Below, one piece after another: positions 1-64,000 of a DNA stretch of 64,000 nt (position 1 is its first letter; each line of letters starts with the position of its first letter). The stretch is from an uncultured Bacilli bacterium. GTDB lineage: Bacteria > Bacillota_I > Bacilli_A > RF39 > UBA660. The stretch lies in assembly GCA_934148845.1 (NCBI GenBank), contig CAKPDH010000003.1, positions 65,789 through 129,788 on the forward strand, read 5' to 3'. The notes under the pieces are model-generated. The model was not told where the DNA came from and ran no database searches. It worked only from the letters and a program-made list of their open reading frames with translations. The position numbers and the translations under genes were made by a program.

Positions 1-26
1 AAACTGTTGATAAGCACTTTAAAAAA

Positions 27-2411
27 ATGCATAATTTAGAGAAAAAAGCAGTTTTTTATGAAAGAATAATACTGCGGTTCAAAGATATAAAAAAGTTTAT
101 TAATCTTGAAAAAAAATATGTATTTGTAAAGTATTTAAAAAAAATAATATATAATGTATCTTTTTTATTAGTATTATTTTTAATACAAAAAGTATTGTTA
201 AGTATTAATATTTCATTGTATATAAAAATAATAGATTTTTTAAAGAATATTATAAATTTTAATTCTAATAATTATTTTAATTATTTAGTTGCATGTTTAG
301 GTGTTGGAAGTTTTTTAACAGCATTGTTTTTTTCTAATTTATCTGGTATATTTTCTTCAAAATATTCAAACTTAACGACAAAAATATCATCATCAATTCT
401 AAATGAGTACATGAATAGAAAGTATTTTGAATCAATAGTTAATTATCTAGTATTATTAATAATAGAGTTACTATGTTATTCATTTAGTATTAAATTAAAC
501 TTTTTAATTGTTATAGTTACTTTTTTCTTAACAATACGTATTATAATTGTTTTTATTATATTATCAAAAAGAATATTTGGATTTACTAACATAAATTATA
601 TCACATTAGATATGTGTCAAGAAATATTATACTATTTTGATAAATTAAAGATTGCAGTTAAACATTCAAAAAGTGATAGTATAATTTTATCTTATAGAAA
701 TGCAATTAAAACAAAAATTGGTATATTAGAAGAATTATATGATTCTTTTGTTAAAGAAAATGATATAAAGGGATTAGGTGAATTTAATGGTTATATTATT
801 GATTTATTATCAATATATTGCTCTGAAAAAAATGTAATTCCATTTGATGATTTATGGTATGATGACAAAGTAAAACCTAAAAATTGGTTTGAAGCAGATT
901 TTTTTGAGGTAAAAATGGGAATTCAAACTGGGACTTCCTTAAGACCCACATTTGAGAAAAACACTTATTTTTTTGAAGATATTATTACAAACATTATTAT
1001 TAAGTCAATAAAGTACTTATCTAGTCAATGTGAAAAATATAAATTATATGAAATACTAAATTGTTATCATTTACATTTTACAGAATTAAAAAATAGTGGA
1101 GATTTTAATTATTGGAACAATACTAACAAAAAGATAATTAATACTATTATTTCCAATAAGGTATTATTTAAAGATGAAGATGATAAAATAATTTTAATTG
1201 TGGACTTAGTTAGCCTATTATATGTTGATTATATTTTAGATTATACAAATTATGTTGATAATTTATATGCACAAATAGATTTTTGTACAAAAAATGTTGA
1301 TGAATTTGTGAATAGTATTGGTACAAATAATTTTATTTTAAGTTCCACTAGAACAAATGAATTGATTAAAAAGTTGAGATTTGAAAAGAAATATGAAAGA
1401 AAATATATAACAACAGATTATTATATTAAAGAATATATATTCTGGGAATTAAATAAATATATAGCTGAGTATATAGAAAGCTTTCCTAAAATCATTACTG
1501 ATATGAGAAATTTAGGAGAAAAACTATATAAAAATAATAATAAAATAAGCGCTTGTATTATCTTATCTAGAATTATTGAAATGTCTAAAAAAATGGAAAA
1601 TTCAATAGATAAATTATCAATAACATTAAATAAAATTAACAAACTAAATATTAATTTTAAATATAAGCAGATAGATTTGGAAAAAATTGAAAAAGAAAAG
1701 GAAAATATGTATATTTCTTCATTACTTTTATATTCAGATGTAGTTGCAGCATTAAGTGTAGATGAGTATGATTATCGAGATGAAAATATAGATTTTTATG
1801 GAGAATGTTTTTATAATTTGTGTCAAGAAACATTTAATGCAATTTTAAATGAAGATTTTGATAGATTTAAAAAATTGTATGAAAAATTTATTATGATTAC
1901 TATCATTTGTGATGAAGTTATTCATAAAATTATTGATGTAAATTATAACGATAATTATAAATTGAGTAAATATAAAATACCGATGTTACAATTTATGGAT
2001 ATAAGCGGCTATGTAATATATTATTCTCATTTAACAAATAGAAAAGAATGGGAAAAATTAGTTAATAGTAGTTTTCAAAAAATTGTAAGTGTTTCGAAAG
2101 ATAAAGAATTATTTATGAAAAAATTAATAGCGACAGCATCTATTGATTCTAATATATTTAGCGTTGACATATTAAAATCAGATTTTAAATTACGATTTCA
2201 GCACTTTGTAAAAAATAGTAATTATTTAAAATATAGAAGTATTGGACCATTTTCTCAAGAAGTAGTTGATAGTAGTGATAAACTACTTAGTAATTTTACT
2301 TTTTTATATGGTGAATTTTATAATAATTTTTATGAAATATTTGTTTATTATTATGTTAATCCAGAAGTTGATGATTCAGATAAATTTAAAGTAAAGTTTT
2401 TTGATGAATAA
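27..2411 (+). CDS. hypothetical large membrane-anchored protein (N-terminal TM helices, ~600-aa soluble C-terminal region)
   Basis: Uninterrupted 794-aa ORF. The N-terminal ~200 aa contains 3-4 hydrophobic helices. I recognise no catalytic motif. Confidence 0.45.
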   Translation: MHNLEKKAVFYERIILRFKDIKKFINLEKKYVFVKYLKKIIYNVSFLLVLFLIQKVLLSINISLYIKIIDFLKNIINFNSNNYFNYLVACLGVGSFLTALFFSNLSGIFSSKYSNLTTKISSSILNEYMNRKYFESIVNYLVLLIIELLCYSFSIKLNFLIVIVTFFLTIRIIIVFIILSKRIFGFTNINYITLDMCQEILYYFDKLKIAVKHSKSDSIILSYRNAIKTKIGILEELYDSFVKENDIKGLGEFNGYIIDLLSIYCSEKNVIPFDDLWYDDKVKPKNWFEADFFEVKMGIQTGTSLRPTFEKNTYFFEDIITNIIIKSIKYLSSQCEKYKLYEILNCYHLHFTELKNSGDFNYWNNTNKKIINTIISNKVLFKDEDDKIILIVDLVSLLYVDYILDYTNYVDNLYAQIDFCTKNVDEFVNSIGTNNFILSSTRTNELIKKLRFEKKYERKYITTDYYIKEYIFWELNKYIAEYIESFPKIITDMRNLGEKLYKNNNKISACIILSRIIEMSKKMENSIDKLSITLNKINKLNINFKYKQIDLEKIEKEKENMYISSLLLYSDVVAALSVDEYDYRDENIDFYGECFYNLCQETFNAILNEDFDRFKKLYEKFIMITIICDEVIHKIIDVNYNDNYKLSKYKIPMLQFMDISGYVIYYSHLTNRKEWEKLVNSSFQKIVSVSKDKELFMKKLIATASIDSNIFSVDILKSDFKLRFQHFVKNSNYLKYRSIGPFSQEVVDSSDKLLSNFTFLYGEFYNNFYEIFVYYYVNPEVDDSDKFKVKFFDE

Positions 2412-2432
2412 AAGAAAATAAGGTGATAAAGT

Positions 2433-3167
2433 ATGAATACTGAATTGGTAATAGTTATGAGAGATTTTTGTGAGCACGCTTTTATATCACTAAGTAAAGA
2501 CTACCGTAACTATTTTGTTTATACTAAAGGTTCTAAAAGTAAAATATTAAAATATTTTAATTTTTATGATTTGGATAGAATTATAGAAGAACTAATATAC
2601 AAGCTTTTTTTTAATGGTAATATAAAATTATATTTTTACCTAGAAAAAAACAAATTATATTTATCAGAAAAAAAGAACGATACAGGTAATATTATTTTAG
2701 TAAAAAATTTTAAATGGAATTTAAGTTTTTTATCAGAACATAAGAGAAAAAAGATTGTAAAACGATTAAAAAAACTTGATTCGTCAAATTTTAAGCAGGA
2801 TTATACTGACAAAAATTATTCTAGAAACTATTTATATGTAAATGAATTGGTTAATAATGAAGTACTAAAATCAACTAAAGATTTTTTATATTTAAGTATT
2901 AATGAAAGAAATTATACAGATATATACTACGTATATAGCCTGATTAGAATGAGAAAAAAACAGTTACTTATGGTAAATTATGTAGTAAAATTATTTAACG
3001 ATAGTGTAAAAGAAGCATTAAAAATAGATGATGTAGATGATAATTTAGTATTTAATGGATTAACAATGGATACTTTAAATGAATTAGAGAATAAATTATT
3101 ATCAGGTAGTGATACATTGAAAAATATAACAGATTGTTTGTTTAACAGAATAAATAATGAAAGTTAA
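2433..3167 (+). CDS. hypothetical protein
   Basis: 244-aa ORF 22 nt downstream of the previous gene, likely an operon partner. No recognisable motif. Confidence 0.4.
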   Translation: MNTELVIVMRDFCEHAFISLSKDYRNYFVYTKGSKSKILKYFNFYDLDRIIEELIYKLFFNGNIKLYFYLEKNKLYLSEKKNDTGNIILVKNFKWNLSFLSEHKRKKIVKRLKKLDSSNFKQDYTDKNYSRNYLYVNELVNNEVLKSTKDFLYLSINERNYTDIYYVYSLIRMRKKQLLMVNYVVKLFNDSVKEALKIDDVDDNLVFNGLTMDTLNELENKLLSGSDTLKNITDCLFNRINNES

Positions 3168-3184
3168 ATTAAATAAGAAATTTT

Positions 3185-3267
3185 TGTCGAATATTGTCGA
3201 AAAATTGCATGTTGAAAATGTAGCAATTAGTGTTATAATTATGATAGTCATACGGGAATGTGACTAT
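3185..3267 (+). promoter_or_regulatory. sigma-A type promoter with flanking repeat operators
   Basis: Promoter elements: TTGAAA (3212-3217), 16-nt spacer, TGtTATAAT (3231-3239) extended -10. Two direct TTGTCGAA repeats (3185-3192, 3195-3202) sit just upstream of the -35. A perfect inverted repeat ATAGTCA-N10-TGACTAT (3244-3267) lies immediately downstream of the -10. Confidence 0.5.
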
Positions 3268-3362
3268 TACATATAAACATATATAAATATAAAATAGTAA
3301 ATATTAAAAAAGAAATTAGAAAGCTTTATTATACATTAAAGAATAATGTATGATAATTAATC

Positions 3363-3458
3363 AGTGAAGAACTGAATACATATTAATCCAACAAAAAAGA
3401 TTGGAAATATTCCCTTATTTTTGTTATGGACTAATGTGTTCAGTTCTTTTTATGTGTT
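3363..3458 (+). other. structured leader / attenuator-like stem-loop ending in a U-run
   Basis: A ~14-bp inverted repeat AAGAACTGAATACA ... TGTGTTCAGTTCTT encloses a ~53-nt loop that has two internal mini-hairpins. It is followed by TTTTTAT and lies between the promoter and the RBS of the HTH gene. Confidence 0.3.
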
Positions 3459-3530
3459 CCTAAAAAGACTGGCAAAGAAAGGAGGATAATATGGAACTAC
3501 TAAGCTTGATAATCTTATATTGGAGAAATA

Positions 3531-4059
3531 ATGGAAAAAGAACCATTTATAAGTTTAGTATTACTAGAATCAGTATTAGGAGATAATAGATTAACTTACT
3601 TTGAGAGAATATTATTAATAGACATTGTGTCACTATGTAAGAAAAATGGCTATTGTTGGCCTACTAATAGGTATTTTATGAAGAAATTTGATTGTACTAA
3701 ACCAACTGTATCAAAAAGTATAAGTAGTTTATCAAAAAAAAGGATATATTGATATAGAAATTAATAATAGTGAAACAACTAATTCAAAGAGGATAATTAA
3801 ATTATCTGAGGTATTAAAGAAAAGAATAACAAGTATTCAAAAAAATGCTAATACTAGTATTCAAAATAATTTTAACCATTATAATAAATATAATAGAAAT
3901 AAAAGAGATATATTAGATAAAATTTATTATGTTGATGAATTTGGTATTGAATACTGGCATGGTGAACCTATTGAATCAAAAGAAGCAACTAAAGAAGAAC
4001 AAGAAGAGATGGAGAAAATGCTAGAAAGTTTTAAAGAAATGGAGGAAGATATAAATTGA
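3531..4059 (+). pseudogene. HTH replication-initiator/replisome-organiser-like protein, interrupted by a frameshift in an A8 homopolymer
   Basis: The N-terminal 73-aa ORF ends with ...LSKKRIY* inside the run AAAAAAAA (3734-3741). Removing one A reads through as ...LSKKGYIDIEINNSE...EEMEKMLESFKEMEEDIN, which restores the classic EKGYI winged-helix motif of phage and plasmid replication proteins. Confidence 0.5.
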
Positions 4060-4092
4060 TAAAGACACTCATAAACTTAAATGAGGTGGCTT

Positions 4093-4185
4093 ATGTTTAA
4101 TATAATAGAAACTTTCAAAGATGATTCTCCTAATTTTAATGAACTGGTAATTAAATTTATTAAAAGTAAGGTAAATAGTGACTGA
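4093..4185 (+). CDS. small 30-aa ORF between the HTH gene and the recombinase (possible accessory/directionality factor)
   Basis: RBS GAGGTGG sits 5 nt before the ATG. The position is right, but the ORF is very short and the call is speculative. Confidence 0.15.
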   Translation: MFNIIETFKDDSPNFNELVIKFIKSKVNSD

Positions 4186-4263
4186 TACAATGTGCCAAAT
4201 TAAATTTGTATGGTATAATTTAATTGGCTTTAGTTGTTATACAACAAGGAAAGGAGAGTAAGC

Positions 4264-5844
4264 TTGTATAACACTTTAAATGTGATGCCAGATTACTACA
4301 AAGCAGGAATTTATATAAGATTATCAGAAGCTGATGAAGGTAAATCTTACGAATCTGAAAGTGAGAGCGTCCTTAATCAAAGAAATATACTAATGAATTT
4401 TATCAAAGAAAAAGGATTTATTTTTGTAGATGAATATGTAGATGATGGATATTCTGGTACTACTTTTGATAGACCGGGATTTCAAAGATTAATTGAAGAT
4501 ATTAAAGCTAAAAGAATTAATCTTGTAGTAGTAAAAGACTTATCAAGATTAGGTAGAGATCATATTTTAACAGGATATTATGTTGAAACTTTCTTTCCGG
4601 AAAATGGAATAAGATTTATTTCTATGTTGGAAGGATATGATAACGCAATAAATCAAGCAAGCAATGATTCAGCAACATGGTTATTTGCTTGTAATGATTA
4701 CTATAGTAAACAAAATTCTATTAAAATTCGTAATGTTTTAAATGACAAGAGAAGAAATGGTAAATTTATTGGAAGTGCTCCAAGTTATGGATATTTAAGA
4801 GATCCAAATGATAAAGGGCATTTAATACCAGATCCAGAGTATTCATGGGTAGTAAAAAAGATATTTGATATGGCTTATAACGGAGTAGGGCTTTCTGAAA
4901 TAACTACTTATTTGAATGATAATAATATAAAAACACCTAGCAGTTTGAAGAGAAAGAATCCTAATTCAAAAGTTAAATATAATCCTATGTGGACTATTTC
5001 TTCTGTTAAAAAGATTTTGAAAAATCAAATGTATGTCGGTGATATGGTACAAAGTGTACAAACTAAAGTATCATATAAATCTAATAAGAAAAAAGCATTA
5101 CCTAAAAGTAATTGGGATATTGTTAAAAATACTCATGAACCACTAGTAGATAGATTTATCTTTGAAAGTATTCAAAATAATGTTAAAAGAACAAATATTT
5201 CTAATATTACTAAAAGAGATAAAAGATTGTTTGAAAACTTATTATTTTGCAAGGAATGTGGAAATACTTTAACAGTATCATATAGAAAAAATCACGATTA
5301 TTGGACTGTTAATTGTAATAGATATTCAAGAGATCCTAAAAGAAGAATGTGTGAACCACATTTTATGCCTTATGACAAATTAGAACAAGCATTACTTGAA
5401 GTTATAAAAAATACTTGTAAAAAGTATTTAAAAAAATTAGATATAACTAAAATATCTAAAAATATTAATAAAAAAGATAATAGTAATGTCAATAATGAAA
5501 TAAATGAGTTAAGAAAACAAGAAAAAGATTTAATTAGTAAACTAGATATGCTATATCAAGATAAATTTAATGGAATAGTATCAGAAGAAATGTATTTAAG
5601 AATATCTAGAGAAACAGAAAACTCTTTAATTAGAACAAGAGAAAAAATCCAAAGTCTACAAGATACAAAAGAAGAAAAGCAAATTAATAAGTCTGAAATA
5701 AAAGATTATGAAAATAAAATTAGAGAATTAATTGATATTGATAATCCATCAAGAGAGTTAATACAATCCTTAATTGATAAAATTATTATAGATAAAGATA
5801 AAAATATAGAAATTATCTATAAATTTAGTATATTAAATAATTAG
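4264..5844 (+). CDS. large serine recombinase (resolvase/invertase catalytic domain + recombinase domain + zinc ribbon + coiled coil)
   Basis: Catalytic motif GIYIRLSEADEG with the Ser nucleophile. SRLGRD motif. Cys-rich zinc ribbon CKECGN...CNRYSRDPKRRMCEPHF. C-terminal coiled coil. RBS AAGGAAAGGAGAG is followed by TTG at 4264; GTG 4282 or ATG 4285 are alternative starts. An extended -10 TGgTATAAT lies at 4211-4219. Confidence 0.85.
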   Translation: MYNTLNVMPDYYKAGIYIRLSEADEGKSYESESESVLNQRNILMNFIKEKGFIFVDEYVDDGYSGTTFDRPGFQRLIEDIKAKRINLVVVKDLSRLGRDHILTGYYVETFFPENGIRFISMLEGYDNAINQASNDSATWLFACNDYYSKQNSIKIRNVLNDKRRNGKFIGSAPSYGYLRDPNDKGHLIPDPEYSWVVKKIFDMAYNGVGLSEITTYLNDNNIKTPSSLKRKNPNSKVKYNPMWTISSVKKILKNQMYVGDMVQSVQTKVSYKSNKKKALPKSNWDIVKNTHEPLVDRFIFESIQNNVKRTNISNITKRDKRLFENLLFCKECGNTLTVSYRKNHDYWTVNCNRYSRDPKRRMCEPHFMPYDKLEQALLEVIKNTCKKYLKKLDITKISKNINKKDNSNVNNEINELRKQEKDLISKLDMLYQDKFNGIVSEEMYLRISRETENSLIRTREKIQSLQDTKEEKQINKSEIKDYENKIRELIDIDNPSRELIQSLIDKIIIDKDKNIEIIYKFSILNN

Positions 5845-5924
5845 AACTTTGTCGCAACTTGCGACGAGGTGTACATAAAAAAATGATAAACTACTTATAC
5901 GAAGAAACTATTGGGGGTGATATT

Positions 5925-6677
5925 ATGAAAAATAAAGATAAAATATTTGAGTTTTTACAAAAAAATTATGGTTGGATAGTAGCATTACTAACTGGATTAA
6001 CAGTTACAACATCATTTGTATTAAGATTTATAAAATATATTTATTCTAATTTTTATTTTGATTATTATGGTATTTCATATGAACTATTCAATAATAACGA
6101 ATTAGGATTTCTATATAATTTTGGTTTTTCTATTTTAATATTATTATGTTTTGGATCATTAATGTATTGCTATATGCAATTATTTAATAAGAAAGAAATG
6201 AATGTTAAATTAAGAACTATTGTTTTTAATATTTTATTAATTATAGTTTCAAATATAATTGTTGTATTTTCATTAAATTATAAGTATTCATTATGTCAGT
6301 TAATATTTAACTTTTTGGCATTAATTGCAATAGAAATAGTTATGTCAGTTATTTTCTTTAAAATTGATAAAAGAGAAAAAAATAAAAAATATGATTTAAT
6401 TGATTTGTCAAATACTATAAAAATAGTACCATTTTATATAGTTTTATTACTTTTTTCTTTGATATTAAGTTATGGTTCTAATATTGTAATGAACAAGTCA
6501 TATAGAATAATTGGCAATGATAAGGTAATAGTATATACAACCAATGATTATTATTTAACATTAGATTGTAAAATTAAGAATAATGAATTAACCATATATA
6601 AAGGTAAACAAAGCAAAATAAATAATGAAGATGTAGTAAGTGAATTAATCAATTTTGATAAAGTAGAATTAAAATAA
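5925..6677 (+). CDS. hypothetical polytopic membrane protein
   Basis: The ORF has an internal ATG at 5925 preceded by GGGGGTGA. Several hydrophobic helices are present. Confidence 0.4.
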   Translation: MKNKDKIFEFLQKNYGWIVALLTGLTVTTSFVLRFIKYIYSNFYFDYYGISYELFNNNELGFLYNFGFSILILLCFGSLMYCYMQLFNKKEMNVKLRTIVFNILLIIVSNIIVVFSLNYKYSLCQLIFNFLALIAIEIVMSVIFFKIDKREKNKKYDLIDLSNTIKIVPFYIVLLLFSLILSYGSNIVMNKSYRIIGNDKVIVYTTNDYYLTLDCKIKNNELTIYKGKQSKINNEDVVSELINFDKVELK

Positions 6678-6697
6678 ATTTAGCAAGGAGGTAATCA

Positions 6698-7552
6698 ATG
6701 AATCAAGATAAAATGCATTTAGTAAATAAAATATTTAATAATGAAACAATTAGAACTATTTGGGATAAGGAACAAGAAAAATACTTTATAAGTGTCGTGG
6801 ATATTGTTGGAGTACTCGCTGATAGTAGTGAACCCAGAAAATATTGGAACTGGTTAAAAAATAAACTAAAAAAGGAAGAAAATTTTGAAACGTCTAGTAT
6901 TACTAGACAGTTGAAATTAAAAGCTCAAGATGGTAAATATCGTATGACTGATGTTGTTGATATTGAAGGAATGTTTAGAATTATTGAATCAGTTCCAAGT
7001 AAGAATGCAGAACCAATTAAGCAATGGTTAGCAAAATTAGGAAGCGAAAGAATAGATGAGACATTTGACCCATCACTAGCAGCACAAAGAGCGATAGACT
7101 TATATAGAGCCAAAGGTTATGATGAAAAATGGATTGCAAAAAGAATTAAGGGTATTCAAGACAGAAAACAACTTACTGATGTATGGAAAGATGGTGGAAT
7201 AACTGAATCTAAAGAATATGCAATCCTAACAAATGAAATTTATAAAGAATGGTCTGGAATGACTGCAAAACAATATAAATCATTTAAAGGACTTAGGAAA
7301 GAATCATTAAGAGATAATATGACTGATGTTGAAGTAGCACTTGCTGATTTAGGTGAAATAGCAACTAGAGAAATTGCTAAAAAGAAAAATCCAAAAGGTT
7401 TAAATGAAAATATTGATGTAGCAAGGCGCGGTGGGAAAATTGCTGGTAATGCAAGAAAAGATTTAGAAAATGAACTTGGTGAGAGCGTAGTTACTAGTAA
7501 TAATGCATTAAACTACGAATATATTGAAGAAAAAGAAATTGAAATGAAATAG
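6698..7552 (+). CDS. Bro-N domain protein (phage antirepressor-like, DinD-like architecture)
   Basis: The N-terminal region (IRTIWDKEQEKYFISVVDIVGVL...) matches the Bro-N pattern. The RBS AGGAGG is strong. Confidence 0.45.
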   Translation: MNQDKMHLVNKIFNNETIRTIWDKEQEKYFISVVDIVGVLADSSEPRKYWNWLKNKLKKEENFETSSITRQLKLKAQDGKYRMTDVVDIEGMFRIIESVPSKNAEPIKQWLAKLGSERIDETFDPSLAAQRAIDLYRAKGYDEKWIAKRIKGIQDRKQLTDVWKDGGITESKEYAILTNEIYKEWSGMTAKQYKSFKGLRKESLRDNMTDVEVALADLGEIATREIAKKKNPKGLNENIDVARRGGKIAGNARKDLENELGESVVTSNNALNYEYIEEKEIEMK

Positions 7553-7562
7553 GAGATATTAT

Positions 7563-8504
7563 ATGGAAAGCAGTAAAAATAATAAAAAAATAATTATAGC
7601 TTTAATAATATTTATTACAGCCTTGATAATAGTTAATTTTATATTTTCGAATACTAAATATGAAATTACCTTTGAGATAATAATTTGTTTAAGTTTATTA
7701 GTTATCTTAGCGTTGTCAGAGATGTTTGATAATCTTAGTATACCGAAAGTAATATCTTTGTCTAAAAACGTGAAAGAAGTAAAAAAAGAAAATGAAGATT
7801 TAAAAGATGCTAATATAAAATTATTGGAACAAATTACTAATATTAAGAATTCAAATAGTCAAAATATATTTTTGCCAAATTCTTTTAGTACTATTAGTTC
7901 CTCAAATATAGATGATATTAATAAAAATGTTGATAATTTAGAATCAGGAGATTTTGAGACTAAAGTTGTTAATAAAGATTATAAAGTGCCTGCATCAGAA
8001 CGTTATAAATATAGACGTAATTTAGAAATATTCATGTTAAAGAAAGCATTAGACACTGATAACAATATTTCGAGTTATGACATTCAATACGATATTAAGC
8101 TAATTAACAACAAGCTCGTAGATGATAATATAATGAAGAATGAAGCAAGATTTGACGCATTAAAATCGAATTTAAATGAAAAAATCTTTTATGAAGTTAA
8201 AATTACACCATTCATGTTAGATTTTCCTTATCAACTTCACTACATGTTAAGAACTCTTGAATTATATAAGGAATTCACTAAGATACCTTGTAAATTGGTT
8301 TTAGTTTTACCTAAATTTGAAGGAGAATTAGAAAAAATATTATTTAATATGAATAGTGATAGATTTACTATAATGAAAGAAAAAATGTCAAATAGATTTG
8401 AACCAGCCATAGAAAATCATCTATTAGAAATAGTAGAAATTAATGTATCTAAAGAAGAATTAGATAAATATATTAAAGCAAAAGAAGAAAAAAACAACAG
8501 TTAG
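7563..8504 (+). CDS. hypothetical protein with N-terminal TM helix and coiled-coil region
   Basis: 313-aa ORF that is start-coupled to the upstream gene. Confidence 0.4.
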   Translation: MESSKNNKKIIIALIIFITALIIVNFIFSNTKYEITFEIIICLSLLVILALSEMFDNLSIPKVISLSKNVKEVKKENEDLKDANIKLLEQITNIKNSNSQNIFLPNSFSTISSSNIDDINKNVDNLESGDFETKVVNKDYKVPASERYKYRRNLEIFMLKKALDTDNNISSYDIQYDIKLINNKLVDDNIMKNEARFDALKSNLNEKIFYEVKITPFMLDFPYQLHYMLRTLELYKEFTKIPCKLVLVLPKFEGELEKILFNMNSDRFTIMKEKMSNRFEPAIENHLLEIVEINVSKEELDKYIKAKEEKNNS

Positions 8505-8581
8505 TTACACATTGATTATCGGCAGGTGGCGATGGCGCTGAGGTAATTTATGCTTTAAGAAATAATTCTGCACTACCTAAT

Positions 8582-9451
8582 TTGATTTTATCTGAACTTG
8601 AAAAAGAGGGGCAAAACGTTAGAAAAGCTTATCAAAGAAGATTACCAAGTAATACTTCAAAAGACTATTATTTTATGCAAAGGAACACAGGAAATACTCA
8701 GCCCATAACTGTTGAATATGGATTCCTTGATAGTAAAGGTGATGATGTAAATCAACTTAAAAATAATTGGGAAAAGTATGCTGAAGCTGTAGTCAGGGCA
8801 TTACTTGAATATTTAAATTTATCATACGTTCCAGTGGATGGGGAAAAATACTATACTGTAAAAAGTGGAGATAGTTTGTGGAGTATTGCAAAAAAATTTA
8901 ATGTTTCTGTGTCAGAGCTAAAGGAAATTAATGGATTAACAAGTTCTTTATTGTCTGTTGGCAAAATTTTAAAAATTCCAGTTGAGGTTCAACAAGAGGA
9001 TAAGGATAATATTTATATTGTGAAAAGTGGAGATAATTTATATAAAATAGCTAATGCATATGGTGTAAATGTAAATGATATAATAAACATTAATAAATTA
9101 ACTAATACTAATTTATCAATAGGTCAGAAGTTGCAAATTCCAAAAATCAATGATACTCAAATTTATACTGTAAAGAATGGAGATAGCTTATATAAAATAG
9201 CTCAAAATTATAATACAACAGTAGATGAATTAAAAAGGCTTAATAACTTAAATAGTATTATGCTTTCAATAGGTCAAACTCTTAAAGTACCGTTAAAGTC
9301 TTCATCTTCATCAAATACTTATACTGTAAAGAGTGGAGATAGCTTATATAAAATAGCTCAAAATTATAATACAACTGTTAGTGAAATAAAACGTTTAAAT
9401 AATTTAAGTAGTGATATTTTGACTATAGGTCAAGTTCTTAAAATAAAATAA
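8582..9451 (+). CDS. LysM-repeat protein with a 5'-truncated Amidase_3-like fragment (cell-wall hydrolase remnant)
   Basis: Four LysM repeats are present (YTVKSGDSLW/YKIA...). The in-frame upstream region back to the stop at 8513 encodes GGDGAEVIYALRNNS...TVEYGFLDSKGDD, which resembles only the C-terminal part of a MurNAc-L-Ala amidase. There is no ATG; the ORF begins at TTG. Confidence 0.55.
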   Translation: MILSELEKEGQNVRKAYQRRLPSNTSKDYYFMQRNTGNTQPITVEYGFLDSKGDDVNQLKNNWEKYAEAVVRALLEYLNLSYVPVDGEKYYTVKSGDSLWSIAKKFNVSVSELKEINGLTSSLLSVGKILKIPVEVQQEDKDNIYIVKSGDNLYKIANAYGVNVNDIININKLTNTNLSIGQKLQIPKINDTQIYTVKNGDSLYKIAQNYNTTVDELKRLNNLNSIMLSIGQTLKVPLKSSSSSNTYTVKSGDSLYKIAQNYNTTVSEIKRLNNLSSDILTIGQVLKIK

Positions 9452-9453
9452 AA

Positions 9454-9482
9454 TTCTATATCAGTGATATAGAACTTTTTTA
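9454..9482. terminator. bidirectional intrinsic terminator
   Basis: TTCTATATCA-gt-GATATAGAA stem followed by a T-run. The hairpin sits between convergent genes. Confidence 0.5.
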
Positions 9483-9884
9483 TCTTAATAATAATTTGGC
9501 TAAATAAGGGAATAGGAAAATAATTGATATTAGAATAACTATAAATAGAATAATTATAAAAGTATAATTAAGTCCTCCCTTTTTTTTCTCAATTCTTTCT
9601 GAACTTATAGTTTGTGTATTATTAATAAATTCATTAGCTGATTGATCAACCGTAGGTATATTGTTAATATTAGTAACATTACTTTGAGATAAAGAATCAT
9701 TAATGCTAGTTTCTGCATTGTTAGTATTTGCTTGTACTACTGTATTTTTATTTATATCATTTATTGGTTTTCCTGTATTAGGGTCAAATCTCATTTTCAT
9801 ATTGTTATTTTGTGTATTTTCACTTATATTATCTAATGGTTTTCCTGTATTAGGATCAAACCTCATTTTAATTTCATTATTCAT
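9480..9884 (-). CDS. small membrane-anchored protein with duplicated MKMRFDPNTGKP motif
   Basis: The motif MRFDPNTGKP(L/I)(D/N)(N/D)I occurs twice. The protein is Asn-rich and has a C-terminal TM helix. Confidence 0.45.
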   Translation of the reverse strand: MNNEIKMRFDPNTGKPLDNISENTQNNNMKMRFDPNTGKPINDINKNTVVQANTNNAETSINDSLSQSNVTNINNIPTVDQSANEFINNTQTISSERIEKKKGGLNYTFIIILFIVILISIIFLFPYLAKLLLR

Positions 9885-10687
9885 ACTTCACTACCTTGTT
9901 TATTTGGCGTAAACACAAATTGTTTATGCCCTCTATCTATTTCCATTTCTTCTTTTCTACTAAAAGGTATTTCATCTCCCTTTTCATTCAATAGACCAAT
10001 TTCGTTATTTTTATAAATTAACTTATATAAATTGCCTTTGCTATCTACCACGATTCCTCTTTCAAAATCAATTGAAAGCTTTTCACTATGATCAAGTTCG
10101 TAATCAAAAGCAGCATGTAAAACCATATTTTGAAGATAAGTTAAGTCTTCCTTATTAATATTTAAAAGCGGAATCGGTTTTATGCTTTCTTTAATATTTT
10201 TATCAAAATCTTTTATCATTTCTTTTGTATTAGAGTATTTGTTTGCACTTTGATATTTTGTGTTTTCTTGTTGCATTCTTTCAAATTGCGTATTTAGATT
10301 ATGCTTGCTCGCATCTTCCATTATAGTTGTTTCACCATTTTTGTCAGTATAAATATTATATTTTTCATCTAGTAAATTTGCTGTTCTAACATTTTCCATA
10401 CTAAATGATTTTTTATCAAGTGTAAGCATTTTCATTTGATTTAATATTCTTTGATAATCTTCTTCTTTTAGTTCATTACCAAAAGATCCAAAATGTTTCA
10501 TTACAATGTTCATTTTATTTTGATCTAAAAACATATTATAATTTTTAATTTTATTCATAAAATCATCTAATGAACTAAAAACTTTATTATTTAGTAGAAA
10601 CATTATTTTTGATACTATTGCAAGTTCTTGTTGTCTTTTTGCCGGTGTGTCAAATACATATTTATATTCTTTAATACTATAGTGCAT
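9881..10687 (-). CDS. hypothetical protein
   Basis: 268-aa ORF overlapping the downstream gene by 4 nt. Confidence 0.4.
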   Translation of the reverse strand: MHYSIKEYKYVFDTPAKRQQELAIVSKIMFLLNNKVFSSLDDFMNKIKNYNMFLDQNKMNIVMKHFGSFGNELKEEDYQRILNQMKMLTLDKKSFSMENVRTANLLDEKYNIYTDKNGETTIMEDASKHNLNTQFERMQQENTKYQSANKYSNTKEMIKDFDKNIKESIKPIPLLNINKEDLTYLQNMVLHAAFDYELDHSEKLSIDFERGIVVDSKGNLYKLIYKNNEIGLLNEKGDEIPFSRKEEMEIDRGHKQFVFTPNKQGSEV

Positions 10688-10783
10688 AATACCTCCTTAT
10701 ATTTCTAACATAATTATATCAAATAAAAATAAAAATATTGTAAAATTATGAGTTTAAAAAACACATTATACAATATTTTACAT

Positions 10784-11422
10784 TTATTTAAACTTTAGAT
10801 ATTTTATGCCTAATTTTTTATAGATACTTGAAGCTCTTGGTAATTTAAACAATCTAGCAAAAAACAAGTTATAAAATTCGTCAATTAATATAATAGAACA
10901 TAGCGTAATACTTATAATTAAAAATGTTTTTTTATTCATTTTTCTTGCTAGATAGAATGTAAGTGGAACTATTACATATATTAGTAATAAACTTGATATT
11001 CCAAAAAAAAGTACACTTCTTAGACAAACAAAACCATGTATATTGCCAAAATTAAGTATTTCCTTATTATAATCCCAGCATCTTTCACCATTATGTACAA
11101 CATACATAAATAGCCCTGCTATATATTCTAATATTCCACAAGTAATAAAACTAATAGAAAATACTTTTAATTTATTTTTTCTATATTTATATGTTAAAAA
11201 ATAAATAAGTATAGATCCTGTTGCGTATATGTTAATCCAAGGTAGAAAGTTTCCACCCCTCCAGTAGAACTGTTTCATACCACTATTGAAATAATAAAAT
11301 ATAAACTCATAAATAAACCCAAACATCCCAGAAATAACTATAATCAGGCATAATATTCCTAACATTGTTAATTTATCAAATGAGTGATCTTTATTAATAT
11401 ATTTTTTATATAATTCTTTCAT
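10784..11422 (-). CDS. hypothetical polytopic membrane protein
   Basis: 212 aa with 5-6 hydrophobic segments. Confidence 0.4.
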   Translation of the reverse strand: MKELYKKYINKDHSFDKLTMLGILCLIIVISGMFGFIYEFIFYYFNSGMKQFYWRGGNFLPWINIYATGSILIYFLTYKYRKNKLKVFSISFITCGILEYIAGLFMYVVHNGERCWDYNKEILNFGNIHGFVCLRSVLFFGISSLLLIYVIVPLTFYLARKMNKKTFLIISITLCSIILIDEFYNLFFARLFKLPRASSIYKKLGIKYLKFK

Positions 11423-11703
11423 ACATACACCTAACTTCTATAATATATATAAAGTATACAAAAAAAAATAAAAAAATACAATGTTAATTTAAAATGTATC
11501 TTTATATTTAATAAATAATATTATTTTTATTAGTAATATCAGTTTAAAATATTTTTTATTCTAGTGACAAACTAACTTAGTAAGTGTTGAATTAATTTGA
11601 GATTAGTTAAATTTAAATGTTCTTATGGAGTTATTTGCTTTGAGTATTTTATTTTACAAAATAAATTTAGTATTATAAATATTTAATAAATATACTAATT
11701 GCG

Positions 11704-12708
11704 TTAATTTTTATTTAATCTATTAATCCACTCAACCGTATCTCTTATGGTATCTTTTATATCTCTATTTTTAAAGTTTAAGCTTTCTTTTGCTTTTTTG
11801 TTACTAAAATTAGCATTAGAAGATAAAGTATATAAAGAATATTTTGTAAAAAGAGGTGTTTGCTTTTTTAAATTATAATACATTTCAAACACTGGCACTA
11901 TTAATTTTACAAGACCTATTGGTAATATAATTTTGATTCTTTTTCTTCTTTGTACATCACAAATTAAATTAGTTAATTCTTTAATAGTTATATATCTATT
12001 AGATAAAATATAGCATTCCCCTTTATTATCTTTCATACATGCACTAATAATCCCGTCTACTACATCTCTTACATCAATAAAATCGTATCCTCCTTTTACA
12101 CAAGCAAAAAGTTTACCACTAGATACTTTTTTTACTAATTGTGTTAAGTGACTGTTACCAAAATCGTTTGGGCCTATAATTCCAGAAGGATGAATGATGC
12201 AAGCATCTAAATTTTTGCTTTTTACCATATCCATAATATATTTTGAAGCTTCTGCTTTCGTTTTCGCATATAATCCTTTAACATTAATAGGATTAAAATT
12301 AGTTATTTCAGTTATTAATGCATTATTAGGCTTTTCTGGAATTGCATGAACACTACTAATATAGATAAGTTTTGCTTTTGATTCTAAAACTTTATCTACT
12401 ATATTCTTAGTACCAATTACGTTAATATTATAAACAAGTGGATTATATTTTGATTTTATATATACAACTGCTGCACAATGAATTACAAATACTTGCTTCC
12501 CATCTGTGTTTTCAAAAATCGATGATAAAGAATCTTTTTTTGCTACATCACCATAGTATATTTTACATTTTAAGTTTTCTAACGATTTTATAGAATCATT
12601 TTTTAACACAAAAGCTCTGATTTCATTATCATCGTCTTGCTCTAATTTTCTTATAATGTTATTACCTAAAAAGCCATTTGCACCTGTAATAATATAAATT
12701 TTTTTCAT
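11704..12708 (-). CDS. NAD-dependent epimerase/dehydratase (SDR family)
   Basis: N-terminal Rossmann motif ITGANGFLG and a YAKTK active-site region (YxxxK). Confidence 0.75.
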   Translation of the reverse strand: MKKIYIITGANGFLGNNIIRKLEQDDDNEIRAFVLKNDSIKSLENLKCKIYYGDVAKKDSLSSIFENTDGKQVFVIHCAAVVYIKSKYNPLVYNINVIGTKNIVDKVLESKAKLIYISSVHAIPEKPNNALITEITNFNPINVKGLYAKTKAEASKYIMDMVKSKNLDACIIHPSGIIGPNDFGNSHLTQLVKKVSSGKLFACVKGGYDFIDVRDVVDGIISACMKDNKGECYILSNRYITIKELTNLICDVQRRKRIKIILPIGLVKLIVPVFEMYYNLKKQTPLFTKYSLYTLSSNANFSNKKAKESLNFKNRDIKDTIRDTVEWINRLNKN

Positions 12709-13113
12709 AAAAATTTCACCTATTGCTCCTCTTTAAAAAAATAAATTTAACACCGTATCTTTATATAATTATACCACAATTTAATTAATAATAGATAAAA
12801 TATATAACAAAAAAATTAGAGTTACTTGAACCCAATTTAAATACTTTGTTTTAATATTCTATAACTTCTAGATGAAATTTACAGTAAAAATATTTTCAAC
12901 CTATAGTAAACCTCATTGTTTTATAATATAACGTTAAAACTGTATATTCTTTTATAAATTTTTAAATTAAATTTTGATTAGTATATGTTTCATGCACAAT
13001 AAATATGATATGAATAAACCTATTATACTTAAGTAATCTTCTAAATGTTAATGAAAAGTTAATCAAATTTTATATCAAAATATAATCTTCTTTTTTAGTT
13101 GAGAATAAAAAAA

Positions 13114-14325
13114 TTATTTTTTAATTTTTCTTCGTTGCAGTATTGCAACACTCTCCACATGATGTGTATTTGGGAACATATCAAATGGGGTTATAGAAGC
13201 AATTTCATATAAATCACTAAATACTTTTAAATCTCTTACCAGTGTCATCGGATCACATGAAACATAAATTATTTTTTTAGAGTTGTATTTTAAAATATTA
13301 TTAATAGTTTGTATATTTAATCCATTTCTTGGAGGATCAATAATAATTACGTCAGGATTAAAATTTAATTTTTCTGTTGCTTTACCACTATCATTACATA
13401 TAAAATCTATATTATGTATATTATTGATTTCTTTATTAATCATAGCATTATTAATAGCATATTTATTTATTTCAATTCCTAAAACTTTACTACATTTATC
13501 ACTAATAAATATACCAATAGACCCTGTTCCACAATATAGATCAAGCACACATTCATTTTTATCTATATAACTTTTAATCAAATTATATAATTTAATTGTT
13601 ACATTTTTATTTACTTGAAAAAAAGAATCTGGTGAAATTAAGTATAAGTAATTTTCAAGGTTCATTTTAATTTCTTTATCTCCATATAAATGTATATATT
13701 TATTATTATATTTTAAATATATTGAATCGAAATACTCTTTAATATTATTAATATTTATATTGTTAGTACTAGATTCTATTATTAACATAATTTTGTTATT
13801 ATTCGTTCTAAGTGTAAGTTTATTAATATTATTTAACTTTAATAATTTTAAATATTTAAATATATCAAAAATTTTCTTTTCCGCTAGTATACAATTATCT
13901 ATTTTAATTAAATTATTACTATCTGTTTCATAATATCCAATATCTTCTTTTACATGGAATGTAACTTTATTTCTATAATGTATAACATTATCACTTTTAA
14001 CAATAGGATTAATTTTAATATCTTTGTTTAAATATTTTTTTAAAATATTTTTTACTTTGTTTTCTTTAAATTTAAGTTGATCTGCATATTTTAAATGCAT
14101 AATGTTGCATCCACCACAAAAGTTATAGTACTTACAAGGAGCAGTTACTCTATTTTTTGAATATTTAATATATTTTTTTACGTTGCCTTCTAAGTATTTT
14201 TTCTTATTTTTTGTTATATTTACTTCAACTATTTCTCCAGGTAGAGCATTTTCAATAAATGATATTTTATTATCTATTTTAGTGATACCTCTACCATGAT
14301 GATCTAGAGATTCAATTTTAAACAT
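13114..14325 (-). CDS. rlmD: RNA (uracil-C5)-methyltransferase, RlmD/RumA/TrmA family
   Basis: TRAM-like N-terminus. Fe-S cysteine cluster C..CGGC. SAM motif VLDLYCGTGSIG. Conserved C-terminus PFDMFPNTHHVESV. Confidence 0.8.
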   Translation of the reverse strand: MFKIESLDHHGRGITKIDNKISFIENALPGEIVEVNITKNKKKYLEGNVKKYIKYSKNRVTAPCKYYNFCGGCNIMHLKYADQLKFKENKVKNILKKYLNKDIKINPIVKSDNVIHYRNKVTFHVKEDIGYYETDSNNLIKIDNCILAEKKIFDIFKYLKLLKLNNINKLTLRTNNNKIMLIIESSTNNININNIKEYFDSIYLKYNNKYIHLYGDKEIKMNLENYLYLISPDSFFQVNKNVTIKLYNLIKSYIDKNECVLDLYCGTGSIGIFISDKCSKVLGIEINKYAINNAMINKEINNIHNIDFICNDSGKATEKLNFNPDVIIIDPPRNGLNIQTINNILKYNSKKIIYVSCDPMTLVRDLKVFSDLYEIASITPFDMFPNTHHVESVAILQRRKIKK

Positions 14326-14341
14326 AAAACCACCAACAATA

Positions 14342-14965
14342 TTATATCATATTTTTATTATTGGTTGTTAGTAATAAAACATCATACATCTTTTTAAATT
14401 CTTTACTGCTTGCTTGCAAATTATTTAATTCACTTAATATTTTTCTCTCACTTTTTAAAATTTTTCCAAAACACTCATAATAGATATATTTAAGTCTGTC
14501 AATATCATTTTTACTCAGTTCACTCTTTATAAACCTTTTCATAATAGTTTGTTTCCTTGTTTCAATTCTATTTGTTTCACTTTTTATAAATGTTACTTTA
14601 ATTTCTTTTTCCTTTAATTGTTTCATTTCTTCTAATACATCTAGTTCTTCGTCTATATAAAGAAATGATTTTTTTATACTTTTTCCATTATTATCAAATA
14701 AAACTGTTATTATATCTTCATTATTTGTAAATAGAATACCGTTAATGTTATTTTTATTACTAAATAGTTCTGTTTTGTTATTTATAAATAATAGTAGATC
14801 TTTATCTATAATAAATTCACTACTCATAATTTTTTTAAATAATTCTGTGTTTACCTTTATTGTTGGAATTTTTTTAATATGTAATAATTTATCATTCTTA
14901 TTCCAATCAAAAAAATCATATGGAATTTTATTAAAATTTAAATAAATATCATATGTATAATTCAT
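14342..14965 (-). CDS. hypothetical protein
   Basis: 207-aa ORF. Confidence 0.4.
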   Translation of the reverse strand: MNYTYDIYLNFNKIPYDFFDWNKNDKLLHIKKIPTIKVNTELFKKIMSSEFIIDKDLLLFINNKTELFSNKNNINGILFTNNEDIITVLFDNNGKSIKKSFLYIDEELDVLEEMKQLKEKEIKVTFIKSETNRIETRKQTIMKRFIKSELSKNDIDRLKYIYYECFGKILKSERKILSELNNLQASSKEFKKMYDVLLLTTNNKNMI

Positions 14966-15176
14966 TTTTTCCTCCTAAAGAAAGAGCAATAATCATAATT
15001 ATAATACCTATTATTGCATTAATACATTCTATTCTTCTAATAATAAAATTAACATATTCTATAAAATTATACCCTAAATTTAGCAAATTAAGATAACAAA
15101 TAATATACATTAATCCTATAGTCGTGAGGCCAAAACCTATTAAAAATAGAAAGATTTTAAAAAGCATTAAATTCAC
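14949..15176 (-). CDS. small hydrophobic protein
   Basis: 75 aa with two TM helices. Low confidence. Confidence 0.25.
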   Translation of the reverse strand: MNLMLFKIFLFLIGFGLTTIGLMYIICYLNLLNLGYNFIEYVNFIIRRIECINAIIGIIIMIIALSLGGKNELYI

Positions 15177-15247
15177 CTAATAAATCTTATTACATTAATT
15201 AATATTTAGAATGTTTATATATATAATTAATTAGGGTAGGTGAATAT

Positions 15248-16048
15248 ATGAAATTATTAAAATATATATTTTTAGGATTTATACAAGGGTTTACTGAAAC
15301 AATACCTGTATCATCTAGTGGACATTTAATGATTTTTAAAAATATAATGAATGTAGATGTAGATTTTAATACTCTTGCAATAGTTACTAATTTTGGGTCG
15401 TTAATAGCCATTTTAATACTTTTTAGAAAAGATATATCACTATTATTAAAAGGATTTTTTAGATATTTACACAGTAAAGATAGTTATTATAAATTAGAAT
15501 ACAAATATGTAAATATGATTATTGTTGGTTGTATTCCGGCAGGATTAGTAGGTCTTTTGGTAAGTTATTTTGACGTATTTGAAAAAATAGAAAATAATAT
15601 TAAAGTAGTTGGATTATCTTTAATAATAACTTCAATTTTATTATATTTAATTAGAAACTTTAAGGGAAATAAAGATGATAATAATATAGGTTTTTTTGAA
15701 TCTATTATTGTAGGTATATTTCAAATACTAGGATTGTTTCCTGGTATAAGTAGAAGTGGATCCACTATTGTTGGTGGGATGTTTAGTGGTCTTAAAAGAG
15801 ATACAGCATTTAAATATTCATTTATGTTATATATTCCAATTAGTTTAGCGGCACTTGTATTAGAACTTAGTAGTATTGAAATTGGTGGAGCCAATTTAAT
15901 ATATTATTTAATTTCAACATTTACTTCTTTTGTTTTAACTCTTATAGTTACTAAATGGTTTAGAAAAATTGTAAATGAGGGTAAAATTGTATATTTTTCA
16001 GTATACTGTCTTATATTAGGAATATTTATAATTTTATTTCTAAAATAA
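15248..16048 (+). CDS. uppP: undecaprenyl-diphosphatase
   Basis: Both BacA/UppP signature motifs are present: TETIPVSSSGHL and GISRSGSTI. Confidence 0.85.
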   Translation: MKLLKYIFLGFIQGFTETIPVSSSGHLMIFKNIMNVDVDFNTLAIVTNFGSLIAILILFRKDISLLLKGFFRYLHSKDSYYKLEYKYVNMIIVGCIPAGLVGLLVSYFDVFEKIENNIKVVGLSLIITSILLYLIRNFKGNKDDNNIGFFESIIVGIFQILGLFPGISRSGSTIVGGMFSGLKRDTAFKYSFMLYIPISLAALVLELSSIEIGGANLIYYLISTFTSFVLTLIVTKWFRKIVNEGKIVYFSVYCLILGIFIILFLK

Positions 16049-16076
16049 AAAAGTTCTTAGTTGTAAGAACTTTTAA
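16046..16076. terminator. bidirectional intrinsic terminator
   Basis: AAGTTCTTA-gttg-TAAGAACTT perfect hairpin flanked by A and T runs. It lies between convergent uppP and the 16057 minus-strand ORF. Confidence 0.5.
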
Positions 16077-16665
16077 GGACATAAACTCCATGCCCTGACT
16101 CGCTAATTTTAGCATTTTCAATAACTTTATTATCAACTTCTAAATTTATATTATATAATCCTTTAAGCATATTAGTCATATTAATATATTCACTTATGGC
16201 CATATCTTTATTAGTATCTATATAATTTATAATAGGAACAATATATCTATTAAAACAATTTAAAGCTATTTGCTTATTTAATGGATCATTTTCTAAAAAC
16301 TTACTTATTTTAGGTCCAATTATATCATATTCAACTAATAGTCTTTTATATTTTTCATCTTTTTGAAGAATATTAGTTCTGAAATTTCTCATTTTATTTA
16401 GATATATGCAGTTATCATTAAAACCTAATATTTTACATATTATAGTAGTTAAATAACAACCGGAACTCCCATGGTATTTAGAATATTCATACGCACTGTT
16501 ACTTACATTAGAACTTCTGCTATAAGCTTTGCAAAACCTATCACAGGCATATTCATTAGCGCCGTGTCTTTCAAGCCTCTTTTCACAATAAAATTTACCA
16601 TATAAATCGGCTTCATTAAAATTATCAATTTCTAAATAAGTACATTCTGAACAAAATTGTGTCAT
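16057..16665 (-). CDS. hypothetical Cys-rich protein
   Basis: N-terminus CSEC...C..C..C suggests a metal-binding region. 202 aa. Confidence 0.4.
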   Translation of the reverse strand: MTQFCSECTYLEIDNFNEADLYGKFYCEKRLERHGANEYACDRFCKAYSRSSNVSNSAYEYSKYHGSSGCYLTTIICKILGFNDNCIYLNKMRNFRTNILQKDEKYKRLLVEYDIIGPKISKFLENDPLNKQIALNCFNRYIVPIINYIDTNKDMAISEYINMTNMLKGLYNINLEVDNKVIENAKISESGHGVYVLKSSYN

Positions 16666-17125
16666 GTTAATAATCTCCTTTCAAAAAATCTTTAAATGTG
16701 GTACAATTAACAGGGTGGTTACTTTGAAAAGCAGTAAGAATCAGTATAAAAATTATGCACTACATTTATTTATATATTTTATTTCGTTTGCTTTAAATTA
16801 TATCATTTTTTTAATAGGAATGCTACTATTTAATAATAAATTAGTAGGAATGCAATTAATTAATTTAATTAGTTTTATATTATCAATGCTATTTATTTTT
16901 TATGTTGATAAAAAATATGTGCCTGATTTAGTAGATGAAAACAATAGTAGTGAACTGTTAAAGTTCATATTACTTAGAATTTTTGGATTAATATTTGAGG
17001 CAATTATATTATATATATTTATTAGTATATTAGATTATAAATTTTATTTTATTAAATTTATAGGTTTATTTATTTTATTTATACTAAATAGTTTTTGTGT
17101 TAAAAAGTTTAAATACAAAGTTTAG
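16664..17125 (+). CDS. small 4-TM membrane protein (GtrA-like?)
   Basis: 153 aa. The topology resembles GtrA-family proteins, but the assignment is weak. Confidence 0.3.
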   Translation: MLIISFQKIFKCGTINRVVTLKSSKNQYKNYALHLFIYFISFALNYIIFLIGMLLFNNKLVGMQLINLISFILSMLFIFYVDKKYVPDLVDENNSSELLKFILLRIFGLIFEAIILYIFISILDYKFYFIKFIGLFILFILNSFCVKKFKYKV

Positions 17126-19082
17126 AATTATCTTTATTTTTTCTAAACTTTTTTAATTGCTCTTCTATTTTTACTATCACATTAGAACTTTTATATATAT
17201 CAATTAGTTTACTTTTCTCAAGACTATCTTTGTAAAAATATTCTTCATTTACTAAATTAATTACTTGATGCGCTTCAAATTCGTTTAAATTTTCGTTGCA
17301 CAATAAATATTTAAATGCTAAATCAGCTGATTTTAAGTTGTCTTTATCCTTTTTATTATCTATATTTTTTATATATTTTTCATAATCACTTATTGCTTTA
17401 CATACTTTTATAGATAAATCTAGATCAAATTTTGTATCTATATTAATTTTTTCAATTTGACTATTAGGATTATTTTTCCAGTTACCCAAGTCTTTTTTAT
17501 TTATAATAGAAAAATATAATTTAATAAAATCTAATAAACTAATTATTTCTTCTTTATTATATAAATTAGTAATAGTAGAATGATAACTTTTTTTACCTGA
17601 TGAATATATTTCAAGGAAATACTTTCCTTTATTATATATTTCTTTTTGTATAAGTCTAATATAAGCATTTAATGATAACATATCAATTGATTTTACTTTA
17701 TATTGCTCATTTGAATATCTAGATATTTTACTTTTTATATTAAAATCAGTTTCATTTGTTATTTTTACAGGAAGTATTATTTTATCTAGATTTTTATTAT
17801 ATCTAATAAGTGTTGTTATTGTTTGTTGACCATTATTAATTACTGGATTTTTAATTAATATTCCAATACCAGTATCAATAACTTGACCAGTAATACTTAT
17901 ACCATTATTATATTTTATAAAATTTTCAGGTTCTATATCAATTGTTTTAATCATGTTTTTATTTGTATTTAATATGCCTCTAACATTATCATTAAAGTAT
18001 TTTGATATATCTATAGTAACATTATTATAACTATTTGGATTTACACCAAGAGCTTCTATTAAATATTTAATTAAATTATCTGCTTCTATATAAAAGCAAA
18101 AATTATTATTATTATCTTTAGATACATTGTACTGATAGATGTTATCAATTTTTATAGATGGTTTTATTATATTAAGTTCAATATTATTTTTGTCAATAGG
18201 TAGTAGTTTATTTTCAAAATATTTATTAAATATATAACTTGGTTTAATATTAGTATCATAATTTAAATTATTAGAAATACTACAAAAATGTATTTTTTTA
18301 TTTTTTAATGAATCTTTATGCTTTATTATATAATGATATAAATCTTTTCCATAATTTGGAATTTTACCCTTAATACACTGTTCATAATTAATTTTCATTA
18401 TATTAAAATCATCACTATTTATCTCATTAAGCTTTATTTGATATATAAATATTTCGTCATTATTAAAATATATAGCATCAATTTTTCCATCATAATCACC
18501 ATTTATGATATATTTATTAATACATTCTTCATATTCAATATTATAATATGTAGAAATTGCAAATACTTCAAAAGCGCTACCATATCCTTCATTTTTTTTA
18601 TTAATTGAAATTCTATCTAATAATCCTCTAATTATTTCTAGTTCATTTATTATTATTTTAGCTTTTCTTTTACCATATTCATATATTAATTTTCCTTTAA
18701 ATACATTATCTTGATTTTTTTCTAATTCATAAAATTCATTAATACAGTCTACACATTCAACACTATTCCATTCATCGTTAGTTATTAAATATTTATTATT
18801 TATATATCTTATGTACAATTTTTTATAATGCGTTATAGTCCATTTACCAGATCTAATTTTTTCTGTATGAAATAAATCATCTCCACAGAAACTAGTACAA
18901 TCTTTTGAATTTTCTTGAAGTCTTCCTCTTATTTTACTTTTTAGTATATTATTATTTTCAACTTCAAGAAAGCTTGCTACTTCATTATATATTTCTGGTA
19001 GAGTAGCGTACTCTTTATTTTCTCTCATAAGTATGTTATATATACAATCATAGATAATGTTTTTAAAACTTTTGTTGTTCAT
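17109..19082 (-). CDS. large hypothetical protein with ParB/DUF262-like NGQQT motif (candidate defence/abortive-infection protein)
   Basis: Residues ...IGILIKNPVINNGQQTITTLIRY resemble the (I)DGQQR-LTTL signature of DUF262/GmrSD-type ParB-like NTP-binding domains. 657 aa, and the remainder is unrecognised. Confidence 0.35.
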   Translation of the reverse strand: MNNKSFKNIIYDCIYNILMRENKEYATLPEIYNEVASFLEVENNNILKSKIRGRLQENSKDCTSFCGDDLFHTEKIRSGKWTITHYKKLYIRYINNKYLITNDEWNSVECVDCINEFYELEKNQDNVFKGKLIYEYGKRKAKIIINELEIIRGLLDRISINKKNEGYGSAFEVFAISTYYNIEYEECINKYIINGDYDGKIDAIYFNNDEIFIYQIKLNEINSDDFNIMKINYEQCIKGKIPNYGKDLYHYIIKHKDSLKNKKIHFCSISNNLNYDTNIKPSYIFNKYFENKLLPIDKNNIELNIIKPSIKIDNIYQYNVSKDNNNNFCFYIEADNLIKYLIEALGVNPNSYNNVTIDISKYFNDNVRGILNTNKNMIKTIDIEPENFIKYNNGISITGQVIDTGIGILIKNPVINNGQQTITTLIRYNKNLDKIILPVKITNETDFNIKSKISRYSNEQYKVKSIDMLSLNAYIRLIQKEIYNKGKYFLEIYSSGKKSYHSTITNLYNKEEIISLLDFIKLYFSIINKKDLGNWKNNPNSQIEKINIDTKFDLDLSIKVCKAISDYEKYIKNIDNKKDKDNLKSADLAFKYLLCNENLNEFEAHQVINLVNEEYFYKDSLEKSKLIDIYKSSNVIVKIEEQLKKFRKNKDNSKLCI

Positions 19083-19250
19083 GTTACCACCTCATATCTG
19101 GATTATATCATAAAAAAATAGCATGATCAACAATTTTGAAAAAGATCTTTTATAATGACTGCAATTTATAATAATAATTAAATAAGTTAGTATAAGATAT
19201 AATAAAAATCTTGTAAATTAAAAAATTTACAAGATAAAAAATTATAATAA

Positions 19251-20087
19251 TTAAGAAATTTTGACTATATTTAAGTATGCACTAGTATCAGATGAAGGTG
19301 ATATGGTTGCAACATTAGTAGATTTTATTGTAAGTCCTATTTGATCATTTGCATTAAAAGAATTAATGGTACTTCCTACAAAATCAGTATCAATATTTGC
19401 AGTAAGGTTTTTAGTTATTGTTGTGCTTCCAATAGGATTAGCGTTTTGTTTTACATTTAAAGTAACTTCTGTATTTGTACTTGCACTACCAGAAAAAAAG
19501 TATTCTACTTTGTATATTCCATCAGTAGTAATTACTAGTTTATTTTGTGTTCCTAGTGTTACTCCATTAGAAGGCCCATTGCTACCAAGCGGTACATCTT
19601 GTGCTATATTTGCTTCTAGTGATATAGGGGTCACTGTTGTATTGTATTTACGACCATAAGTACTTGTTTGTGAAACAGCTGCTGGTCCAGTAGGTCCAGT
19701 AGGCCCAGTAGGTCCAGTAGGCCCAGTTGGACCTTGAATACCAGCTATTCCTTGCTCACCTTGCTCACCTTGTAATCCTTGAGGCCCAGTAGGTCCAGTG
19801 GGTCCAGTTGGACCTTGAATACCAGCTATTCCTTGTTCACCTTGAGGTCCCGTTGCACCTGTGTCACCTCTAGGTATTACAAAATCTAGAACAGCATTTT
19901 CATCAGTACCGCTATTTGTTACACTTGCATTTGTGCCAGACTCACCAGTTGTAGTTGTTCCAATTGTAATAGTAGCAGGTCCTTGAGGTCCAGTAGGTCC
20001 AGTTGGACCTATATAAACAAGCTTATCTTTATATTTTTTTCCTTCTTCTATAATACATTGAACTTTTTTTGAGTAATTTCCATTCAT
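19251..20087 (-). CDS. collagen-like triple-helix repeat protein with C-terminal globular domain (BclA-like exosporium/surface glycoprotein)
   Basis: Long GPT/GPQ/GEQ Gly-X-Y runs ([42 protein letters not shown]) are followed by a ~140-aa non-collagenous C-terminal domain. Confidence 0.75.
19680..19860. repeat. tandem 9-bp (GGTCCAGTA-like) repeats and a ~33-bp duplication within the collagen-like coding region
   Basis: Repeated GGTCCAGTAGG(T/C)CCAGT units. CCAGTTGGACCTTGAATACCAGCTATTCCTTG occurs twice (~19723 and ~19804). Confidence 0.6.
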
Positions 20088-20183
20088 AAAAATTCTCCTT
20101 TCCCTATATTGTATGAATATAAAAAATTTTAGCTTATTTTAAATATCTAATGAGGGTATCTTTTTAAATAAATATATGATATA

Positions 20184-20612
20184 ATGGTACTAGGAGGTTT
20201 TATGATAGTCGAAATGTCAAGTATATCTAACACTGATTTTATTAAATTATTACTTTCTATTATGGTTATTAACAATAATTTTATATTTGATAACTATGAA
20301 TTGGAAAATAAATTAGGTGAGCTTTACAATGATCCTAAATATAAGAGCTTATTAAAAAATATAATATTAAGTAATAATAATACTCTAGATTTTGTAAAGT
20401 TTTATTCTGCACTTTCACTTGTGCATGCAGTTGGATTAGCAAAATTAATTCAAAATAGTAAAATTTCAAAGACAATTATAATATTAAGTAAGAATGAAGC
20501 AGAGGAAATATTAAATAGCTATTCCAAAAATGTAGTAAGCTTAGTTAAAGATATATATAATGAAATATATAAGCCAAATGCTAAGACTTTAAATAAAATA
20601 AAAAAACTTTAA
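20184..20612 (+). CDS. hypothetical protein
   Basis: 142-aa ORF with RBS GGAGG. Confidence 0.35.
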   Translation: MVLGGFMIVEMSSISNTDFIKLLLSIMVINNNFIFDNYELENKLGELYNDPKYKSLLKNIILSNNNTLDFVKFYSALSLVHAVGLAKLIQNSKISKTIIILSKNEAEEILNSYSKNVVSLVKDIYNEIYKPNAKTLNKIKKL

Positions 20613-21015
20613 AATTTTATAGTTTAGACTGTTGACAAAGTATTTTTGTTAATAGTCTTTTATTTTTTATACTAAATTAGTAAGCTTACTTTATAATATC
20701 TAAAATTAAGACTTATTAACCTTCTTTTTAATAATATATATAATATTAAACTATATACTTTTGGGGATAAATTTATCAAATACAGCTACTGTTTTAAGTA
20801 ATTATAATAGTATACCAACTGCTCCACTAAAAATAGTTAAAGAAGAATTACTATTTCTAAGCTAAAAAGCTGAATTACTTTTTGGTTTAGAAATAATATT
20901 ATTATATTTTACAACTACATTTTTATAACTGGAACTATTTGGTATATAAATAAGTCCATAATAGTTATATTCAATTAATAAACTTTTTCTGTTAGTAAAA
21001 GTATGCCTAATACCA

Positions 21016-21180
21016 TTACAATATTGTGACATTTACTTTACTGTTAGGTATTTTAATGCAACTTTCTAATCTAATATCATTATCAAAATAAATATATGTA
21101 TAACTATTATTTTCCTCAAGTATACTTTTAAGTTCACTACTAGTAGAAACAACAACTGTATTTTCATTAATAACTTTCAT
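21016..21180 (-). CDS. small 54-aa ORF (possibly the 5' part of a disrupted gene)
   Basis: Strong RBS TAAGGAGC precedes the ATG. A downstream out-of-frame continuation of ~55 codons suggests a frameshifted longer gene. Confidence 0.2.
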   Translation of the reverse strand: MKVINENTVVVSTSSELKSILEENNSYTYIYFDNDIRLESCIKIPNSKVNVTIL

Positions 21181-21286
21181 AAAAGCTCCTTAATAAATAA
21201 TATGTTTTTCAAAAAAAATATAAGCTATTTTGATAGTGCTTTTATAAAATTAAAAATACTAACCAAAAAGATTAGTACTTTTATTA

Positions 21287-22047
21287 TTAAAGTTTATAAC
21301 TTTTAAGAATAACATTTATCATTGAAAAAGAAATATTACCAGTATCATTAGTAACACCAGATATTCTACCACATAAAGTAATTTCAAATACATTAGTTCT
21401 TAAAATATTAATTTTGTTACCTGTAATTGATATAATATCAGAATTACCAGGTATAATTCTCGCTGTAGTAATAGTGGATGTACCTGAACTATTAGTATCC
21501 TTAAAGCTAGAAAAGTAAATAGCATCATATGAAGTGGGTCCTAATGTTTCGCACGGTCCAGTAGGTCCTGTTGGACCTATGCTTCCAACAGCATCAGGAG
21601 GTCCTATTATTCCCTTTTCACCTTGTGGACCAGCAGAACCTATATCGCCTTTGTCGCCTTTAGGAATAATAAAATCTAAAGTGTGAACTTCACCATCAAA
21701 GTTATCAATAATAGACGCTTTATCCTCGCTATTTACTTCTTTATACTTATTTTGTCACTTTTACTAGGTGGACCTTGAATATTACCAACATTATCCCAAG
21801 TAATTTTATCTTTATTCCATACATATAATACTCCACCAATTAAATAACAATCTCCAGTTTTGCCTGTAGGATGACTTTTAATTAATTCCTCATAGCTTTC
21901 ATAGTCACCTAAAATACTAATACCGTCTCTCTTATCACCCTTTGGTCCACGTGGACCTACCATTGGATAGATTCCAGCTTTTCTTAATTTTTCTCTGATT
22001 TTTTGACCTTCCAATATAGCCTTAATATTATCATTCATTACTGTCAC
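21287..22047 (-). pseudogene. collagen-like protein paralog, frameshifted
   Basis: The 5' ORF (21733-22047) encodes GPRGPKGDKRDG...GPP and ends at a stop. A shifted frame continues ...LDFIIPKGDKGDIGSAGPQGEKGIIGPP...[10 protein letters not shown] plus a globular C-terminal domain with no start codon. This part is paralogous to [20 protein letters not shown] of the 19251 gene. Confidence 0.55.
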
Positions 22048-22193
22048 CTTATATAAGCATTATATGTAGAAACTAAATAACTAATTAATTAATATTATCA
22101 AGACTATATATTTTTACTAAGCTAAATACAAGTTAAAATATTTTAAATTCCATCAATATTATAGCAAAAGGACTATAAAATATTATAGTCTAG

Positions 22194-23696
22194 TTATTTT
22201 ATTAATGATTCTCCATCCATTTCAATAGGTATTGGTATATTTAAAAGACTTAATATAGTAGGGGAAATATCTGCAAGTTTACCATTTTTTAAGTTTAATC
22301 CTTTTTTTGTTACAATGAATGGTACTTTATTTGTTGTATGTGTAGTACATGGAGTACCATCTTCGTTAATCATAATATCACAATTTCCATGATCTGCAGT
22401 AATAATTAATGTACCATTTATTTCTTTAATTTTAGTGTATAATCTTCCAATACATTTATCTAAGAATTCAACTGCTTTAAGTGTTGCATCATAATTTCCA
22501 GTATGACCTACCATGTCTCCATTAGCGTAATTTAGTACTACAAGGTCTAAGTAATCTCTATTTAATTCATCAATTAGCTTATCTGTTATTTCTATAGCAG
22601 ACATTTCAGGCTTTAAATCATACGTTGCTACTTTGGGAGAATTGACTAATATTCTTTTAGAATTTTTAAGATCTAATTCAACTCCTCCATCAAAGAAATA
22701 TGTGACGTGTGCATATTTTTCTGTTTCCGCAATACGTAGTTGGTTTAGTCCTAAGTTATCAACATACTTCCCTAAAGTATTATTAAGCTTTTGAATATCA
22801 AATGCAGATTTTCCATTGACTGTATCAGTAATAGGCATCATAGATACAAGTTTTATATTTTTTAAATCAACAGTATCCATATCTATATTACTAGGATTAG
22901 TTATAGCTGTAAACATTTCTCTTAATCTATCTGGTCTATAATTAAATACAATAATTCCATCATTATCAGTTAACTTTCCATCAAACAAAACAGATGGTTT
23001 TATAAATTCATCAGTAATTCCTTTATTGTATTGATCATCAAAAAGCTCATTAGCAGTACTATATTTTTCTCCAATTCCACTTACAATAGCGTCATAAGCA
23101 AGTTTTAATCTATCAAAATTATTATCTCTGTCCATAGCGTAATATCTTCCAGAAATTGTTGTAATTGTACCTAAGTTTATTTCTTTAATTTTATTTTCTA
23201 GGTCATTAACAAACTTTTTACCACTGTGTATATCTGTATCTCTTCCATCTGTAAATAGATGAAAATATATGTTATTAATTCCTTCTTTTTTACACATATC
23301 TATTAATGATAATAAATGATTTATATGTGAATGAATCCCACCATCACTAATAAGACCCATTATATGTAATTTAGAATTATTATCTTGTGTATAATGAATT
23401 ACATCTAATATATTTTTATTTTTATAAAATGACTCATCATTAATTGATTTGTTTATTAATTCAAGAGGTTGATATACAATTCTACCAGCTCCTATATTCA
23501 TATGTCCAACTTCCGAATTACCCATTTGACCTTTAGGTAATCCTACTAAATTTCCAGATGCTTCTAGAAATGCATGTGGATAATTATTAAATAAATAATC
23601 AAAATTTGGCTTATTTGCATTTTTGAATGCATTTCCATAGCTTTCTTCTCTTACCCCACAACCATCAAGAATACATAAAACAATTGGCTTTTTCAT
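22194..23696 (-). CDS. gpmI: 2,3-bisphosphoglycerate-independent phosphoglycerate mutase
   Basis: Conserved iPGM motifs: ILDGCG near the N-terminus, GNSEVGHMNIGAGRIVYQ, and metal-binding HGN.DIM / ADHGN. The start is taken at MKKPIVLCILDG. Confidence 0.9.
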   Translation of the reverse strand: MKKPIVLCILDGCGVREESYGNAFKNANKPNFDYLFNNYPHAFLEASGNLVGLPKGQMGNSEVGHMNIGAGRIVYQPLELINKSINDESFYKNKNILDVIHYTQDNNSKLHIMGLISDGGIHSHINHLLSLIDMCKKEGINNIYFHLFTDGRDTDIHSGKKFVNDLENKIKEINLGTITTISGRYYAMDRDNNFDRLKLAYDAIVSGIGEKYSTANELFDDQYNKGITDEFIKPSVLFDGKLTDNDGIIVFNYRPDRLREMFTAITNPSNIDMDTVDLKNIKLVSMMPITDTVNGKSAFDIQKLNNTLGKYVDNLGLNQLRIAETEKYAHVTYFFDGGVELDLKNSKRILVNSPKVATYDLKPEMSAIEITDKLIDELNRDYLDLVVLNYANGDMVGHTGNYDATLKAVEFLDKCIGRLYTKIKEINGTLIITADHGNCDIMINEDGTPCTTHTTNKVPFIVTKKGLNLKNGKLADISPTILSLLNIPIPIEMDGESLIK

Positions 23697-24111
23697 ATAA
23701 TCCTTCTTTCTACAATAATATTTTATCATAAAATATTATTATTATTTAAAAATAATTTATAAGTAATTAATTAAATTAAAATTGTGTAAATGTGTGTATA
23801 AATATAATTATAAACTGTAAATAATAATCTTATTTTTAATAATTATATTTAAATAATAGGAAAAGCTCAATTGAAAAAGTAAATTCCACTTTGTAAAGGT
23901 AAATTCTACTTTTGAATTGATAATTGAGAAAAAAAGAGTAAAAGTGGTAGATTTTTACTCTTTTTTGATATAAAATAGTCGCATAAGTCCCAAAATGACA
24001 TAAATTATTTCATGATTAAAAGAGGTCGAATAAATAAATTTTTTTTGAATTTCAAAATTCCATCCCTAGATTGAATAATTTAAGTTAATTGATGGTGCTT
24101 GTTTTATCAGT

Positions 24112-25203
24112 TTATTTTTTTAATATTGAGTTTGATAAACTGACATTGTTAGGTTCAATTTCTTGAATACCTAATTTATCTATGGTATCTTGTCCATAGA
24201 TTTGACTGAACATAAGATATGGAGACTTAAAGTTTAGTTTTTTTCTTTTATAAGAATTAATATGAGACATAATTAGATTAATATCTGACTGAGATAAATC
24301 ATCAAATGATGTATCTTTTGGAAGTATTCTTCTTAAAAGTTCATGATTAACTTCACAAGAACTTTTTTCAAAAGGGCAAGACGGATGACAATAAAATATT
24401 TGAGTTCTAAGTTCACCAGTTTCCATATCAAATTCAATTTCAGTAGGATTAGAAAACTCGCTTCTGTTATCAGTTAATATGACAACAAAAAGTTTTTTAA
24501 ATTTATCTATACCTAGTAATTCTTGAACATTATTGAAAATATCAATTACAGCCTGTGAATCATTATGTTCTCTAATAAAAGCTAACATAAATGAAGTATT
24601 AACAAAATGAATAGTAAGTAATACTTTGCCACCTTTAACTCCTTCAACAGTATCTGTTTGAACAATAGTAATATCAGGGTTATGTAATAAATATTTTTGA
24701 AAATCTTCATAAGTTCTATTAGTCAAACAATCTTTATCAATTTTATAAACAGTAGATTGTTTTTTTCTTTGTTTAAATCTAACTTTTCTGGGCAAATCAA
24801 TATTTCTAACTTTAAGCAAACCTAAATCAATGAATTTATAAATAGTTTTTTCAGAATGCATAATAGTAGTAGGATTATTAATATAAGCTTGATTAATAGA
24901 TTGACCTTGCTTACAAATTAAGGGAAGTAAAATATTATTTAAATTATCTATTTCTCTTTGATCAATCATAACACCACTTCTGGTTTCAGGCAGCAATTGT
25001 TTGTATCCATTATAAACATAAACTGCATTGTAAATATGTTTAGTTAAAGTACATTGAGTTCTATTTTTCCACCTATTACAAACATAAGGCGGTTTATTAA
25101 GTAAACTACATTTTTCTTCTTTAAAGTTCGAACAATTTTTAATATTACAATTTCTACCTCTATTAGGACAAGTCTTTCTATATAAACAAAATATTATAAA
25201 TAC
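24112..25203 (-). pseudogene. IS30-family transposase, 5'-truncated (no start codon; N-terminal HTH missing)
   Basis: DDE integrase core with C-terminal ...RRILPKDTSFDDLSQSDINLIMSHINSYKRKKLNFKSPY typical of IS30. The in-frame upstream region back to the TGA at 25204 encodes a Cys-rich CNIKNC...YVCNRW...QCTL segment seen in Firmicutes IS30 transposases. It has no ATG/GTG/TTG. Confidence 0.65.
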
Positions 25204-25439
25204 TCATATATTTTCTTATATATTCTTGAAAAAACTAAATATTACATGATATAATTATGAGTGTTAAAGGAGGAAGTAATAGTGAAAGCAAAAAAAGTTC
25301 TTATAAAAAAAATTCTAAATCGGATTGAAAAAGGGGAAGCATTAATATTCCCAGAAAAATATGTGAATGGGAAGAATGTGTAGTTACTGGGTCTTTAGGT
25401 ATATATCATGGATCAGATATAGATGACGCTTTAGAAATA

Positions 25440-25697
25440 ATGATAGCACTTAAAAATGGTGCAAGTATGGAAGAAGCAGCAAAATTGCTTGAGAAACAAA
25501 ATCATTCTGGATCAGGTTTTCATACAGTAAGAAGGATAATACTTGAATTTTCAAATAAAGGTCCTGAATTTTGGGAAGCAACTTCTCCTTATATAGAAAT
25601 GTCTTCAAGTGAGAAACAAATGTTAGAGGCAAAAAAACAAGAAAATGCACAACTTATACAAGCAAACAAGAAAAAAACAAGTGGACCCAAACTATAA
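25440..25697 (+). pseudogene. transposase-like HTH/leucine-zipper fragment (IS3-OrfA-like?)
   Basis: 85-aa ORF with an HTH-like segment and a Q/K/E-rich coiled coil (EKQMLEAKKQENAQLIQANKKK). Upstream out-of-frame pieces at 25324-25440 suggest decay. Confidence 0.3.
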
Positions 25698-25915
25698 TAA
25701 TTGAGTAATGTCATGCACGCTTTGCTCACTTGTGAGTTTAAGTATTGATAGGTTTTCTATTCCTTTTTGTTATGAAGTTCTAAAAGTAAAAACTTGACTT
25801 TATGACTTGCTAAAATTATGCTTAAAAGGGTTTAAAAAGGGAATTTCCCTTTTCACACCGTTATTGGCTTTGCCAATAGCGTAGTGTGTTACTAAAATGG
25901 AATTTTAGTTTTATT

Positions 25916-25940
25916 GGACGAGCTGTAGCTCGTTTTTTAA
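25916..25940 (+). terminator. intrinsic terminator-like hairpin
   Basis: ACGAGC-tgta-GCTCGT followed by TTTTTT. A second complex hairpin lies at 25855-25890. Confidence 0.4.
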
Positions 25941-26147
25941 TGTTAAAATCTCTATCATCATATTTATAATTTTTGCATATAAAAATTATTTATTTTTCCT
26001 TCTTTTGATATGCTATTTTCTATATTTTATAAATCAAAATCATCGTGTAATTACTTTACTTTCTTAAATAGCAAAAAAACTAGACGGTACTTCTAGATTA
26101 ATATTTTAAATAATGATAAAATTCATGTAGAGTTGGAGGATAAAGAT

Positions 26148-26651
26148 ATGGAATATTTAGATTTATATGATGTAAATAAAAATTTAACCGGAGAAAAAAT
26201 AGTTAGGGGTAAGGGAAAACCTCAAGTACCTGAAAATAATTATATTAATATTGTTATAATTTTTATGCAAAATAGTGAAGGTGAGTTTTTATTTCAAATA
26301 ACATCAAAAGAAAAAGGAAACGAAATAGCAACAACAGGAGGCCATGTTAAATCAGGACAAACTAGTTATGAGGCAATTCTTGCAGAAGTAGATGAAGAAT
26401 TAGGGTTAGATATTTCAAAAGAAGATATTAAAATGATAGATTCATATATTTTTGGTGTAGCTTTTATGGATGTTTATTATTTGAATAAAGATATAAACAT
26501 AAATGATTTAAAATTGCAAGATGATGAAGTAGAATCTGTAGAATGGCTTACTATAGATAGAATTAAAGAGTTAATCAATGAGGGAAAAGTAAGAAAAGGT
26601 AATATTAAAGCTTTTGATAGTATATTAGAATATCTTAATAATAATGTATAA
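26148..26651 (+). CDS. NUDIX hydrolase
   Basis: Nudix box GGHVKSGQTSYEAILAEVDEELGL. RBS GGAGGA lies 8 nt upstream of the ATG. Confidence 0.8.
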   Translation: MEYLDLYDVNKNLTGEKIVRGKGKPQVPENNYINIVIIFMQNSEGEFLFQITSKEKGNEIATTGGHVKSGQTSYEAILAEVDEELGLDISKEDIKMIDSYIFGVAFMDVYYLNKDININDLKLQDDEVESVEWLTIDRIKELINEGKVRKGNIKAFDSILEYLNNNV

Positions 26652-26819
26652 AAAAATATTAGTTTATAACTAATATTTTTTTACGCATAAGATATTATCT
26701 TACATATTTACTTGCAAATATTTTTAATTATAAGGGATTTAGGGATTATCCCTACATATAGAATTTGTGGGAGTACAAATTCATTGCTTGCTAGTCCACG
26801 ACTAGATAGAAAATTAGTA

Positions 26820-27020
26820 TTAATTTTCTACTTTTTCAGTATTATTTTCATCTGTATTTGATAACAAGAAATTATTTTTCTCGTTATATTTTTCTATTAT
26901 TTCATTTAATTTTTCTTCAAATGCTTCCATAACTAATTCTTCAAAAGTTGGACCATTTTCATCAAAAAATATATTCATTTTAAATTCATCTTTTCTCATT
27001 TTATCATTCCTTTCATTCAT
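26820..27020 (-). CDS. small acidic hypothetical protein
   Basis: 66 aa, immediately downstream of the resolvase fragment. Confidence 0.25.
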   Translation of the reverse strand: MNERNDKMRKDEFKMNIFFDENGPTFEELVMEAFEEKLNEIIEKYNEKNNFLLSNTDENNTEKVEN

Positions 27021-27366
27021 AAATTACATTTGTTTTAGGTATTAGTAATAGGTAATCTACAATATTACCATCTTGATTTAATGGGCATCCTATAATTCCA
27101 TCATAGTTATTTCTAGTTAGTCTATCAACTTTAATAGTCATTAAAACATCTAATTTCTTATGCTTAATATCTTCTAGTAATCTTTTCATTTGTGGTCTCA
27201 TTAAATCCTTACCAGAATGTCCAGCATCATTATAAACATCAATAATATCGTAATTATTCTTTTCACAATATTCTTTAATCATCCTAAGTTGTGAATCAAT
27301 AGAATATCCATTATCTCTTTGTTCGTCTGTACTTACTCTAACATATACACCAGTTCTTTTACTCAT
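27013..27366 (-). pseudogene. serine recombinase (resolvase) N-terminal catalytic-domain fragment
   Basis: MSKRTGVYVRVSTDEQRDNGYSIDSQ... carries the Ser-recombinase catalytic motif. Only ~100 aa of resolvase domain is present before unrelated sequence and a stop. Confidence 0.6.
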
Positions 27367-27385
27367 AAAATCATCTTCTACTATA

Positions 27386-27740
27386 TACCTCACTTAAAGC
27401 CTATTTGTTCGGGTAAAATTTAAAATTTTTTTGTTTTCTATATGTTTAGCATTTTAAACGCATTTTTTAGGGTATAAATTTATAAAAATTTCATCTTTCA
27501 CTTGTTTGGCACTTTAAAGGCATTTTTTTAACCCTTAAATTGTAAAAAAATTACATTTCTATATATAACCTCACTTAAATCAAGTTTTTTATCCCTAAAA
27601 ATTTATTCCCTCATTATATACCTCACTCAAATGCATTTTTTCAGACCAAAATTTAATATTTCTCATATGTTTGGCATTTTGTGATTAAAAAGTATAGTCT
27701 AAAAACACTATTCTTCATATATATTCCTCAATTAAAATTA
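27386..27740. repeat. degenerate ~100-bp tandem repeats (3-4 copies) between the resolvase remnant and tRNA-Leu
   Basis: Motif A (C)TATATACCTCACTTAAA appears at ~27386, ~27558, ~27614 and ~27719. Motif B TATGTTTAGCATTTTAAACGCATTTTTT and its variants appear at ~27437, ~27498 and ~27664. Confidence 0.5.
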
Positions 27741-28114
27741 AAAAGTTTAGTTTAATTTTTAAATTTTATTAATATTTCTTTAATTTCATTAAGGTTATAT
27801 TTTTGATTAAGTTCTTTAATATAAAAAGGTTTATTACTAATTTCATTTACTTTAATTCATAGATAGTAAGAGTAGTAGGGGAATTGATTATATATTCAGT
27901 AGGTTTTACAAATTTTAGGTTAGTATTAGTTAAATGTCTAATTTTTCCTTTTTTAATCGTGTAGTTATAATTTTCTATAAGTTCTAGTAATTCAGAATTG
28001 GGTTTTAATTCTTCTATAACTTTAAATTTAAGCATAAAAAATGTCCTACTTTCTAGAAAAGAGAACATAAAATAAAAACTTACGAAACCTATTGGTCCGT
28101 AAGTTGTTTTTAAA

Positions 28115-28201
28115 TGGTGCCTGTGATCGGACTCGAACCGATACGATATTGCTATCATTGGATTTTGAGTCCAACGCGTCTACCAATTTCACCACACAGG
28201 C
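28115..28201 (-). tRNA. tRNA-Leu (anticodon CAA), class II with long variable arm, encoded CCA
   Basis: The reverse complement folds as a cloverleaf. Acceptor GCCTGTG/CACAGGC. Anticodon stem TTGGA/TCCAA with loop CTCAAAA. T-arm ATCGG-TTCGAGT-CCGAT. 3' ACCA. Confidence 0.9.
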
Positions 28202-28257
28202 ATTACATATACAGTATAACATATTTTTTTATAATCTGTATATATTTCTAATGAATT

Positions 28258-28815
28258 TTATTTGGAATTTTCTTCTGTATATTTAGAATCAAACAAATTA
28301 ATATCACTATTTGCTTTTTCTGTAACTTCAACTTTTGGTAATTCTTTAATGCTTCCAAGACCAAAATAGTCTAGAAATAATGGAGTTATATTATAAAGCC
28401 TTGGTTTACCTAGTGTATCTGCACGGCCATCTTCTTTAATTAATCCTTTAATTAATAATTTTCTTAGTGCATAACTACTATTAATGCCTCTAATATTATC
28501 TATTTCAAGTCTTGTAATAGGTGCATTATATGCTATAATTGCAAGAACCTCTAATGCAGATTCGCTTAAGTTACTATTATCATCTTTAATTAACTTTTTA
28601 TAATATTCTTTATGAATTTTTTTTGTTGTAAGTTTAAAATGATCACCTAAATATTCAATATTAATACCTCTATCATTGCTCTTATAATCATTGTATAATT
28701 CTTTAATTAAATCTTTAGTGTCGTTTTCACTCATTTCAATTATATTTGATAATTCTTGTAAAGTAAGTCCATCTTCTCCACTTAAAAATAATAAACCTTC
28801 AATAACTGCTTTCAT
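28258..28815 (-). CDS. scpB: segregation and condensation protein B
   Basis: Conserved ScpB N-terminus (EGLLFLSGEDGLTLQEL) and a second winged-helix segment (ALEVLAIIAYNAPITRLEIDNIRG). Confidence 0.85.
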   Translation of the reverse strand: MKAVIEGLLFLSGEDGLTLQELSNIIEMSENDTKDLIKELYNDYKSNDRGINIEYLGDHFKLTTKKIHKEYYKKLIKDDNSNLSESALEVLAIIAYNAPITRLEIDNIRGINSSYALRKLLIKGLIKEDGRADTLGKPRLYNITPLFLDYFGLGSIKELPKVEVTEKANSDINLFDSKYTEENSK

Positions 28816-29515
28816 TCAAATCAATTCCTTTAATAATTATATTTTTAAAATTACTTTCCTGTTCTAGTATTATTTCATGCTTTTTAGTAAGAGATAATAT
28901 TGATAGAAAAGTAACTACTATATATCCTTTATTATATGTATCAAATAAATCAGTAAAATTTACTTGTTTTTTAATTTTTAATAAGTTTTTAATTTCATGA
29001 CTTCTAATTTTTACACTATATTCTTTATTGGTAATTTTAGTATCTAATGGTTTATTTAATTCTTTATTTTCCAATAAAGAATTAAATGCATTTACTAAAT
29101 CATTTAGACTAACTCCGTAATTAACAGTATCAAAATTATCTTTAAATTCAAGTAAATTACTAGCTTCTTTAGTATATACTTCTTTTCTATATTCTTCAAG
29201 TTCTCTAAATGTATTAGTAATATTTTTATATTCACTAAATTCTATTAATCTATTAATTAACTCTTCTTTAGGATCTTCTTTGGTATCTATATTTGGTAAA
29301 AGAGAAGATGATTTTATTTGAATTAATTCAGCTGCCATAACTAAATATTCACTAGCTATATCTAGATTTAATTGTTCCATTTTATTTATATAATCTAAAT
29401 ATCCTTTAGTAATATCATCTATACTAATATCGTATATACTTATATTACTTTTTTTTATTAAATGTAATAATAAGTCCATAGGACCTGTAAAATTATTAAT
29501 ATTTACTTCATACAT
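28799..29515 (-). CDS. scpA: segregation and condensation protein A
   Basis: ScpA N-terminus (FTGPMDLLLHLIKKSNISIYDISIDDIT..YL). It overlaps scpB, as in the canonical operon. Confidence 0.8.
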   Translation of the reverse strand: MYEVNINNFTGPMDLLLHLIKKSNISIYDISIDDITKGYLDYINKMEQLNLDIASEYLVMAAELIQIKSSSLLPNIDTKEDPKEELINRLIEFSEYKNITNTFRELEEYRKEVYTKEASNLLEFKDNFDTVNYGVSLNDLVNAFNSLLENKELNKPLDTKITNKEYSVKIRSHEIKNLLKIKKQVNFTDLFDTYNKGYIVVTFLSILSLTKKHEIILEQESNFKNIIIKGIDLNESSY

Positions 29516-29654
29516 AAGTATATACCTCCTTGTTAATTATAAATTATTTTATAAAATATGTAAAGTTTAAAAATAATTTTATAAATTCATTTAAAAAATC
29601 ATAAAAATAGTATATACTACTATTAGTAAGGTATTATATATCAATGGAGGTTTT

Positions 29655-32204
29655 ATGAAAAAAAGAATTATAGTGTTATTTCTAATTACTATGTTTATTT
29701 TTACTAATAAAGCTTTATGTGTTGAAATCATAAAAGAAGCGGGGTCTATAAAACTAGATGGTAGTTCACCTTGTGGAAAGAGTGCATGTGCTACTACATT
29801 AAATAGTTATGGAATAGGAGTAACCCTAATAAATAGTAATGGACAAATAGTAGGAAATAGAATTAACATATGGAATAATGAAACTACTAAAAGATATGCA
29901 AATATAAAAAAATATGGTCAAATTGGAAAAGATATAAATATAAATATAAATGAACTAGGAAAATATAAAGAAGCTCCTTGTACGGAAAATTATCTATATA
30001 ACAATATATCTGGAACAAATTATTTTAATTCAGATTTACTTACAAAATTAAGTGATAACTATAACTATTCAGAATATATAACAAATTTGAATGAAACAAA
30101 TGTAAAAACTATTTTAAAATATTTTGGAAAAAACATTGAAGATTCCTATAATTATTTTCTTAAAATAGAGCCTATATATTTTCTACATGAAAAATATTTT
30201 ACATATTGTAATTACTTTGTTGGTGATAATAATAATATGCTTAAGTATGCTAATGATTTAAAAGGTAAAGACAAAACTTTTTTATATTATTATTTGATAG
30301 GTGGGAACAATAAAACAATAGGTGGTGACTGGAATGTTTTTAGAAATAGACTGGTAAATCCAAGCTATTCTTGCCCAGGCTTAGGTGGCCTAAAAAATGT
30401 TGAATGCACAAATTTAACTTTAGCTAATTATACTGCAAGTAAAAAAAACGTAGAAGCTTTGTTTGACAACAGGGCAGGTTTAGGCGTAGGGTATGTTGCT
30501 ATTAAAGACTTTTTTAAATCTAAATTTAATATAGTAAAAAAAGATAATACGGGTGCTTTAGTGACAAATGCTACCTTTGATCTATATTTATATAATTATG
30601 AAGATAGATTATATAAAGAATTTAAAAAAAATTTAAAGACTACTTCTGGAAGATTTAGTGGTAATATTGATGTTACAGTAGGTAAGTATATGTTAGTTGA
30701 AAGAAGTGCAAAAGGATATGATTTAACTAAATCTAAATGTGAGGGATGTACTTCTTATGACTCTCCAAACTTTTATTTTGAAATAGATTCAACTACAACT
30801 ACAAAAACATTAACAATAACAAATGTAAAAACTTGTGTATCTGAATTTGATGATATAAGAAATGATAATAAAGGCATTGTATCTATGGAAAAAAGAATAA
30901 AACTTTATGATAAATATAAAGAAAGTGGTAAAAATTTTAATAAACTATTAGATATGAGTAATAAAACTGGAAGTAGTGCTTGTGGTAATGTAGACGATAA
31001 AAAAATAAAAGATACATATAAGTATAATTTATCTTGTTTCAATTTAAAACTAAATAACCAAATTCCATTTGATTCTAATAATTTAACTTATTATAGTGAA
31101 ATAGCTAACATAGAAGGAAAGGTGGCATATTGTCTAACTACACTTGATATAACAACATCAGGTGGAATATACGATAGTGTTACTTCAGGAAGACAAGTAA
31201 CATATGGATCAGCCCCACTTGCAACTGTTAGAAAAGTTTGCTATACATATAATATAAGTAATATGAACACAACAACAACGCAACCTGCAGATGATATTTC
31301 TAGCTATTTTCCACTAATATCTATGAAAAAATATATAAAAACATTTACTAATTCAAATTTAATAGAAAATTATGAATATATAAATAAGGTAAATGATAAG
31401 GTTAAATTTGTCCTTGAAAGTAGAAATGGAAATAGGTATGAATATGTAATGAAAGATCAATATGATTATAAAGATATAATATTGAATTATGGAACTGGAC
31501 AAGTTATAGATAAAGAGTGTGATAGTTACTGTCTAAATATTGGAAAAGGCATTATGAGTAGATTAACTGAAAAAGGATTGCAAACGATTAAATATCAAGT
31601 TAATTACAATTATTACATAAATGGAAAATTACAAAATAATATAGATAATAAGAATTGTAATTATACTGCTAATCCCGAAATAATAAATTCTAAACTTAAT
31701 TTACAGTTTGAACAAATAATGAATAAAAAACCATTTATGAATAAAGAAGGAACTAGTTTTAGAAATGTTAGTTATAATTGGTGGTCTAAAACTATAGATT
31801 ATAAAAATCTAAATGATTTAAATGGTGATGGAATAGTAGATGATTTAGATAAAATAATAAAAAAATATTCAAATAATAGGGAAGAATCTAAATCAGGTGA
31901 TCCTAAAGATAATTATTTAGTTGATTATGTCATGAATGGAAGAAATAATAGTTATAATTCAACTAAAGAGGGATATAGGTATAAAATAGTATTAACTCCA
32001 TCAGACATAAAAAAAATAAGAAAATATAATGATCGAGTAAACAATTATAATGACAATAATATATATTGTAATAATAATACTTGTTCAACTGAATTTATAG
32101 ATAACCTAAGAGAATCTAAAGTATGTTTTAAAAATATTTGCGATTCATTAAGCTTTAAACTAGATTATGCTAAACAAGTATATAATATAATAAATGAAAG
32201 TTAA
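29655..32204 (+). CDS. large secreted adhesin-like protein with Cna-B-type domain (paralogous to next gene)
   Basis: N-terminal signal peptide. One Cna-B-like module (GKYMLVERSAKGYDL). The C-terminal modules are shared with the 32312 protein: LNLQFEQ, DLNGDGIVDDLD Ca-loop, YLVDYVMNGRNNSY, LTPSDIKKIRKYND and CSTEFIDNL. No LPXTG motif. Confidence 0.6.
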   Translation: MKKRIIVLFLITMFIFTNKALCVEIIKEAGSIKLDGSSPCGKSACATTLNSYGIGVTLINSNGQIVGNRINIWNNETTKRYANIKKYGQIGKDINININELGKYKEAPCTENYLYNNISGTNYFNSDLLTKLSDNYNYSEYITNLNETNVKTILKYFGKNIEDSYNYFLKIEPIYFLHEKYFTYCNYFVGDNNNMLKYANDLKGKDKTFLYYYLIGGNNKTIGGDWNVFRNRLVNPSYSCPGLGGLKNVECTNLTLANYTASKKNVEALFDNRAGLGVGYVAIKDFFKSKFNIVKKDNTGALVTNATFDLYLYNYEDRLYKEFKKNLKTTSGRFSGNIDVTVGKYMLVERSAKGYDLTKSKCEGCTSYDSPNFYFEIDSTTTTKTLTITNVKTCVSEFDDIRNDNKGIVSMEKRIKLYDKYKESGKNFNKLLDMSNKTGSSACGNVDDKKIKDTYKYNLSCFNLKLNNQIPFDSNNLTYYSEIANIEGKVAYCLTTLDITTSGGIYDSVTSGRQVTYGSAPLATVRKVCYTYNISNMNTTTTQPADDISSYFPLISMKKYIKTFTNSNLIENYEYINKVNDKVKFVLESRNGNRYEYVMKDQYDYKDIILNYGTGQVIDKECDSYCLNIGKGIMSRLTEKGLQTIKYQVNYNYYINGKLQNNIDNKNCNYTANPEIINSKLNLQFEQIMNKKPFMNKEGTSFRNVSYNWWSKTIDYKNLNDLNGDGIVDDLDKIIKKYSNNREESKSGDPKDNYLVDYVMNGRNNSYNSTKEGYRYKIVLTPSDIKKIRKYNDRVNNYNDNNIYCNNNTCSTEFIDNLRESKVCFKNICDSLSFKLDYAKQVYNIINES

Positions 32205-32311
32205 GAATTCTAAAAAAATATAGAATTCTTTTTAATTTAATCAAAAAGTATTTAAATTAAATTAAATTTATTATATAATTAATATAAGTTTTAGAGTAGT
32301 ATGGAGGATTT

Positions 32312-35300
32312 ATGAAGAAAATTTTTATGATTATTGGCATATCAACAATTATAATATGTATGGTTATGATAAATGTTAGTAATGTAAATAGTGTCACAAC
32401 ATCAGACACATTTGAAGGAATAGGTTCATCGGGAGGTTCTCTTACTTCAAATCCTTGTGGCGAAAGTAGAACATGCATGAATCTTTTACCATATTTTGGA
32501 ATAAAGGTTACAATAGTTAAGAAAAATAATAATTCGCTTAAATCAATAACTAAACCTATTTATGTATGGAATAATGTTAATGAATCTAATGAATTAAATT
32601 ATGCTATAAAATTTATTGTTGAAAATAAATATGTATCTGACGATCCAGGAATTGCACAGTATCTTTATAAAGAATGTTACAACGCAAAAATAGTTGATAG
32701 TATCAAAGTAAGTAATTATATAAAAAAACACAGTATATCATCATCAGGACCTAATTATAATATTTTTAATTATAATGATACAAATTCAGATGATGAGAAA
32801 GCTCGAAATGTATCATCCTGGGATGAAATGAAATCCAAACTTTTAAATGGTAATTCGCATCTTCAAAGTCTTTTAAAAATTATAGCTGAAAATAAATTGT
32901 TTAATGATGGATATTCATTGGATTCTGTGGAAGGAATGTTAATTAAAATTGAACCAATAAATGTTTTTCAAGAAAAAAATGGTGAATCTTGTTTATTTTA
33001 TGTTGGTAGTATGGGAGATATTCATAGTGGCTACACTGGATCTGATTCAGTTCTTAACGATTTTTTTAGTCCAAAAGTAGGCTACTGGAGAGTTTATCAT
33101 AACAGAATAATTAGCTATTATGTTACGAATAGTGATTTTAATTCAATAGGTTATAATGGTATAACAGGATATGAGGGTGAAACAGGAATTGAAGACAATT
33201 ATTCAAAAGCAGTAGAAACATATAATAATAATGGTTATGCTAAAACAGGTCTAGGAGTTGCATATATAAAAATATCATCTCAGTACATACCAGGAAAACT
33301 TCAAATAAAGAAAATTGATGGTATTAATAATCCAATTGCTAATGTGCATTTTGATTTGTATAAAGGTCTTTGTACAGATGGTAAACTTATAAAACAAGAT
33401 ATAGTGACGTCAGGTGAAGGATTAGCTACTGTTGAAAATCTTGAGTCTGGTAAATATTGTATAAAAGAAACACAAGCTCCATATGGATATAAAAAGAGTG
33501 ATTTAGAAAAAATAGTGTATATAACTGCAGGCGAAACAAATAGCGTTGAGTTTAAAAATTTTAAATATCCAGCATTAAAAATCTATAAATATAAAGCTGG
33601 AACAAAGAAAGCTTTATCTGGTGCTGAATTTACGGTATATGCAGGTAATTGTGAAAATAAAGGTGCGAGAATAGACCGTGGTTCTACAAATGAAGATGGA
33701 TTTCTTCAATTTATGTTAAATAAGAGAGGAGCATACTGTGTTGAGGAAACACAAGCACCAAATAACTATATTAACAGCAATTCTTCAAAAAATGTTTATT
33801 TGAAATTTGGCGATGATATAACTTTAGAATTTGAAAATGAGTTAGACTGTAAAGGTGAATTTGAACAGGCAAAAGTTAATGGTGAGGTTTCAATGCAGGA
33901 TAGAATTAAAATATTTTGGGGAAAATATTCTATAGATGGTAAAGGTAGACGATATAATCAATTGTTAAATTTGACCAATAAAGATGCGACTTCTGCTTGT
34001 CAATATAAAAAACCAACGTACACACCCCAAATAACTTGCTTTAATTTTAAATATCCTTCAAATAGTGAATTTAATGCAAACAATCTTTCAAATTATAATG
34101 AACAATTTTTTAGTAATGATGGCTATATTAACTTTTGCTTAACTACTACGAATATATATACTGAAAAAAAATTACCTTCAGATAAAATAAAGGTAAAGGC
34201 CGGCATGATTGTTTTTGACGATAAACTTCAATTAAAGGTAGTTAAAACATGTTATAAATATCAATATGATAGTGCTTCTTCTGCTTCAAACTCAGGATTT
34301 AATTACACATTGAATGATGTATGGATTAACAAATATAGAACTTCATTTACTGAAAATATAATAAATAATGTTCGTATAAATAAATTAATTACTGATTATG
34401 AATATATTAATGAGGATAAAATAAATTATTTAAAAGATATACCTAACGGCTCAAAGTCTATAAGCGATAAAGATGAAAATAACAATTTAATTAAATCTGA
34501 AGATGATGGAAAAATAACTTATGAATATACGTATAAATATGAATATACTCCGATAAGTTTGTTGTATGGCTCTGGAAAGAATATTGCGAGTAAGGGTAAA
34601 TATTCAAACAATTTTAATGTACCGGGAATTATAAGTACATTTTCAGAGTCTGGATCTCAAATCATAAAATTTGGTGTGAAATATAAAGATTATACTGATA
34701 ATAAAGATATATACATAAATACAGAAGATGATGATGATAATTGCAAATATACTGTTGACCAAGCAATTATAACAGGATCTAATTTATTAAATCTACAGTT
34801 TGAACAAGTAAATTTAAAAAATCCATTTATAGAAAAAAATAATAATCCTACTACTGGTAATGTTACTATTAGAAAGGTAGGATCTAATTGGCGTTCAATT
34901 GATATTAATTCCTTTGATCTAAACGGTGATGGAGTTAGAAATGAAATAGATGAAGCAATAAAAAAATACGTTAATGATTTTATAAAGAATCCTTTAGCTA
35001 GTGAAAACGGAGATAACTATTTAGTTAAATATGTTATGAATGGTAGACCTAATAGTTATAGTAAGGATAAGCCTAAGTATGTAATAACGCTTACTCCATC
35101 TGATATTAAAGCTATTAGAAATTATAATGATTCTAATGATTATCAAGATTATGAAAAAGTTTATTGTACAGATTCTAATAATGTTTTGTGTTCAACGGAT
35201 TTCATTGATAATTTAAAAACTACTGATCCTAAGGTATGCGTAGGTGATACTTGTGAAAAGCTAAGCTCAGGTATTAATTTTAAAAGAGAAGTTACTGGTG

Positions 35301-36376
35301 GTAGTGATGTTAAAGATGCTTCATATATTAAGTTTTCTTTAAGTAATAGCGATTATGGTAAAATAGAAGGGGACATGAATATAGTTGTAAAAAAGGGAGA
35401 TAAGATAGAGTTTCCAGAGTTAAATATTAAGGAAGGTTATGGATTACTTGGTTGGATAACAAAAAATGAAAATAATAGATTTAACTACAATAATTATATA
35501 GATATATCAAATGTAACTGCTACTTTAGGTACTCAAGAGTATATGGCTGTACTTGCTAAAGAGCATAAAATATATAGAGAAACTGATGGTAATAATAGTT
35601 ATGTTTGTACGGTTTTGAGTAGAAAAAGTATGCAAGAAAGTGGTTGTCCAAGACTTGCTGACCCATCTAATGCATCTGGATTTGAAGGATGGAAATATAA
35701 TAATAGAGTTATAGATAATTATTATACGAGAAAATTTATTACTGATAATGATGATTTTATAATAACATTTACACCTAGTTATACACAAATTAAAATATAT
35801 GAAAGTATAGAGGTTGTAATGAATAATACAAAAATTAGATATTCTAAACGAGGTGTAGACATAGTAAGTAAGATTGATAAAATAATAGGAACATATTCTA
35901 TGAATGGTAAAATATTTAGTGAGCCAATAAATAAAAATCAATGTGAATATGATGGAGATGTTCACTCAACTAGATTAGGTAAAAATGCTTTTAGAGCAAG
36001 GTGCAAAAGAATATATTCTAAATATATAGACTATGAAATTGTAAAAGTTCCACTAGACTATATTGATACGAATAAAAATGCTTTAGGCGCTGGAATATTT
36101 ACTATATATACTAATTCAAATTATGAAAATGAAATTAGTGAGGCATATATAAAAGATAGTGAAAATAATACTCATAAATTTGAAAGGACTCATTTAGGCC
36201 TAAGAATAGACTTAAAAGAATTTGTGCCAGGAAAATATCCAGTTGGCGATTATTGGTTTGATTTAGTTTTTAAAGGAAAGAATGAAGACCTAATTACATG
36301 TAAGTTTAAAGTTACAAAGACTAAGCTAGGTTTAATTCCTAAAAGAGATGTAATTATATGTCCAGAATATCAATGA
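32312..36376 (+). CDS. giant secreted adhesin-like protein with two Cna-B-type domains
   Basis: Signal peptide. Tandem Cna-B motifs (SGKYCIKETQAPYGY, GAYCVEETQAPNNY). Same C-terminal shared modules (DLNGDGVRNEID, YLVKYVMNGRPNSY, LTPSDIKAIRNYND, CSTDFIDNL). 1354 aa. No LPXTG motif. Confidence 0.65.
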   Translation: MKKIFMIIGISTIIICMVMINVSNVNSVTTSDTFEGIGSSGGSLTSNPCGESRTCMNLLPYFGIKVTIVKKNNNSLKSITKPIYVWNNVNESNELNYAIKFIVENKYVSDDPGIAQYLYKECYNAKIVDSIKVSNYIKKHSISSSGPNYNIFNYNDTNSDDEKARNVSSWDEMKSKLLNGNSHLQSLLKIIAENKLFNDGYSLDSVEGMLIKIEPINVFQEKNGESCLFYVGSMGDIHSGYTGSDSVLNDFFSPKVGYWRVYHNRIISYYVTNSDFNSIGYNGITGYEGETGIEDNYSKAVETYNNNGYAKTGLGVAYIKISSQYIPGKLQIKKIDGINNPIANVHFDLYKGLCTDGKLIKQDIVTSGEGLATVENLESGKYCIKETQAPYGYKKSDLEKIVYITAGETNSVEFKNFKYPALKIYKYKAGTKKALSGAEFTVYAGNCENKGARIDRGSTNEDGFLQFMLNKRGAYCVEETQAPNNYINSNSSKNVYLKFGDDITLEFENELDCKGEFEQAKVNGEVSMQDRIKIFWGKYSIDGKGRRYNQLLNLTNKDATSACQYKKPTYTPQITCFNFKYPSNSEFNANNLSNYNEQFFSNDGYINFCLTTTNIYTEKKLPSDKIKVKAGMIVFDDKLQLKVVKTCYKYQYDSASSASNSGFNYTLNDVWINKYRTSFTENIINNVRINKLITDYEYINEDKINYLKDIPNGSKSISDKDENNNLIKSEDDGKITYEYTYKYEYTPISLLYGSGKNIASKGKYSNNFNVPGIISTFSESGSQIIKFGVKYKDYTDNKDIYINTEDDDDNCKYTVDQAIITGSNLLNLQFEQVNLKNPFIEKNNNPTTGNVTIRKVGSNWRSIDINSFDLNGDGVRNEIDEAIKKYVNDFIKNPLASENGDNYLVKYVMNGRPNSYSKDKPKYVITLTPSDIKAIRNYNDSNDYQDYEKVYCTDSNNVLCSTDFIDNLKTTDPKVCVGDTCEKLSSGINFKREVTGGSDVKDASYIKFSLSNSDYGKIEGDMNIVVKKGDKIEFPELNIKEGYGLLGWITKNENNRFNYNNYIDISNVTATLGTQEYMAVLAKEHKIYRETDGNNSYVCTVLSRKSMQESGCPRLADPSNASGFEGWKYNNRVIDNYYTRKFITDNDDFIITFTPSYTQIKIYESIEVVMNNTKIRYSKRGVDIVSKIDKIIGTYSMNGKIFSEPINKNQCEYDGDVHSTRLGKNAFRARCKRIYSKYIDYEIVKVPLDYIDTNKNALGAGIFTIYTNSNYENEISEAYIKDSENNTHKFERTHLGLRIDLKEFVPGKYPVGDYWFDLVFKGKNEDLITCKFKVTKTKLGLIPKRDVIICPEYQ

Positions 36377-36384
36377 ATTCTTAA

Positions 36385-36420
36385 TTAATTGGAGTACTAA
36401 TACATTAGTATTCCTTTTTT
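36385..36420 (+). terminator. weak intrinsic terminator
   Basis: GGAGTACTAA-taca-TTAGTATTCC imperfect stem followed by TTTTTTT. Confidence 0.4.
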
Positions 36421-36461
36421 TATTTATTTATTGTATAATTATATAGAATAGGAGTGGTTTT

Positions 36462-38015
36462 ATGATACTAAGAAAACCGTATGCATTTTTTATTAAAATG
36501 TTTAAACCAATTCACTTAATATTGAGTGCTTTACTTATTTATAGTATATATCTTGAAAATAAGCTATTGGGAATTTTTAATAATTATATTAATACTGATA
36601 TACTTAGTATAGAAAATTCTTATATAGTAAATAATGGTATATATATAATACCTATTATAGTTATAGTAGCTTCTATTATAATGCTTACTATTATGCATCA
36701 AAAAAATAAACCATATAAATTTTATTTTATTACTATAATATCACTTATATTTGTTATTGTAGTTAATTCATATTCTGTTAATGTAATAAAATTAATGACT
36801 GAGAACATTCTTCCTGTTAGAACAGTTAAAATGGTACATGATTTAATGTTTATAAATATTGTTATAGATATTGTTCTTATAGTACTATTTATAATAAGAG
36901 GTCTTGGAATTAATATTAGAAAATTTGATTTTTCATCTGATTTGTCTAAGATGGATATAAGTGATAAAGATAAAGAAGAGTATGAAGTATCACTTAATAT
37001 TAATTATGATGAAACTAAAAAGAAAAGAAAGAGATTTTTTAGAAATTTTAAATATTTCTATTTTGAACACAAATTTATATGTAATATAACTATTTTATTT
37101 ATATTAATAATTGTCGTATCTATAACATTTATAACTATTAATAATAGAATATATAAAGTAAAGGAATCTACTGTACAGGAATTAAATGGTCTTACATTTA
37201 AAGTAAATAAATCTATGTTTGTAGATACTAATACTAAAGGTAAAAAATTTCTAAGTGATAGTGTATTAGTAGTTGTAGATATTAATTTAAAAAGTAACTA
37301 TAGCAGTAAAGTATTTTCAAAAGACTTTAATTTAAATATAGAAGGTAAAAAGTTCTATCCAACTGATAGTTATTCTAATGAATTATTTGATTTGGGTAAA
37401 ATATTTACTGATGAAAATATAAAAAATACATATACTAAATATCTATTAGCGTTTGAAATACCTCTAAAATATAAAGATAGTAAAATTAAATTTAATTATG
37501 TAAGCTTAGGTAAAAAGGTTATGGTTAATCTAAATCCTACTTTAATTAATAATAATTCTAAAAAATTTAATTATAATATTTCTGATAAACTAGAATTTAA
37601 GGATTCTCTTTCTTCTGTAAGATTAAAAATAAATAGCTATGAAATTATAGATAAATATAAAATAGATTATAAATATTGTTATCAAAATGATTGTATTGAT
37701 TCATCTGAGTATATAAAACCATCTTATGATAAAAATTATGATAAAACTATGCTTAAAATTAATTATGAATTTAGTAGTGATTCAAGTATTAATATAGATG
37801 ATTTAATAAATAAAACTAGTTATATAGAATATTACATAAATAATGAAATATTTTATGATTATGATTTAGAAATTATTTATAGTAATAAAAAGAAGTTTAC
37901 TGATACTATTTTTATAGGTGTTAATAATAAAGTTAAAGATGCAACTTATATTAGCTTAAATTTTGAAGTTAGAAATACAATTTATAAGTATATAATAAAG
38001 GAGGCTAAATCATGA
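36462..38015 (+). CDS. polytopic membrane protein with large extracytoplasmic C-terminal domain
   Basis: ~5 TM helices in the first 220 aa. An Asn/Tyr-rich C-terminal domain follows. Confidence 0.4.
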   Translation: MILRKPYAFFIKMFKPIHLILSALLIYSIYLENKLLGIFNNYINTDILSIENSYIVNNGIYIIPIIVIVASIIMLTIMHQKNKPYKFYFITIISLIFVIVVNSYSVNVIKLMTENILPVRTVKMVHDLMFINIVIDIVLIVLFIIRGLGINIRKFDFSSDLSKMDISDKDKEEYEVSLNINYDETKKKRKRFFRNFKYFYFEHKFICNITILFILIIVVSITFITINNRIYKVKESTVQELNGLTFKVNKSMFVDTNTKGKKFLSDSVLVVVDINLKSNYSSKVFSKDFNLNIEGKKFYPTDSYSNELFDLGKIFTDENIKNTYTKYLLAFEIPLKYKDSKIKFNYVSLGKKVMVNLNPTLINNNSKKFNYNISDKLEFKDSLSSVRLKINSYEIIDKYKIDYKYCYQNDCIDSSEYIKPSYDKNYDKTMLKINYEFSSDSSINIDDLINKTSYIEYYINNEIFYDYDLEIIYSNKKKFTDTIFIGVNNKVKDATYISLNFEVRNTIYKYIIKEAKS

Positions 38016-38662
38016 AGAAAATTGCTTTATTTATTATAAGTATTTTTATATTTACAAATTTAGTAAGCGCTAGGTGTACTAATAGTGATATAGCCAAATT
38101 AAAAAAATACGCTAATAATATTAATTTATCATATAATTTTTATTATGATTTAAATAATCCTATGTTTAGTATAACTGTTAATAATATAATACCTGATATA
38201 TATATTGTTGATTCAAGAGATGATATTAAGTATACATATTTAAATACTAGTAATGGTGAAATTACTATATATAACTATAGACCTAATTATGATTCTGGAA
38301 AATACACAATTTATTCTAATAAAAATGAATGTGTTGGATATAAAGTAGGGGTTAAGTATTATAAATTTCCAAAATATAATTTCTATTATGATACAAAGTA
38401 TTGTGAGGGTTATAAAAATTTAAAAATATGTAATAGATTTTATGATACATCAAATTATACATCGGATCAAGTAAAGAAAATAATAGAAGATTATAATAAA
38501 GAAGATAATAAGGAAGATGAAATTAAATATGTAAATAAAAGCTTTTTAGATACAATAATTGAATTTTATGTGCATAATTATATAATACTTTTAGTAAGCA
38601 TTATAACAATATGTTTATTAATTATATTTATTGAGCGTAAAAGAGATAAATTTAGATTATAA
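38012..38662 (+). CDS. secreted protein with C-terminal TM anchor
   Basis: Signal peptide, a Cys-containing domain and a C-terminal hydrophobic helix. The start overlaps the previous stop (ATGA). Confidence 0.4.
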   Translation: MKKIALFIISIFIFTNLVSARCTNSDIAKLKKYANNINLSYNFYYDLNNPMFSITVNNIIPDIYIVDSRDDIKYTYLNTSNGEITIYNYRPNYDSGKYTIYSNKNECVGYKVGVKYYKFPKYNFYYDTKYCEGYKNLKICNRFYDTSNYTSDQVKKIIEDYNKEDNKEDEIKYVNKSFLDTIIEFYVHNYIILLVSIITICLLIIFIERKRDKFRL

Positions 38663-38720
38663 TTGGTTGAAAAATAGAAAAAAATATGTTAATATGTAAA
38701 TGTAGATTGTAGGTGATATA

Positions 38721-39122
38721 GTGAGAGAATCAGTATGGGGGTATGCAGTAATAGTACTTGGAGTACTGGCAATTATGATTATATGGTTTTTTGGTAATAA
38801 TACTAAAATAGATCAACATAATTATAATTTACTTAAAGAAACAGTAGAAAGTGCTATGTATGATTCGATTGATTTATCAGCTTATAGGGATAAAGGCGTT
38901 GTAAAGATAATTGAAGCAAAATTTATAGAAAATTTTATAAGAAGATTTGCTGAAAATGCAGATTTATCTAATACATATGTAATAGAAATATATGATGTGC
39001 TTGAAGCTCCACCTAAAGTAAGTTTAGTTGTTAAAAGTGCTAATGAGACAACTGCTACAGGTGAAATAGTTAAATTTAATATGGTAAATAATATAGACGC
39101 AGTATTAGAGACTACGTATTGA
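38721..39122 (+). CDS. TadE-like/pseudopilin-like protein
   Basis: N-terminus MRESVWG|YAVIVLGVLAIMIIWFF has a short charged leader ending in Gly and then a hydrophobic helix, which is the prepilin-like class III signal layout. It sits first in the Tad module. Confidence 0.45.
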   Translation: MRESVWGYAVIVLGVLAIMIIWFFGNNTKIDQHNYNLLKETVESAMYDSIDLSAYRDKGVVKIIEAKFIENFIRRFAENADLSNTYVIEIYDVLEAPPKVSLVVKSANETTATGEIVKFNMVNNIDAVLETTY

Positions 39123-39139
39123 GAGGAGAATAAAGAGAT

Positions 39140-40015
39140 ATGAATAATTTTGTTATAGGGTTAAAAAGATTTGTTACAAATAAAAATGTTGTTACTATTG
39201 TACTTGTTTTAGTAGCTCTTGGTTTATTATTTTGGGGGTATACTTCTACATTAAAGAAACAAACAAATCCAGTAAACTTACCAGTAGCGGCTACTACAAT
39301 AAGTGCTAGAACTAAATTAACTAATGAAAATATTAAATATGTTAAAGTTGCAAGTAGTATGATTAGTTCTAATGTTATTAGATCATCACAATCTTTAATT
39401 GATAAGTATGTAAATATTAATGTAACAGTTCCTGAGGGAAGCCCTTTTTATAAAGAATGGGTAGTAGAAGAAAAGGATGTTCCAGGTAACTGGGTTGAAC
39501 AATTAGATCGTAAAAAAGGTGAATTAGGTTACTATATGAGTGTTGATATGAACTCAACACTAGGAAATTCAGTATTACCTAATTCATATATAGATATATA
39601 CATGAAAGCTACTGATGAAAATGGTGTCATAATGTTTGGTAAACTTATGGAAAACATTAAAGTATTAGTAGTTCATGATGGTAGTGGAAAAAATGTATTT
39701 GATAATGTTAATTCTATTGGTACAGCATCAAAAATTGGATTTGCTGTAAGCCAAGATTTATATATATTATTAAAGAAAGCAAATTATCTTGGAATTGATC
39801 TTCAATTAGTGCCTCGTGGTAGTACAGTTCCAGATAATGATTATATTATTGTAAAAAGTTCTACATTAAGAGATTATATTGATGCACAAACAATTACAGT
39901 AGAAGAAGATTTAACTGCTGATGATATGAAGAACAATACTGATAATACAGAAAATAATACTGACAATAATACTAATACTAATACTAATACAAATAACGAA
40001 GCAAATAATCAGTAA
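39140..40015 (+). CDS. cpaB: Flp pilus assembly protein CpaB/RcpC-like
   Basis: N-terminal TM. SAF-like region (PVNLPVAATTISARTKLTNENIKYV). CpaB-type C-terminal region. Confidence 0.6.
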   Translation: MNNFVIGLKRFVTNKNVVTIVLVLVALGLLFWGYTSTLKKQTNPVNLPVAATTISARTKLTNENIKYVKVASSMISSNVIRSSQSLIDKYVNINVTVPEGSPFYKEWVVEEKDVPGNWVEQLDRKKGELGYYMSVDMNSTLGNSVLPNSYIDIYMKATDENGVIMFGKLMENIKVLVVHDGSGKNVFDNVNSIGTASKIGFAVSQDLYILLKKANYLGIDLQLVPRGSTVPDNDYIIVKSSTLRDYIDAQTITVEEDLTADDMKNNTDNTENNTDNNTNTNTNTNNEANNQ

Positions 40016-40043
40016 ATAAATAGAATAAAAAGGGTATGATAAT

Positions 40044-41228
40044 ATGCAGGATAGTATATTTGAAGGAATGGATTTTGGCCCTTTAACAGAATACTTGAAT
40101 AATGATGATATTACTGATATTTCGTATAGTAATAATGGACAAGTATGGTTAAAGACATTATCTAAGGGGATATTTAGAGTTGATAATCCGGCTATAAATA
40201 ATGCATTTATGGAAAAGCTTGCCTTTCAATGTTCAAATGTAATGGGTAAAAGTTTTAATGCAGCCCATCCGTTCCTAGACAGTGAAAGTGCGGAATTACG
40301 TATGAATTTTGTACATGATTCTATAGCAAAAAATGGTATAGCCTGCGTTATACGTAAAACCCCAGCAAAAATTAGACTTGAAAAGAAAAAAATATTAAAA
40401 GAAAAGTATGTAACTGAAGATATACTTGATATGTTAATAACTTGTGTTCATGGACATTGTAATATAATTGTTTGTGGAGAAACAGGTAGTGGTAAAACAG
40501 AATTTGTTAAATATCTTGCTTCAAATACATATGAAAATGAAAAAATAATAACAATAGAAGATACATTAGAGCTTCACTTAGACAAAATATATCCAAATAG
40601 AGATATTGTAGCTATGAAAACTAATAACATAGCAAGTTATTCTGATGTACTTGTAACTTGTATGAGACAAAATCCTAAATGGATTTTATTATCAGAAGTA
40701 CGTAGTGCAGAAGCTGTTATGGCTGTTAGAAACTCAATTTCATCAGGACATTATATTTTATCTACAATACACGCAGATAAGGCTTCTTCAATACCTAATC
40801 GTATGTATAGTTTACTTGAAACTAATCAGGATATAGAACAATTTTTAAAATCTATTTATAGATATATCCAAATTGGTGTATATATAAGAGGATATATGAG
40901 TAAAGAAGAAAAAAGATTTGTAAGAGAAATTGCAGAAGTTACTGAGTTTTATGTAACTGAAGATAATGAGGCTAAATATAATACTATTTATAAAAAAACT
41001 CCAGATGGAGTTGTGTATAGGAGAAATCCAAGCAAATACTTAATTGAATATCTAGAAGCTCAAGGAGTTAAACTACCTAATAATTTTATTAGGGAAGATT
41101 TACCAAATCCTGGTGATGAAGCTAAAAAAGAAAGCATGGATGACTATATGCGTGATATAAGTAGTAATCAAGTATTAGAAAAAAATACTACTAATAATAA
41201 AAAAAATGATGAAATTATATTTGGATAG
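40044..41228 (+). CDS. tadA: Tad/Flp secretion ATPase (TadA/CpaF; GspE/VirB11 superfamily)
   Basis: Walker A CGETGSGKT. Asp box ILLSEVR. His box STIHA. 394 aa, consistent with CpaF rather than VirB11. Flanked by CpaB-like and TadB/TadC-like genes. Confidence 0.85.
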   Translation: MQDSIFEGMDFGPLTEYLNNDDITDISYSNNGQVWLKTLSKGIFRVDNPAINNAFMEKLAFQCSNVMGKSFNAAHPFLDSESAELRMNFVHDSIAKNGIACVIRKTPAKIRLEKKKILKEKYVTEDILDMLITCVHGHCNIIVCGETGSGKTEFVKYLASNTYENEKIITIEDTLELHLDKIYPNRDIVAMKTNNIASYSDVLVTCMRQNPKWILLSEVRSAEAVMAVRNSISSGHYILSTIHADKASSIPNRMYSLLETNQDIEQFLKSIYRYIQIGVYIRGYMSKEEKRFVREIAEVTEFYVTEDNEAKYNTIYKKTPDGVVYRRNPSKYLIEYLEAQGVKLPNNFIREDLPNPGDEAKKESMDDYMRDISSNQVLEKNTTNNKKNDEIIFG

Positions 41229-41240
41229 GAGGTATAAATT

Positions 41241-42143
41241 ATGAATACTGTTTTACTTTTTGTAATTGTATCTGCAATACTTATATTTGTAATTATATAT
41301 AGAAGTAGTGCAGGAACTGAAACTTATGAGTTTGTAAAAACTCAAGGTAGAAGACTATATAGTAAAGTTTCTCCATATACTTATAAAGAAATAAAGAAGA
41401 AAATAAGAGAAATGAAACAGGATTATACTGTTCAACAATATATTTTACACATTGTTATATTTGCAATAGGCGCAGGAGGTATAACTTATTTGTACTTTTA
41501 TAGCATAATTATTTCAATAATATATGCTTTAATAGCAGTAGCGCTTGTACCTTATATTAACTATTTAAGATGTAAAAGAATATATAGTGAATTTATTTTT
41601 GAACAAATCCAAGTATATACTACTAATACCATTATGGAATTTGCAACTACTCAAAGCTTTGTAAAAGCTCTTGAGGGTGTTAATTCATCAGGAGTATTAG
41701 AAGATCCATTAAAACATGATGTTCAGGTAATGATTGATATGGCTTATGAAAATGGTACAATAAATCAATCACTTGAATATATGAATTCTAAATATGATTT
41801 TTATATGGTAAGAAACATGCATCAACTATTTTTACAAATTACTAATGAGGGTTCTAAAGATGCTAGTGATTCACTTGAAAATATGTCAAATGATATAGAT
41901 ACACTTGTTGAAGGAGTGTATAGGGATAGAATCGATAGGGAAGCATTTTATAAAAAATTTCTTAGATTTGGATTAATACTTTACTTAATGATAGGTGTAA
42001 TACAACTTATGTTAGGTGAAACATATCAAGTAATGCTTAAACTATGGTATGCTCAGCTTTTATTACATATTATCGTAATAGTAAATACATTTTTCTTAAT
42101 GTCTGGAACCAAATTTTATAATGAGAATGTAGGTGCCGAATGA
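41241..42143 (+). CDS. tadB: TadB-like membrane protein (GspF-domain)
   Basis: N-terminal TM, cytoplasmic helical domain and C-terminal TMs, in the typical position after the ATPase. Confidence 0.6.
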   Translation: MNTVLLFVIVSAILIFVIIYRSSAGTETYEFVKTQGRRLYSKVSPYTYKEIKKKIREMKQDYTVQQYILHIVIFAIGAGGITYLYFYSIIISIIYALIAVALVPYINYLRCKRIYSEFIFEQIQVYTTNTIMEFATTQSFVKALEGVNSSGVLEDPLKHDVQVMIDMAYENGTINQSLEYMNSKYDFYMVRNMHQLFLQITNEGSKDASDSLENMSNDIDTLVEGVYRDRIDREAFYKKFLRFGLILYLMIGVIQLMLGETYQVMLKLWYAQLLLHIIVIVNTFFLMSGTKFYNENVGAE

Positions 42144-42940
42144 GTATCTGGTTTTATGTACTTATCGCTGCAATTTTTATATTTGTAGTATGTTATAATA
42201 ATATTATTAATGTAAAAACTATAATAACTCAAGTAAATCCTATCTTACTTAAGTTTATGGAAAAAGACTATGAATTTTTATTAAGAGTAAAATATGGTGA
42301 AGCAGAATATGATATAAATTATTTATTTGGAATACGAATAAGAAATGGTATTATAACTAGTGCTGCTTTAATTCTTTTATTAATAGCAGCAGGCTATATG
42401 AGCTATATATTTGTTTTAGCATCATTAATTGCAGGCTTTCTGGCATTTAAAAGTAGTTATTTTACATTAAAAAATTATTACAAAGTAAGACTAAATTATA
42501 TAAGCTCTATGTTACCATATTTCTTGAAAAGCTTAGAAATATTAGTACAACATTATACAGTACCAGTAGCTTTATCAAGAAGTATTGATACCGCGCCAGA
42601 AATATTTAGACCAGGATTAAAACGTTTAGTAGCAAAAATAGACTCAGGTGATTCATCAATACAACCATATGTTGACTTTGCTAATGAATATCCTGTTAGA
42701 GATTCTATGAGAATGATGAGATTATTATATCGTTTAGGACTTGGTACTAATCAAGATAAACATGAGCAAATAATGATGTTTTCAAGAACAGTATCATCAC
42801 TTCAAAATAAAGCAAGAGAAATAAAATATAAAAATAGACTTGAATCTTTTGAAAAAAGAACAATGGTTATGTTATTTGTAACAGGTGGTGGAGTATTACT
42901 TGTATTATTCCTATCAATGACACTAATGATGCAAATATAA
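42140..42940 (+). CDS. tadC: TadC-like membrane protein (GspF-domain)
   Basis: Same topology class as tadB. Start overlaps the previous stop (ATGA coupling). Confidence 0.55.
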   Translation: MSIWFYVLIAAIFIFVVCYNNIINVKTIITQVNPILLKFMEKDYEFLLRVKYGEAEYDINYLFGIRIRNGIITSAALILLLIAAGYMSYIFVLASLIAGFLAFKSSYFTLKNYYKVRLNYISSMLPYFLKSLEILVQHYTVPVALSRSIDTAPEIFRPGLKRLVAKIDSGDSSIQPYVDFANEYPVRDSMRMMRLLYRLGLGTNQDKHEQIMMFSRTVSSLQNKAREIKYKNRLESFEKRTMVMLFVTGGGVLLVLFLSMTLMMQI

Positions 42941-43024
42941 TAAAAAAAACTAAAAAATGTTGAAAAATAAAACAAAAATATGATATACTAAAAGTGTAAT
43001 ATTATAAAGGTAGGTGATATATAA

Positions 43025-43276
43025 ATGAAAGAAGCAGCAGGAGAAGCTAACATGACAGTAATTACAATAGTATTAATAGCAATCGTACTTGCAGTTGGTA
43101 CACTTATTGTAAATACAATGATGAAAAATACAAAAAATAGTAGTGCTTGTTCAGCATGTGGCGGTTCTTGGAAGGGAGGTAAATGTATTGATCCTGATAA
43201 TAGTAATAATCTTATTGATTATACGTCTTGTTTATCAGGTGACCCTGCAAAACCAGCCCCAACACCAACACCTTAG
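43025..43276 (+). CDS. small TM protein, possible Flp-type pilin
   Basis: 83 aa with a short N-terminus, one hydrophobic helix, a Cys-rich middle and a Pro-rich tail. The canonical G/XXXXEY Flp motif is not evident. Confidence 0.3.
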   Translation: MKEAAGEANMTVITIVLIAIVLAVGTLIVNTMMKNTKNSSACSACGGSWKGGKCIDPDNSNNLIDYTSCLSGDPAKPAPTPTP

Positions 43277-43459
43277 TGTTGATGAAGTAAAAAAACTAAT
43301 GGGTAATGACCATAAGAGAGCTAATTTTTAGTTCTCTTTTATTATGGCTTATTTTTAAATGTTCTATATAATTAATTTTTTGTATAGAGTTATTTGGACT
43401 AAAAGTGATTGAATTTCTAAAATTTTTATGATATATTTAATATAGTAAGGAGGATAGAT

Positions 43460-44989
43460 ATGTTTAAGGTAAAAAGAGGTTTTTGGCTGTTTTTGTTTTT
43501 AATGTTTTTGCCTATATTGAATGTATATGCATTTTGTGTAGCTAAAGGTGATTTTGAGTATTGTTTTGATTCTGATGGTACTCAAGTTAGTGGGCCTAAG
43601 GGGGAACTTGATGATGTTATTTCATATGATGCACAAACTAATACTATAACTTTTAATAATTTTAGTGGTAAATATTTAGAAACTGCAGATAAAAGAAAGT
43701 TAAATTTAGTTTTTAAAGGAAGAAATTTATTTACTGAGTATATTAAAATAAGTGATGATTTAATAAATATTAGTGGTGATGGGGAATTAGTATTAGAAGT
43801 AAATGATGAAATTAATTCATTAATTGAGCTTTTTGGGTATCAAAATGAGTATGTTGGTAGTTATTCTACAATTAATATTAATGATATTAAAATAACTATA
43901 ACTGGTAATTTAAAGTATGATCAAGTAGGTATTGATGCAGTAGGGGATTTAAATTTTAAAAATACTAATATAAATATTTCTAATATAAATACTGGCGTTT
44001 TTTTTGGTGGAAGGTTTTTTGCAGATAATATTGGTTTAAATATATCAAATGTAGATACTGGCATGCTTATATCTGGTACAACTAAGTTAGATGATTCTAA
44101 TATAAATATTACTGATTTTAGTGAGTATGGTATGCATATTAGAACATCTACAATGGAGATGCAAGAGTTAGATATTACTAATAGTAATGTTTTTATAGAT
44201 GGAAAGTCTAAAGGTATAGGTGGATTATTATATGTAGGTGAAGAATTTAATCTTATAGATGGTTCATTTTTAATAAAAAATTGTAAGTATGGTATTTTTA
44301 GTAATGAAGCTGAGAATTTAGGCTTTATAAATATTAATGGTAAGTTAGATATTATAGATTCTCTTAGCGCAGCTATTTTACTAAGGGATGAGTCTAATTT
44401 TTCATATAATAAAAATAATATAGAGTTAAGTGGTGATTATGTACTTAGTGATTATATTGATTCTTTATATGGAGCTGGTTTTACTTATGCCAGTGAAAAA
44501 TTACCATATGGATATGATGATTTAGATGGAGAAATGGAAATTGAAATGACCGAGAGTGATTCGGCTAAGGTAGCTAAATCTATAAGCTTTTCTAAAAAGT
44601 ATAAAGAAAATAAATTGCTTGAGCAAAGTAAAAATGAATTAAAGGATAAAGATGATCTTACTTTGAGATTTGATTTAGATGTTTCAAAATTTTTATATTT
44701 GTATGTGGATGGTAAGTTATTAAGTAGAGAAAAAGGCGATTATACAGTTAAGTCTGGTAGTACGGTTGTTACTATTTCTAATAAATATTTGAGTACTATT
44801 AAGTCTGGGAATCATAATGTGAAAGCAGTATTTTCTGATGGTGTTGCAAGCGCTAATTTTAAAACTAATATAGAAAATCCAAATACAGGAATGAATGATG
44901 TAAATATTATTTTAATTATAATATTTACATTTAGTATACTATCTTATTTATTAATAAGAAGACGTAGTAAATTTCAAAAATCAGTGTAA
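43460..44989 (+). CDS. cell-wall-anchored surface protein with beta-helix-like repeats and NPNTG sortase-B sorting signal
   Basis: Signal peptide. Repetitive N(I/V)xxSN(I/V) parallel-beta-helix-like segments. The C-terminus carries NPNTG, then a hydrophobic helix, then RRRSKFQKSV, which is the class B sortase signal architecture. Confidence 0.6.
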   Translation: MFKVKRGFWLFLFLMFLPILNVYAFCVAKGDFEYCFDSDGTQVSGPKGELDDVISYDAQTNTITFNNFSGKYLETADKRKLNLVFKGRNLFTEYIKISDDLINISGDGELVLEVNDEINSLIELFGYQNEYVGSYSTININDIKITITGNLKYDQVGIDAVGDLNFKNTNINISNINTGVFFGGRFFADNIGLNISNVDTGMLISGTTKLDDSNINITDFSEYGMHIRTSTMEMQELDITNSNVFIDGKSKGIGGLLYVGEEFNLIDGSFLIKNCKYGIFSNEAENLGFININGKLDIIDSLSAAILLRDESNFSYNKNNIELSGDYVLSDYIDSLYGAGFTYASEKLPYGYDDLDGEMEIEMTESDSAKVAKSISFSKKYKENKLLEQSKNELKDKDDLTLRFDLDVSKFLYLYVDGKLLSREKGDYTVKSGSTVVTISNKYLSTIKSGNHNVKAVFSDGVASANFKTNIENPNTGMNDVNIILIIIFTFSILSYLLIRRRSKFQKSV

Positions 44990-45027
44990 AGCTTCAATAT
45001 TTTGAAGCTTTTCTAATAGGTGGTAAA

Positions 45028-46602
45028 ATGAGTAATAAGATTAAAATTATAGTAAAGAATAATGATATTATATTTTCTTTATATAATAGAAATATAAATG
45101 ATGAAAATTTAAATAATACTAATATAATTGATATAAAAAACTTAAAGTTTACATCTGAATATATAAGTAATAATTTAGATTTAATGTCTTCTTTTTTAAA
45201 TTTAATTGTATTAAAAAATAATATAACTAAATTAGTTATAACTGATTTAGAAGTAGCGCCTATAATAATTAAATTATCTTATAATATAAATATTCATAGA
45301 TTAATTTTTACTCAAGATATTGAGTTAAATTATACTATATCAGATGCTTTACTTAAAAATAGTAATTTAACTTATATAGAGTGTTATAGTATGCCTAAAG
45401 TTATGTTTAATAGATTTAATTCTTCTATTGTTGAAACGAGATGTAAAGTACCGTTTACAAGCAATTTTATGAAATATAATAATATTAATACTTATTCTAA
45501 GCTATGTAATATAGATAGAATAATAATTGATAGTTATTTAACTAAGAATGACTTAGATGATATTATTTATTTTTTTAGTGTAAATAGAAGTGTTAAAAGA
45601 ATTATAATAAAAGGATATAAAAGGAATAATTTAATAGTTTTTTTACAAATGATTGATAAATATAAATTAAAACATATTAAAATTATATTAGTTGAAGATT
45701 CCCTCGTTTTAAAAGATCTTACTAATGATATGGAACTTTTTACTAAATTAAGTAAAAAATATAATGTAAGTATTAAAATTAAGTATTCGGATTCTTATAA
45801 GAATAAAAACAAATTTAAAGAATTATGTATTATAATAATTAAATTAACTTTACTATTATTAATTTTGGTAGTGATTATTTTAATGCTATTTAAAAAAAAT
45901 ACGATAAAAAATGATAATAAGGGAATTGAAGATAATTTGAAAATAATAGATGAAGTAGTAAGTGATAATTCTAATATAAGTGATAATACGAATTCTTCAA
46001 GTTCTAATTTATATACTAGTCCCTATTATACTAAGTATGATAATGTGTATTCTAAATTGAAAGAAATAAATAACGATACTGTTGGATGGATTAAAGTTAA
46101 AAATACTAAAGTAGATTATCCTGTCGTACAAGGTAGTGATAATGAGTATTATCTAGATCATGCTTTTAATAAAACTAAAAATGGCGCAGGATGGATATTT
46201 GCTGATTATAGAAATAATTTAGATAGTTTAGATGATTTAGATGATAATACTATTATATATGGTCATGATATACAAAAGAATTTTCTTATGTTTGGTTCAC
46301 TTGAATTTTTACTAACTGATGCTTGGAATAGTGATTTAAATAATTTAGATATAACTTTTAATATAAGAGGTAATGATGTTATATTTAAGATATTTTCAGT
46401 GTATACAATTGATAAAACTAGTGATTATTTAGTAACTAATTTTTTAAATAAAGAAGATTATAAAAAATTTATTTTAATGATAAAAAATAGGAGTATTAAA
46501 GATTTTAATGTAGATATAGATGTATACTCTAAAATACTCACATTATCAACTTGTTATAAGACTGATTCAAAAAGATTAGTAGTGCATGCAAAAAAAATGT
46601 AA
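45028..46602 (+). CDS. srtB: class B sortase with ~270-aa N-terminal cytoplasmic extension
   Basis: C-terminal catalytic domain GWIKVKNTKVDYPVVQGSDNEYYLDH...GWIFADYRN...YGHD...LTLSTCY matches SrtB. A single TM lies at ~aa 270-290. The N-terminal domain is Leu/Ile-rich with LRR-like periodicity. Confidence 0.8.
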   Translation: MSNKIKIIVKNNDIIFSLYNRNINDENLNNTNIIDIKNLKFTSEYISNNLDLMSSFLNLIVLKNNITKLVITDLEVAPIIIKLSYNINIHRLIFTQDIELNYTISDALLKNSNLTYIECYSMPKVMFNRFNSSIVETRCKVPFTSNFMKYNNINTYSKLCNIDRIIIDSYLTKNDLDDIIYFFSVNRSVKRIIIKGYKRNNLIVFLQMIDKYKLKHIKIILVEDSLVLKDLTNDMELFTKLSKKYNVSIKIKYSDSYKNKNKFKELCIIIIKLTLLLLILVVIILMLFKKNTIKNDNKGIEDNLKIIDEVVSDNSNISDNTNSSSSNLYTSPYYTKYDNVYSKLKEINNDTVGWIKVKNTKVDYPVVQGSDNEYYLDHAFNKTKNGAGWIFADYRNNLDSLDDLDDNTIIYGHDIQKNFLMFGSLEFLLTDAWNSDLNNLDITFNIRGNDVIFKIFSVYTIDKTSDYLVTNFLNKEDYKKFILMIKNRSIKDFNVDIDVYSKILTLSTCYKTDSKRLVVHAKKM

Positions 46603-46687
46603 TTGTTACATTTTTTTAAATATACGATGATTGACATTTTTAATAGTTATGATATACTTATAATAGTAAAAGTAGGTGATTATACAT

Positions 46688-47188
46688 ATGCATGAGAGTC
46701 TTGGATATTCGGTAATTTTTAATATAGTAATTGTATTTGTTGTAATTATTTTTGTATTTATAGGATCTGTTTTAGTTTATTTTAAAAGTAATAAAGTAAG
46801 TAATGTTATAGCTGATTCAATTGAAAAATATTCTGGATATAATAAGTTATCTATAGAAGAAATAAATAAAAACATGAGTAATCTTGGATATAATAAAATG
46901 AAAATTAAGTGTGAAAACTTGAGTGAAGATGATAAATGTAAAGTAGAGGAAGGTAATCAATTACTTAATGATGGCTCAGATGGATATTGTGTATATTTTT
47001 GTCAGACTACAAAAGAAGTAGAAAAACAAAATGAAAGTGGAAATATAGTTAAGACTAAAGTATACTATTATTATTATAAAATTAAAACAAATATGATGTT
47101 TAAAATACCAATAATAAATGATATATTACCACTTCCTATATGGTCAACAACTAATGTTATGTATGATTTTGATGAAAATTTAAAATAG
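46688..47188 (+). CDS. TadE-like/pseudopilin-like protein (paralog of 47206)
   Basis: MHESLG|YSVIFNIVIVFVV... is a prepilin-like N-terminus. It shares ...SIEKYSGY/IEENGGY and (L)GY(N/L)K motifs with the next ORF. RBS AGGTGA. Confidence 0.4.
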   Translation: MHESLGYSVIFNIVIVFVVIIFVFIGSVLVYFKSNKVSNVIADSIEKYSGYNKLSIEEINKNMSNLGYNKMKIKCENLSEDDKCKVEEGNQLLNDGSDGYCVYFCQTTKEVEKQNESGNIVKTKVYYYYYKIKTNMMFKIPIINDILPLPIWSTTNVMYDFDENLK

Positions 47189-47205
47189 TAAAGTAAGGTG
47201 ATTTT

Positions 47206-47646
47206 ATGAAAGCATCAATAGGCGGAAGTATGCTTTTATATATAGTTTTGTTTTTTGTTTCTGTTGTAATTTTGTTTTTTGTAGGCATAATAGCTTATAA
47301 TAAAGCTTATAGAGTTAAAAATAGAATTGTAAATATAATAGAAGAAAATGGTGGATATACAGATGATCTTAAGGCTACAATAGATGGTGAACTTAAAAAA
47401 TATGGTTATTTGACTACAAAGGTTAGTGTAGATTGTAAGAAGGCATCATCACATAGTAATTCTACTTGTGAAAATCTACCTGCTGGTCAATATAAGTATT
47501 GTATATGTCATACTACTCATAATAGTGGTACAGTTTATGAAGTAATAACTTATACACAGTTTGATATACCACTTATAGGTGGTATATTATCAAACGCAGT
47601 ACATGGTGAGACTAAAACTTTAAGCGTAAATTACGATTATAGATAG
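47206..47646 (+). CDS. TadE-like/pseudopilin-like protein
   Basis: MKASIGG|SMLLYIVLFFVSVV... leader ends in GG and a hydrophobic helix follows. Paralogous to the previous ORF. Confidence 0.4.
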   Translation: MKASIGGSMLLYIVLFFVSVVILFFVGIIAYNKAYRVKNRIVNIIEENGGYTDDLKATIDGELKKYGYLTTKVSVDCKKASSHSNSTCENLPAGQYKYCICHTTHNSGTVYEVITYTQFDIPLIGGILSNAVHGETKTLSVNYDYR

Positions 47647-47662
47647 AATAGAGGGAAATTTC

Positions 47663-48661
47663 ATGAATGTAATTATATCAAATAAAAATCAAGCGTTGCT
47701 AGAAAATTTAGGTATAGATGTAATTAAAGAGATGAATGGCGAGTTTGAGGTAGACGAAATAATAGCAACTTTTCAAAATTTTTTTTATCAAAGAATGATT
47801 TTGGATATAACGGCTATTAAAAATTACTTGGATATTAGGAATTTACAAAAACTTTCAATTTCTTTAAATATGGAAAAAGTAATATTGCTTTTGGATGGAA
47901 CTGATGCAACAAGCAATCCTACATTTTTATCTAATTTAGTATCAATGGGAATATATAATTTTACTAAAAATGTAGAAGGTATTCAGTATCTTTATAATAC
48001 TCCAAATACTTATCGTGATGTAGCACAGTTTCATAACTTGACACAACAAACTACTCAAAGTAATCAACAACAAAGTGTTATGTCTGGTATAAATAATAAA
48101 AATAATCCTATAGCTAATTCTATTTCAGTAGAAGAAAGTGGTGCGACTAGAGTAATAGGTGTAAAAAACTTAACTAAACAATCTGGTGCGACAAGTTTAG
48201 TGTATATGATTAGAAATGTGCTTAAATCTAGATATAAAGTAATTGCTATAGAAGCTGATAAAACTGATTTTACATATTTTAATGATAATACGTTACTTTC
48301 TGTTCCAACATCTGATATTGGAACTGTTATAAAGAGAAATAGCGATATGGATGTTATTGTGATAGATATTAATAATAGTGTGGTAGCTGAAGGCTTTTGT
48401 CAAGATGTTCTATATCTAATAGAACCTTCAATAATAAAATTACAAAAATTAATGGCACTTAATGCAGTAGCGCTTCAAGGCCTAAAAAATAAAAAAGTTG
48501 TATTAAATCAAAGCTTGTTATCAAATCGTGATGTTGCAAATTTTGAATATGAGGCGAGAGTAAATGTATTTTATAATCTTCCTCCCCTTAATGAAAGAGT
48601 AAAAGAACAACCAGATTTAGCTGCTTTATTAGTAAAATTAGGTTTTAATAAGTTAAGATAA
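47663..48661 (+). CDS. TadZ/CpaE-like protein (receiver-like N-domain + ParA/MinD-like domain with degenerate P-loop)
   Basis: RVIGVKNLTKQSGATSLVYMIRNVL...KVIAIEADKT aligns to the VIAV.S.KGGVGKTT...VLLVDLD pattern of CpaE/TadZ, but the Walker A is degenerate. Confidence 0.45.
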   Translation: MNVIISNKNQALLENLGIDVIKEMNGEFEVDEIIATFQNFFYQRMILDITAIKNYLDIRNLQKLSISLNMEKVILLLDGTDATSNPTFLSNLVSMGIYNFTKNVEGIQYLYNTPNTYRDVAQFHNLTQQTTQSNQQQSVMSGINNKNNPIANSISVEESGATRVIGVKNLTKQSGATSLVYMIRNVLKSRYKVIAIEADKTDFTYFNDNTLLSVPTSDIGTVIKRNSDMDVIVIDINNSVVAEGFCQDVLYLIEPSIIKLQKLMALNAVALQGLKNKKVVLNQSLLSNRDVANFEYEARVNVFYNLPPLNERVKEQPDLAALLVKLGFNKLR

Positions 48662-48663
48662 TA

Positions 48664-49161
48664 TTGACAATAAAGTCTTTAAACCGTATAATAATTGATA
48701 GATGGGTGATAAAATTGAAAATTAAATTGGCATACAGACTTATGTTTATATTTGTTATATCATTTATGTTAAGTACAAGCGTATTTGCAGAGTGTAAACC
48801 AGGAGATATTAACTGTTACAATAATTATCCTACTGACACACTTGTAAGCTGTGGTGATGGTATGATTAAAGAAATCCCACCTTTAATACCTAAAGTAACA
48901 AGTATAGTTTATACGACTTTTCAAATATTGGTTCCAATATTATTAGTTGTATTTAGTATGTTTGATTTAGTAAAAGCAATTTCTGCACAAAAAGAAGATG
49001 ATATAAAGAAGGGTCAAAAACAACTTATTAGAAGAATAATTGCAGGTGTTATTGTGTTCTTTGTATTTGTAATTGTAAAATTTGCTATAAGCATTTTAGC
49101 CGATAATAGTGCTGGCATTATTGACTGTGCGGATTGTTTTATAAGAAATAATTGTAAGTAG
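48664..49161 (+). CDS. VirB2/TrbC-like two-TM protein, paralog 1 (signal peptide, KEDDIKKGQKQ loop, C-terminal CxDC)
   Basis: Likely true start at TTG ~48712 (MKIKLAYRLMFIFVISFMLSTSVFA|E). Hydrophobic helix VPILLVVFSMFDL, conserved loop, second helix, C-terminus CADCF..NNCK. Confidence 0.4.
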   Translation: MTIKSLNRIIIDRWVIKLKIKLAYRLMFIFVISFMLSTSVFAECKPGDINCYNNYPTDTLVSCGDGMIKEIPPLIPKVTSIVYTTFQILVPILLVVFSMFDLVKAISAQKEDDIKKGQKQLIRRIIAGVIVFFVFVIVKFAISILADNSAGIIDCADCFIRNNCK

Positions 49162-49177
49162 ATTAAGGAGGATAAAG

Positions 49178-49597
49178 ATGAAAAAGAAATATTTAGTATT
49201 GTTTATAGTTATTGGAGCTTTGTTTTTTATGGCTCAACCAGTTTTAGCAGAAAATATAACAGCATGTGATGCATCTATTAAAGGAGCTGTAATTGATGAA
49301 AAAATACCTAATACTGTAAGCACAATAATTACAATAATTAAAATTGTAGTTCCAATTTTGCTAGTTGTGTTTGGTATGATGGATTTAGTTAAAGGAATTA
49401 TATCACAAAAAGAAGATGAAATTAAAAAAGGGCAACAAATATTTATTAAACGTTTAATAGCTGGAGCACTTGTGTTTTTTGTTTTCATAATCGTACAACT
49501 TATTATAAGCTTAGTAGCAGATGGCCAAAATGAAAATAAAAATATAATGACTTGTGTAAATTGTTTTATTAACAATAAAGGATGTAAAGGGAACTAA
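49178..49597 (+). CDS. VirB2/TrbC-like two-TM protein, paralog 2
   Basis: Signal peptide ...PVLA|EN. VPILLVVFGMMDL, KEDEIKKGQQ, second helix, C-terminus CVNCF..KGCKGN. RBS AAGGAGG. Confidence 0.4.
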   Translation: MKKKYLVLFIVIGALFFMAQPVLAENITACDASIKGAVIDEKIPNTVSTIITIIKIVVPILLVVFGMMDLVKGIISQKEDEIKKGQQIFIKRLIAGALVFFVFIIVQLIISLVADGQNENKNIMTCVNCFINNKGCKGN

Positions 49598-49615
49598 AAA
49601 TTAATAGGAGGCTTT

Positions 49616-50725
49616 ATGATTGAAGCATTAAAAAAATTAAATAAGGGCTTTTTGATCTTTGTAGGGGCGATTATTTTACTTCCAATATTTATTGTTATAT
49701 TTTTGGCTATTATTCAATCTTGCAATAGAAATATTGGATATGAATCTTATGAAGAAAAAATGGAAAAAGCTGCACTTAAATACTTTGATAAAAAAGGCAA
49801 TCCAAAGAATGAGGCCGAAGTGTTAAATGTTAGCCTTTCAACACTTGTTTCTGAAGGTTATATTAAGTCTACTTCTAAGTTACTTGGTGATGACAGTTGT
49901 AAAGGTTCTGTTACTGTAAGGCTTAATGGAACTTTGTTTGAAAGTAATAATGGGGGTTACCTACATCCTTTGGCAACTTTAAAGTGTAAAGATTATGAAA
50001 CAAAAACTTTAACAAGCTATCTTATGAAAGATTTAACTGATCAAGAATCTGGGCTTTATAAAGATAATTTTGGATATGTTTATAAGGGAGATAGTGTAAA
50101 TAACTATATTACATTATTAAAAAATAACTATGTTATTCTTGGAATTGATAATAATAATATAGTTAAATTATTGAAAGTAGATGGATCTTCTCTTACACAA
50201 ATGTGGGACTCTAAATATAATGTAGAGGTAGATGAAGCTTATGGAATTAATATATATAAAGATAGTGAAATGCGTAAGCAATTAATTGCTGATTACAATA
50301 AAGGTAAAATATTTGATAAAAAAGTAAAAGCAAAGCTAGTAAGTTATGATGCGTGTATAGGACTAAGAAGTATAAATGATACATCAATAAATAATGAAAA
50401 TGATTGTAATACTAAGCTTCCAAAGGAAACTGTTTCACTTATTAGTATTTCTGATTATGCAAAAGCTAGTTTAGATAAAAACTGTAATAATATACGTTCT
50501 CGTTCATGTAGAAATTATAATTATTTAAGAGGAGTTAATTTAACTACTTGGACAATTAATGGAGTCTTGGATAATACATACGAAGTATATTATCTTCAAT
50601 ATGGAATTATTAATCATCAAGAAGCTAATACTTTTGAAAACTATAATATTGTAGTATATATAGATGGTAATGAAAAAGTAAAATCTGGTAGTGGTTCTAA
50701 AGATAGTCCTTATATTTTGTATTGA
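49616..50725 (+). CDS. type IV pilin-like protein (prepilin-type N-terminus, large C-terminal domain)
   Basis: MIEALKKLNKG|FLIFVGAIILLPIF... has a class III leader with Gly at -1 and Phe at +1 but no Glu at +5. ...LSTLVSEGYIKS resembles the ComGC/PulG pilin core. RBS GGAGG. Confidence 0.45.
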   Translation: MIEALKKLNKGFLIFVGAIILLPIFIVIFLAIIQSCNRNIGYESYEEKMEKAALKYFDKKGNPKNEAEVLNVSLSTLVSEGYIKSTSKLLGDDSCKGSVTVRLNGTLFESNNGGYLHPLATLKCKDYETKTLTSYLMKDLTDQESGLYKDNFGYVYKGDSVNNYITLLKNNYVILGIDNNNIVKLLKVDGSSLTQMWDSKYNVEVDEAYGINIYKDSEMRKQLIADYNKGKIFDKKVKAKLVSYDACIGLRSINDTSINNENDCNTKLPKETVSLISISDYAKASLDKNCNNIRSRSCRNYNYLRGVNLTTWTINGVLDNTYEVYYLQYGIINHQEANTFENYNIVVYIDGNEKVKSGSGSKDSPYILY

Positions 50726-50773
50726 CATAAGTTATAAAAATATATATAATTTATTTAGAACGGAGGAAATAGT

Positions 50774-51160
50774 ATGATGTTTTTAAAACTTGGAATGGAT
50801 GGAACATATAGATGTGGTAATTTAGATTTTGAATTTTCTGGTACTTTTCCATATATAATTTCGACACTTATTACATTAATAAAAATAATTGTACCAATCT
50901 TATTAATTATATTTGGAATGCTTGATTTAGGTAAAGCTGTTGTAGCGGCAAAAGAGGATGAGATTAAAAAGGGACAACAAACATTTATAAAAAGAGCTAT
51001 AACTGCTGTTATCGTATTCTTTGCAATACAAATTGTACAAATTGTTATTAATTTTGTATCTAGTAAAGATCCTAATGTAGTAAATTGCTTTAATTGTTTC
51101 GTTAACGGAAAAGAAAGCGATAAAGGTTGTATTGATTTAAATAAATCATATGACGAATAG
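50774..51160 (+). CDS. VirB2/TrbC-like two-TM protein, paralog 3 (no cleavable signal peptide)
   Basis: VPILLIIFGMLDL, KEDEIKKGQQ, second helix, C-terminus NCFNCF..GKESDKGC. RBS GGAGGAAA. Confidence 0.4.
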   Translation: MMFLKLGMDGTYRCGNLDFEFSGTFPYIISTLITLIKIIVPILLIIFGMLDLGKAVVAAKEDEIKKGQQTFIKRAITAVIVFFAIQIVQIVINFVSSKDPNVVNCFNCFVNGKESDKGCIDLNKSYDE

Positions 51161-51233
51161 TGATTAATCATTGATTAATCATTTTTTTTTTGATATAATA
51201 TGCATGATTATATTGGTTTATGGAGGAAGATAT

Positions 51234-53231
51234 ATGTCTTTAATTATAGAGTGGATTAGAAATATGATGTTTAGCATAGATAAAATAATATATGCTATGA
51301 TATCAAAAGTATATGATTTATTAATTACAATTGCTAGGACTTCACCATTATCGCAAGCAGACATACTTGCAATAGCTGATAGAATATATAAATTATTGGC
51401 TATTTTTATGGTGTTTAAGGTAACTTTTTCGTTAATCATGTATGTAGTAAATCCTGATGATTTTACTGATAAAAGTAAAGGATTTGGTAAGTTATCGCTT
51501 AACATAGTTCTTGTTTTTGCGCTTTTAATACTTACTCCTCATATATTTAACATGGCATATGATCTTCAGAGGATCGTTCTTGAAGATAACGCCATAGCTG
51601 GTTTAATATTTGGCGAAAAAAATGATAAAGATAATGACTTTTTTACAAGTGCTGGAGATGACATGGCATATATTGCTATATCGCCTTTCTTTGTACCTGA
51701 TGTATCTATTCAAAAAGGTTCACTTTATAACTGTACTACTTTATTAAAAGATAATAAAATGAATGAATCTTGTTCAGGTATTTCTAATGACAGTTTGACA
51801 AAAGTAGCATCATCATCTACCACGTTATACGATTTAACAAAAAAGACAGGTAGTACCTTTACAGATACAATGCTTAAAAATTATGTTACTGGAATAAACA
51901 ATAAAAGCTTAGGAATGGTTTTTAGAAAAGAACTTGTAGAAGCTCAAGTAGATGGCGAATTTATTATGGATTATTCATATATCATTTCAACGGCGGTTGG
52001 TGTGATAATACTTATACTTTTAGTAAACTTTTGTTTAGATGTTTCAATAAGAAGTATTAAATTTGCATTTTTACAATTAATTGCTCCAATTCCAATAATT
52101 TCATATATAGATCCAAAAAGTGGAAAAGATGGATTATTTAAAAAATGGACACAATTATGTGTTAAAACATATTTAAGCTTATTTATACGTTTATTGGCAC
52201 TTTATTTTGCAGTTTATATAATTTCAATGGTTGGAGATTTGGGACTTGTAGATGTTGTTGATAGTTCTTACGTTACAAGTAGACTTATTCTAGTTATAAT
52301 TATAATAGGCGCTCTTATGTTTGCAAAACAACTTCCAAATATATTAAAAGATCTTGGAATTAAACTTGACTCTGATGGATTTAAACTTAATCCTTTAAGA
52401 AGAATTGAAAATGGAGCTTTAGGAGGCAAAATATTAAAAAAGCCTAATGATTTGCTTGGAAAAGCTGGTAAAGCTGCATTGTTTGCACCTGCAATAGGGG
52501 CTGGATTGTTTGGTAAAAAAGCTATAGGTGCTATAGATGCTGCTAGAAACGGAAAAGGTCTTAAACAAGGATGGGATAGAACACATGGAAAATTATATAA
52601 TAATTTAAATAAGAAATTAGATGAATGGGCACCAGATAGAGCAGAAGCTAGAAAAAGTGAAAGAACTGGTAGAGAAGAAGTTGCGGCTATGCATAATAAA
52701 TGGACAAAAGGTAAAGAAGTAGCAGATAAATTAAAACGTTTTAATCCTGATAAACCTTGGGATGCTTTAGATGGATCAGACGTATCGGCGTACAATGCAA
52801 TATATAAAAACCCAGAATTTATAAGATCAAGAATGAATTTGGATCGCGCTGATGCTAAAAATAAAATCTTACATAGAATATCTGAACAGACCATGAGAGG
52901 TAGTAGTGTAGAGGAAGCTTTAAATGCAGAACTGGATAATATAAAAAAGCTTGATTCTAGTTCTCAAAATGATTTATTTAAAATGGCTGGATTGAAATTG
53001 AACGCTACTGGAACAGCACTAACACCGGATGGTCCTTCTGTTACGAAAGAACAAGCAACAGCTAGATTTACTGAAATGTTAGATAAAACTAGTAAAACAG
53101 TGAGTGGAATGGAGAAAGTACATGAAAGTATAAGAAAACAAAATCCAAATGATGCAGCCACAGAAGATGCTTTAAAACATGTAAAATATAATACTACGGA
53201 TCCAACAGATTCAAGTCGAAAATATAGTTAA
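51234..53231 (+). CDS. VirB6-like polytopic membrane protein (TcpH / Tn916-Orf15 class) with Lys/Ala-rich C-terminal tail
   Basis: ~8 TM helices in the first ~400 aa. Charged low-complexity C-terminal region. Directly upstream of the VirB3-like and VirB4 genes. RBS GGAGGAAG precedes the ATG at 51234. Confidence 0.5.
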   Translation: MSLIIEWIRNMMFSIDKIIYAMISKVYDLLITIARTSPLSQADILAIADRIYKLLAIFMVFKVTFSLIMYVVNPDDFTDKSKGFGKLSLNIVLVFALLILTPHIFNMAYDLQRIVLEDNAIAGLIFGEKNDKDNDFFTSAGDDMAYIAISPFFVPDVSIQKGSLYNCTTLLKDNKMNESCSGISNDSLTKVASSSTTLYDLTKKTGSTFTDTMLKNYVTGINNKSLGMVFRKELVEAQVDGEFIMDYSYIISTAVGVIILILLVNFCLDVSIRSIKFAFLQLIAPIPIISYIDPKSGKDGLFKKWTQLCVKTYLSLFIRLLALYFAVYIISMVGDLGLVDVVDSSYVTSRLILVIIIIGALMFAKQLPNILKDLGIKLDSDGFKLNPLRRIENGALGGKILKKPNDLLGKAGKAALFAPAIGAGLFGKKAIGAIDAARNGKGLKQGWDRTHGKLYNNLNKKLDEWAPDRAEARKSERTGREEVAAMHNKWTKGKEVADKLKRFNPDKPWDALDGSDVSAYNAIYKNPEFIRSRMNLDRADAKNKILHRISEQTMRGSSVEEALNAELDNIKKLDSSSQNDLFKMAGLKLNATGTALTPDGPSVTKEQATARFTEMLDKTSKTVSGMEKVHESIRKQNPNDAATEDALKHVKYNTTDPTDSSRKYS

Positions 53232-53251
53232 TAAAAAGGATGTGATACTAG

Positions 53252-53578
53252 ATGGGTAATGATTATAATTATTTAATTCCTGCTAATTCAAAGAAGAGTG
53301 CTTTAATATTTGGAAGATTTACAGGAGTTGATTTAACTATTTTCTTAGTAGGAATAGGAATATCATTTATACTTATGATGTTCTTACCTACTCAGAAGAT
53401 ATGGGTTGCGGTAATTGCTATATTGCCTGCTTTAATAGCCGGATTCTTAGTTTTCCCTGTACCCAATTATCATAATGTTAGAACTGTTATAAAAAATGCA
53501 ATTGATTTTTATACTACAAGGCAAAGATATATATGGAAAGGTTGGTGTGTATTAGATGGCGAAAGAGATAAAAAGTAA
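53252..53578 (+). CDS. VirB3-like small 2-TM protein (PrgI/TcpE/Tn916-Orf17 class)
   Basis: 108 aa with two adjacent hydrophobic helices, immediately 5' of and overlapping the VirB4 gene. This is canonical synteny. Confidence 0.5.
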   Translation: MGNDYNYLIPANSKKSALIFGRFTGVDLTIFLVGIGISFILMMFLPTQKIWVAVIAILPALIAGFLVFPVPNYHNVRTVIKNAIDFYTTRQRYIWKGWCVLDGERDKK

Positions 53579-54101
53579 ATATACTGATGTTCCTGTTAGG
53601 TCTATTACTAATGGTGTAATTTTACTTGATAATGGTAAAAAAGTAACTGGTGTTAAAATAATGCCAAGGAATATATTTATATTAGATCAAAGTATGCAAG
53701 ATGCAATTATTATGAATTTAAAAAATGTATATAATGCAATTGATTATGAGTTTTGGATTGTGGTTGCTGATAGACCGGTTGATATAAATGTGTATCTTTC
53801 ACAGTTACAATTGCTATATAATCAGTCATCAGATGCAAAAATTAGAAAGTTAATTATGGAAGATATAAATAAAGGAAATATGTTTATGAATAATAGTGTT
53901 GTTGATACTGAGTATTTCTTACTTTTTAAAGATAAAAGTGATGATGTATTACAAAAGAGAGTTAGAAATTTAATTAATAATTTTGCGAGTGCTGGCTTAA
54001 CAGCTTTTCAAACTAATAATGATGATTTGCGAATGATTTTGGATAATTTCTTAAATGGAGGACAAACTACTAAGTTTGGTACGGTGTTATCATGGATGTA
54101 A
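53556..54101 (+). CDS. VirB4-family ATPase, N-terminal segment (separate ORF)
   Basis: The 181-aa ORF ends at TAA inside the overlap ATGGATGTAA with the next ORF. Together the two ORFs total ~775 aa, the size of a typical VirB4. Confidence 0.55.
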   Translation: MAKEIKSKYTDVPVRSITNGVILLDNGKKVTGVKIMPRNIFILDQSMQDAIIMNLKNVYNAIDYEFWIVVADRPVDINVYLSQLQLLYNQSSDAKIRKLIMEDINKGNMFMNNSVVDTEYFLLFKDKSDDVLQKRVRNLINNFASAGLTAFQTNNDDLRMILDNFLNGGQTTKFGTVLSWM

Positions 54102-55876
54102 GAAGTCAAATTGCCCCAAAGGGGTTAGAATTTAAATCAAATGAATTTGTTATTAGTGATAAATATGCTTGTATATTAACTGTTATTTCATATCCAAAAT
54201 TTATATATCCTGGTTATTTGAGTAATTTAACTAGTATGGCAGGTATTAAAGTTGTTATTAAACATATACCACTTCCTTTTAGTACAATGAGTAAAATGTT
54301 AAATAAGGAACTTGCTGACTTAAAACAAAGATATCAAGAAGAAAAAGATAAAACTATTCAAGAACGTATTAGACAAGATTATGAATCTCTTGAAATGTTT
54401 ATATCTAACCTAGCATCTAGTCAATCTAAAATTTTTGATTTTCAAATGCATGTTATGATTACTGCTGACACAAAGGAAGAATTAGATTCAAAAAAAATAC
54501 AGGTAAAAAATTATTTAGAAGCTATGGAAATGCGTGCTATACCTTTGAGATTTGAACAAGATAAGGTATTGAAATCTATTTTACCAATATATGAAAAACA
54601 AGATATTGAAGATAGAATTGGTACACCAATTCCGTCTCCAACTATAGCTGCTATGTATCCATTTATTTTTGATAGTATTAAGGATCCAGGATTATCTACC
54701 TTACTTGGTATTGATTTTTCAGGGGGAGTTATATTATTTAATCAATTTTTATATCAAATTAAAAAAGAGCATAATAGAAATAATGCTAATATGATTATTT
54801 TAGGTACAAGTGGTAGTGGTAAATCAACTGCTGCAAAATTACTTTTAAGAAGTAATATTAGAAATAATTATCAAATTGTTGTTATTGATCCAGAAGGCGA
54901 ACTTGAAGAAATGGCTAATACATTTAATGGCGATTTCATAAGTCTTGGTAAAGGTGGAGATTATGGTATGATAAATCCACTTGAAGTTATAGTAGATGCT
55001 GATGAAGAGGAAAAAAGACAAGGTCTAGGTTATACTGTATTTACAAGAACACTTCAGACAATAAAGGCATTTTTAAAGTATTATGATCCATCTATTACTG
55101 AAGATGTTGTAAATATGTTTAGTGAAGTAGTACAAGAAACATATAAAAGATTTGGAATAGATTTTAATTCAGATTTTAGTAATTTTAAATCAAGTGATTA
55201 TCCAACTTTTAAAGATGTATATGCTACAATAAAAGGACGTATTTTATCAATTCCAGAAAAAACTCAGGAAAAAGATGTATTAGAGCAACTTGAAATAAAA
55301 ATTAGACCAATAGTTAGAGAATTAAAATATTATTTTGATGGACATACAACTATAAGTCCAAAAAGTAATTTTGTGGTATTTAATATTAAAGAACTTATGA
55401 ACGCAGATAAAAATATTAGAAACGCATTATTCTTTAATATATTAAAATATGCATGGGGGCTTACACTTAATCCTGCTATAAATACTATAATGATGGTAGA
55501 CGAAGCACACGTATTATTAAGTGGTGGTAATACACTTGGAGCAGATTTCTTAGCACAGATACAAAGACGTGCTCGTAAGTATAATACTGGTACTATAATA
55601 ATAACGCAACAACCAACTGACTTTAGTGATCCTTCTGTTATAACACAAGGAAAAGCAATATTTGATAATGCTTCTTATTATTTAGTTATGGGATTAAAAA
55701 AGCAAGCTGTAGATGATCTTTCTAAATTAATTGATTTAAATGATAATGAAAAAGAAAGTATTAAACAATATGATCAAGGTTCAGCACTTTTTGTATGTGG
55801 AAGCAGAAGAATGAGAATAAATATTATAGTTACTGATGAAGAATTAGATTCATTTGGTAGTGGTGGAGGACTATAA
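54092..55876 (+). CDS. virB4: VirB4-family conjugation/T4SS ATPase (TcpF/PrgJ/Orf16-like), main segment
   Basis: Walker A IILGTSGSGKST. Walker B IMMVDEAHVLL. Conserved ...ARKYNTGTIIITQQPTDF motif of VirB4/TraE. Confidence 0.85.
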   Translation: MDVRSQIAPKGLEFKSNEFVISDKYACILTVISYPKFIYPGYLSNLTSMAGIKVVIKHIPLPFSTMSKMLNKELADLKQRYQEEKDKTIQERIRQDYESLEMFISNLASSQSKIFDFQMHVMITADTKEELDSKKIQVKNYLEAMEMRAIPLRFEQDKVLKSILPIYEKQDIEDRIGTPIPSPTIAAMYPFIFDSIKDPGLSTLLGIDFSGGVILFNQFLYQIKKEHNRNNANMIILGTSGSGKSTAAKLLLRSNIRNNYQIVVIDPEGELEEMANTFNGDFISLGKGGDYGMINPLEVIVDADEEEKRQGLGYTVFTRTLQTIKAFLKYYDPSITEDVVNMFSEVVQETYKRFGIDFNSDFSNFKSSDYPTFKDVYATIKGRILSIPEKTQEKDVLEQLEIKIRPIVRELKYYFDGHTTISPKSNFVVFNIKELMNADKNIRNALFFNILKYAWGLTLNPAINTIMMVDEAHVLLSGGNTLGADFLAQIQRRARKYNTGTIIITQQPTDFSDPSVITQGKAIFDNASYYLVMGLKKQAVDDLSKLIDLNDNEKESIKQYDQGSALFVCGSRRMRINIIVTDEELDSFGSGGGL

Positions 55877-55893
55877 TTTAAGGAGGTTATAGT

Positions 55894-57723
55894 ATGAATT
55901 CACAAGGTGAAGTTAGTAATGATAAAAAAAATCTAGAAAAAGTTAAAAATGCTAATATGGCACGTACTGCTGCGGAGTATGCACAAATGTCTGGTCATCC
56001 AGTAGCATCTTCTATTGGGAAAGGAATTAAAATAGCAGATAAAATAACTCATGGAAAATCTTCTGAAAAAATAGGAAAGAAGTTATCTAAAAATCCAGCT
56101 CTTAATGGAGGAAATTTTGGTATACCTAAAGCATTACAAAACAGATTAAATACTTCTATGAATTCTAATATTAATTCAAATGGATCAAAAAAATCAAATG
56201 CTAATATATCTGAGAAACTTAAAAGGAAAAATAATTTTCCTACTAAGATTGGTAGAGCTATTAACATGCTTAATAAGTCAAAAGCTGGTTTAGAAAAAGT
56301 TTTTGGTGATAAAAGTAGTAAGATTGAAGAAGAGAATGAATTAAGTGGAGTTAATTTAAAGATAAATAAAAAAACATTAATGATAGCTGGTATTACTTTA
56401 GCTTCATTAATGTTCTTTATAATGTTTGGAATTCTTTGTTCTTTGCTTAATGCAGGATATACGGAGCTTATTCAAATAGCAAAAACTTTAACACTTGATG
56501 AGGTAATTGAAAAGATAAATAAGAATAAACAAACTTCTTATAATTATGAAGAGGATATATTTATATTAAATAATTATAATGATGATTCCTTACATCAAGT
56601 AAAAAAAATTACTGATTATACTCTTGAAGAAGCTTTTCCTGAAATAAAGTATTATTCAGAAAAGTATACTGATAATAAAAAAAATATATACAATTATTTT
56701 TATAAGCTTTATTATATAAAAGAATATTATAAAAATAATTATAATGTTAATTTGAATGTTGCTTTAATTCATCTTACTTTAATAGAAAAAAATGAAGATA
56801 AAAGAGAAATCTTTTTACAAAATACTAAGGGATTTGATTTATCACTAAAGGAAAATAATCCTTTGTTTGATTACAATTATGACTGGTATAGTATAGGTTA
56901 TAAGACAAGTATTGATGAAAGCTCACACGATATTGAGTTATTAGCACAACATCAAATATCAGAAAGTTACCGTGAAACTTGTACAGATTCTAATATGAAT
57001 GTTGTAAATAGTAATGAAGATTCAAGTAAAACTATTACTTGTAATGAAGGTGAGACGTATAATAAAGTATCAATAGGTTATAAAATTGATTTAAATAAAT
57101 ATAAAGAATTTTTAAAACAATATTTTGAAGAAAAATATTATATAAATAAAGCAGGTAATTCTGGTAATATTAATAATCCTAATGATTCTAGCAATTTGGA
57201 TACTCCATCAATAAATACAGATTGGCAGAACTGGAGACAATGTAATGAATCTTGGAGTGACTCTGTTATTGGAAATACTTCTTATACTATGTGTACATCA
57301 GGATGTTTAATTACTTCTGTTTCAATACAAATAGCGCGTAGTGGGACACAAACAACAGTAACTCCATTTACGCCAGCAGAAGGTCTTAAGTATTTTTCTA
57401 TTAATAAAAAAACTGCAGAATTTAGATGGAATGTTACTGCAGTAGCACCTTACTTTATTAAGGCTTTTGATATGCCTCTTACTGGTATGACAAAAAAACA
57501 AATTGCTGACAAACTTTCTAAATACTCTAATTATTACATAATTATATATTCTAAGAACTACAGAAATAGAGACCATTTTATGGCCGTTAATTATGTTGAT
57601 ACTAATACAAGTGATATATATGTATTTGATCCAGCTAAACTTGTAAAAAATAATGAATCTGTTTATGGCGGATCTGGTGGGTATTATCCACTTAAAGCAT
57701 ACTTTTTTGAGAAGAAGGATTAA
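55894..57723 (+). CDS. membrane-anchored protein with C-terminal C39-like (papain-fold) cysteine peptidase domain
   Basis: Central TM (LMIAGITLASLMFFIMFGIL). C-terminal ...YTMCTSGCLITSVSIQIARSG ... RDHFMAVNYVD...IYVFDPA fits the Cys...His...(D)P pattern of Peptidase_C39_2 (YvpB/BtrH-like). Confidence 0.4.
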   Translation: MNSQGEVSNDKKNLEKVKNANMARTAAEYAQMSGHPVASSIGKGIKIADKITHGKSSEKIGKKLSKNPALNGGNFGIPKALQNRLNTSMNSNINSNGSKKSNANISEKLKRKNNFPTKIGRAINMLNKSKAGLEKVFGDKSSKIEEENELSGVNLKINKKTLMIAGITLASLMFFIMFGILCSLLNAGYTELIQIAKTLTLDEVIEKINKNKQTSYNYEEDIFILNNYNDDSLHQVKKITDYTLEEAFPEIKYYSEKYTDNKKNIYNYFYKLYYIKEYYKNNYNVNLNVALIHLTLIEKNEDKREIFLQNTKGFDLSLKENNPLFDYNYDWYSIGYKTSIDESSHDIELLAQHQISESYRETCTDSNMNVVNSNEDSSKTITCNEGETYNKVSIGYKIDLNKYKEFLKQYFEEKYYINKAGNSGNINNPNDSSNLDTPSINTDWQNWRQCNESWSDSVIGNTSYTMCTSGCLITSVSIQIARSGTQTTVTPFTPAEGLKYFSINKKTAEFRWNVTAVAPYFIKAFDMPLTGMTKKQIADKLSKYSNYYIIIYSKNYRNRDHFMAVNYVDTNTSDIYVFDPAKLVKNNESVYGGSGGYYPLKAYFFEKKD

Positions 57724-57725
57724 TT

Positions 57726-58379
57726 ATGAAGGTGAAAATATTTATTTTATTTAGTCTATTATTTTTGACTGGGTGTACTGCTACATACAATGTTGAAATA
57801 AAGGATAATACTATAAAAGAGCATTTAAATTTAGTTGAAACTAATAAAGCTATTTTTGATATTCCGAATGAATCTGGTTGGACATTAAGAGGCTTATTTG
57901 ATTCATATCTTAGCAAAGATGTATATTCTAAGGCTGATTACACTATAAAATCTTTAAATAATAATGATAGACTTGGTATAGATTATAAAAATAATAATTT
58001 GTCTGAAATTAAAAATTTGTCTTTATTAAATCAATGTTATAATGATTATTATGTAAGCGATACAAGTGATATTGTACAAATAAGTACAGGTGAAAATTTT
58101 ACTTGTAATGATTATTACAATAATCTTGAATCTTTTAAGGTCGTTATAAAAACAAATCATAAAGTCTTATCTAGTAATGCAACACGTGTTGAGGGTAATA
58201 AGTATATATGGGAAATAGGTAGTAGTGATAGTAAAAACATTGAATTTTCATATTCTAAAGATGAAATTATAAAATCCTTTCCATATTTAATTGTTACATT
58301 ATGTGTATTAGGTATTTGTATTTTAATTTGTATTTATTTCTTAATAAGAAGAAAAATAATATCAAATAATAAAATATAG
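57726..58379 (+). CDS. lipoprotein with C-terminal TM helix (possible VirB7-like/accessory T4SS component)
   Basis: Lipobox LLFLTG|C. The C-terminus has a hydrophobic helix followed by RRK. Confidence 0.45.
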   Translation: MKVKIFILFSLLFLTGCTATYNVEIKDNTIKEHLNLVETNKAIFDIPNESGWTLRGLFDSYLSKDVYSKADYTIKSLNNNDRLGIDYKNNNLSEIKNLSLLNQCYNDYYVSDTSDIVQISTGENFTCNDYYNNLESFKVVIKTNHKVLSSNATRVEGNKYIWEIGSSDSKNIEFSYSKDEIIKSFPYLIVTLCVLGICILICIYFLIRRKIISNNKI

Positions 58380-58391
58380 GTGAGGTGTAAG

Positions 58392-59633
58392 ATGCAAAAA
58401 AGAATATTAAGAATTATTACATTGTTTTCAATATTACTTAGTCCATTAAATATTGTTAGTGCGTATGAATATGTTGATTCAAGTCGCTCTAATGTGATAA
58501 GTTCAATGATAAATGATATATTTAATAAAAAAAGACAATATGATCAAATCTTTGGCGATATGATTGATGAAGAAACGACTGTATATTCAAAAACTAATAC
58601 ATTATATTGGTGGCCTATAGGTAGTATGGAGACTACAAAAAGTGGAAATATTACTTACGCAATGGGTAATCCTGAATATGTAAATATTTCTTCTGGATTT
58701 CAAGGACGTAATGATCCAGCAACAGGTAAGTGGGTAAATCATACAGGACTTGATATTCCATCTGGAGGAAGGGTAAATGAAGTAAATGTAATTGCTGCAA
58801 ATAGTGGTATTGTAGTATATCCAAATAAAAATTCTAAAATAGATTGTCCAACAGGACGTCAAAGTTATTCTCCTTGTAATGGTTATGGAAATTACGTAGT
58901 TATTCAACACAGTGATGGAAACTATACTTTGTATGGTCACTTATATCAAAATTCTATTTTAGTACGTTCTGGTGATAAAGTTGAGCAAGGACAAGTAATC
59001 GCTAAAGTAGGAAGTAGTGGTTACTCTACTGGAGCGCATGTACATTTTGAAGTAAGAATTGGTCAAAATGCCCAGAATGCTACTGTAGATCCACTTGAAT
59101 ATGTAAATGCTTCAAATCCAAGACCTGTATCAACTTCAGATGATAATGAATTGATAAAGATGCTAAAACATCTTGAAGGTGCAAAAACTAGTGGCGATAG
59201 TTATGTAGTTTATCAACCTAAAAATGATGATCCAACGGTCGGTGTTGGTGTAAATTTAAAATATACTGCTGATATGTTTAAAAAATATAATTATGATGTA
59301 TCTAATGTTAAAGCAGGTGATACACTTCCAAAGGATGTTGTTGATAATGTAATGATGGATATAATAGAAGATAAAAAAAGCTCTATTAGATCTATTATAT
59401 CTGAAAATAATATAACTCTTAAGGAATATCAAATTGATGCATTAGCTTTAATGTATTATCAAGCAGGTAACATTAATGGCTTTGTTACAAACTACAAAAA
59501 ATATGGATGTACTGAAGAATTTTATAAAAAATGGTTTTATAATAAAGGATTAAATAAAGAATATATAGAAGGTATCCATAATAGACGAAATAAAGAGTGG
59601 TTATTATTTTCTACTGGTAAGTATACATATTAA
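58392..59633 (+). CDS. bifunctional peptidoglycan hydrolase: M23 (LytM) peptidase + GH24/phage-lysozyme-like domain
   Basis: M23 motifs HTGLDIP...GNYVVIQHSDGNYTLYGHL...GSSGYSTGAHVHFEV. C-terminal LKHLEGAKTSGDSYVVYQ...DPTVGVGVNL resembles the LEG...Y.D..G..T.G.G core of T4-type lysozymes. Signal peptide. RBS GGTGAGGTG. Confidence 0.7.
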   Translation: MQKRILRIITLFSILLSPLNIVSAYEYVDSSRSNVISSMINDIFNKKRQYDQIFGDMIDEETTVYSKTNTLYWWPIGSMETTKSGNITYAMGNPEYVNISSGFQGRNDPATGKWVNHTGLDIPSGGRVNEVNVIAANSGIVVYPNKNSKIDCPTGRQSYSPCNGYGNYVVIQHSDGNYTLYGHLYQNSILVRSGDKVEQGQVIAKVGSSGYSTGAHVHFEVRIGQNAQNATVDPLEYVNASNPRPVSTSDDNELIKMLKHLEGAKTSGDSYVVYQPKNDDPTVGVGVNLKYTADMFKKYNYDVSNVKAGDTLPKDVVDNVMMDIIEDKKSSIRSIISENNITLKEYQIDALALMYYQAGNINGFVTNYKKYGCTEEFYKKWFYNKGLNKEYIEGIHNRRNKEWLLFSTGKYTY

Positions 59634-59644
59634 TGAGGTGAAAT

Positions 59645-60142
59645 ATGAAGAATAAAAAGAGTTTATTAATAATATTACTTTTTGTTGTTGCAATTATTGT
59701 ATTAATAGTAACAATATTTGCAAATAAAGAAGACAAAAGAAAAAATGACATAAGTATAGTTTATGATTATGGTGCATTTTATACTGTAAATTCTTGTCTA
59801 TACAGATTTACAACTTATATTTCATCTAATGATAGTAAAAGTGTTTTGCTTACTTTAAGTAATAATTATAAGAAAGAAAATAAAATAACTGAGGCTAATG
59901 TTTTAGAACATTTTAGTGATGTTCCTAGTGATTCTACTTTTGTATCTAAAAAAATGTATTATGAAAAGATTGATGACAATATTACAAAATATTATGTATA
60001 TGGTTATTTTGAAGAAGATGTTTTAGATGATTATTATGAATCTAATAAAGATTTAAAAAATGTATATTACATTGTATATTTAGATTCTTCAAAAAAAATA
60101 TTTTCTGTAGAACCATATGATGGTAAAGTATTTGGAGGATAA
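59645..60142 (+). CDS. small N-terminal-TM protein (VirB8-like/TcpC-like NTF2-fold candidate)
   Basis: N-terminal TM, then a ~130-aa domain rich in beta-strand-type Y/V/I alternation. RBS GAGGTG. Confidence 0.3.
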   Translation: MKNKKSLLIILLFVVAIIVLIVTIFANKEDKRKNDISIVYDYGAFYTVNSCLYRFTTYISSNDSKSVLLTLSNNYKKENKITEANVLEHFSDVPSDSTFVSKKMYYEKIDDNITKYYVYGYFEEDVLDDYYESNKDLKNVYYIVYLDSSKKIFSVEPYDGKVFGG

Positions 60143-60608
60143 TATGAATGATAGTTCTAAAAAAACATTAGTTGTATTAGTAATTGGAATTATAATAGTA
60201 GGAACATTATATTTGTGTTTAAATAAGATATTTAATAAAAAAAATGAAGATGTATTTTTAAAAAACTATGAAGTAAATGAGTATATTCCTATGTATATAT
60301 CTGATCAATCTAAAGCAGAAATTTACTTAAGTGATTATACTAAAATAATGCATTCGGATATTAATGCAGCATATAATTTACTTGATCCTTCTTATAGAGA
60401 AAAAAAATTTAGTAATATTGCTTCATTTGAAAACTATGTATATAATTTAAGAGCTTCAGTATATAAAGTAGATAAATATTATATAAAAACAGAAGGTAAA
60501 TATGAAATAATTGGTGTTTATGATAATAATGGTAATCTATTTATCTTTAAAACAAATGGTGTAATGCAATATAATGTATTATTTGATGAAAATACAGTAG
60601 AAATTTAG
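60117..60608 (+). CDS. small N-terminal-TM protein (second VirB8-like candidate)
   Basis: Same architecture as the previous ORF; overlaps it by 26 nt. Confidence 0.3.
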   Translation: MMVKYLEDNMNDSSKKTLVVLVIGIIIVGTLYLCLNKIFNKKNEDVFLKNYEVNEYIPMYISDQSKAEIYLSDYTKIMHSDINAAYNLLDPSYREKKFSNIASFENYVYNLRASVYKVDKYYIKTEGKYEIIGVYDNNGNLFIFKTNGVMQYNVLFDENTVEI

Positions 60609-60618
60609 GTGATAAAAT

Positions 60619-62736
60619 ATGAAAATGAGATATAGAGCAGATGCAAAAGATGTAATTATATTTGGCATTTTTGCGCTTGTTTGGCTTTTAATCGTTTCTT
60701 TTGCTGTATCTAACATATATGAATTTTTAAATGGTAGATCTTTTACCATTAATATATTTATAGCGTTTTCACTTCAAAATATAGCTATAACTTTAATTTT
60801 CTTTGTAATAGGAATTGTAGCTGTTTTTGCAGGTGTAAAATCTGTCTTTCTTGAAAAAGAAGACGATGTAACTGGTATTGGTATATCAATAGGAAGTAAA
60901 AAAGAAAAAAATTATGCAAGATGGGCAAAAGATAGTGAAATAGAAAATGGATTAGATGTAAAAGCTGTAGATCCACTATCTCCAAAAGCAGATGCAGCTG
61001 GTATTCCTCTTAAAATGACTCCTAAAAAAGTTTGGGTTGATAATGGTGGGTATCATAATCTTGTAATAGGTAGTACTGGTGCAGGTAAAACACAAACAAC
61101 GGTTTTACCTATGGTAAACCTACTTGCAAAACATGATGAGTCAATGATTGTAACAGACCCTAAAGGCGAAATATATGAGGGAACCTCAAACTATTTAAAA
61201 AGTTTAGGTTATAATATTGTACTTTTAAATTTCCGTGATCCACAGCAAGGTAATGCTTGGAATCCTATGTATTTACCATATTCTTTATATAAAGATGGTA
61301 ATATAGATAAATCAGTTGAGTTACTTGAAGACTTAGCTGCTAATATACTTCACGATCCATCAGCTAAAGGACAGGATCCATTCTGGGAAAATACATCAGC
61401 TGATTATTTTGCTGGTCTAGCTTGTGCCCTTTTTGAAGATGCAAAGCCAGAAGAAATAAATTTAAATAGTATAAGTTTAATGACAACAACTGGAGAAGAA
61501 AAGTTAGCTAATACTACTTATGTAAAAGATTATTTTAGTTATAAAGATCCAGCAGGTACAGCATATACTAAAGCATCCTCTACACTTATGGCTCCTAGTG
61601 AAACAAAGGGTAGTATATTATCTGTATTTAAGCAAAAAATCCAATTATTTGCGTCTCGTGCTAATCTATCAGAAATGCTTTCAAATAATGATTTTGATAT
61701 GCGTGATATTGGTAAAAAGAAAACAGCTGTTTTTATAGTTATTCAAGATGAAAAAACAACATATCATTCACTTGTAACTATATTTTTGAAACAGTGCTAT
61801 GAAACATTAATTTCAGTGGCTCAAGAATCTGGTGGAAAACTTCCACATAGAACTAATTTTATACTTGATGAGTTTGCAAATATGCCACCTTTAAAAGATG
61901 TTACAACTATGGTTACAGCTGCACGTTCTAGAAATATACGTTTTACATTTATTATTCAGAACTTTGCTCAGTTATACGAAGTATATGGTAAAGAAAATGG
62001 TGAAACAATTAAAGGTAACTGTGGTAACATTGTATATTTGATAAGTACAGAGTTATCCGCACTTGAAGAAATTAGTAAAATGTGTGGTGATGTTAAGTCA
62101 AAAGAAAAAGAAAAAACTAGTTCGACTCCTCTTGTAACTGTAAGTGATTTGCAGCGTTTAAGTCAATGGGAGACAATTATATTAAGACTTAGAACTATGC
62201 CTTTTAAAACAAAATTAACACCAAACTATCAAATGAATTGGGGACATAATTTTCCTAAAGCAAAATATCCACAAAGAGAAAAAATTCCTGTAAAAACGTT
62301 TGATATAAAGGCTTTTGTAAATAAAAAAAGAGAAGAAAAAATAAATAGTATGTTAAAAGATGGAAATCAAGGCATGCCAAGTAGTCCATTTGGTGGATCG
62401 TCTTTTAATCCATTTAGCGGCATTAATAGCGGTTTTGATAGACCAGATATAGGAAGTTCATCACCTTTTCAGGGTGGCTATAATATAGATGATATGGTTA
62501 AGAGAATAGATGCAAAAATAGCTGAACTTGAAGCAGAAGAAAAAGAAGAAGAATTAAAGAAAAAAGAAGAAAAAGAAACTGTTATTTCTCCTACTGAAAC
62601 TAAGGAAGAAGTAAATAATATAATAACGGATGATAAACTAAATAATAGTAGTGATAATAATTTATCTATTAAAGACAATGATACAAAAGATATAACAGAT
62701 GATCAATTTTTTGATGATTTCTTTTCAGATGAGTAA
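60619..62736 (+). CDS. virD4: type IV coupling protein (VirD4/TraG/TcpA-like)
   Basis: Two N-terminal TM helices. Walker A GSTGAGKTQT. Walker B FILDEFANMP. TraG/TRAG-type motifs are present. Acidic, Ser-rich C-terminal tail. Confidence 0.85.
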   Translation: MKMRYRADAKDVIIFGIFALVWLLIVSFAVSNIYEFLNGRSFTINIFIAFSLQNIAITLIFFVIGIVAVFAGVKSVFLEKEDDVTGIGISIGSKKEKNYARWAKDSEIENGLDVKAVDPLSPKADAAGIPLKMTPKKVWVDNGGYHNLVIGSTGAGKTQTTVLPMVNLLAKHDESMIVTDPKGEIYEGTSNYLKSLGYNIVLLNFRDPQQGNAWNPMYLPYSLYKDGNIDKSVELLEDLAANILHDPSAKGQDPFWENTSADYFAGLACALFEDAKPEEINLNSISLMTTTGEEKLANTTYVKDYFSYKDPAGTAYTKASSTLMAPSETKGSILSVFKQKIQLFASRANLSEMLSNNDFDMRDIGKKKTAVFIVIQDEKTTYHSLVTIFLKQCYETLISVAQESGGKLPHRTNFILDEFANMPPLKDVTTMVTAARSRNIRFTFIIQNFAQLYEVYGKENGETIKGNCGNIVYLISTELSALEEISKMCGDVKSKEKEKTSSTPLVTVSDLQRLSQWETIILRLRTMPFKTKLTPNYQMNWGHNFPKAKYPQREKIPVKTFDIKAFVNKKREEKINSMLKDGNQGMPSSPFGGSSFNPFSGINSGFDRPDIGSSSPFQGGYNIDDMVKRIDAKIAELEAEEKEEELKKKEEKETVISPTETKEEVNNIITDDKLNNSSDNNLSIKDNDTKDITDDQFFDDFFSDE

Positions 62737-62791
62737 ACTATTTAACTTAATATATAATTAACTTTTGCATACATTATACTAGGGTGGTTAT

Positions 62792-63079
62792 ATGTTTGAT
62801 AATATATCTATATGGGATTTAAGAAATATACAAAATCCTAATTTAATAGATATAAGAAGTATAGAAAAGTATAACAGTAGTCATATAAATGGTGCAAAAA
62901 ATATACCATTAAATAAAATACTAATTGATCCAGTAAAATATATGAATAAAAATGAAAAATATTATATATATTGTCAGCAAGGTTTACAAAGTAGAAAATT
63001 ATGTCAAATACTTGGAAATATGGGATACAATGTTGTAAATATTATTGGCGGTTATGAAAATTGGATTATGAATCAATAA
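62792..63079 (+). CDS. rhodanese-domain protein (single-domain sulfurtransferase)
   Basis: Active-site loop YCQQGLQSRK and IIGGYENW are typical of rhodanese. Confidence 0.8.
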   Translation: MFDNISIWDLRNIQNPNLIDIRSIEKYNSSHINGAKNIPLNKILIDPVKYMNKNEKYYIYCQQGLQSRKLCQILGNMGYNVVNIIGGYENWIMNQ

Positions 63080-63081
63080 AA

Positions 63082-63106
63082 AGACGTAGGTCTTTTTATT
63101 TATAAT
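63082..63106 (+). terminator. intrinsic terminator
   Basis: AAAGAC-gtag-GTCTTT followed by TTATTT. Confidence 0.45.
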
Positions 63107-63171
63107 TAAAAAAATATTGCAAACGTATATTATGAATGATATAATTAATTTACAAGAAAGATAGTGATTAT

Positions 63172-64000
63172 ATGGAATATATTTTATTAATAATGCTTAT
63201 TGTTATTTTAATACTTATAATAATATTATTACTTAGAAAAAATAATAATAATGATACAAATGAAAAAATAAATAAATTGGAAATAAGTTTAATTAAAGAA
63301 ATAGGTGAATTTAAAAATGATTTTTCTCATAGTCTTAATGATGATTTTAATAATCAAACTGAACGACTTGATAATAGATTAAGAATTATTAATGATAAAG
63401 TGAATGAAAGACTAGATGAAAATTTTGAAAAAACTAATAAAACTTTTTCAAATGTACTTGAACGTTTATCAAAAATAGACGAAGCCCAAAAAAAGATTGA
63501 TGAGCTTTCAGTAGATATTATTTCTCTTCAAGGTGTATTAACTGATAAAAAAACAAGAGGAATATTTGGAGAAGTTAATTTGGAACATATTTTATCAAAT
63601 ATATTTGGACCAAATAATACTAAAATATATCAAATGCAGTATACATTTTCAAATGGTACAATTGCAGATTGTGTTCTTTTTGCTCCAGAGCCACTTGGCC
63701 AAATTGCAATAGATTCTAAATTTCCTCTTGAGCATTATCAAATAATGGTTGATAAAAATAATAGTGCTGATGTTAGAAATAATGCTCTAAAAATGTTTAA
63801 AGCTGATATGAAAAAACATATAGACGCTATTAGTAGTAAGTATATTATTCCAGGTGTAACTAGTGATCAAGCAATATTATTTTTACCAGCCGAAGCAATA
63901 TTTGCAGAGGTAAATGCATATCATACTGATATACTTGAATATGCTTATAAAAAAAGAGTGTGGATAACTAGTCCTACGACACTTATTAGTACACTCACTA
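63172..64000 (+). CDS. rmuC: DNA recombination protein RmuC (5' portion; continues beyond window)
   Basis: N-terminal TM, long coiled coil, then the conserved RmuC region (GIFGEVNLEHIL...DCVLFAPEPLGQIAIDSKFPLE...ILFLPAEAIFAE). Confidence 0.8.
   Translation, partial: MEYILLIMLIVILILIIILLLRKNNNNDTNEKINKLEISLIKEIGEFKNDFSHSLNDDFNNQTERLDNRLRIINDKVNERLDENFEKTNKTFSNVLERLSKIDEAQKKIDELSVDIISLQGVLTDKKTRGIFGEVNLEHILSNIFGPNNTKIYQMQYTFSNGTIADCVLFAPEPLGQIAIDSKFPLEHYQIMVDKNNSADVRNNALKMFKADMKKHIDAISSKYIIPGVTSDQAILFLPAEAIFAEVNAYHTDILEYAYKKRVWITSPTTLISTLT

What the first reader, a model, noticed from the sequence alone, without database searches (positions are those of the whole stretch)
29655..62736. 33-kb co-directional array fusing a Tad/Flp-type pilus module with a Gram-positive VirB4/VirD4 T4SS module, with no relaxase
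Thirty-plus genes on one strand, with tiny or overlapping gaps, encode two machineries that are normally separate. The first is a Tad (type IVc) pilus set: CpaB-like, TadA/CpaF ATPase, TadB, TadC, TadZ-like, pseudopilins and a type-IV-pilin-like protein. The second is an MPF-FA-type T4SS set: VirB6-like, PrgI/VirB3-like, VirB4, cell-wall hydrolases, VirB8-like and the VirD4 coupling protein. Three VirB2-like proteins, a sortase-B/NPNTG pair and two giant Cna-B adhesins lie in the same array. I found no relaxase, Rep or obvious oriT gene, and no integrase at either edge. The flanks are scpAB and rhodanese/rmuC. This looks like a composite or chimeric surface-filament and DNA or protein translocation apparatus that I do not recognise as a described family.
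Basis: partly seen in the sequence, partly recalled or inferred. Interest (0 to 1): 0.9.

Follow-up and report, generated by a model that had tools for sequence, protein, structure and literature searches.

The report
Domesticated conjugation-type pilus/secretion locus, no relaxase
A 33-kb gene array in an uncultured, small-genome gut bacterium joins a Tad-like pilus kit to a Gram-positive type IV secretion system; this pairing is already the standard layout of Bacillus and Listeria conjugative plasmids, but here it sits at a fixed chromosomal site without a relaxase across hundreds of species, so it looks co-opted for the cell's own use.

Summary
Positions 29655-62736 carry about 30 co-directional genes, which form a Tad-like pilus module followed by a VirB4/VirD4 T4SS module. 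There is no relaxase, integrase or flanking repeat.

The interpretation as an undescribed chimera does not hold. The same two modules, gene for gene, lie together on known conjugative plasmids:
- pBMB67 and pAW63/pXO2 of the Bacillus cereus group.
- pLM5578 of Listeria.
- Listeria island LGI1, where 'cpa, tad' genes beside virB4/virD4/virB11 were noted in 2010.

The shared features include the VirB4 split into two ORFs, the CD1115-type VirD4, DUF5411, CpaB, the CpaF/VirB11 ATPase and two platform proteins. The T4SS is MPF_FATA-like, not MPF_FA.

What is new is the setting:
- The core array keeps the same gene order in about 80 species-level MAGs of uncultured gut Bacilli ('Tenericutes').
- It sits at the same chromosomal site, with scpAB on the left and rhodanese-rmuC-RNase R-smpB on the right.
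- Its motor proteins are conserved as well as, or better than, neighbouring housekeeping genes (dN/dS 0.05-0.17).
- No relaxase appears in 1.7 Mb of related loci.

I read it as an exapted conjugation-type machine, a parallel to the chromosomal relaxase-less T4SS of Patescibacteria. Its substrate is unknown.

The parts
29655..32204 (+). Secreted giant protein (849 aa). Paralog of the next gene. Variable accessory.
   Evidence: Signal peptide, no C-terminal sorting signal. 33% identical to 32312-36376 over 665 aa. No Pfam or NCBIfam hit. Found in only 5 of 80 species loci.
32312..36376 (+). Secreted giant protein (1354 aa) with SpaA/prealbumin-like domains. Putative adhesin. Variable accessory.
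   Evidence: PF17802 at 1.6e-27. SpaH/EbpB-like at 1.4e-11. No LPXTG motif. A terminator-like hairpin follows at 36391-36414.
36462..38015 (+). Conserved polytopic membrane protein (517 aa; about 5 TM segments plus an extracellular domain). Function unknown. First gene of the conserved core.
   Evidence: Present in 64 of 80 loci at the same position. TM prediction. No family hit. Evolves fast: dN/dS 0.45-0.63.
38012..38662 (+). Conserved 216-aa protein with a signal peptide and a C-terminal TM anchor. Function unknown.
   Evidence: Found in 62 of 80 loci. Topology.
38721..39122 (+). DUF5411 protein with a pilin-like N-terminus. Candidate minor pilin.
   Evidence: PF17424 at 1.3e-46. N-terminus [KR]-E-S-x-W-G followed by a hydrophobic helix, conserved across species. 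A DUF5411-like gene holds the same position in pBMB67 and in an Erysipelotrichaceae MAG.
39140..40015 (+). CpaB/RcpC-like (SAF-domain) protein.
   Evidence: TIGR03177 at 1.4e-6, below its cutoff. Matches the pBMB67 SAF-domain protein at 2.9e-20.
40044..41228 (+). CpaF/VirB11-family secretion ATPase.
   Evidence: PF00437 at 2.8e-27. PDB hits are tied: CpaF 66.8, FlaI 63.1, VirB11 63 bits. NCBIfam gives VirB11 115, TrbB 97, TadA 94 bits, all below cutoff. 72-91% identical in 80 species. dN/dS 0.05-0.09.
41241..42143 (+). Platform protein with a single GspF/PilC-fold cytoplasmic domain (TadB-like).
42140..42940 (+). Second platform protein (TadC-like). Remote paralog of the previous gene.
   Evidence: hhalign of A5 against A2: probability 90%, E 1.7e-6 over 142 columns. 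Matches the pBMB67 244-aa protein at 2.1e-10.
43025..43276 (+). Candidate major pilin (83 aa). Invariant MKEAAGEA leader, hydrophobic helix, Cys-rich tail.
   Evidence: Alignment A4. A terminator-like hairpin lies just after it, at 43314-43338. Found in 69 of 80 loci.
43460..44989 (+). Sortase-B substrate (NPNTG + TM + basic tail). Species-specific insertion.
   Evidence: C-terminus. LPXTG_anchor at 0.007. Absent from all 80 other species loci.
45028..46602 (+). Class B sortase with a long N-terminal extension. Species-specific insertion.
   Evidence: TIGR03064 at 2.4e-45, 154.7 bits against a cutoff of 153.75. Absent from the other species.
46688..47188 (+). Candidate minor pilin or pseudopilin (DUF4320-like group).
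   Evidence: N-terminus M-K-E-S-x-G-Y followed by a hydrophobic helix, conserved. Found in 70 of 80 loci. Gene-caller start taken.
47206..47646 (+). Candidate minor pilin or pseudopilin. Homolog of the plasmid DUF4320 protein.
   Evidence: Matches pBMB67 DUF4320 at 1.9e-5. N-terminus M-R-E-A-x-G.
47663..48661 (+). TadZ/CpaE-like two-domain protein (receiver-like + ParA/MinD-like) with a degenerate Walker A motif.
48742..49161 (+). VirB2-like T4SS pilin paralog 1.
   Evidence: PF18895 at 3.9e-5. A perfect -35/-10 promoter match lies at 48664-48692. Gene-caller start taken.
49178..49597 (+). VirB2-like T4SS pilin paralog 2.
   Evidence: PF18895 at 2.8e-3. 29 of 57 orthologs match PF18895. The three paralogs are 40-55% identical to one another.
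49616..50725 (+). 369-aa protein with an N-terminal TM anchor. Function unknown. Present in a subset of species.
   Evidence: Found in 30 of 80 loci. No family hit.
50774..51160 (+). VirB2-like T4SS pilin paralog 3.
   Evidence: PF18895 at 1.2e-3. A perfect -35/-10 promoter match lies at 50722-50750.
51234..53231 (+). VirB6/TrbL-like polytopic channel protein.
   Evidence: Precomputed hit to TrbL_4, weak. MMCAP2_0566 conjugal transfer family at 1.3e-3. About 6 TM segments.
53252..53578 (+). PrgI/VirB3-like protein.
   Evidence: PF12666 at 8.3e-5. Aligns to positions 2-94 of the Mollicutes ICE VirB3-VirB4 fusion model NF045975.
53556..54101 (+). VirB4 N-terminal domain as a separate ORF (TrsD-like).
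   Evidence: NF045975 positions 108-276, E 1.3e-12. The split is conserved in all 17 loci tested. The pBMB67 227-aa ORF is homologous at 2.6e-16.
54092..55876 (+). VirB4 ATPase domain.
   Evidence: PDB 4AG5 at 5.1e-52. NF045975 at 1e-103; CD1110 family at 2e-53. Median identity across species 81%. dN/dS 0.05-0.11.
55894..57723 (+). 609-aa bitopic protein. Function unknown. A Cys/His-containing C-terminal domain seen by eye suggests a hydrolase, but this is unverified.
   Evidence: One TM segment at 167-185. No Pfam, NCBIfam, PHROG or PDB hit. Poorly conserved: 29% identity in 18 of 80 loci.
57726..58379 (+). Lipoprotein-like 217-aa protein with a C-terminal TM segment. Function unknown.
   Evidence: LFLTGC lipobox by eye and TM prediction.
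58392..59633 (+). Cell-wall hydrolase with M23 peptidase and lysozyme-like domains (VirB1 role).
   Evidence: PF01551 at 1.1e-23; PF00959 at 1.5e-4.
59645..60142 (+). 165-aa bitopic protein.
   Evidence: N-terminal TM segment. No significant family hit.
60144..60608 (+). 154-aa bitopic protein.
   Evidence: N-terminal TM segment. No family hit. Gene-caller coordinates taken.
60619..62736 (+). VirD4-type coupling protein (CD1115 family) with an acidic, disordered tail.
   Evidence: PF02534 at 7e-58. NF045973 scores 297 bits against a cutoff of 250. 56-87% identical in 80 metagenome loci. dN/dS 0.08-0.17.

Best explanation
The array is a chromosomally fixed, relaxase-less descendant of the conjugation apparatus found on Bacillales plasmids (pAW63/pXO2/pBMB67 and Listeria pLM5578). 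It has been inherited vertically throughout a lineage of uncultured, small-genome gut Bacilli, and I infer that the cell has co-opted it for its own use.

Shown:
- Two modules are always adjacent.
- Module 1 is a Tad-like (type IVc-like) filament kit. It holds a CpaF/VirB11-family ATPase, two single-domain GspF-fold platform proteins, a CpaB-like protein and a TadZ-like REC+ParA protein with a dead Walker A motif. It also holds one 55-96-aa pilin-like protein and three further small proteins, all four sharing the leader M-[KR]-E-[AS]-x-G followed by a hydrophobic helix.
- Module 2 is an MPF_FATA-type T4SS. It holds one to three VirB2-like pilins, VirB6-like, VirB3-like, a VirB4 split into an N-terminal ORF and an ATPase ORF, an M23/lysozyme wall hydrolase, fast-evolving bitopic proteins and a VirD4 coupling protein.

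Inferred mechanism:
- The ATPase and platform pair extrude a short pilin fibre through the wall to contact another cell. Variable secreted or sortase-anchored adhesins set the contact specificity.
- The hydrolase opens the peptidoglycan.
- VirB4, VirB3 and VirB6, with a VirB2-like conduit, form the channel.
- VirD4 selects a cytoplasmic substrate for export. The substrate could be DNA handled by a relaxase that is unlinked or unrecognised, as is presumed for Mollicutes ICEs. It could instead be proteins.

The locus sits at one ancestral site, and its motors evolve as slowly as housekeeping genes. It therefore serves the organism rather than a mobile element, as proposed for the chromosomal T4SS of Patescibacteria.
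For: Gene families.

Folds. Paralogy of the two platform proteins.

Homology to conjugative plasmids:
- pBMB67 annotation and phmmer matches for nine genes.
- DUF5411, AAA_31 and DUF4320 in the plasmid module.
- pLM5578 layout.
- 366 plasmids hold a relative of a Bacillus cereus-group member of the platform-protein family, 614 a relative of the window ATPase and 1106 a relative of its VirB4. They are mostly Bacillus, Listeria, Staphylococcus and Clostridium, and many are typed as conjugative.
- Literature: PMC1196294, PMC2834635.

Vertical inheritance:
- Gene order is identical in about 80 loci.
- scpAB is the left neighbour in at least 30 loci.
- Rhodanese-RmuC-RNase R-SmpB lie on the right in most of the 80 metagenome loci.
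- ORF lengths are intact.
- dN/dS of the ATPase, VirB4 and VirD4 is 0.05-0.17, against 0.07-0.33 for the flanking housekeeping genes.

No mobility genes:
- No relaxase, Rep or integrase domain in any array ORF.
- No homolog of the plasmid MobP3 relaxase, topoisomerase or primase in the window plus 1.68 Mb of loci, nor in the metagenome loci.
- No flanking repeats.

Genome size: one circular MAG of this group is 1.2 Mb (L053).

Analogy: Patescibacteria have a chromosomal MPF_FATA T4SS with VirB2 paralogs, a separate VirB4 N-terminal-like ORF (TrsD) and no relaxase, and it is essential for epibiotic growth (PMC12102498).
Against: - Function is inferred only from homology and conservation. There is no expression, imaging or genetic data.
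- A relaxase could lie elsewhere in the genome; only about 64 kb of this genome was visible.
- No prepilin peptidase was found in the array.
- The pilin leader lacks the Flp G/XXXXEY signature, so filament assembly itself is unproven.
- The ATPase cannot be assigned to CpaF rather than VirB11.
- The T4SS half does not follow the pilus half in at least three species (L042, L045, L054). The pilus half and its VirB2-like genes are kept there. The two halves can therefore be separated, and need not form one machine.
- dS is saturated (about 1), so the dN/dS values are approximate.
Confidence: 0.6

Rival explanations
1. The two modules are independent neighbours. One is a Tad-like adhesion or colonisation pilus, comparable to the CpaF/PilC/DUF5411 operon predicted in gut Clostridia. 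The other is a separate T4SS. They are adjacent only because both descended from one plasmid-derived block.
For: - In L054 rhodanese directly follows the pilus module and one VirB2-like gene. In L042 and L045 hpf and secA follow it. The T4SS half therefore does not follow the pilus half there, while the pilus half persists.
- An Erysipelotrichaceae MAG carries DUF5411-RcpC-T2SSE-platform x2 with no recognisable VirB4 or VirD4 in the 16.6 kb visible.
- Miller et al. 2022 describe the Clostridial operon without a T4SS (PMC9523054).
- Terminator-like and strong promoter-like sites lie between the sub-blocks.
Against: - In 22 of the 24 genome loci with at least about 4 kb of sequence after the last VirB2-like gene, a T4SS gene follows the pilus half.
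- The same pairing recurs on unrelated conjugative plasmids of Bacillus and Listeria, which argues for functional coupling.
- The VirB2-like genes, nominally T4SS parts, stay with the pilus half whenever the T4SS half is missing.
Confidence: 0.2
2. It is still a working conjugation system. It would be an ICE-like or chromosome-mobilising element whose relaxase and oriT lie elsewhere or belong to an unrecognised family, so that it moves DNA between cells of the lineage.
For: - A VirD4 coupling protein is retained and well conserved.
- Among NCBIfam models, VirB4 scores best against the VirB4 family of Mollicutes ICEs. From my own knowledge, not tested here, those ICEs transfer without a canonical relaxase.
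- Every plasmid homolog examined is conjugative.
- Serine recombinases and mobile-element debris occur in the same window.
- Another strain carries a second, divergent VirD4.
Against: - No relaxase, integrase or att-like repeats at the locus in any of about 160 related loci.
- The chromosomal position is fixed.
- The locus diverges in step with the flanking housekeeping genes.
- A self-transmissible element would show patchy distribution and variable insertion sites.
Confidence: 0.15
3. It is a decaying remnant of an integrated plasmid or ICE with no current function.
For: The relaxase is missing. VirB4 is in pieces. The Walker A motif of the TadZ-like protein is degenerate.
Against: - The VirB4 split is ancestral. 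It is shared with functional conjugative plasmids.
- ORFs are intact and of constant length in dozens of species.
- dN/dS is as low as 0.05.
- The locus takes up about 2.7% of a genome of about 1.2 Mb (L053).
Confidence: 0.03

Closest known systems
tra regions of Bacillus cereus-group conjugative plasmids (pAW63/pXO2/pBT9727, pBMB67) and Listeria pLM5578 (with Listeria island LGI1; pLS20 only by a pLS20_p028-family annotation in pLM5578 and from memory)
   Same: - The same co-directional composite is present: DUF5411-like, SAF/CpaB, CpaF/VirB11 ATPase, two homologous platform proteins, a small pilin-like protein, DUF4320, a VirB2-like protein, TrbL/VirB6, PrgI/VirB3, a split VirB4, a CD1115-type VirD4, a wall hydrolase and large surface adhesins.
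- Direct phmmer matches link nine genes.
- The plasmids and the island are described in PMC1196294 and PMC2834635.
   Different: - The plasmids carry a MobP3 relaxase, a topoisomerase or primase, and replication and partition genes, and they are mobile.
- The window locus has none of these. It is chromosomal, sits at a conserved site and is inherited vertically.
- Module order is reversed: pilus then T4SS here, T4SS then pilus in pBMB67.
- Protein identities are only about 25-31%.
Chromosomal T4SS of Patescibacteria/CPR (Quinonero-Coronel et al. 2025, PMC12102498)
   Same: - MPF_FATA-related and chromosomal.
- Found across a whole lineage of reduced-genome organisms.
- Several VirB2-like (PF18895) paralogs.
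- A separate ORF resembling the VirB4 N-terminus (TrsD).
- Peptidase and lysozyme genes next to virB4.
- No relaxase, so exaptation is inferred.
   Different: - In Patescibacteria the T4CP is usually not next to virB4, and no linked Tad-like module is described. Their type IV pili are encoded separately.
- Whether this VirB4 falls inside or outside the Patescibacteria clade was not tested.
Tad/Flp (type IVc) pilus
   Same: - ATPase of the CpaF/VirB11/FlaI group.
- Two single-domain GspF-fold platform proteins.
- CpaB-like protein.
- TadZ-like REC+ParA protein.
- A small pilin plus pilin-like minor proteins.
   Different: - No G/XXXXEY Flp motif.
- No TadV/CpaA peptidase in the locus.
- The platform proteins and the TadZ-like protein are unrecognisable by sequence profiles.
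- The ATPase does not score above any curated Tad cutoff.
CpaF/PilC/DUF5411 operon predicted in gut Clostridia (Miller et al. 2022, PMC9523054)
   Same: It shares DUF5411, a CpaF-type ATPase and a PilC/GspF-type membrane protein in an 8-9-gene operon of gut Firmicutes.
   Different: That operon is described without a T4SS. Direct homology of all its members to the window genes was not tested.
IncI1 (R64) thin pilus plus T4SS
   Same: It is a precedent for a type IV pilus encoded alongside a conjugative T4SS and assisting mating-pair formation (mentioned in PMC12102498).
   Different: It is Gram-negative, uses a type IVb pilus and has a different T4SS class (MPF_I). The similarity is one of analogy only.

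Membership tests
Tad/Flp (type IVc) pilus system | TadA/CpaF-clade ATPase, as distinct from VirB11 | tested here: inconclusive
   PDB hits: CpaF 66.8, FlaI 63.1, VirB11 63.0 bits. NCBIfam: VirB11 115, TrbB 97, TadA-type 94 bits, all far below cutoffs. No phylogeny was run.
Tad/Flp (type IVc) pilus system | Pair of single-domain GspF-family platform proteins (TadB/TadC) | tested here: met
Tad/Flp (type IVc) pilus system | Flp-type prepilin with the G/XXXXEY processing motif | tested here: not met
   The invariant N-terminus is MKEAAG-EANxTV, with no Glu at +5 or Tyr at +6. A related leader is shared by three other small proteins.
Tad/Flp (type IVc) pilus system | Dedicated prepilin peptidase (TadV/CpaA, A24 family) in the locus | tested here: not met
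   No array ORF hits Peptidase_A24 in Pfam or NCBIfam. The polytopic 36462 product lacks conserved catalytic Asp motifs. The rest of the genome was not visible.
Tad/Flp (type IVc) pilus system | TadZ/CpaE (receiver-like + ParA/MinD-like) protein | tested here: met
Tad/Flp (type IVc) pilus system | CpaB/RcpC | tested here: inconclusive
   TIGR03177 scores 27.8 bits against a cutoff of 71. PF16976 scores 16 bits against 28.8. It is homologous to the plasmid SAF-domain protein at 2.9e-20.
MPF_FATA-class T4SS | VirB4 of the monoderm (FATA) group | tested here: met
   NF045975 (Mollicutes ICE VirB4) at 1e-103; CD1110 family at 2e-53. PDB 4AG5 at 5e-52. No tree was built.
MPF_FATA-class T4SS | VirD4-type coupling protein (not TcpA, which marks the Tn916/ICEBs1/pCW3 subgroup of MPF_FA) | tested here: met
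   PF02534 at 7e-58. NF045973 (CD1115 family) scores 297 bits, above its cutoff of 250.
MPF_FATA-class T4SS | PrgI/VirB3-like and PrgH/VirB6-like membrane components, plus a VirB1-like hydrolase | tested here: met
   PrgI at 8.3e-5. TrbL_4 and MMCAP2_0566 weak. M23 at 1.1e-23 with a lysozyme domain. The membrane components are supported only weakly.
MPF_FATA-class T4SS | VirB8-like (NTF2-fold) bitopic protein | not tested
   The candidates at 59645-60608 have the right size and topology but no family hit.
Conjugative element (plasmid or ICE) | Relaxase with oriT | tested here: not met
   No relaxase domain in any array ORF. No homolog of the plasmid MobP3 relaxase in the window, 1.68 Mb of genome loci or 80 metagenome loci. 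Whole genomes were not scanned.
Conjugative element (plasmid or ICE) | Integrase or recombinase at an edge, with flanking att repeats | tested here: not met
   None lies within or abutting the array. No direct repeat of 13 nt or more was found. The nearest recombinase is a resolvase fragment at 27013-27393, beyond scpAB and tRNA-Leu. It is not conserved in other loci.
Conjugative element (plasmid or ICE) | Patchy distribution and variable insertion site | tested here: not met
   The flanks (scpAB; rhodanese-RmuC-RNase R-SmpB) and the gene order are the same across species.
Patescibacteria-type exapted chromosomal T4SS | VirB4 inside the monophyletic Patescibacteria clade | not tested
   No reference sequences or phylogeny tool were available. 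The resemblance lies in architecture and evolutionary mode only.

The most novel reading that the evidence does not exclude
The locus may be a lineage-defining organelle of a whole order of uncultured, auxotrophic, small-genome gut Bacilli (probably RF39-like). It would be a conjugation machine, with its Tad-like pilus, converted into a contact-dependent device. The cells would use it to attach to other microbes or host cells and to exchange or extract DNA, proteins or nutrients. This would be functionally equivalent to the T4SS that Saccharibacteria need for epibiotic growth. It would imply that these abundant gut bacteria are obligate partners or parasites of other cells.
Probability: 0.25. 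Interest if true: 0.8.

Novelty: new variant of a known kind. Interest (0 to 1): 0.55.

Why it matters
If the reading is right, three things follow.

1. The 'VirB11' region of pAW63/pXO2- and pLM5578-type Gram-positive conjugative plasmids is really a complete Tad-like pilus kit. The papers on these plasmids read here (PMC1196294, PMC9673590) name only a VirB11 homolog, although 'cpa, tad' genes were noted for Listeria LGI1 in 2010 (PMC2834635). This adds to the recent finding that Gram-positive T4SSs use VirB2-like pili.

2. A second reduced-genome lineage, besides Patescibacteria, has fixed a relaxase-less conjugation machine in its chromosome. It keeps the machine under housekeeping-grade selection, at a cost of about 2.7% of a 1.2-Mb genome. 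That points to a shared route from conjugation to dependence on other cells.

3. It gives a concrete, testable handle on the unknown lifestyle of a widespread, uncultured gut group: a surface pilin, adhesins and the motor ATPases.

Tried and rejected
- Sequence profiles of the two platform proteins and the TadZ-like protein against PDB found nothing.
- The first hhalign comparison of the two platform proteins used a shallow alignment and failed. The deeper alignment succeeded.
- hhalign of the TadZ-like profile against the plasmid AAA_31 protein was not significant.
- The polytopic 36462 product was considered as the missing prepilin peptidase. I rejected this because the candidate GxD motif is not conserved in the window's own copy.
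- The 609-aa, 217-aa, 165-aa, 163-aa, 369-aa, 517-aa, 216-aa and 849-aa proteins gave no hit in Pfam, NCBIfam or PHROGs; PDB was also searched for the 609-aa protein, without a hit.
- Literature searches on RF39 with type IV secretion found nothing relevant.
- afdb50 was unavailable for fold search.
- Grynberg et al. 2007 on pXO1 is not in the library.
- The idea that the 294-aa ORF at 24112-24996 is a VirD4 fragment was rejected. The extra VirD4 seen in L087 is a 39%-identical paralog that is absent from the window.
- The ICE hypothesis was tested through flanking repeats, edge recombinases and synteny, and rejected.

Full report
**1. What is there**

The window has about 25% G+C. From 29655 to 62736 every substantial ORF is on the + strand, with short or overlapping gaps. 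Profile searches identify the following, in order:
- Two giant secreted paralogs, one with SpaA-type domains.
- Two conserved membrane proteins of unknown function.
- A DUF5411 protein.
- A weak CpaB/RcpC match.
- A T2SSE-family ATPase.
- Two polytopic membrane proteins.
- An 83-aa pilin-like protein.
- A sortase-B substrate ending in NPNTG, and its class B sortase.
- Two small bitopic proteins.
- A 332-aa soluble protein.
- Three paralogous VirB2-like proteins. PF18895 is matched by 29 of 57 orthologs.
- A VirB6/TrbL-like protein and a PrgI/VirB3-like protein.
- VirB4.
- Several bitopic proteins of unknown function.
- An M23 + lysozyme hydrolase.
- VirD4.

The flanks are scpA/scpB on the left and rhodanese, RmuC, RNase R and SmpB on the right. 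A tRNA-Leu gene lies at 28115-28201.

**2. Testing the uncertain 'Tad' calls**

The ATPase cannot be placed. Its best solved relatives are tied: CpaF 66.8, FlaI 63.1 and VirB11 63.0 bits. NCBIfam ranks VirB11, TrbB and a TadA-type model closely, and all three score far below their cutoffs.

The pilin-like protein has an invariant MKEAAGEA leader, a hydrophobic helix and a Cys-rich tail. Three other small proteins share the leader M-[KR]-E-[AS]-x-G followed by a hydrophobic helix across species: the DUF5411 protein and the two bitopic proteins. That pattern fits one major pilin and three minor pilins.

Two Tad hallmarks fail. There is no G/XXXXEY motif, and no A24 prepilin peptidase lies in the array. 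I therefore call the module Tad-like rather than Tad.

**3. The T4SS half**

VirB4 is strong (4AG5 at 5e-52) but lies in pieces. Three consecutive ORFs align to consecutive parts of the Mollicutes ICE VirB3-VirB4 fusion model NF045975: positions 2-94, 108-276 and 296-891. The split between the N-terminal ORF and the ATPase ORF is conserved in all 17 species tested. It is ancestral, not a frameshift.

VirD4 passes the curated cutoff of the CD1115 family (297 bits against 250). With PrgI and a VirD4-type rather than TcpA-type coupling protein, the system is MPF_FATA-like in the scheme of Guglielmini et al. (PMC4027160).

The 'VirB8-like' proteins and the 609-aa protein remain unassigned.

**4. 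Distribution and mode of inheritance**

The organism is an uncultured gut bacterium. Exact copies of its proteins occur in human gut metagenome contigs, including Hadza samples.

The best 80 are 72-91% identical. They carry names such as 'uncultured Bacilli', 'uncultured Tenericutes', 'Mollicutes bacterium' and 'Candidatus Fimihabitans'. NCBI places the last of these under Mycoplasmatota. One is a circular 1.2-Mb MAG. I suspect GTDB order RF39 but could not test that.

tblastn of all 30 window proteins against these loci shows the same order almost everywhere:

unknown-unknown-DUF5411-CpaB-ATPase-platform-platform-pilin-minor-minor-TadZ-like-VirB2(x1-3)-VirB6-VirB3-VirB4N-VirB4

The giant proteins and the sortase pair are missing or unrelated elsewhere.

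A metagenome scan with VirD4 completes the picture. The right half reads VirB6 ... VirB4, then about 4 kb of fast-evolving genes, then VirD4, then rhodanese-RmuC-DUF2238-RNase R-SmpB. scpAB is the left neighbour in at least 30 species.

| Gene group | dN/dS |
|---|---|
| ATPase (40044) | 0.05-0.09 |
| VirB4 ATPase ORF (54092) | 0.05-0.11 |
| VirD4 (60619) | 0.08-0.17 |
| Flanking housekeeping genes (RmuC, RNase R, SmpB, ScpA/B) | 0.07-0.33 |
| Surface-exposed parts | 0.23-0.70 |

These ratios are approximate because dS is saturated.

There are no flanking direct repeats. No recombinase sits at either edge. No homolog of a plasmid relaxase, topoisomerase or primase occurs anywhere in the window or in about 160 related loci. 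This is the signature of a vertically inherited chromosomal trait, not a mobile element.

In a few species the T4SS half does not follow the pilus half. In L054 rhodanese directly follows the pilus half. In L042 and L045 housekeeping genes follow it. The VirB2-like genes stay with the pilus half in all three.

**5. Comparison with what is known**

The decisive lead came from an exhaustive search with the first platform protein. Only 195 relatives exist among 1.84 billion cluster representatives. They include Erysipelotrichaceae MAG proteins and a Bacillus cereus-group protein. A tblastn search with that B. cereus protein finds relatives on 366 plasmids, 358 of them Bacillus.

On the conjugative plasmid pBMB67 the annotation reads, all on one strand:
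- MobP3 relaxase, VirD4 (CD1115 family), a 126-aa VirB2-like protein, TrbL, PrgI, a 227-aa ORF and VirB4.
- Further along: a 134-aa DUF5411-like protein, a SAF-domain protein, an AAA_31 ATPase, a T2SS/T4P/T4SS ATPase, 305-aa and 244-aa membrane proteins, an 89-aa protein and DUF4320.

| Window gene | E-value against its pBMB67 counterpart (phmmer) |
|---|---|
| CpaB-like | 3e-20 |
| ATPase | 1e-37 |
| Platform protein 1 | 8e-12 |
| Platform protein 2 | 2e-10 |
| Minor pilin / DUF4320 | 2e-5 |
| PrgI | 1e-4 |
| VirB4 N-terminal ORF | 3e-16 |
| VirB4 | 2e-80 |
| VirD4 | 9e-64 |

Other examples of the same composite:
- The pAW63/pXO2/pBT9727 tra region, published in 2005, lists the same set as 'VirB11, VirB4, VirD4'. 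It includes the split VirB4 and two conserved hypothetical proteins next to 'VirB11' (PMC1196294).
- Listeria pLM5578 has the same composite, with a thioester-domain adhesin.
- Gilmour et al. 2010 wrote that island LGI1 combines virB4, virD4, virB11, virB5 and virB6 with 'cpa, tad' pilus genes. They compared it to a pXO1 system proposed by Grynberg et al. in 2007 (PMC2834635).

The pairing of a Tad-like kit with a monoderm T4SS is therefore the normal architecture of a large family of Gram-positive conjugation systems. A review of B. cereus-group conjugation still calls the ATPase simply VirB11 and does not mention a pilus (PMC9673590). The left module also matches the CpaF/PilC/DUF5411 operon predicted in gut Clostridia (PMC9523054).

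**6. The closest parallel for the mode of evolution**

The closest parallel is the Patescibacteria T4SS. It is MPF_FATA-derived, chromosomal and lineage-wide. It has several PF18895 VirB2 paralogs, a separate TrsD ORF resembling the VirB4 N-terminus, and peptidase and lysozyme genes beside virB4. It usually has no relaxase. It has been interpreted as co-opted and shown to be essential for epibiotic growth in Southlakia (PMC12102498). A 2025 preprint also shows that VirB2-like PrgF is essential for conjugation by the Enterococcus faecalis plasmid pCF10 and predicts that it forms a pilus, with VirB2-like proteins found in most Gram-positive conjugative plasmids. That makes the VirB2-like genes here unsurprising.

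**7. Most likely mechanism**

This section is inference. The ATPase and platform pair would assemble a short fibre from the 83-aa pilin and the three minor pilin-like proteins. The CpaB-like and TadZ-like proteins would act as scaffold and positioning factors. Variable secreted or sortase-anchored adhesins would provide contact specificity. The M23/lysozyme enzyme would open the wall. VirB4, VirB3 and VirB6, together with VirB2-like subunits, would form the conduit. VirD4 would choose the cytoplasmic cargo.

The retained and well-conserved VirD4 argues for export of a cytoplasmic substrate. Whether that substrate is DNA or protein cannot be decided from sequence.

The rival readings are given above with their probabilities:
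- Two independent neighbouring systems.
- A working conjugation system with its relaxase elsewhere.
- A decaying remnant.

**8. Verdict**

- The claim of an undescribed chimeric family is not supported, because the architecture is already known from conjugative plasmids and islands.
- The relaxase-less, site-fixed, lineage-wide chromosomal state in a reduced-genome gut lineage was not described in the literature I could search.
- I rate this a new variant of a known kind, of moderate to good interest.

Noticed in passing
window 38721-39122, 43025-43276, 46688-47188, 47206-47646: Four small proteins share a very short conserved leader, M-[KR]-E-[AS]-x-G, directly followed by a hydrophobic helix of about 22 residues. 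The motif holds across dozens of species. It looks like a class-III-type signal that differs from the Flp G/XXXXEY motif. No matching peptidase is present in the locus.
   Followed up: partly
L054 15199-15930; L042 15421-19423; L045 13202-17166: In at least three species the VirB6-to-VirD4 half does not follow the pilus half. The pilus half and one or two VirB2-like genes are kept. They are followed directly by rhodanese (L054) or by hpf and secA (L042, L045).
   Followed up: partly
L001 14259-15293 (about 2 kb beyond the right end of the window): A 344-aa protein between DUF2238 and RNase R matches the VirB2-like genes at 24-47% identity. It is conserved at that position in many species, so a fourth VirB2-like domain lies outside the array.
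   Followed up: no
window 48664-48692 and 50722-50750: Two perfect 12/12 sigma-70 consensus promoters (TTGACA, 17 nt, TATAAT) sit immediately upstream of the first and third VirB2-like genes. Terminator-like hairpins follow the second giant protein (36391-36414) and the pilin gene (43314-43338).
   Followed up: no
window 26820-27393 and 28115-28201: A truncated serine recombinase (126-aa resolvase N-terminal domain, followed by a 66-aa ORF) lies next to tRNA-Leu(CAA), 2.3 kb left of the array and beyond scpAB. It is not conserved in related loci. It is probably debris of an unrelated element.
   Followed up: partly
window 4234-5844 and 17109-19082: A full-length large serine recombinase and an AIPR (abortive-infection-type) gene lie in the left third of the window, among many hypothetical ORFs. 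This suggests other mobile or defence islands in the neighbourhood.
   Followed up: no
L087 1-426: Another strain carries an identical AIPR protein and, beside iPGM, a second VirD4-type gene only 39% identical to the array's VirD4, plus a weak DUF4368 hit nearby. It is probably a separate mobile element that is absent from the window.
   Followed up: partly
window 29655-36376: The two giant proteins are paralogs (33% identity over about 665 aa). They share a Cys-containing N-terminal motif. They have signal peptides but no LPXTG/NPxTG signal or TM anchor, so the adjacent sortase B is unlikely to anchor them.
   Followed up: partly
L091 3560-14693 (Erysipelotrichaceae MAG): A related DUF5411-RcpC-T2SSE-platform x2 module is followed by an 886-aa protein with a weak pXO2-28 C-terminal domain hit and a 1414-aa P-loop protein. 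No recognisable VirB4 or VirD4 lies in the 16.6 kb visible.
   Followed up: no

Follow-up and report, generated by a model that had tools for sequence, protein, structure and literature searches.

Two paralogous genes, A and B, of the 64,000-nt window (the whole stretch of DNA analysed) may encode exchangeable-head contact or adhesion proteins, which are held non-covalently by their base on a neighbouring machine or on its membrane partners; we give this reading an even chance of being right. It is suggested by the swapping of the heads, the conservation of the base and the position of the genes in front of a secretion/pilus cluster. A and B are best explained as belonging to a large family without annotation, whose cysteine-rich members are exported by the Sec route and come from uncultured low-GC gut Bacilli.

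Structure of A and B and of the protein family

Gene A (29655–32204; all features described here are on the plus strand) and gene B (32312–36376) are intact ORFs of 849 and 1354 aa, lying exactly where an earlier note on this DNA had placed two "giant" paralogs, a term that is too strong for proteins of these lengths. The paralogy itself was confirmed by BLASTP, which aligned the two proteins colinearly along the whole of A (33% identity over 665 aa, E 5e-59), with 24% identity between the N-terminal domains (E 7e-12) and 49% in the C-terminal cassette alone (E 2.7e-37). In A, a signal-peptide-like N-terminus is followed by an N-domain, a degenerate SpaA-like remnant and the conserved base, while B consists of a similar N-terminus, an N-domain, two SpaA domains, the base and a 376-aa extension. 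Both N-termini show the charged and then hydrophobic stretch of Sec signal peptides, as had been claimed, and the reported absence of a sortase signal also holds, since the motif scan found an LPXTG-type motif with a hydrophobic tail in neither protein. The view that A and B are secreted, anchor-less, adhesin-like modular proteins is supported. A homolog of A is 98% identical to it (P0001), and human gut metagenomes contain exact copies of A.

Cna-B-type motifs had been attributed to both proteins, which proved correct for B and not for A. Within the pair, the GKYCIKETQAPYGY motif and genuine SpaA/prealbumin-like domains (PF17802, E 1.6e-27) occur only in B, where iterative-search envelopes delimit two copies (aa 326–418 and 420–511, 33287–33844); A retains a degenerate remnant (SpaA_2, E 0.13), for which the iterative search gave no match. 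Against the SpaH/EbpB pilin model B scored 43.9 bits, the cut-off being 95. The B-specific extension (aa 979–1354, 35246–36373) begins after the end of the base envelope at aa 978 and contains a weak, below-cut-off match to the Listeria-Bacteroides repeat (Flg_new, E 0.0024). More than 100 aa downstream of the base were found in only nine of the 154 family members.

With the base profile, 827 cluster representatives were recovered at E ≤ 1e-3, of which 213 also passed E ≤ 1e-30. The conserved unit of the family is this C-terminal base of approximately 420 aa, with which 145 of 154 members end, and sequence identity between loci (24–37%) is confined to it. A signal-like N-terminus was detected in 139 of 152 members and a C-terminal membrane or LPXTG-type tail in none of the 152, while the number of SpaA-type stalk domains behind the head varies from zero to four.

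The conserved base and its cassette

The base of A (aa 385–849, 30807–32201) was predicted by AF2 as a single confident folding unit (model mf91a9144ca70, pLDDT 79.5, pTM 0.69), in which a helical stretch is followed by a beta-sandwich region and then by the helical C-terminal cassette. Foldseek searches with this structure gave no match in PDB or BFVD. The cassette extends from LNLQFEQ to CSTEFIDNL in A (aa 681–822, 31695–32120; cassette HMM E 1.4e-37) and occupies aa 826–975 in B (34787–35236), where it also includes a Ca-loop and an internal NPTTG, as located by motifs, Dockerin_1 and the cassette HMM. It is the most conserved block of a 14-sequence alignment, the variants of locus L011 included. 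All motifs by which the earlier note had defined a shared C-terminal cassette lie at homologous sites (LNLQFEQ at A681/B826, DLNGDG at A721/B869, LTPSDIK at A780/B927 and CST at A810/B960), but in B 376 aa come after it. Base and cassette matched no model in Pfam, NCBIfam or PHROG, and in the window they are confined to A and B, which argues against common generic domains lacking any specific association. The view of the conserved C-terminal part as the best candidate for the retention of A and B in place is supported.

Replacement of the heads between strains

The N-terminal head of A (aa 24–288, 29724–30518) was modelled as a mixed alpha/beta domain (AF2 model mf60736413227, pLDDT 72.3, pTM 0.76), for which Foldseek detected no known fold in PDB (best E 0.68). 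This domain type is common to only 35 of 156 family members. The heads matched no enzyme or toxin family, and among their residues of catalytic type only a Cys pair, E-P, N and G are conserved.

Comparison with conspecific strains by blastn revealed that the heads are replaced as blocks. Between A and locus L021, identity is 99.5% up to 29667 and 98.2% from 30804, while the segment 29668–30803 (aa 5–383) is unmatched; L021 carries here a different allele (P0002), which sits in the same locus context as A. Similarly, B and locus L023 (allele P0003) are 98.5% identical up to 32323 and 98.7% from 33956, with 32324–33955 (aa 5–548) unmatched. The replacements have sharp borders, each beginning just past the start codon and stopping where the base starts, and the conspecific strains are 98–99% identical over the rest of the locus despite their unrelated heads.

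The locus and the downstream machine

Throughout the interpretable loci that were sampled, which come from several divergent uncultured Bacilli, one to three paralogs adjoin scpAB upstream of a secretion/pilus cluster; the link of A and B to the downstream pilus/T4SS-type genes is tight. The gene order scpBA, one to three paralogs, TM517, p216, DUF5411, CpaB-like, ATPase and TadB/C-like genes, later followed by VirB2/VirB4/VirD4, covers the window and loci L001/2, L007, L009, L017, L020 and L021–24. In L010 and L018/19 one paralog is located on the opposite side of scpBA, in L011, which lacks TM517, paralogs and p216 homologs are interleaved immediately upstream of DUF5411 and the ATPase, and in L008 the family member lies on an 11.6-kb contig without recognisable machine genes. 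The housekeeping neighbours RlmD, BacA and scpAB are likewise conserved in order across these genomes, and the conserved gene order could partly reflect inheritance in small syntenic genomes rather than function.

The 85-nt gap 3′ of B contains a terminator-like hairpin with a T-tract (36391–36424), so that co-transcription of A and B with the machine is not assured. No second site of this kind occurs within 7.2 kb, where about one is expected by chance. The next gene, TM517 (36462–38015), encodes a polytopic membrane protein, which has a large portion outside the cytoplasm and matched no family. It is followed by p216 (38012–38662), the product of which combines a signal peptide with a Cys-containing ectodomain (about 165 aa) and is anchored in the membrane by its C-terminus. 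Both are candidate partners of A and B. According to Pfam and NCBIfam, the conserved machine core (38721–42940) comprises DUF5411, a CpaB-like protein, a VirB11/TadA-like ATPase and two TadB/C-like membrane proteins. The label "Tad-like" is loose, because the two membrane proteins and a small pilin-like gene matched no curated model and the ATPase scored best to VirB11. Identity across loci is 57–90% for the core machine, 37–40% for TM517 and 31–43% for p216. The T4SS cluster of the window encodes a coupling protein and no relaxase.

Retention of A and B: the calcium loop and alternative explanations

The earlier note saw a dockerin/EF-hand-like calcium loop in the shared cassette, through which it suggested that A and B may be attached. 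Both proteins match the pattern D-x-N-x-D-G-x-x-[DN]-x-x-D a single time, at homologous sites, namely as DLNGDGIVDDLD in A (aa 721–732, 31815–31850), with an AF2-predicted helix at aa 730–739, and as DLNGDGVRNEID in B (aa 869–880, 34916–34951); in shuffled sequences its frequency was 0.4% (A) and 0.7% (B). The non-random, canonical 12-residue loop with every ligand position filled, together with the helix, forms a single half-dockerin like those of type I dockerins (PF00404), known from cellulosomal and other secreted proteins, and would bind calcium. The dockerin part of the claim fared less well: with Dockerin_1 A scored 14.5 and B 18.0 bits, below the Pfam cut-off of 22.9, dockerins require two repeats, and in A and B the single repeat is embedded in another domain instead of forming a terminal module. 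Two-repeat dockerins above the cut-off were found at the same insertion point in P0004 (34.8 bits) and L007 (23.1 bits), and the weak matches of the base profile among PDB sequences were all dockerins, as expected if the loop were a working dockerin that anchors A and B in a Ca-dependent manner to a partner of cohesin type, borne by the cell, the pilus or the T4SS. However, only 26 of 123 anchor-motif-bearing relatives (~21%) carry one to three loops at the insertion, the 14-sequence alignment shows none in L008, L009 and L011, and the ~79% of relatives without the insert occupy the same locus and are equally anchor-less. Thus, the loop is not the general anchor of the family and was rejected as the shared anchoring device. 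In addition, domain searches of the gene cluster found no cohesin-like domain, and a sortase-anchored 509-aa protein that might act as scaffold is missing where family members carry full dockerins, which makes the working dockerin very doubtful. The DLNGDG element is best explained as an optional dockerin-derived insert, cut down in A and B to one Ca-loop and helix, whose most likely role is that of a structural calcium site within the base, not that of a cohesin-binding module.

It is hardly credible that the neighbouring class B sortase cleaves B at the internal NPTTG (aa 845–849) and links its N-terminal 848 residues to the wall. NPTTG does fit the NPxTG pattern of the sortase substrate encoded next to it (NPNTG and membrane tail), and the P0003 allele has retained it, in a loop insertion specific to B. 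But neither a hydrophobic segment nor a charged tail follows it, as would be needed for a canonical sorting signal; no such motif is present in A and almost none of the relatives has one, the sortase pair is restricted to this species, and a five-residue motif could arise by chance in an N/T-rich protein. Sec-type export, cysteine richness and the lack of a covalent anchor would also suit adhesins of S-layer-like or wall-associated type, which would attach by the base to a wall polymer and function independently of the machine. The terminator-like site after B, the equally syntenic housekeeping genes and the paralogs across scpAB in L010 and L018/19 agree with such proteins, whose synteny would be due to inheritance only. 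We consider this unlikely, as Pfam and NCBIfam showed no SLH, CWB2, LysM, SH3b, GW or choline-binding match, TM517 and p216 are fast-evolving like the family, and the L011 paralogs are interspersed with p216 homologs next to the machine genes. Released effectors, toxins or other exoproteins, with the activity in the variable N-terminal part and a base for secretion or target-cell entry, are a distinctly unlikely alternative, even though one-end replacement between strains and lineage-specific duplication resemble polymorphic effector loci, the family is anchor-less and the T4SS cluster has a coupling protein and no relaxase. The classical Sec-type N-termini make the T4SS unnecessary for the export of A and B, the heads resemble no enzyme or toxin, and stalk domains of the SpaA type typically belong to proteins displayed on the surface. 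Polymorphic toxins usually vary at their C-terminal end and have an immunity gene next to it; neither feature is seen here.

Comparison with known systems

By general description, A and B can be likened in functional layout to the type IV pilus tip adhesins PilY1/PilC. These are large Sec-exported non-pilins encoded with filament genes and lacking a covalent anchor, in which a conserved C-terminal domain with an EF-hand-like Ca site docks on the filament and the N-terminal part is strain-variable. There is no homology between them: the C-domain of PilY1 is a beta-propeller, unlike the predicted base of A and B, and the host of A and B is a monoderm with a VirB11/TadA-type machine and a VirB4/VirD4 cluster. 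PrgB (aggregation substance) and LPXTG-bearing MSCRAMM or pilin proteins are likewise modular, encoded with a monoderm T4SS and of presumed contact role, and they share SpaA/Cna-B-type stalks with B. They differ in their sorting signal, absent from all 152 A/B family members examined, and the heads and base of A and B are unrelated to known adhesin domains.

A predicted, uncharacterised secretion operon of Roseburia, Ruminococcus and Eubacterium contains CpaF, PilC/GspF, DUF5411 and an internalin-B-like protein (Miller et al., 2022, PMC9523054). As in the A/B locus, DUF5411, a CpaF-family ATPase and membrane platform proteins are accompanied by an adjacent putative adhesion protein, and the weak repeat match in the B extension is of a kind found in internalins. 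That operon, however, belongs to Clostridia, has 8–9 genes and is described without VirB4/VirD4 genes or the A/B family. The chromosomal, relaxase-less T4SS of Patescibacteria with arrays of VirB2-like pilins (PMC12102498) resembles the present cluster in being chromosomally fixed and monoderm-type, with several VirB2-like pilin genes, in uncultured hosts with reduced genomes. It differs in phylum, and adhesins were not reported in that dataset, whereas here a dedicated variable family heads the cluster.

If A and B are exchangeable-head contact proteins, the base would hold them non-covalently on the cell surface, docked either on the downstream type-IV-filament/T4SS-like machine or on the membrane partners TM517 and p216. 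The variable head may contact another cell, host material or a surface as its target, and recombination would exchange the heads between strains.

A and B are paralogous secreted proteins with a common base

Genes A (29655-32204) and B (32312-36376) lie on the plus strand of the window, whose G+C content is approximately 24%, and both are read as intact ORFs with translation table 11 (an alternative genetic code was also considered). Both ORFs and the motifs quoted for them in the earlier note were recovered, the motifs at homologous positions of the two proteins, while the description "giant" should be toned down to large, as the products are 849 and 1354 aa long. BLASTP aligned A and B colinearly with 33% identity over 665 aa (E 5e-59), and their N-terminal domains gave a separate alignment (24%, E 7e-12). 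The cassette, that is, the last helical block of the approximately 420-aa conserved base, running from LNLQFEQ to CST(E/D)FIDNL, is 49% identical (E 2.7e-37). It had been taken as C-terminal in both proteins, which is correct for A but not for B, where 376 aa more come after it; this extension showed a weak match to the Listeria-Bacteroides repeat. Within the window, a search for the cassette, the base, and the N-domain in other proteins found them only in A and B.

The N-termini of both proteins resemble Sec signal peptides, with a charged part followed by a hydrophobic stretch. The reported lack of LPXTG was confirmed, since no LPXTG-like motif with a hydrophobic segment and a charged tail behind it is present in either protein, and a C-terminal sorting signal was found in none of 152 relatives either. 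Lipoprotein anchoring was also considered and rejected, because direct reading of the sequences revealed no canonical lipobox before a Cys at either N-terminus. B contains an internal NPTTG at aa 845-849 (34844-34858), in a B-specific loop insertion of the cassette with no membrane tail after it; the motif is of the same NPxTG type as that of the neighbouring sortase-B substrate and could be a chance occurrence or an internal processing site.

Searches of A and B against Pfam, NCBIfam, and PHROGs identified nothing except SpaA domains in B. Cna-B-type domains had been ascribed to both proteins, which proved right for B, where two copies of PF17802 (SpaA/prealbumin) were detected (E 1.6e-27, 96 bits against a Pfam gathering score of 23.1), but not for A, where SpaA_2 reached 13.3 bits (E 0.13), short of its cut-off of 25, and an iterative search gave no match. 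As aa 289-390 of A align by BLASTP with the second SpaA domain of B, A probably keeps a degenerate remnant of it. The score of B with the SpaH/EbpB pilin model (43.9 bits) was below the cut-off of 95.

The dockerin-like loop is an optional insertion

The putative Ca-binding loops, DLNGDGIVDDLD in A (aa 721-732) and DLNGDGVRNEID in B (aa 869-880), occupy a homologous site and carry an acidic or amide side chain at each of positions 1, 3, 5, 9, and 12, a pattern that shuffling rarely reproduced (in 0.4% of the sequences for A and 0.7% for B). In the AlphaFold model a helix (aa 730-739) lies directly behind the loop of A, so the ligand positions and the helix agree with those of a type I dockerin (PF00404), and the loops may bind Ca. 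The dockerin/EF-hand-like character noted earlier is thus real as to ligands, helix, and non-random occurrence, but each protein has one loop instead of the two repeats of a dockerin; the excised segments scored 14.5 (A) and 18.0 bits (B) with Dockerin_1, below the Pfam cut-off of 22.9, and the full-length proteins gave no match to it at E<=1.

Full dockerins with two repeats are found at this site in two relatives, P0004 (34.8 bits) and L007 (23.1 bits). An alignment of 14 sequences placed the loop as an insertion between the R-x-x-G-x-N-W and N-S-Y motifs, which is absent from the L008 protein, both L009 paralogs, and all three L011 paralogs. Of the 123 relatives that contain the anchor motif, 97 lack a loop at this site, whereas 16 have one, nine have two, and one has three. 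The loop of A and B is therefore a real, dockerin-derived half-dockerin, but an optional one, and consequently the family as a whole cannot be attached through it.

A and B belong to a large unannotated family

A word-indexed homolog search returned only five to six relatives, and an exhaustive HMMER search with a profile of the central and C-terminal region was needed to reveal the family: 827 cluster representatives matched at E<=1e-3 and 213 at E<=1e-30. All family clusters examined are annotated as "hypothetical protein" and have no other name. The base forms the very C-terminal end of 145 of the 154 members and is preceded by a variable part with a median length of 377 aa. A signal-like N-terminus was present in 139 of 152 members, a C-terminal membrane or sorting tail in none. 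SpaA-like domains vary in number (none in 61 members, one in 65, two in 18, three in eight, and four in two), and the N-domain type of A and B, compared as HMM-trimmed N-domains, was detectable in only 35 of 156 members after three HMM iterations.

Both A and B show the features of the family, i.e., the C-terminal base, an N-terminus of the Sec type, the lack of an anchor, and a location upstream of TM517, p216, DUF5411, and the ATPase. Their matches to the base profile (E 1.7e-152 and 9e-150, respectively) are circular as both proteins helped to build it; independent support for the family is provided by the 827 relatives and the synteny. Searching PLSDB plasmids and INPHARED phages with the base by tblastn gave no match, thus a link to known Clostridial conjugative plasmids was dropped.

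The base (aa 385-849 of A) was modelled by AlphaFold2 from a 110-sequence alignment with a pLDDT of 79.5 and a pTM of 0.69. In the model, helices at residues 10-70 are followed by a beta-rich region (73-290) and then by the loop-rich helical cassette, which comprises the Ca-loop helix and a Cys-bracketed hairpin. Conserved residues of the base make up the motif F-R-x-I-D-x-x-N-P-F-P as well as R-x-x-G-x-N-W and N-S-Y. The head, the variable N-terminal part (aa 24-290 of A, 25 sequences; pLDDT 72.3, pTM 0.76), was predicted as mixed alpha/beta. Foldseek found no match at E<=0.001 for the base in PDB and BFVD or for the head in PDB, and the TM scores were very low. Against PDB sequences, the base profile yielded weak dockerin-loop noise alone (E 0.04-0.3), and p216 and TM517 had no meaningful match.

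The family is encoded at the front of a T4SS/pilus-type cluster

Every sampled locus with enough flanking sequence has a common gene order, with variants in L010, L018/19, and L011. It starts with scpB and scpA on the minus strand and one to three family paralogs, followed by TM517 (a membrane protein of approximately 520 aa) and p216 (approximately 220 aa), which starts with a signal peptide and is anchored in the membrane at its C-terminus. Then come DUF5411, a CpaB-like gene, a T2SSE-family ATPase, two TadB/C-like membrane proteins, small pilin-like genes, and a 332-aa protein, and the order ends with VirB2-like pilins, VirB6-like, PrgI/VirB3, VirB4, cell-wall hydrolases, and VirD4. The loci derive from gut MAGs (rabbit, mouse, and Hadza human) labelled as uncultured Bacilli, and sequences identical to A are present in human gut metagenomes. 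The other side of scpAB carries a paralog in L010 and L018/19, and in L011, where TM517 is missing, three family paralogs alternate with p216 homologs. The contig of the L008 member is short, and no machine genes could be recognised on it. The p216 homologs of the L011 MAG (2240-2896 and 6706-7422; p216 of the window, 38012-38662) alternate one-to-one with the family paralogs, which suggests that p216 and the family protein form a cognate pair.

The ATPase scored best with VirB11 (115 bits), then with TrbB and TadA models, and VirB4 with the Mycoplasma ICE type, so "Tad-like" is a loose label for this cluster. No curated pilus model matched the two TadB/C-like membrane proteins and the 83-aa pilin-like gene. 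Judged from these comparisons, the filament module (40044-42940) may belong to the T4SS as an unusual accessory and not be a classical Tad pilus. Downstream of B, the 85 nt before TM517 contain a terminator-like hairpin (36391-36424, a 10-bp stem and a T-tract), the sole such site in 29400-36600; A and B may consequently be transcribed apart from the machine.

Several further observations were made in the window. The three VirB2-like T4SS_pilin paralogs (165, 139, and 128 aa; 48664-51160) are divergent, and an unannotated 369-aa gene is located between the second and the third. VirB4 is apparently split into two overlapping ORFs (53556-55876), of which the 181-aa one corresponds to positions 108-276 and the 594-aa one to positions 296-891 (347.7 bits) of NF045975, the Mycoplasma-ICE VirB4. 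No relaxase was seen in the window. At 43460-46602, a 509-aa protein with NPNTG, a hydrophobic segment, an RRRSK tail, and a near-threshold CBM_X2 domain is followed by a class B sortase (TIGR03064, 154.7 bits); the pair is an insert in this species only, present in the conspecific L023 and absent from L001, L009, L011, and L020. Approximately 11.5 kb (~16700-28200) separate the BacA/203-aa genes from scpB, which adjoin it in L009, L010, and L019 and lie approximately 4 kb apart in L020. This segment encodes a 657-aa unknown protein, a collagen-repeat protein (19251-20087), a phosphoglycerate mutase, a transposase-like ORF, and a truncated serine recombinase (27013-27393), and looks like a mosaic of inserted material.

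Heads are replaced between strains

Compared with other species, the core machine proteins of the window are 57-90% identical and scpA/B 57-69%, TM517 37-40%, p216 31-43%, and the family proteins 24-37% in the base only. Paralogs of the same locus are 39-65% identical and always closer to each other than to any protein of another locus, which indicates repeated duplication or gene conversion. Two conspecific strains are 98-99% identical to the window over the locus save for clean replacements: L021 contains nothing similar to 29668-30803 (A aa 5-383) and L023 nothing similar to 32324-33955 (B aa 5-548), and in both the high identity returns where the base starts or shortly within it. The heads thus behave as exchangeable cassettes on a constant base.

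Discussion

The earlier observation was largely right, and its proposal that the proteins attach through the shared C-terminal part and are linked to a pilus or T4SS appears right in spirit, while the role given to the loop was wrong. A and B represent an unannotated family with a distinctive design of a base and a swappable head, and its members would be non-covalently displayed adhesins tied to a surface machine. Export without an anchor, a constant C-terminal base, a swappable and fast-changing head on SpaA-type stalks, the fixed place at the front of the filament/T4SS cluster, and the co-varying membrane neighbours all point to surface contact or adhesion proteins. The base would hold them non-covalently on the machine or on p216/TM517 and the head would decide what they bind, a reading to which we give about an even chance.

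Alternatively, the proteins might be bound to the wall independently of the machine, which we consider unlikely as no known wall-binding module was matched. A released effector or toxin is a poorer candidate: the N-terminus is of the Sec type, the variable part is at the wrong end, and an immunity gene is absent. Slightly less probable again is true dockerin-cohesin anchoring: the insert is optional, only a half-repeat is present, and scans of cluster proteins revealed no cohesin. That sortase B acts on the internal NPTTG of B is very improbable, since neither a hydrophobic nor a charged tail lies behind the motif.

PilY1/PilC tip adhesins combine a conserved C-domain, which has an EF-hand-like Ca site, with a variable N-domain, and the functional layout of A and B may be analogous. 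However, A and B lack a C-terminal PilY1-type beta-propeller and any Pfam hit to it; the base is predicted to have helices before and after a beta-sandwich, and it matched no PDB entry at E<0.01. The aggregation substance PrgB has an LPXTG anchor and a glucan-binding-type polymer adhesin domain, whereas A and B carry no anchor, and Pfam and NCBIfam detected no adhesin domain in them. Consequently, A and B differ in defining features from PilY1, PrgB, LPXTG proteins, and dockerins alike. A related gene combination is the predicted uncharacterised secretion operon of Clostridia with CpaF, PilC/GspF, DUF5411, and an adhesion-type protein (PMC9523054), and the three VirB2-like paralogs resemble the pilin arrays reported for Patescibacteria T4SS (PMC12102498).

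A more far-reaching and unlikely reading is that the family is the specificity-setting contact protein of a chromosomally fixed, non-conjugative hybrid of T4SS and type-IV filament in reduced-genome gut Bacilli related to Mollicutes. The base, of a previously unseen fold, would dock onto p216/TM517, and head swaps by recombination between strains would retarget the machine to different partner cells or host ligands. Such a protein would correspond, in a monoderm, to the PilY1-type tip adhesins and to the host-contact systems that have been proposed for Patescibacteria.

The uncultured, low-GC, small-genome Bacilli are common gut residents, and little is known of their interaction with their surroundings. 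The locus defines an unannotated family that comprises over 800 sequence clusters and, as far as testable, has no known fold, in a fixed genomic partnership with a T4SS/pilus-type machine, and its logic is a conserved base with an exchangeable head, allele replacement being visible between human gut strains. It also corrects a misreading, because a dockerin-like loop here does not imply cellulosome-style anchoring. If the base is a docking module, it would offer an experimental handle on the machine and a metagenome marker for the system, and the head alleles would be candidates for strain-level host or partner specificity.

What the first reader, a model, noticed from the sequence alone, without database searches (positions are those of the whole stretch)
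38721..48661. Tad-like module with non-canonical pseudopilin leaders, a pseudo-ATPase TadZ, and no prepilin peptidase in cis
The pseudopilin-like ORFs (38721, 46688, 47206) and the 49616 pilin share a short charged leader ending in Gly (WG|Y, LG|Y, GG|S, KG|F). All lack the +5 Glu of classical type IV pilins and the G/XXXXEY of Flp. The TadZ-like ORF has a degenerate Walker A (KNLTKQSGATS). No A24 prepilin peptidase (TadV/CpaA/PilD) is visible in the array. Together these suggest either an unusual processing route or a peptidase encoded elsewhere.
Basis: partly seen in the sequence, partly recalled or inferred. Interest (0 to 1): 0.6.

Follow-up and report, generated by a model that had tools for sequence, protein, structure and literature searches.

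The report
Divergent Tad-like pilus module beside T4SS
This is a real but very divergent Tad-type pilus gene set sitting inside a conjugation-type secretion locus of uncultured, small-genome gut bacteria; its pilin-like proteins share an unusual six-residue leader, while the "missing" peptidase and the "dead" TadZ ATPase motif are ordinary traits of such systems.

Summary
Window 38721-48661 holds a divergent Tad-like (type IVc) filament module: CpaB-like protein, secretion ATPase, two TadB/TadC-type platform paralogues, a TadZ-like protein and four pilin-like families.

Confirmed:
- 38721, 46688 and 47206 share a short leader ending in Gly and lack Glu+5.
- The TadZ-like protein has no Walker lysine.
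- No A24 peptidase lies in about 84 kb around the locus, nor in 80 related loci.

Corrected:
- The leader is a conserved motif, M-[KR]-E-[AS]-x-G.
- 49616 is not a pilin. Its "KG|F" is not conserved.

Two of the three oddities are ordinary. Reference TadZ proteins also lack the Walker lysine, and Gram-positive tad loci usually keep tadV elsewhere. The unusual parts are the leader and the setting. The module sits in a T4SS locus related to mycoplasma ICEs, with no recognised relaxase and housekeeping genes on both sides. It is conserved in at least 204 species of roughly 1.2-Mb gut Mycoplasmatota/Bacilli.

Most likely the pilins are cleaved after the Gly by a peptidase encoded elsewhere. This could not be tested here. 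Verdict: new variant of a known kind, moderate interest.

The parts
38721..39122 (+). Pilin-like protein of Pfam family DUF5411. Leader MRESVWG| followed by a hydrophobic helix. Candidate minor or tip pilin.
   Evidence: PF17424 E 1.3e-46. Family leader M-[KR]-E-S-[FYM]-W-G. Orthologues in L019 (808 aa) and L064 (577 aa) carry long C-terminal extensions.
39140..40015 (+). CpaB/RcpC-like bitopic protein (weak match).
   Evidence: TIGR03177 E 1.4e-6 at 27.8 bits, below the cut-off of 71. Pfam RcpC E 0.01. Conserved in 59 loci.
40044..41228 (+). Secretion ATPase of the T2SSE superfamily (TadA/CpaF or VirB11-like). Intact Walker A GETGSGKT.
   Evidence: PF00437 E 2.8e-27. NCBIfam VirB11, TrbB and TadA-family models all match below their cut-offs. 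Walker A seen. Median 78% identity across loci.
41241..42143 (+). TadB/TadC-type inner-membrane platform protein, paralogue 1.
   Evidence: hhalign A2 vs A8: prob 90.3%, E 1.5e-6. No Pfam T2SSF hit.
42140..42940 (+). TadB/TadC-type inner-membrane platform protein, paralogue 2.
   Evidence: hhalign of the family profile A8 against Rhizobium and Ralstonia TadB/TadC (A9): prob 91.8%, E 7.5e-7 over 123 columns of the T2SSF core. 450 relatives at E<=1e-3 among cluster representatives.
43025..43276 (+). Small (83 aa) Flp-sized protein, candidate major pilin: MKEAAG|EANMTVITIVLIAIV.
   Evidence: N-terminus essentially invariant in 51 orthologues, with Gly at the site in 48 of 48. Tandem duplicates in several species.
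43460..44989 (+). Surface protein with a C-terminal NPNTG sorting signal. A species-specific insertion, not part of the conserved module.
   Evidence: Sequence. Found only in the window's own species.
45028..46602 (+). Membrane protein with a C-terminal sortase domain. Species-specific insertion paired with 43460.
   Evidence: PF04203 E 1.2e-10. Absent from nearly all related loci.
46688..47188 (+). Minor-pilin-like protein A (MHESLG|YSVIF...), a paralogue of 47206.
   Evidence: Family leader M-[KR]-[EQ]-S-[IV]-G. Aligns with the 47206 family, sharing a conserved Cys pair and an FDxPxxG motif.
47206..47646 (+). Minor-pilin-like protein B (MKASIG|GSMLL...).
   Evidence: AF2 model: pLDDT 72, helix 5-48, helix 55-66 and four strands. 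Family leader M-[RK]-E-[AS]-[IV]-G. No significant PDB fold match.
47663..48661 (+). TadZ-like two-domain protein: N-terminal alpha/beta domain (residues 1-127 of the model), disordered linker, ParA/MinD-fold domain whose P-loop lacks the Walker lysine (G175-A176-T177).
   Evidence: AF2 pLDDT 80.5. Foldseek: 3ea0 ParA-family ATPase E 7e-5, MinD 4v02 E 2.5e-4, E. rectale TadZ 3fkq E 1.8e-3. Motif conservation. No Pfam, NCBIfam or PDB sequence hit.
48742..49161 (+). VirB2-like T4SS pilin paralogue 1 (adjacent T4SS module).
   Evidence: PF18895 E 3.9e-5, below the gathering score.
49178..49597 (+). VirB2-like T4SS pilin paralogue 2.
   Evidence: PF18895 E 0.0028.
49616..50725 (+). Bitopic membrane protein with an N-terminal signal anchor. 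Not a member of the pilin-leader class.
   Evidence: Orthologue N-termini read ...KKLDKKFLIIAGC.... Logo. No family hits.
50774..51160 (+). VirB2-like T4SS pilin paralogue 3.
   Evidence: PF18895 E 0.0012.
51171..55876 (+). T4SS core: VirB6/TrbL-like (51171-53231), PrgI/VirB3-like (53252-53578), and VirB4 split into an N-terminal ORF (53556-54101) and an ATPase ORF (54092-55876).
   Evidence: Best NCBIfam model is NF045975, the mycoplasma ICE VirB4: 347.7 bits for the ATPase ORF and E 1.3e-12 for the N-terminal ORF.
58380..62736 (+). VirB1-like wall hydrolase (M23 plus lysozyme domains, 58380-59633), two small unknown ORFs, and the VirD4 coupling protein (60619-62736). End of the locus.
   Evidence: Housekeeping genes follow immediately downstream.

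Best explanation
Window 38721-48661 encodes a very divergent Tad-type (type IVc) filament machine. The host is an uncultured, low-GC (about 25%) gut bacterium of the Mycoplasmatota/Bacilli group, whose relatives' closed genomes are about 1.2 Mb.

Shown here:
- A T2SSE ATPase with an intact Walker A.
- Two paralogous TadB/TadC-type platform proteins.
- A weak CpaB-like protein.
- A TadZ-like ParA/MinD-fold protein without the Walker lysine.
- Four families of small bitopic proteins (43025, 46688, 47206, 38721) that all begin M-[KR]-E-[AS]-x-(x)-G followed by about 20 hydrophobic residues.

Inferred mechanism:
- These four are prepilins with a minimal leader. The leader resembles the ...[RK]-[DE]-E-x-G end of TadV substrates.
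- They are cleaved after the Gly by an A24 aspartic peptidase encoded elsewhere in the genome.
- The ATPase and the TadB/TadC platform then polymerise them. The 83-aa 43025 protein is the major subunit. The 46688, 47206 and DUF5411 proteins act as priming or tip subunits.
- The TadZ-like protein acts as a non-hydrolysing positioning hub.
- The module is embedded in, and co-conserved with, a T4SS locus related to mycoplasma ICEs (VirB2-like x3, VirB6, VirB3, VirB4, VirB1, VirD4). The filament therefore most likely makes or stabilises the cell-to-cell contact that this secretion system needs, as type IV pili do for IncI plasmids.
For: - Components: ATPase, CpaB; platform proteins homologous to real TadB/TadC and to each other; TadZ-like fold, including 3fkq; ATPase Walker A intact.
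- Leader: exactly four ORFs in the window carry it. Logos over 80 loci are. The site residue is Gly in 201 of 222 proteins and otherwise mostly Ala or Ser, which is the small-residue rule of a peptidase cleavage site. One species (L054) has Ser in both minor pilins and Ala in its DUF5411 protein.
- Reference Tad substrates end ...REEDG|V...RDEQG|A...RREEG|A and ...QESDG|V, i.e. basic, acidic, x, Gly like this leader.
- Pilin-like shape of 47206: a 44-residue N-terminal helix plus a four-stranded sheet, with a conserved Cys pair.
- 43025 has Flp size and tandem duplicates.
- Synteny of the whole set across at least 204 species.
- An unlinked tadV is normal in Gram-positive tad loci (PMC4322843; PMC6668835).
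- The same composite order (small membrane protein, CpaF/VirB11, two membrane proteins, small pilin-like ORFs, VirB2-like, VirD4, VirB6, VirB4) occurs on a Paraclostridium plasmid. A partly similar layout (VirD4, CpaF/VirB11 flanked by hypothetical proteins, VirB6, VirB4) occurs on B. subtilis pBS72.
Against: - No peptidase was found, and none could be looked for genome-wide.
- No pilin-like family matches Pfam TadE or Flp, or NCBIfam pilin models.
- hhalign against real TadE and TadF gave nothing, or only a 13-column motif at 29% probability.
- The 47206 model has no significant PDB neighbour (best E 0.55).
- The Pfam T2SSF model does not detect the platform proteins or their distant relatives.
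- The ATPase scores slightly higher against VirB11 than against TadA models, all below cut-off.
- A few DUF5411 orthologues have Ile or Met at the presumed cleavage site.
- No filament, processing or function has been observed. The organisms are uncultured.
Confidence: 0.6

Rival explanations
1. Peptidase-independent pilins. The M-[KR]-E-[AS]-x-G segment is not removed, so the lineage needs no prepilin peptidase. The invariant Glu3 (or Glu7 of the major pilin) would take over the charge-pairing role of the classical Glu5.
For: No A24 gene in about 84 kb around the locus or in about 88 related loci. Leader residues other than Gly (K/R2, E3, A/S4) are unusually strongly conserved. All four families lack Glu+5. 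A few DUF5411 orthologues have Ile or Met at the site. Genomes are strongly reduced, at about 1.2 Mb.
Against: The Gly/Ala/Ser restriction at one position is what a cleavage site predicts. An unlinked tadV is the norm in Gram-positive bacteria (PMC4322843). No functional type IV filament made of unprocessed pilins is known to me (own knowledge). Only about 7% of one genome was examined.
Confidence: 0.15
2. A non-A24 protease or an unrecognised membrane protein of the locus does the processing. Candidates are the conserved 517-aa 36462 protein suggested by the first reader, or another unknown ORF.
For: 36462 is polytopic at its N-terminus, has conserved D127, R146 and G149, is conserved in the closer relatives, and has no known family.
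Against: It has no GxGD motif, no Pfam or NCBIfam hit, and no phmmer similarity to TadV. It was detected in only 23 loci, against 57-84 for the core genes, although this count is limited by contig ends. Distant relatives such as L064 and L066 start the module directly with DUF5411 and have no 36462 homologue upstream.
Confidence: 0.05
3. There is no separate filament. The ATPase is the VirB11 of the T4SS, and the small bitopic proteins and the 41241/42140 proteins are accessory T4SS channel or assembly parts peculiar to Gram-positive systems.
For: The best NCBIfam score is for VirB11 (115 bits). The genes are contiguous and co-conserved with VirB4, VirB6 and VirD4. Homologous ATPases on Firmicutes conjugative plasmids are annotated CpaF/VirB11. 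VirB2-like pilins are also present.
Against: VirB11 systems have no T2SSF platform proteins, yet two are present here. A TadZ-like and a CpaB-like protein are Tad-specific accessories. Four families share a prepilin-style leader. In L066 the Tad-like genes stay together while most T4SS genes are not found in the 10 kb downstream.
Confidence: 0.12

Closest known systems
Tad/Flp (type IVc) pili of Gram-positive bacteria, e.g. Micrococcus luteus (PMC4322843; Denise et al. 2019, PMC6668835)
   Same: T2SSE ATPase plus two TadB/TadC platform paralogues. A very small major pilin of 50-90 aa, often duplicated. Several minor pilin-like proteins. No secretin. The prepilin peptidase is not linked to the locus. 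TadZ has an atypical Walker A.
   Different: No G/XXXXEY or TadE-type motif and no Glu+5. The leader is reduced to 5-6 residues directly after the start Met. None of the pilins, platform proteins or TadZ reaches Pfam or NCBIfam thresholds. The module sits inside a T4SS locus.
Tad-like pilus cluster of the uncultured gut clade TANB77 (PMC11680825)
   Same: A reduced-genome, uncultured gut Firmicutes lineage. CpaB, TadZ/CpaE, TadA and TadB/TadC were recognisable mostly by structure. There is a run of short single-TM pilin-like proteins with no sequence annotation, and no peptidase is listed in the cluster.
   Different: A different lineage (Clostridia). There TadC and TadB are fused and there are two ParA-like proteins. 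That paper reports no T4SS context and no shared leader motif.
Type IV pili encoded with conjugative T4SS: IncI R64 and TP114 thin pilus, PAPI-1 (PMC9045228; PMC12857230)
   Same: A type IV filament module and a T4SS are encoded together, and the filament serves mating contact.
   Different: Those are Gram-negative type IVb pili with their own peptidase and canonical pilins, carried on clearly mobile elements with relaxases.
Patescibacteria T4SS with VirB2-like pilin arrays, plus type IV pili (PMC12102498; PMC12857230)
   Same: Monoderm hosts with reduced genomes. A Gram-positive-type T4SS (VirB1/3/4/6, VirD4) with arrays of VirB2-like genes. No relaxase in most loci. The system is chromosomal and widely conserved.
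   Different: A different phylum. In Patescibacteria the T4P genes are canonical and not interleaved with the T4SS genes. Essentiality is shown there and not here.
CpaF/VirB11 modules of Firmicutes conjugative plasmids (Paraclostridium bifermentans NZ_CP079739.1; B. subtilis pBS72; Listeria plasmids)
   Same: The Paraclostridium plasmid has the same composite order: small TM protein, ATPase, two polytopic proteins, small Flp-like ORFs (DRASWG|MLALV), VirB2-like pilin, VirD4, VirB6, VirB4. pBS72 shows only part of this layout (VirD4, a 236-aa protein, CpaF/VirB11, a 273-aa protein, VirB6, VirB4). The ATPases are 28-31% identical.
   Different: Those are plasmid-borne with MOBP relaxases. They have different leaders and no TadZ-like or DUF5411 homologue detectable by tblastn.

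Membership tests
Tad (type IVc) pilus system | TadA/CpaF-type secretion ATPase (T2SSE domain, Walker A/B) | tested here: met
   PF00437 E 2.8e-27 and Walker A GETGSGKT. The subfamily (TadA versus VirB11) is not resolved: all NCBIfam models score below their cut-offs.
Tad (type IVc) pilus system | Two paralogous T2SSF platform proteins (TadB, TadC) | tested here: met
   hhalign A8 vs real TadB/TadC: prob 91.8%, E 7.5e-7. A2 vs A8: prob 90.3%, E 1.5e-6. The Pfam T2SSF model itself does not match.
Tad (type IVc) pilus system | Flp pilin with the G/XXXXEY processing motif | tested here: not met
   43025 has Flp size and a Gly site, but reads G|EANMTV. Position +5 is Thr and +6 is Val or Ile in all orthologues. 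No Flp_Fap Pfam hit.
Tad (type IVc) pilus system | TadE/TadF pseudopilins (Pfam TadE domain, G/XXXXEF) | tested here: not met
   No Pfam or NCBIfam hit for 46688 or 47206, and 38721 hits only DUF5411. hhalign against Rhizobium TadE is negative. Against TadF it gives only a 13-column FDxPxxGG motif at prob 29%.
Tad (type IVc) pilus system | TadV/CpaA A24 prepilin peptidase | not testable with these tools
   Absent from the window, from 10 kb beyond each end and from about 88 related loci. The rest of the genome could not be searched. The gene is often unlinked (PMC4322843, PMC6668835).
Tad (type IVc) pilus system | TadZ/CpaE: N-terminal receiver-like domain plus ParA/MinD domain with an atypical Walker A | tested here: met
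   Met at fold level only. Two-domain AF2 model with pLDDT 80.5. Foldseek hits to ParA/MinD proteins and to E. rectale TadZ 3fkq, E 1.8e-3 over both domains. The P-loop G-A-[TS] matches the G-A-S and G-T-T of real TadZ-position proteins. Sequence profiles are negative.
Tad (type IVc) pilus system | CpaB/RcpC | tested here: inconclusive
   TIGR03177 E 1.4e-6 at 27.8 bits against a cut-off of 71. Pfam RcpC E 0.01.
Type IV pilin / class III signal peptide proteins | Short basic leader, small residue (Gly, rarely Ala or Ser) at -1, then about 20 hydrophobic residues forming a long N-terminal helix | tested here: met
   Logos and site counts. Helix 5-48 in the AF2 model.
Type IV pilin / class III signal peptide proteins | Glu at +5 of the mature protein (bacterial pilins) | tested here: not met
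   No family has Glu at +5. The major pilin has an invariant Glu at +1.
Type IV pilin / class III signal peptide proteins | Globular domain with a recognisable pilin fold | tested here: inconclusive
Gram-positive / mycoplasma-ICE-type T4SS | VirB4 and VirD4 ATPases with VirB6, VirB3 and a wall hydrolase | tested here: met
   VirB4 best matches NF045975 at 347.7 bits, below the cut-off of 590. VirD4 matches PF02534 at E 7e-58.
Conjugative element (ICE or plasmid) | Relaxase, and an integrase at the borders | tested here: not met
   No relaxase or integrase family in 29.6-62.7 kb. scpAB lies upstream and rhodanese, RmuC, RNase R and SmpB lie downstream. Several ORFs remain unannotated, so a novel relaxase is not excluded.

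The most novel reading that the evidence does not exclude
The Tad-like filament and the T4SS without a recognised relaxase may together form one vertically inherited chromosomal apparatus. It takes about 3% of a 1.2-Mb genome. These auxotrophic gut Mycoplasmatota/Bacilli would use it to attach to and exchange material with partner cells, as Patescibacteria do. Its pilins would form a new class with a six-residue M-K-E-A-x-G leader and no Glu5. That class might be processed by a non-canonical route or not processed at all.
Probability: 0.25. Interest if true: 0.8.

Novelty: new variant of a known kind. Interest (0 to 1): 0.55.

Why it matters
- The host lineage is a prevalent group of uncultured, small-genome gut bacteria (labelled in public records as Bacilli or Tenericutes MAGs, Acholeplasma sp. 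CAG:878 and Candidatus Fimihabitans). How they live is largely unknown.
- The lineage devotes a roughly 33-kb block to a filament plus secretion apparatus. Its ATPases are about 80% identical across species. This is a strong hint to a contact-dependent lifestyle.
- Standard annotation misses almost every part of the pilus module, so such systems are undercounted.
- The conserved M-[KR]-E-[AS]-x-G leader gives a simple search key for this pilin class.
- It also gives a concrete test: is Glu5-independent or peptidase-independent assembly possible in bacterial type IV filaments?
- VirB2-like arrays in a monoderm outside Patescibacteria bear on whether Gram-positive T4SSs can build pili.

Tried and rejected
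- Megablast of the region against plasmids: no match.
- tblastn of the TadZ-like and DUF5411 proteins against plasmids: no match.
- Sequence and profile searches of the TadZ-like, 41241 and 42140 families against PDB sequences: nothing meaningful.
- hhalign of family profiles against single reference TadZ, TadB or TadC sequences: negative. The comparison only worked after the 42140 profile was widened with distant cluster representatives and compared with a small TadB/TadC alignment.
- Pfam at E<=10 on all members of the two platform families: T2SSF in 1 of 38 sequences. Pfam on ten distant representatives: none.
- 36462 as a hidden TadV: rejected on motifs and profiles.
- 49616 as a pilin: rejected.
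- Treating the locus as an ordinary ICE next to tRNA-Leu: rejected. scpAB lies between the tRNA and the locus, housekeeping genes follow VirD4, and no relaxase or integrase was found. The mobile-element genes at 1-9 kb and further upstream belong to a separate element.
- Literature searches found no description of this locus or of DUF5411 function.

Full report
**Setting**

The window has about 25% G+C. From 29.6 to 62.7 kb every gene is on the + strand. The flagged stretch, 38721-48661, is the first half of a long co-directional block.

Pfam and NCBIfam name only a few of its genes:
- 38721 is DUF5411 (E 1.3e-46).
- 39140 is weakly CpaB/RcpC-like (TIGR03177 E 1.4e-6, below cut-off).
- 40044 is a T2SSE secretion ATPase (E 2.8e-27).
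- 45028 has a sortase domain.

Everything else between 41241 and 48661 is unannotated.

A Gram-positive-type T4SS follows directly downstream:
- three weak VirB2-like (PF18895) genes;
- a VirB6/TrbL-like gene and a PrgI/VirB3-like gene;
- a VirB4 split into two ORFs, whose best model is the mycoplasma ICE VirB4 (NF045975, 347.7 bits);
- an M23/lysozyme wall hydrolase;
- VirD4.

**Checking the observation**

The three 'pseudopilin' ORFs are as described, and none has Glu at +5. The quoted TadZ motif GVKNLTKQSGATS is present.

The search for an A24 peptidase was negative at every level I could reach:
- Pfam on all window ORFs of 100 aa or more, and reading of the smaller ORFs.
- No GxGD motif in any window ORF of 80 aa or more.
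- No such motif in membrane ORFs of 80 related loci.
- phmmer with two genuine TadV sequences against every six-frame ORF of the window and about 88 loci gave a best E of 0.12.
- The 10 kb beyond each end of the window is also negative.
Its conserved residues do not resemble the A24 signature.

**What related genomes add**

The TadZ-like protein has thousands of homologues in metagenomes (5450 at E<=1e-3). Relatives occur in at least 204 species-level genomes. All are uncultured gut MAGs labelled Bacilli, Tenericutes, 'Acholeplasma sp. CAG:878' or Candidatus Fimihabitans. NCBI places the last in Mycoplasmatota incertae sedis. Two closed genomes are about 1.2 Mb.

In 80 fetched loci the order is conserved: DUF5411, CpaB-like, ATPase, two membrane proteins, one or two very small proteins, two 140-190-aa proteins, TadZ-like, VirB2-like genes, VirB6, VirB3, VirB4. 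The ATPase and VirB4 are about 78-81% identical across species, while the TadZ-like protein is about 54%. The NPNTG surface protein (43460) and the sortase (45028) occur only in the window's own species. They are an insertion into the module.

**The leader**

Aligning N-termini across loci shows that four gene families share one motif:

| Family | Leader and first mature residues | Orthologues |
|---|---|---|
| Small protein (window 43025) | M-K-E-A-A-G, then E-A-N-M-T-V-[VI]-T-I | 51, essentially invariant |
| 47206 family | M-[RK]-E-[AS]-[IV]-G | 68 |
| 46688 family | M-[KR]-[EQ]-S-[IV]-G | 47 |
| DUF5411 family | M-[KR]-E-S-[FYM]-W-G | 41 |

Each leader is followed by about 20 hydrophobic residues. 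In the window exactly these four ORFs carry the motif.

The site residue is Gly in 201 of 222 scorable proteins and otherwise mainly Ala or Ser. In one species both minor pilins have Ser and the DUF5411 protein has Ala. A small-residue restriction at a single position is what a signal-type cleavage site predicts.

The leader also resembles the ends of genuine TadV substrates. Those that I read from annotated Rhizobium and Ralstonia Tad loci end ...REEDG|V...RDEQG|A...RREEG|A and ...QESDG|V. What follows differs: there is no E-Y or E-F at +5/+6 here.

The 49616 protein does not belong to this class. Its orthologues begin ...ALKKLDKKFLIIAGC..., and the window's 'KG|F' Gly is a Lys in most of them.

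It is Flp-sized, the most conserved of the four, and often tandemly duplicated. It is the best candidate for the major subunit.

**The machine**

*Platform proteins.* The 42140 family has 450 relatives among cluster representatives, and none of those tested has a Pfam T2SSF hit. A profile of the window protein plus 49 diverse representatives matches an alignment of real TadB/TadC proteins over the T2SSF core (prob 91.8%, E 7.5e-7). The 41241 family matches that same profile (prob 90.3%, E 1.5e-6). So the two are paralogous platform proteins, as in Tad systems, and neither is a disguised peptidase.

*TadZ-like protein.* It folds with confidence (pLDDT 80.5) into an N-terminal alpha/beta domain and a C-terminal domain joined by a disordered linker. 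Foldseek places the C-terminal domain among ParA/MinD/FleN-type proteins (3ea0 E 7e-5, MinD E 2.5e-4). It also finds the two-domain E. rectale TadZ structure 3fkq (E 1.8e-3). In the model the P-loop ends G175-A176-T177, so the Walker lysine is missing. Position 176 is Ala or Ser in all aligned orthologues.

This is not an anomaly. The proteins at the TadZ position in the Rhizobium and Ralstonia loci read GGAGAS and GVGTTT, and the literature describes TadZ as having an atypical Walker A (PMC6668835).

*ATPase.* The motor ATPase has an intact GETGSGKT.

**The pilin-like proteins**

46688 and 47206 are paralogues. They share a Cys pair and an FDxPxxG motif. An AF2 model of 47206 (pLDDT 72, pTM 0.63) has a 44-residue N-terminal helix, a second helix and a four-stranded sheet, which is the general shape of a type IV pilin.

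Foldseek found no significant PDB neighbour, and the more sensitive libraries were unavailable. Profile comparison with real TadE and TadF gave nothing, or only a 13-column motif at 29% probability.

Membership in the TadE/Flp families is therefore not shown. The claim that these are type IV pilin-like rests on the leader, the topology and the gene context.

**How it most likely works**

*Shown:* the parts list above and its conservation.

*Inferred:*
- The four families are prepilins, cleaved after the conserved Gly by an A24 peptidase encoded elsewhere.
- The ATPase and the TadB/TadC platform polymerise the 43025 protein.
- The 46688, 47206 and DUF5411 proteins prime or cap the filament. DUF5411 carries 400-700 extra residues in some species, as tip adhesins do.
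- The TadZ-like protein positions the machine.

An unlinked peptidase is the expected arrangement. tadV is missing from both M. luteus tad loci and from other actinobacterial ones (PMC4322843), and peptidases are treated as shared or 'loner' genes (PMC6668835).

I could not search the rest of any genome. The alternative that these Glu5-less pilins are not processed at all therefore stays open, at roughly 15%.

The reading that the ATPase is merely the T4SS's VirB11 is weakened by three things: the two platform proteins, the TadZ-like and CpaB-like proteins, and L066, where the Tad-like genes remain together while most T4SS genes are not found in the 10 kb downstream.

**Context and comparison**

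The block is bounded by scpAB upstream. Downstream lie rhodanese, RmuC, RNase R, SmpB and a PBP. No relaxase or integrase family was detected inside it. The recombinase-bearing mobile element at 1-9 kb is separate.

A similar composite occurs on a Paraclostridium plasmid: small TM protein, CpaF/VirB11, two polytopic proteins, small Flp-like ORFs, VirB2-like pilin, VirD4, VirB6, VirB4. B. subtilis pBS72 shows part of this layout, with CpaF/VirB11 between VirD4 and VirB6/VirB4. The pairing of a Tad-like module with a Gram-positive T4SS is therefore not unique to this lineage. I found no paper describing it.

The closest published parallels are:
- the structure-only Tad cluster of the gut clade TANB77 (PMC11680825);
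- the relaxase-less T4SS with VirB2-like arrays of Patescibacteria (PMC12102498), which a recent review calls unique among monoderms (PMC12857230);
- the type IV pili that assist IncI-type conjugation (PMC9045228).

**Verdict**

The finding is real and more extensive than described. Two of its three 'oddities', the degenerate TadZ motif and the absence of a peptidase in cis, are normal for Tad systems. The setting, a conserved chromosomal Tad-plus-T4SS block in small-genome gut bacteria, is the more interesting aspect. I rate it a new variant of a known kind, with moderate interest.

Noticed in passing
window 48742-49161, 49178-49597, 50774-51160: Three paralogous VirB2-like (PF18895 T4SS_pilin, sub-threshold) genes lie in a monoderm T4SS locus. 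Relatives have one to four copies, some fused to larger N-terminal domains. A recent review treats such arrays as unique to Patescibacteria among monoderms. A Paraclostridium plasmid homologue passes the Pfam threshold (27.8 bits).
   Followed up: partly
window 53556-54101 and 54092-55876: VirB4 is split into two overlapping ORFs, an N-terminal domain and the ATPase. Both best match the mycoplasma ICE VirB4 model NF045975. The split is conserved in related loci, at about 75% and 81% identity.
   Followed up: partly
window 43460-46602: A surface protein with an NPNTG sorting signal and a 524-aa protein with a sortase domain are inserted between the major pilin and the minor pilins. This occurs only in this species. 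It looks like a private adhesin and sortase cassette.
   Followed up: partly
window 29655-36376: Two very large secreted proteins (849 and 1354 aa) open the block. The second has SpaA/prealbumin-fold domains. By eye they share similar C-terminal stretches, and their homologues are rare in related loci. They are probably variable adhesins.
   Followed up: no
window 29.6-62.7 kb; L089 12174-22118: No relaxase or integrase family was detected anywhere in the T4SS block. Housekeeping genes (scpAB upstream; rhodanese, RmuC, RNase R, SmpB, PBP downstream) flank it directly.
   Followed up: partly
L019 2680-5106; L064 3454-5187: In some species the DUF5411 pilin-like module, with the same MKES.WG leader, is fused to a C-terminal extension of 400-700 residues. 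This is reminiscent of tip-adhesin minor pilins.
   Followed up: no
window 24112-24996, 27013-27393, 28115-28201: A transposase-like ORF (judged by eye to be IS30-type; no family search run) and a truncated serine-recombinase fragment lie next to tRNA-Leu(CAA). This is probably the scar of an old integration and is unrelated to the T4SS block, which lies beyond scpAB.
   Followed up: no
window 1-9451; L091 1-10000: A separate mobile element lies here. It carries a sigma factor, TnpV, an EcoRI-type methylase, GmrSD/HNH, a large serine recombinase (4234-5844), a Bro-N protein and a four-LysM protein.
   Followed up: partly
window 17109-20087: An AIPR (abortive-infection) family protein lies next to a collagen-repeat protein on the minus strand.
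   Followed up: no
L054 9055-9986: In one species both minor pilins have Ser instead of Gly at the presumed cleavage site, and the DUF5411 protein has Ala. This looks like a coordinated change that could track the specificity of the unknown peptidase.
   Followed up: partly
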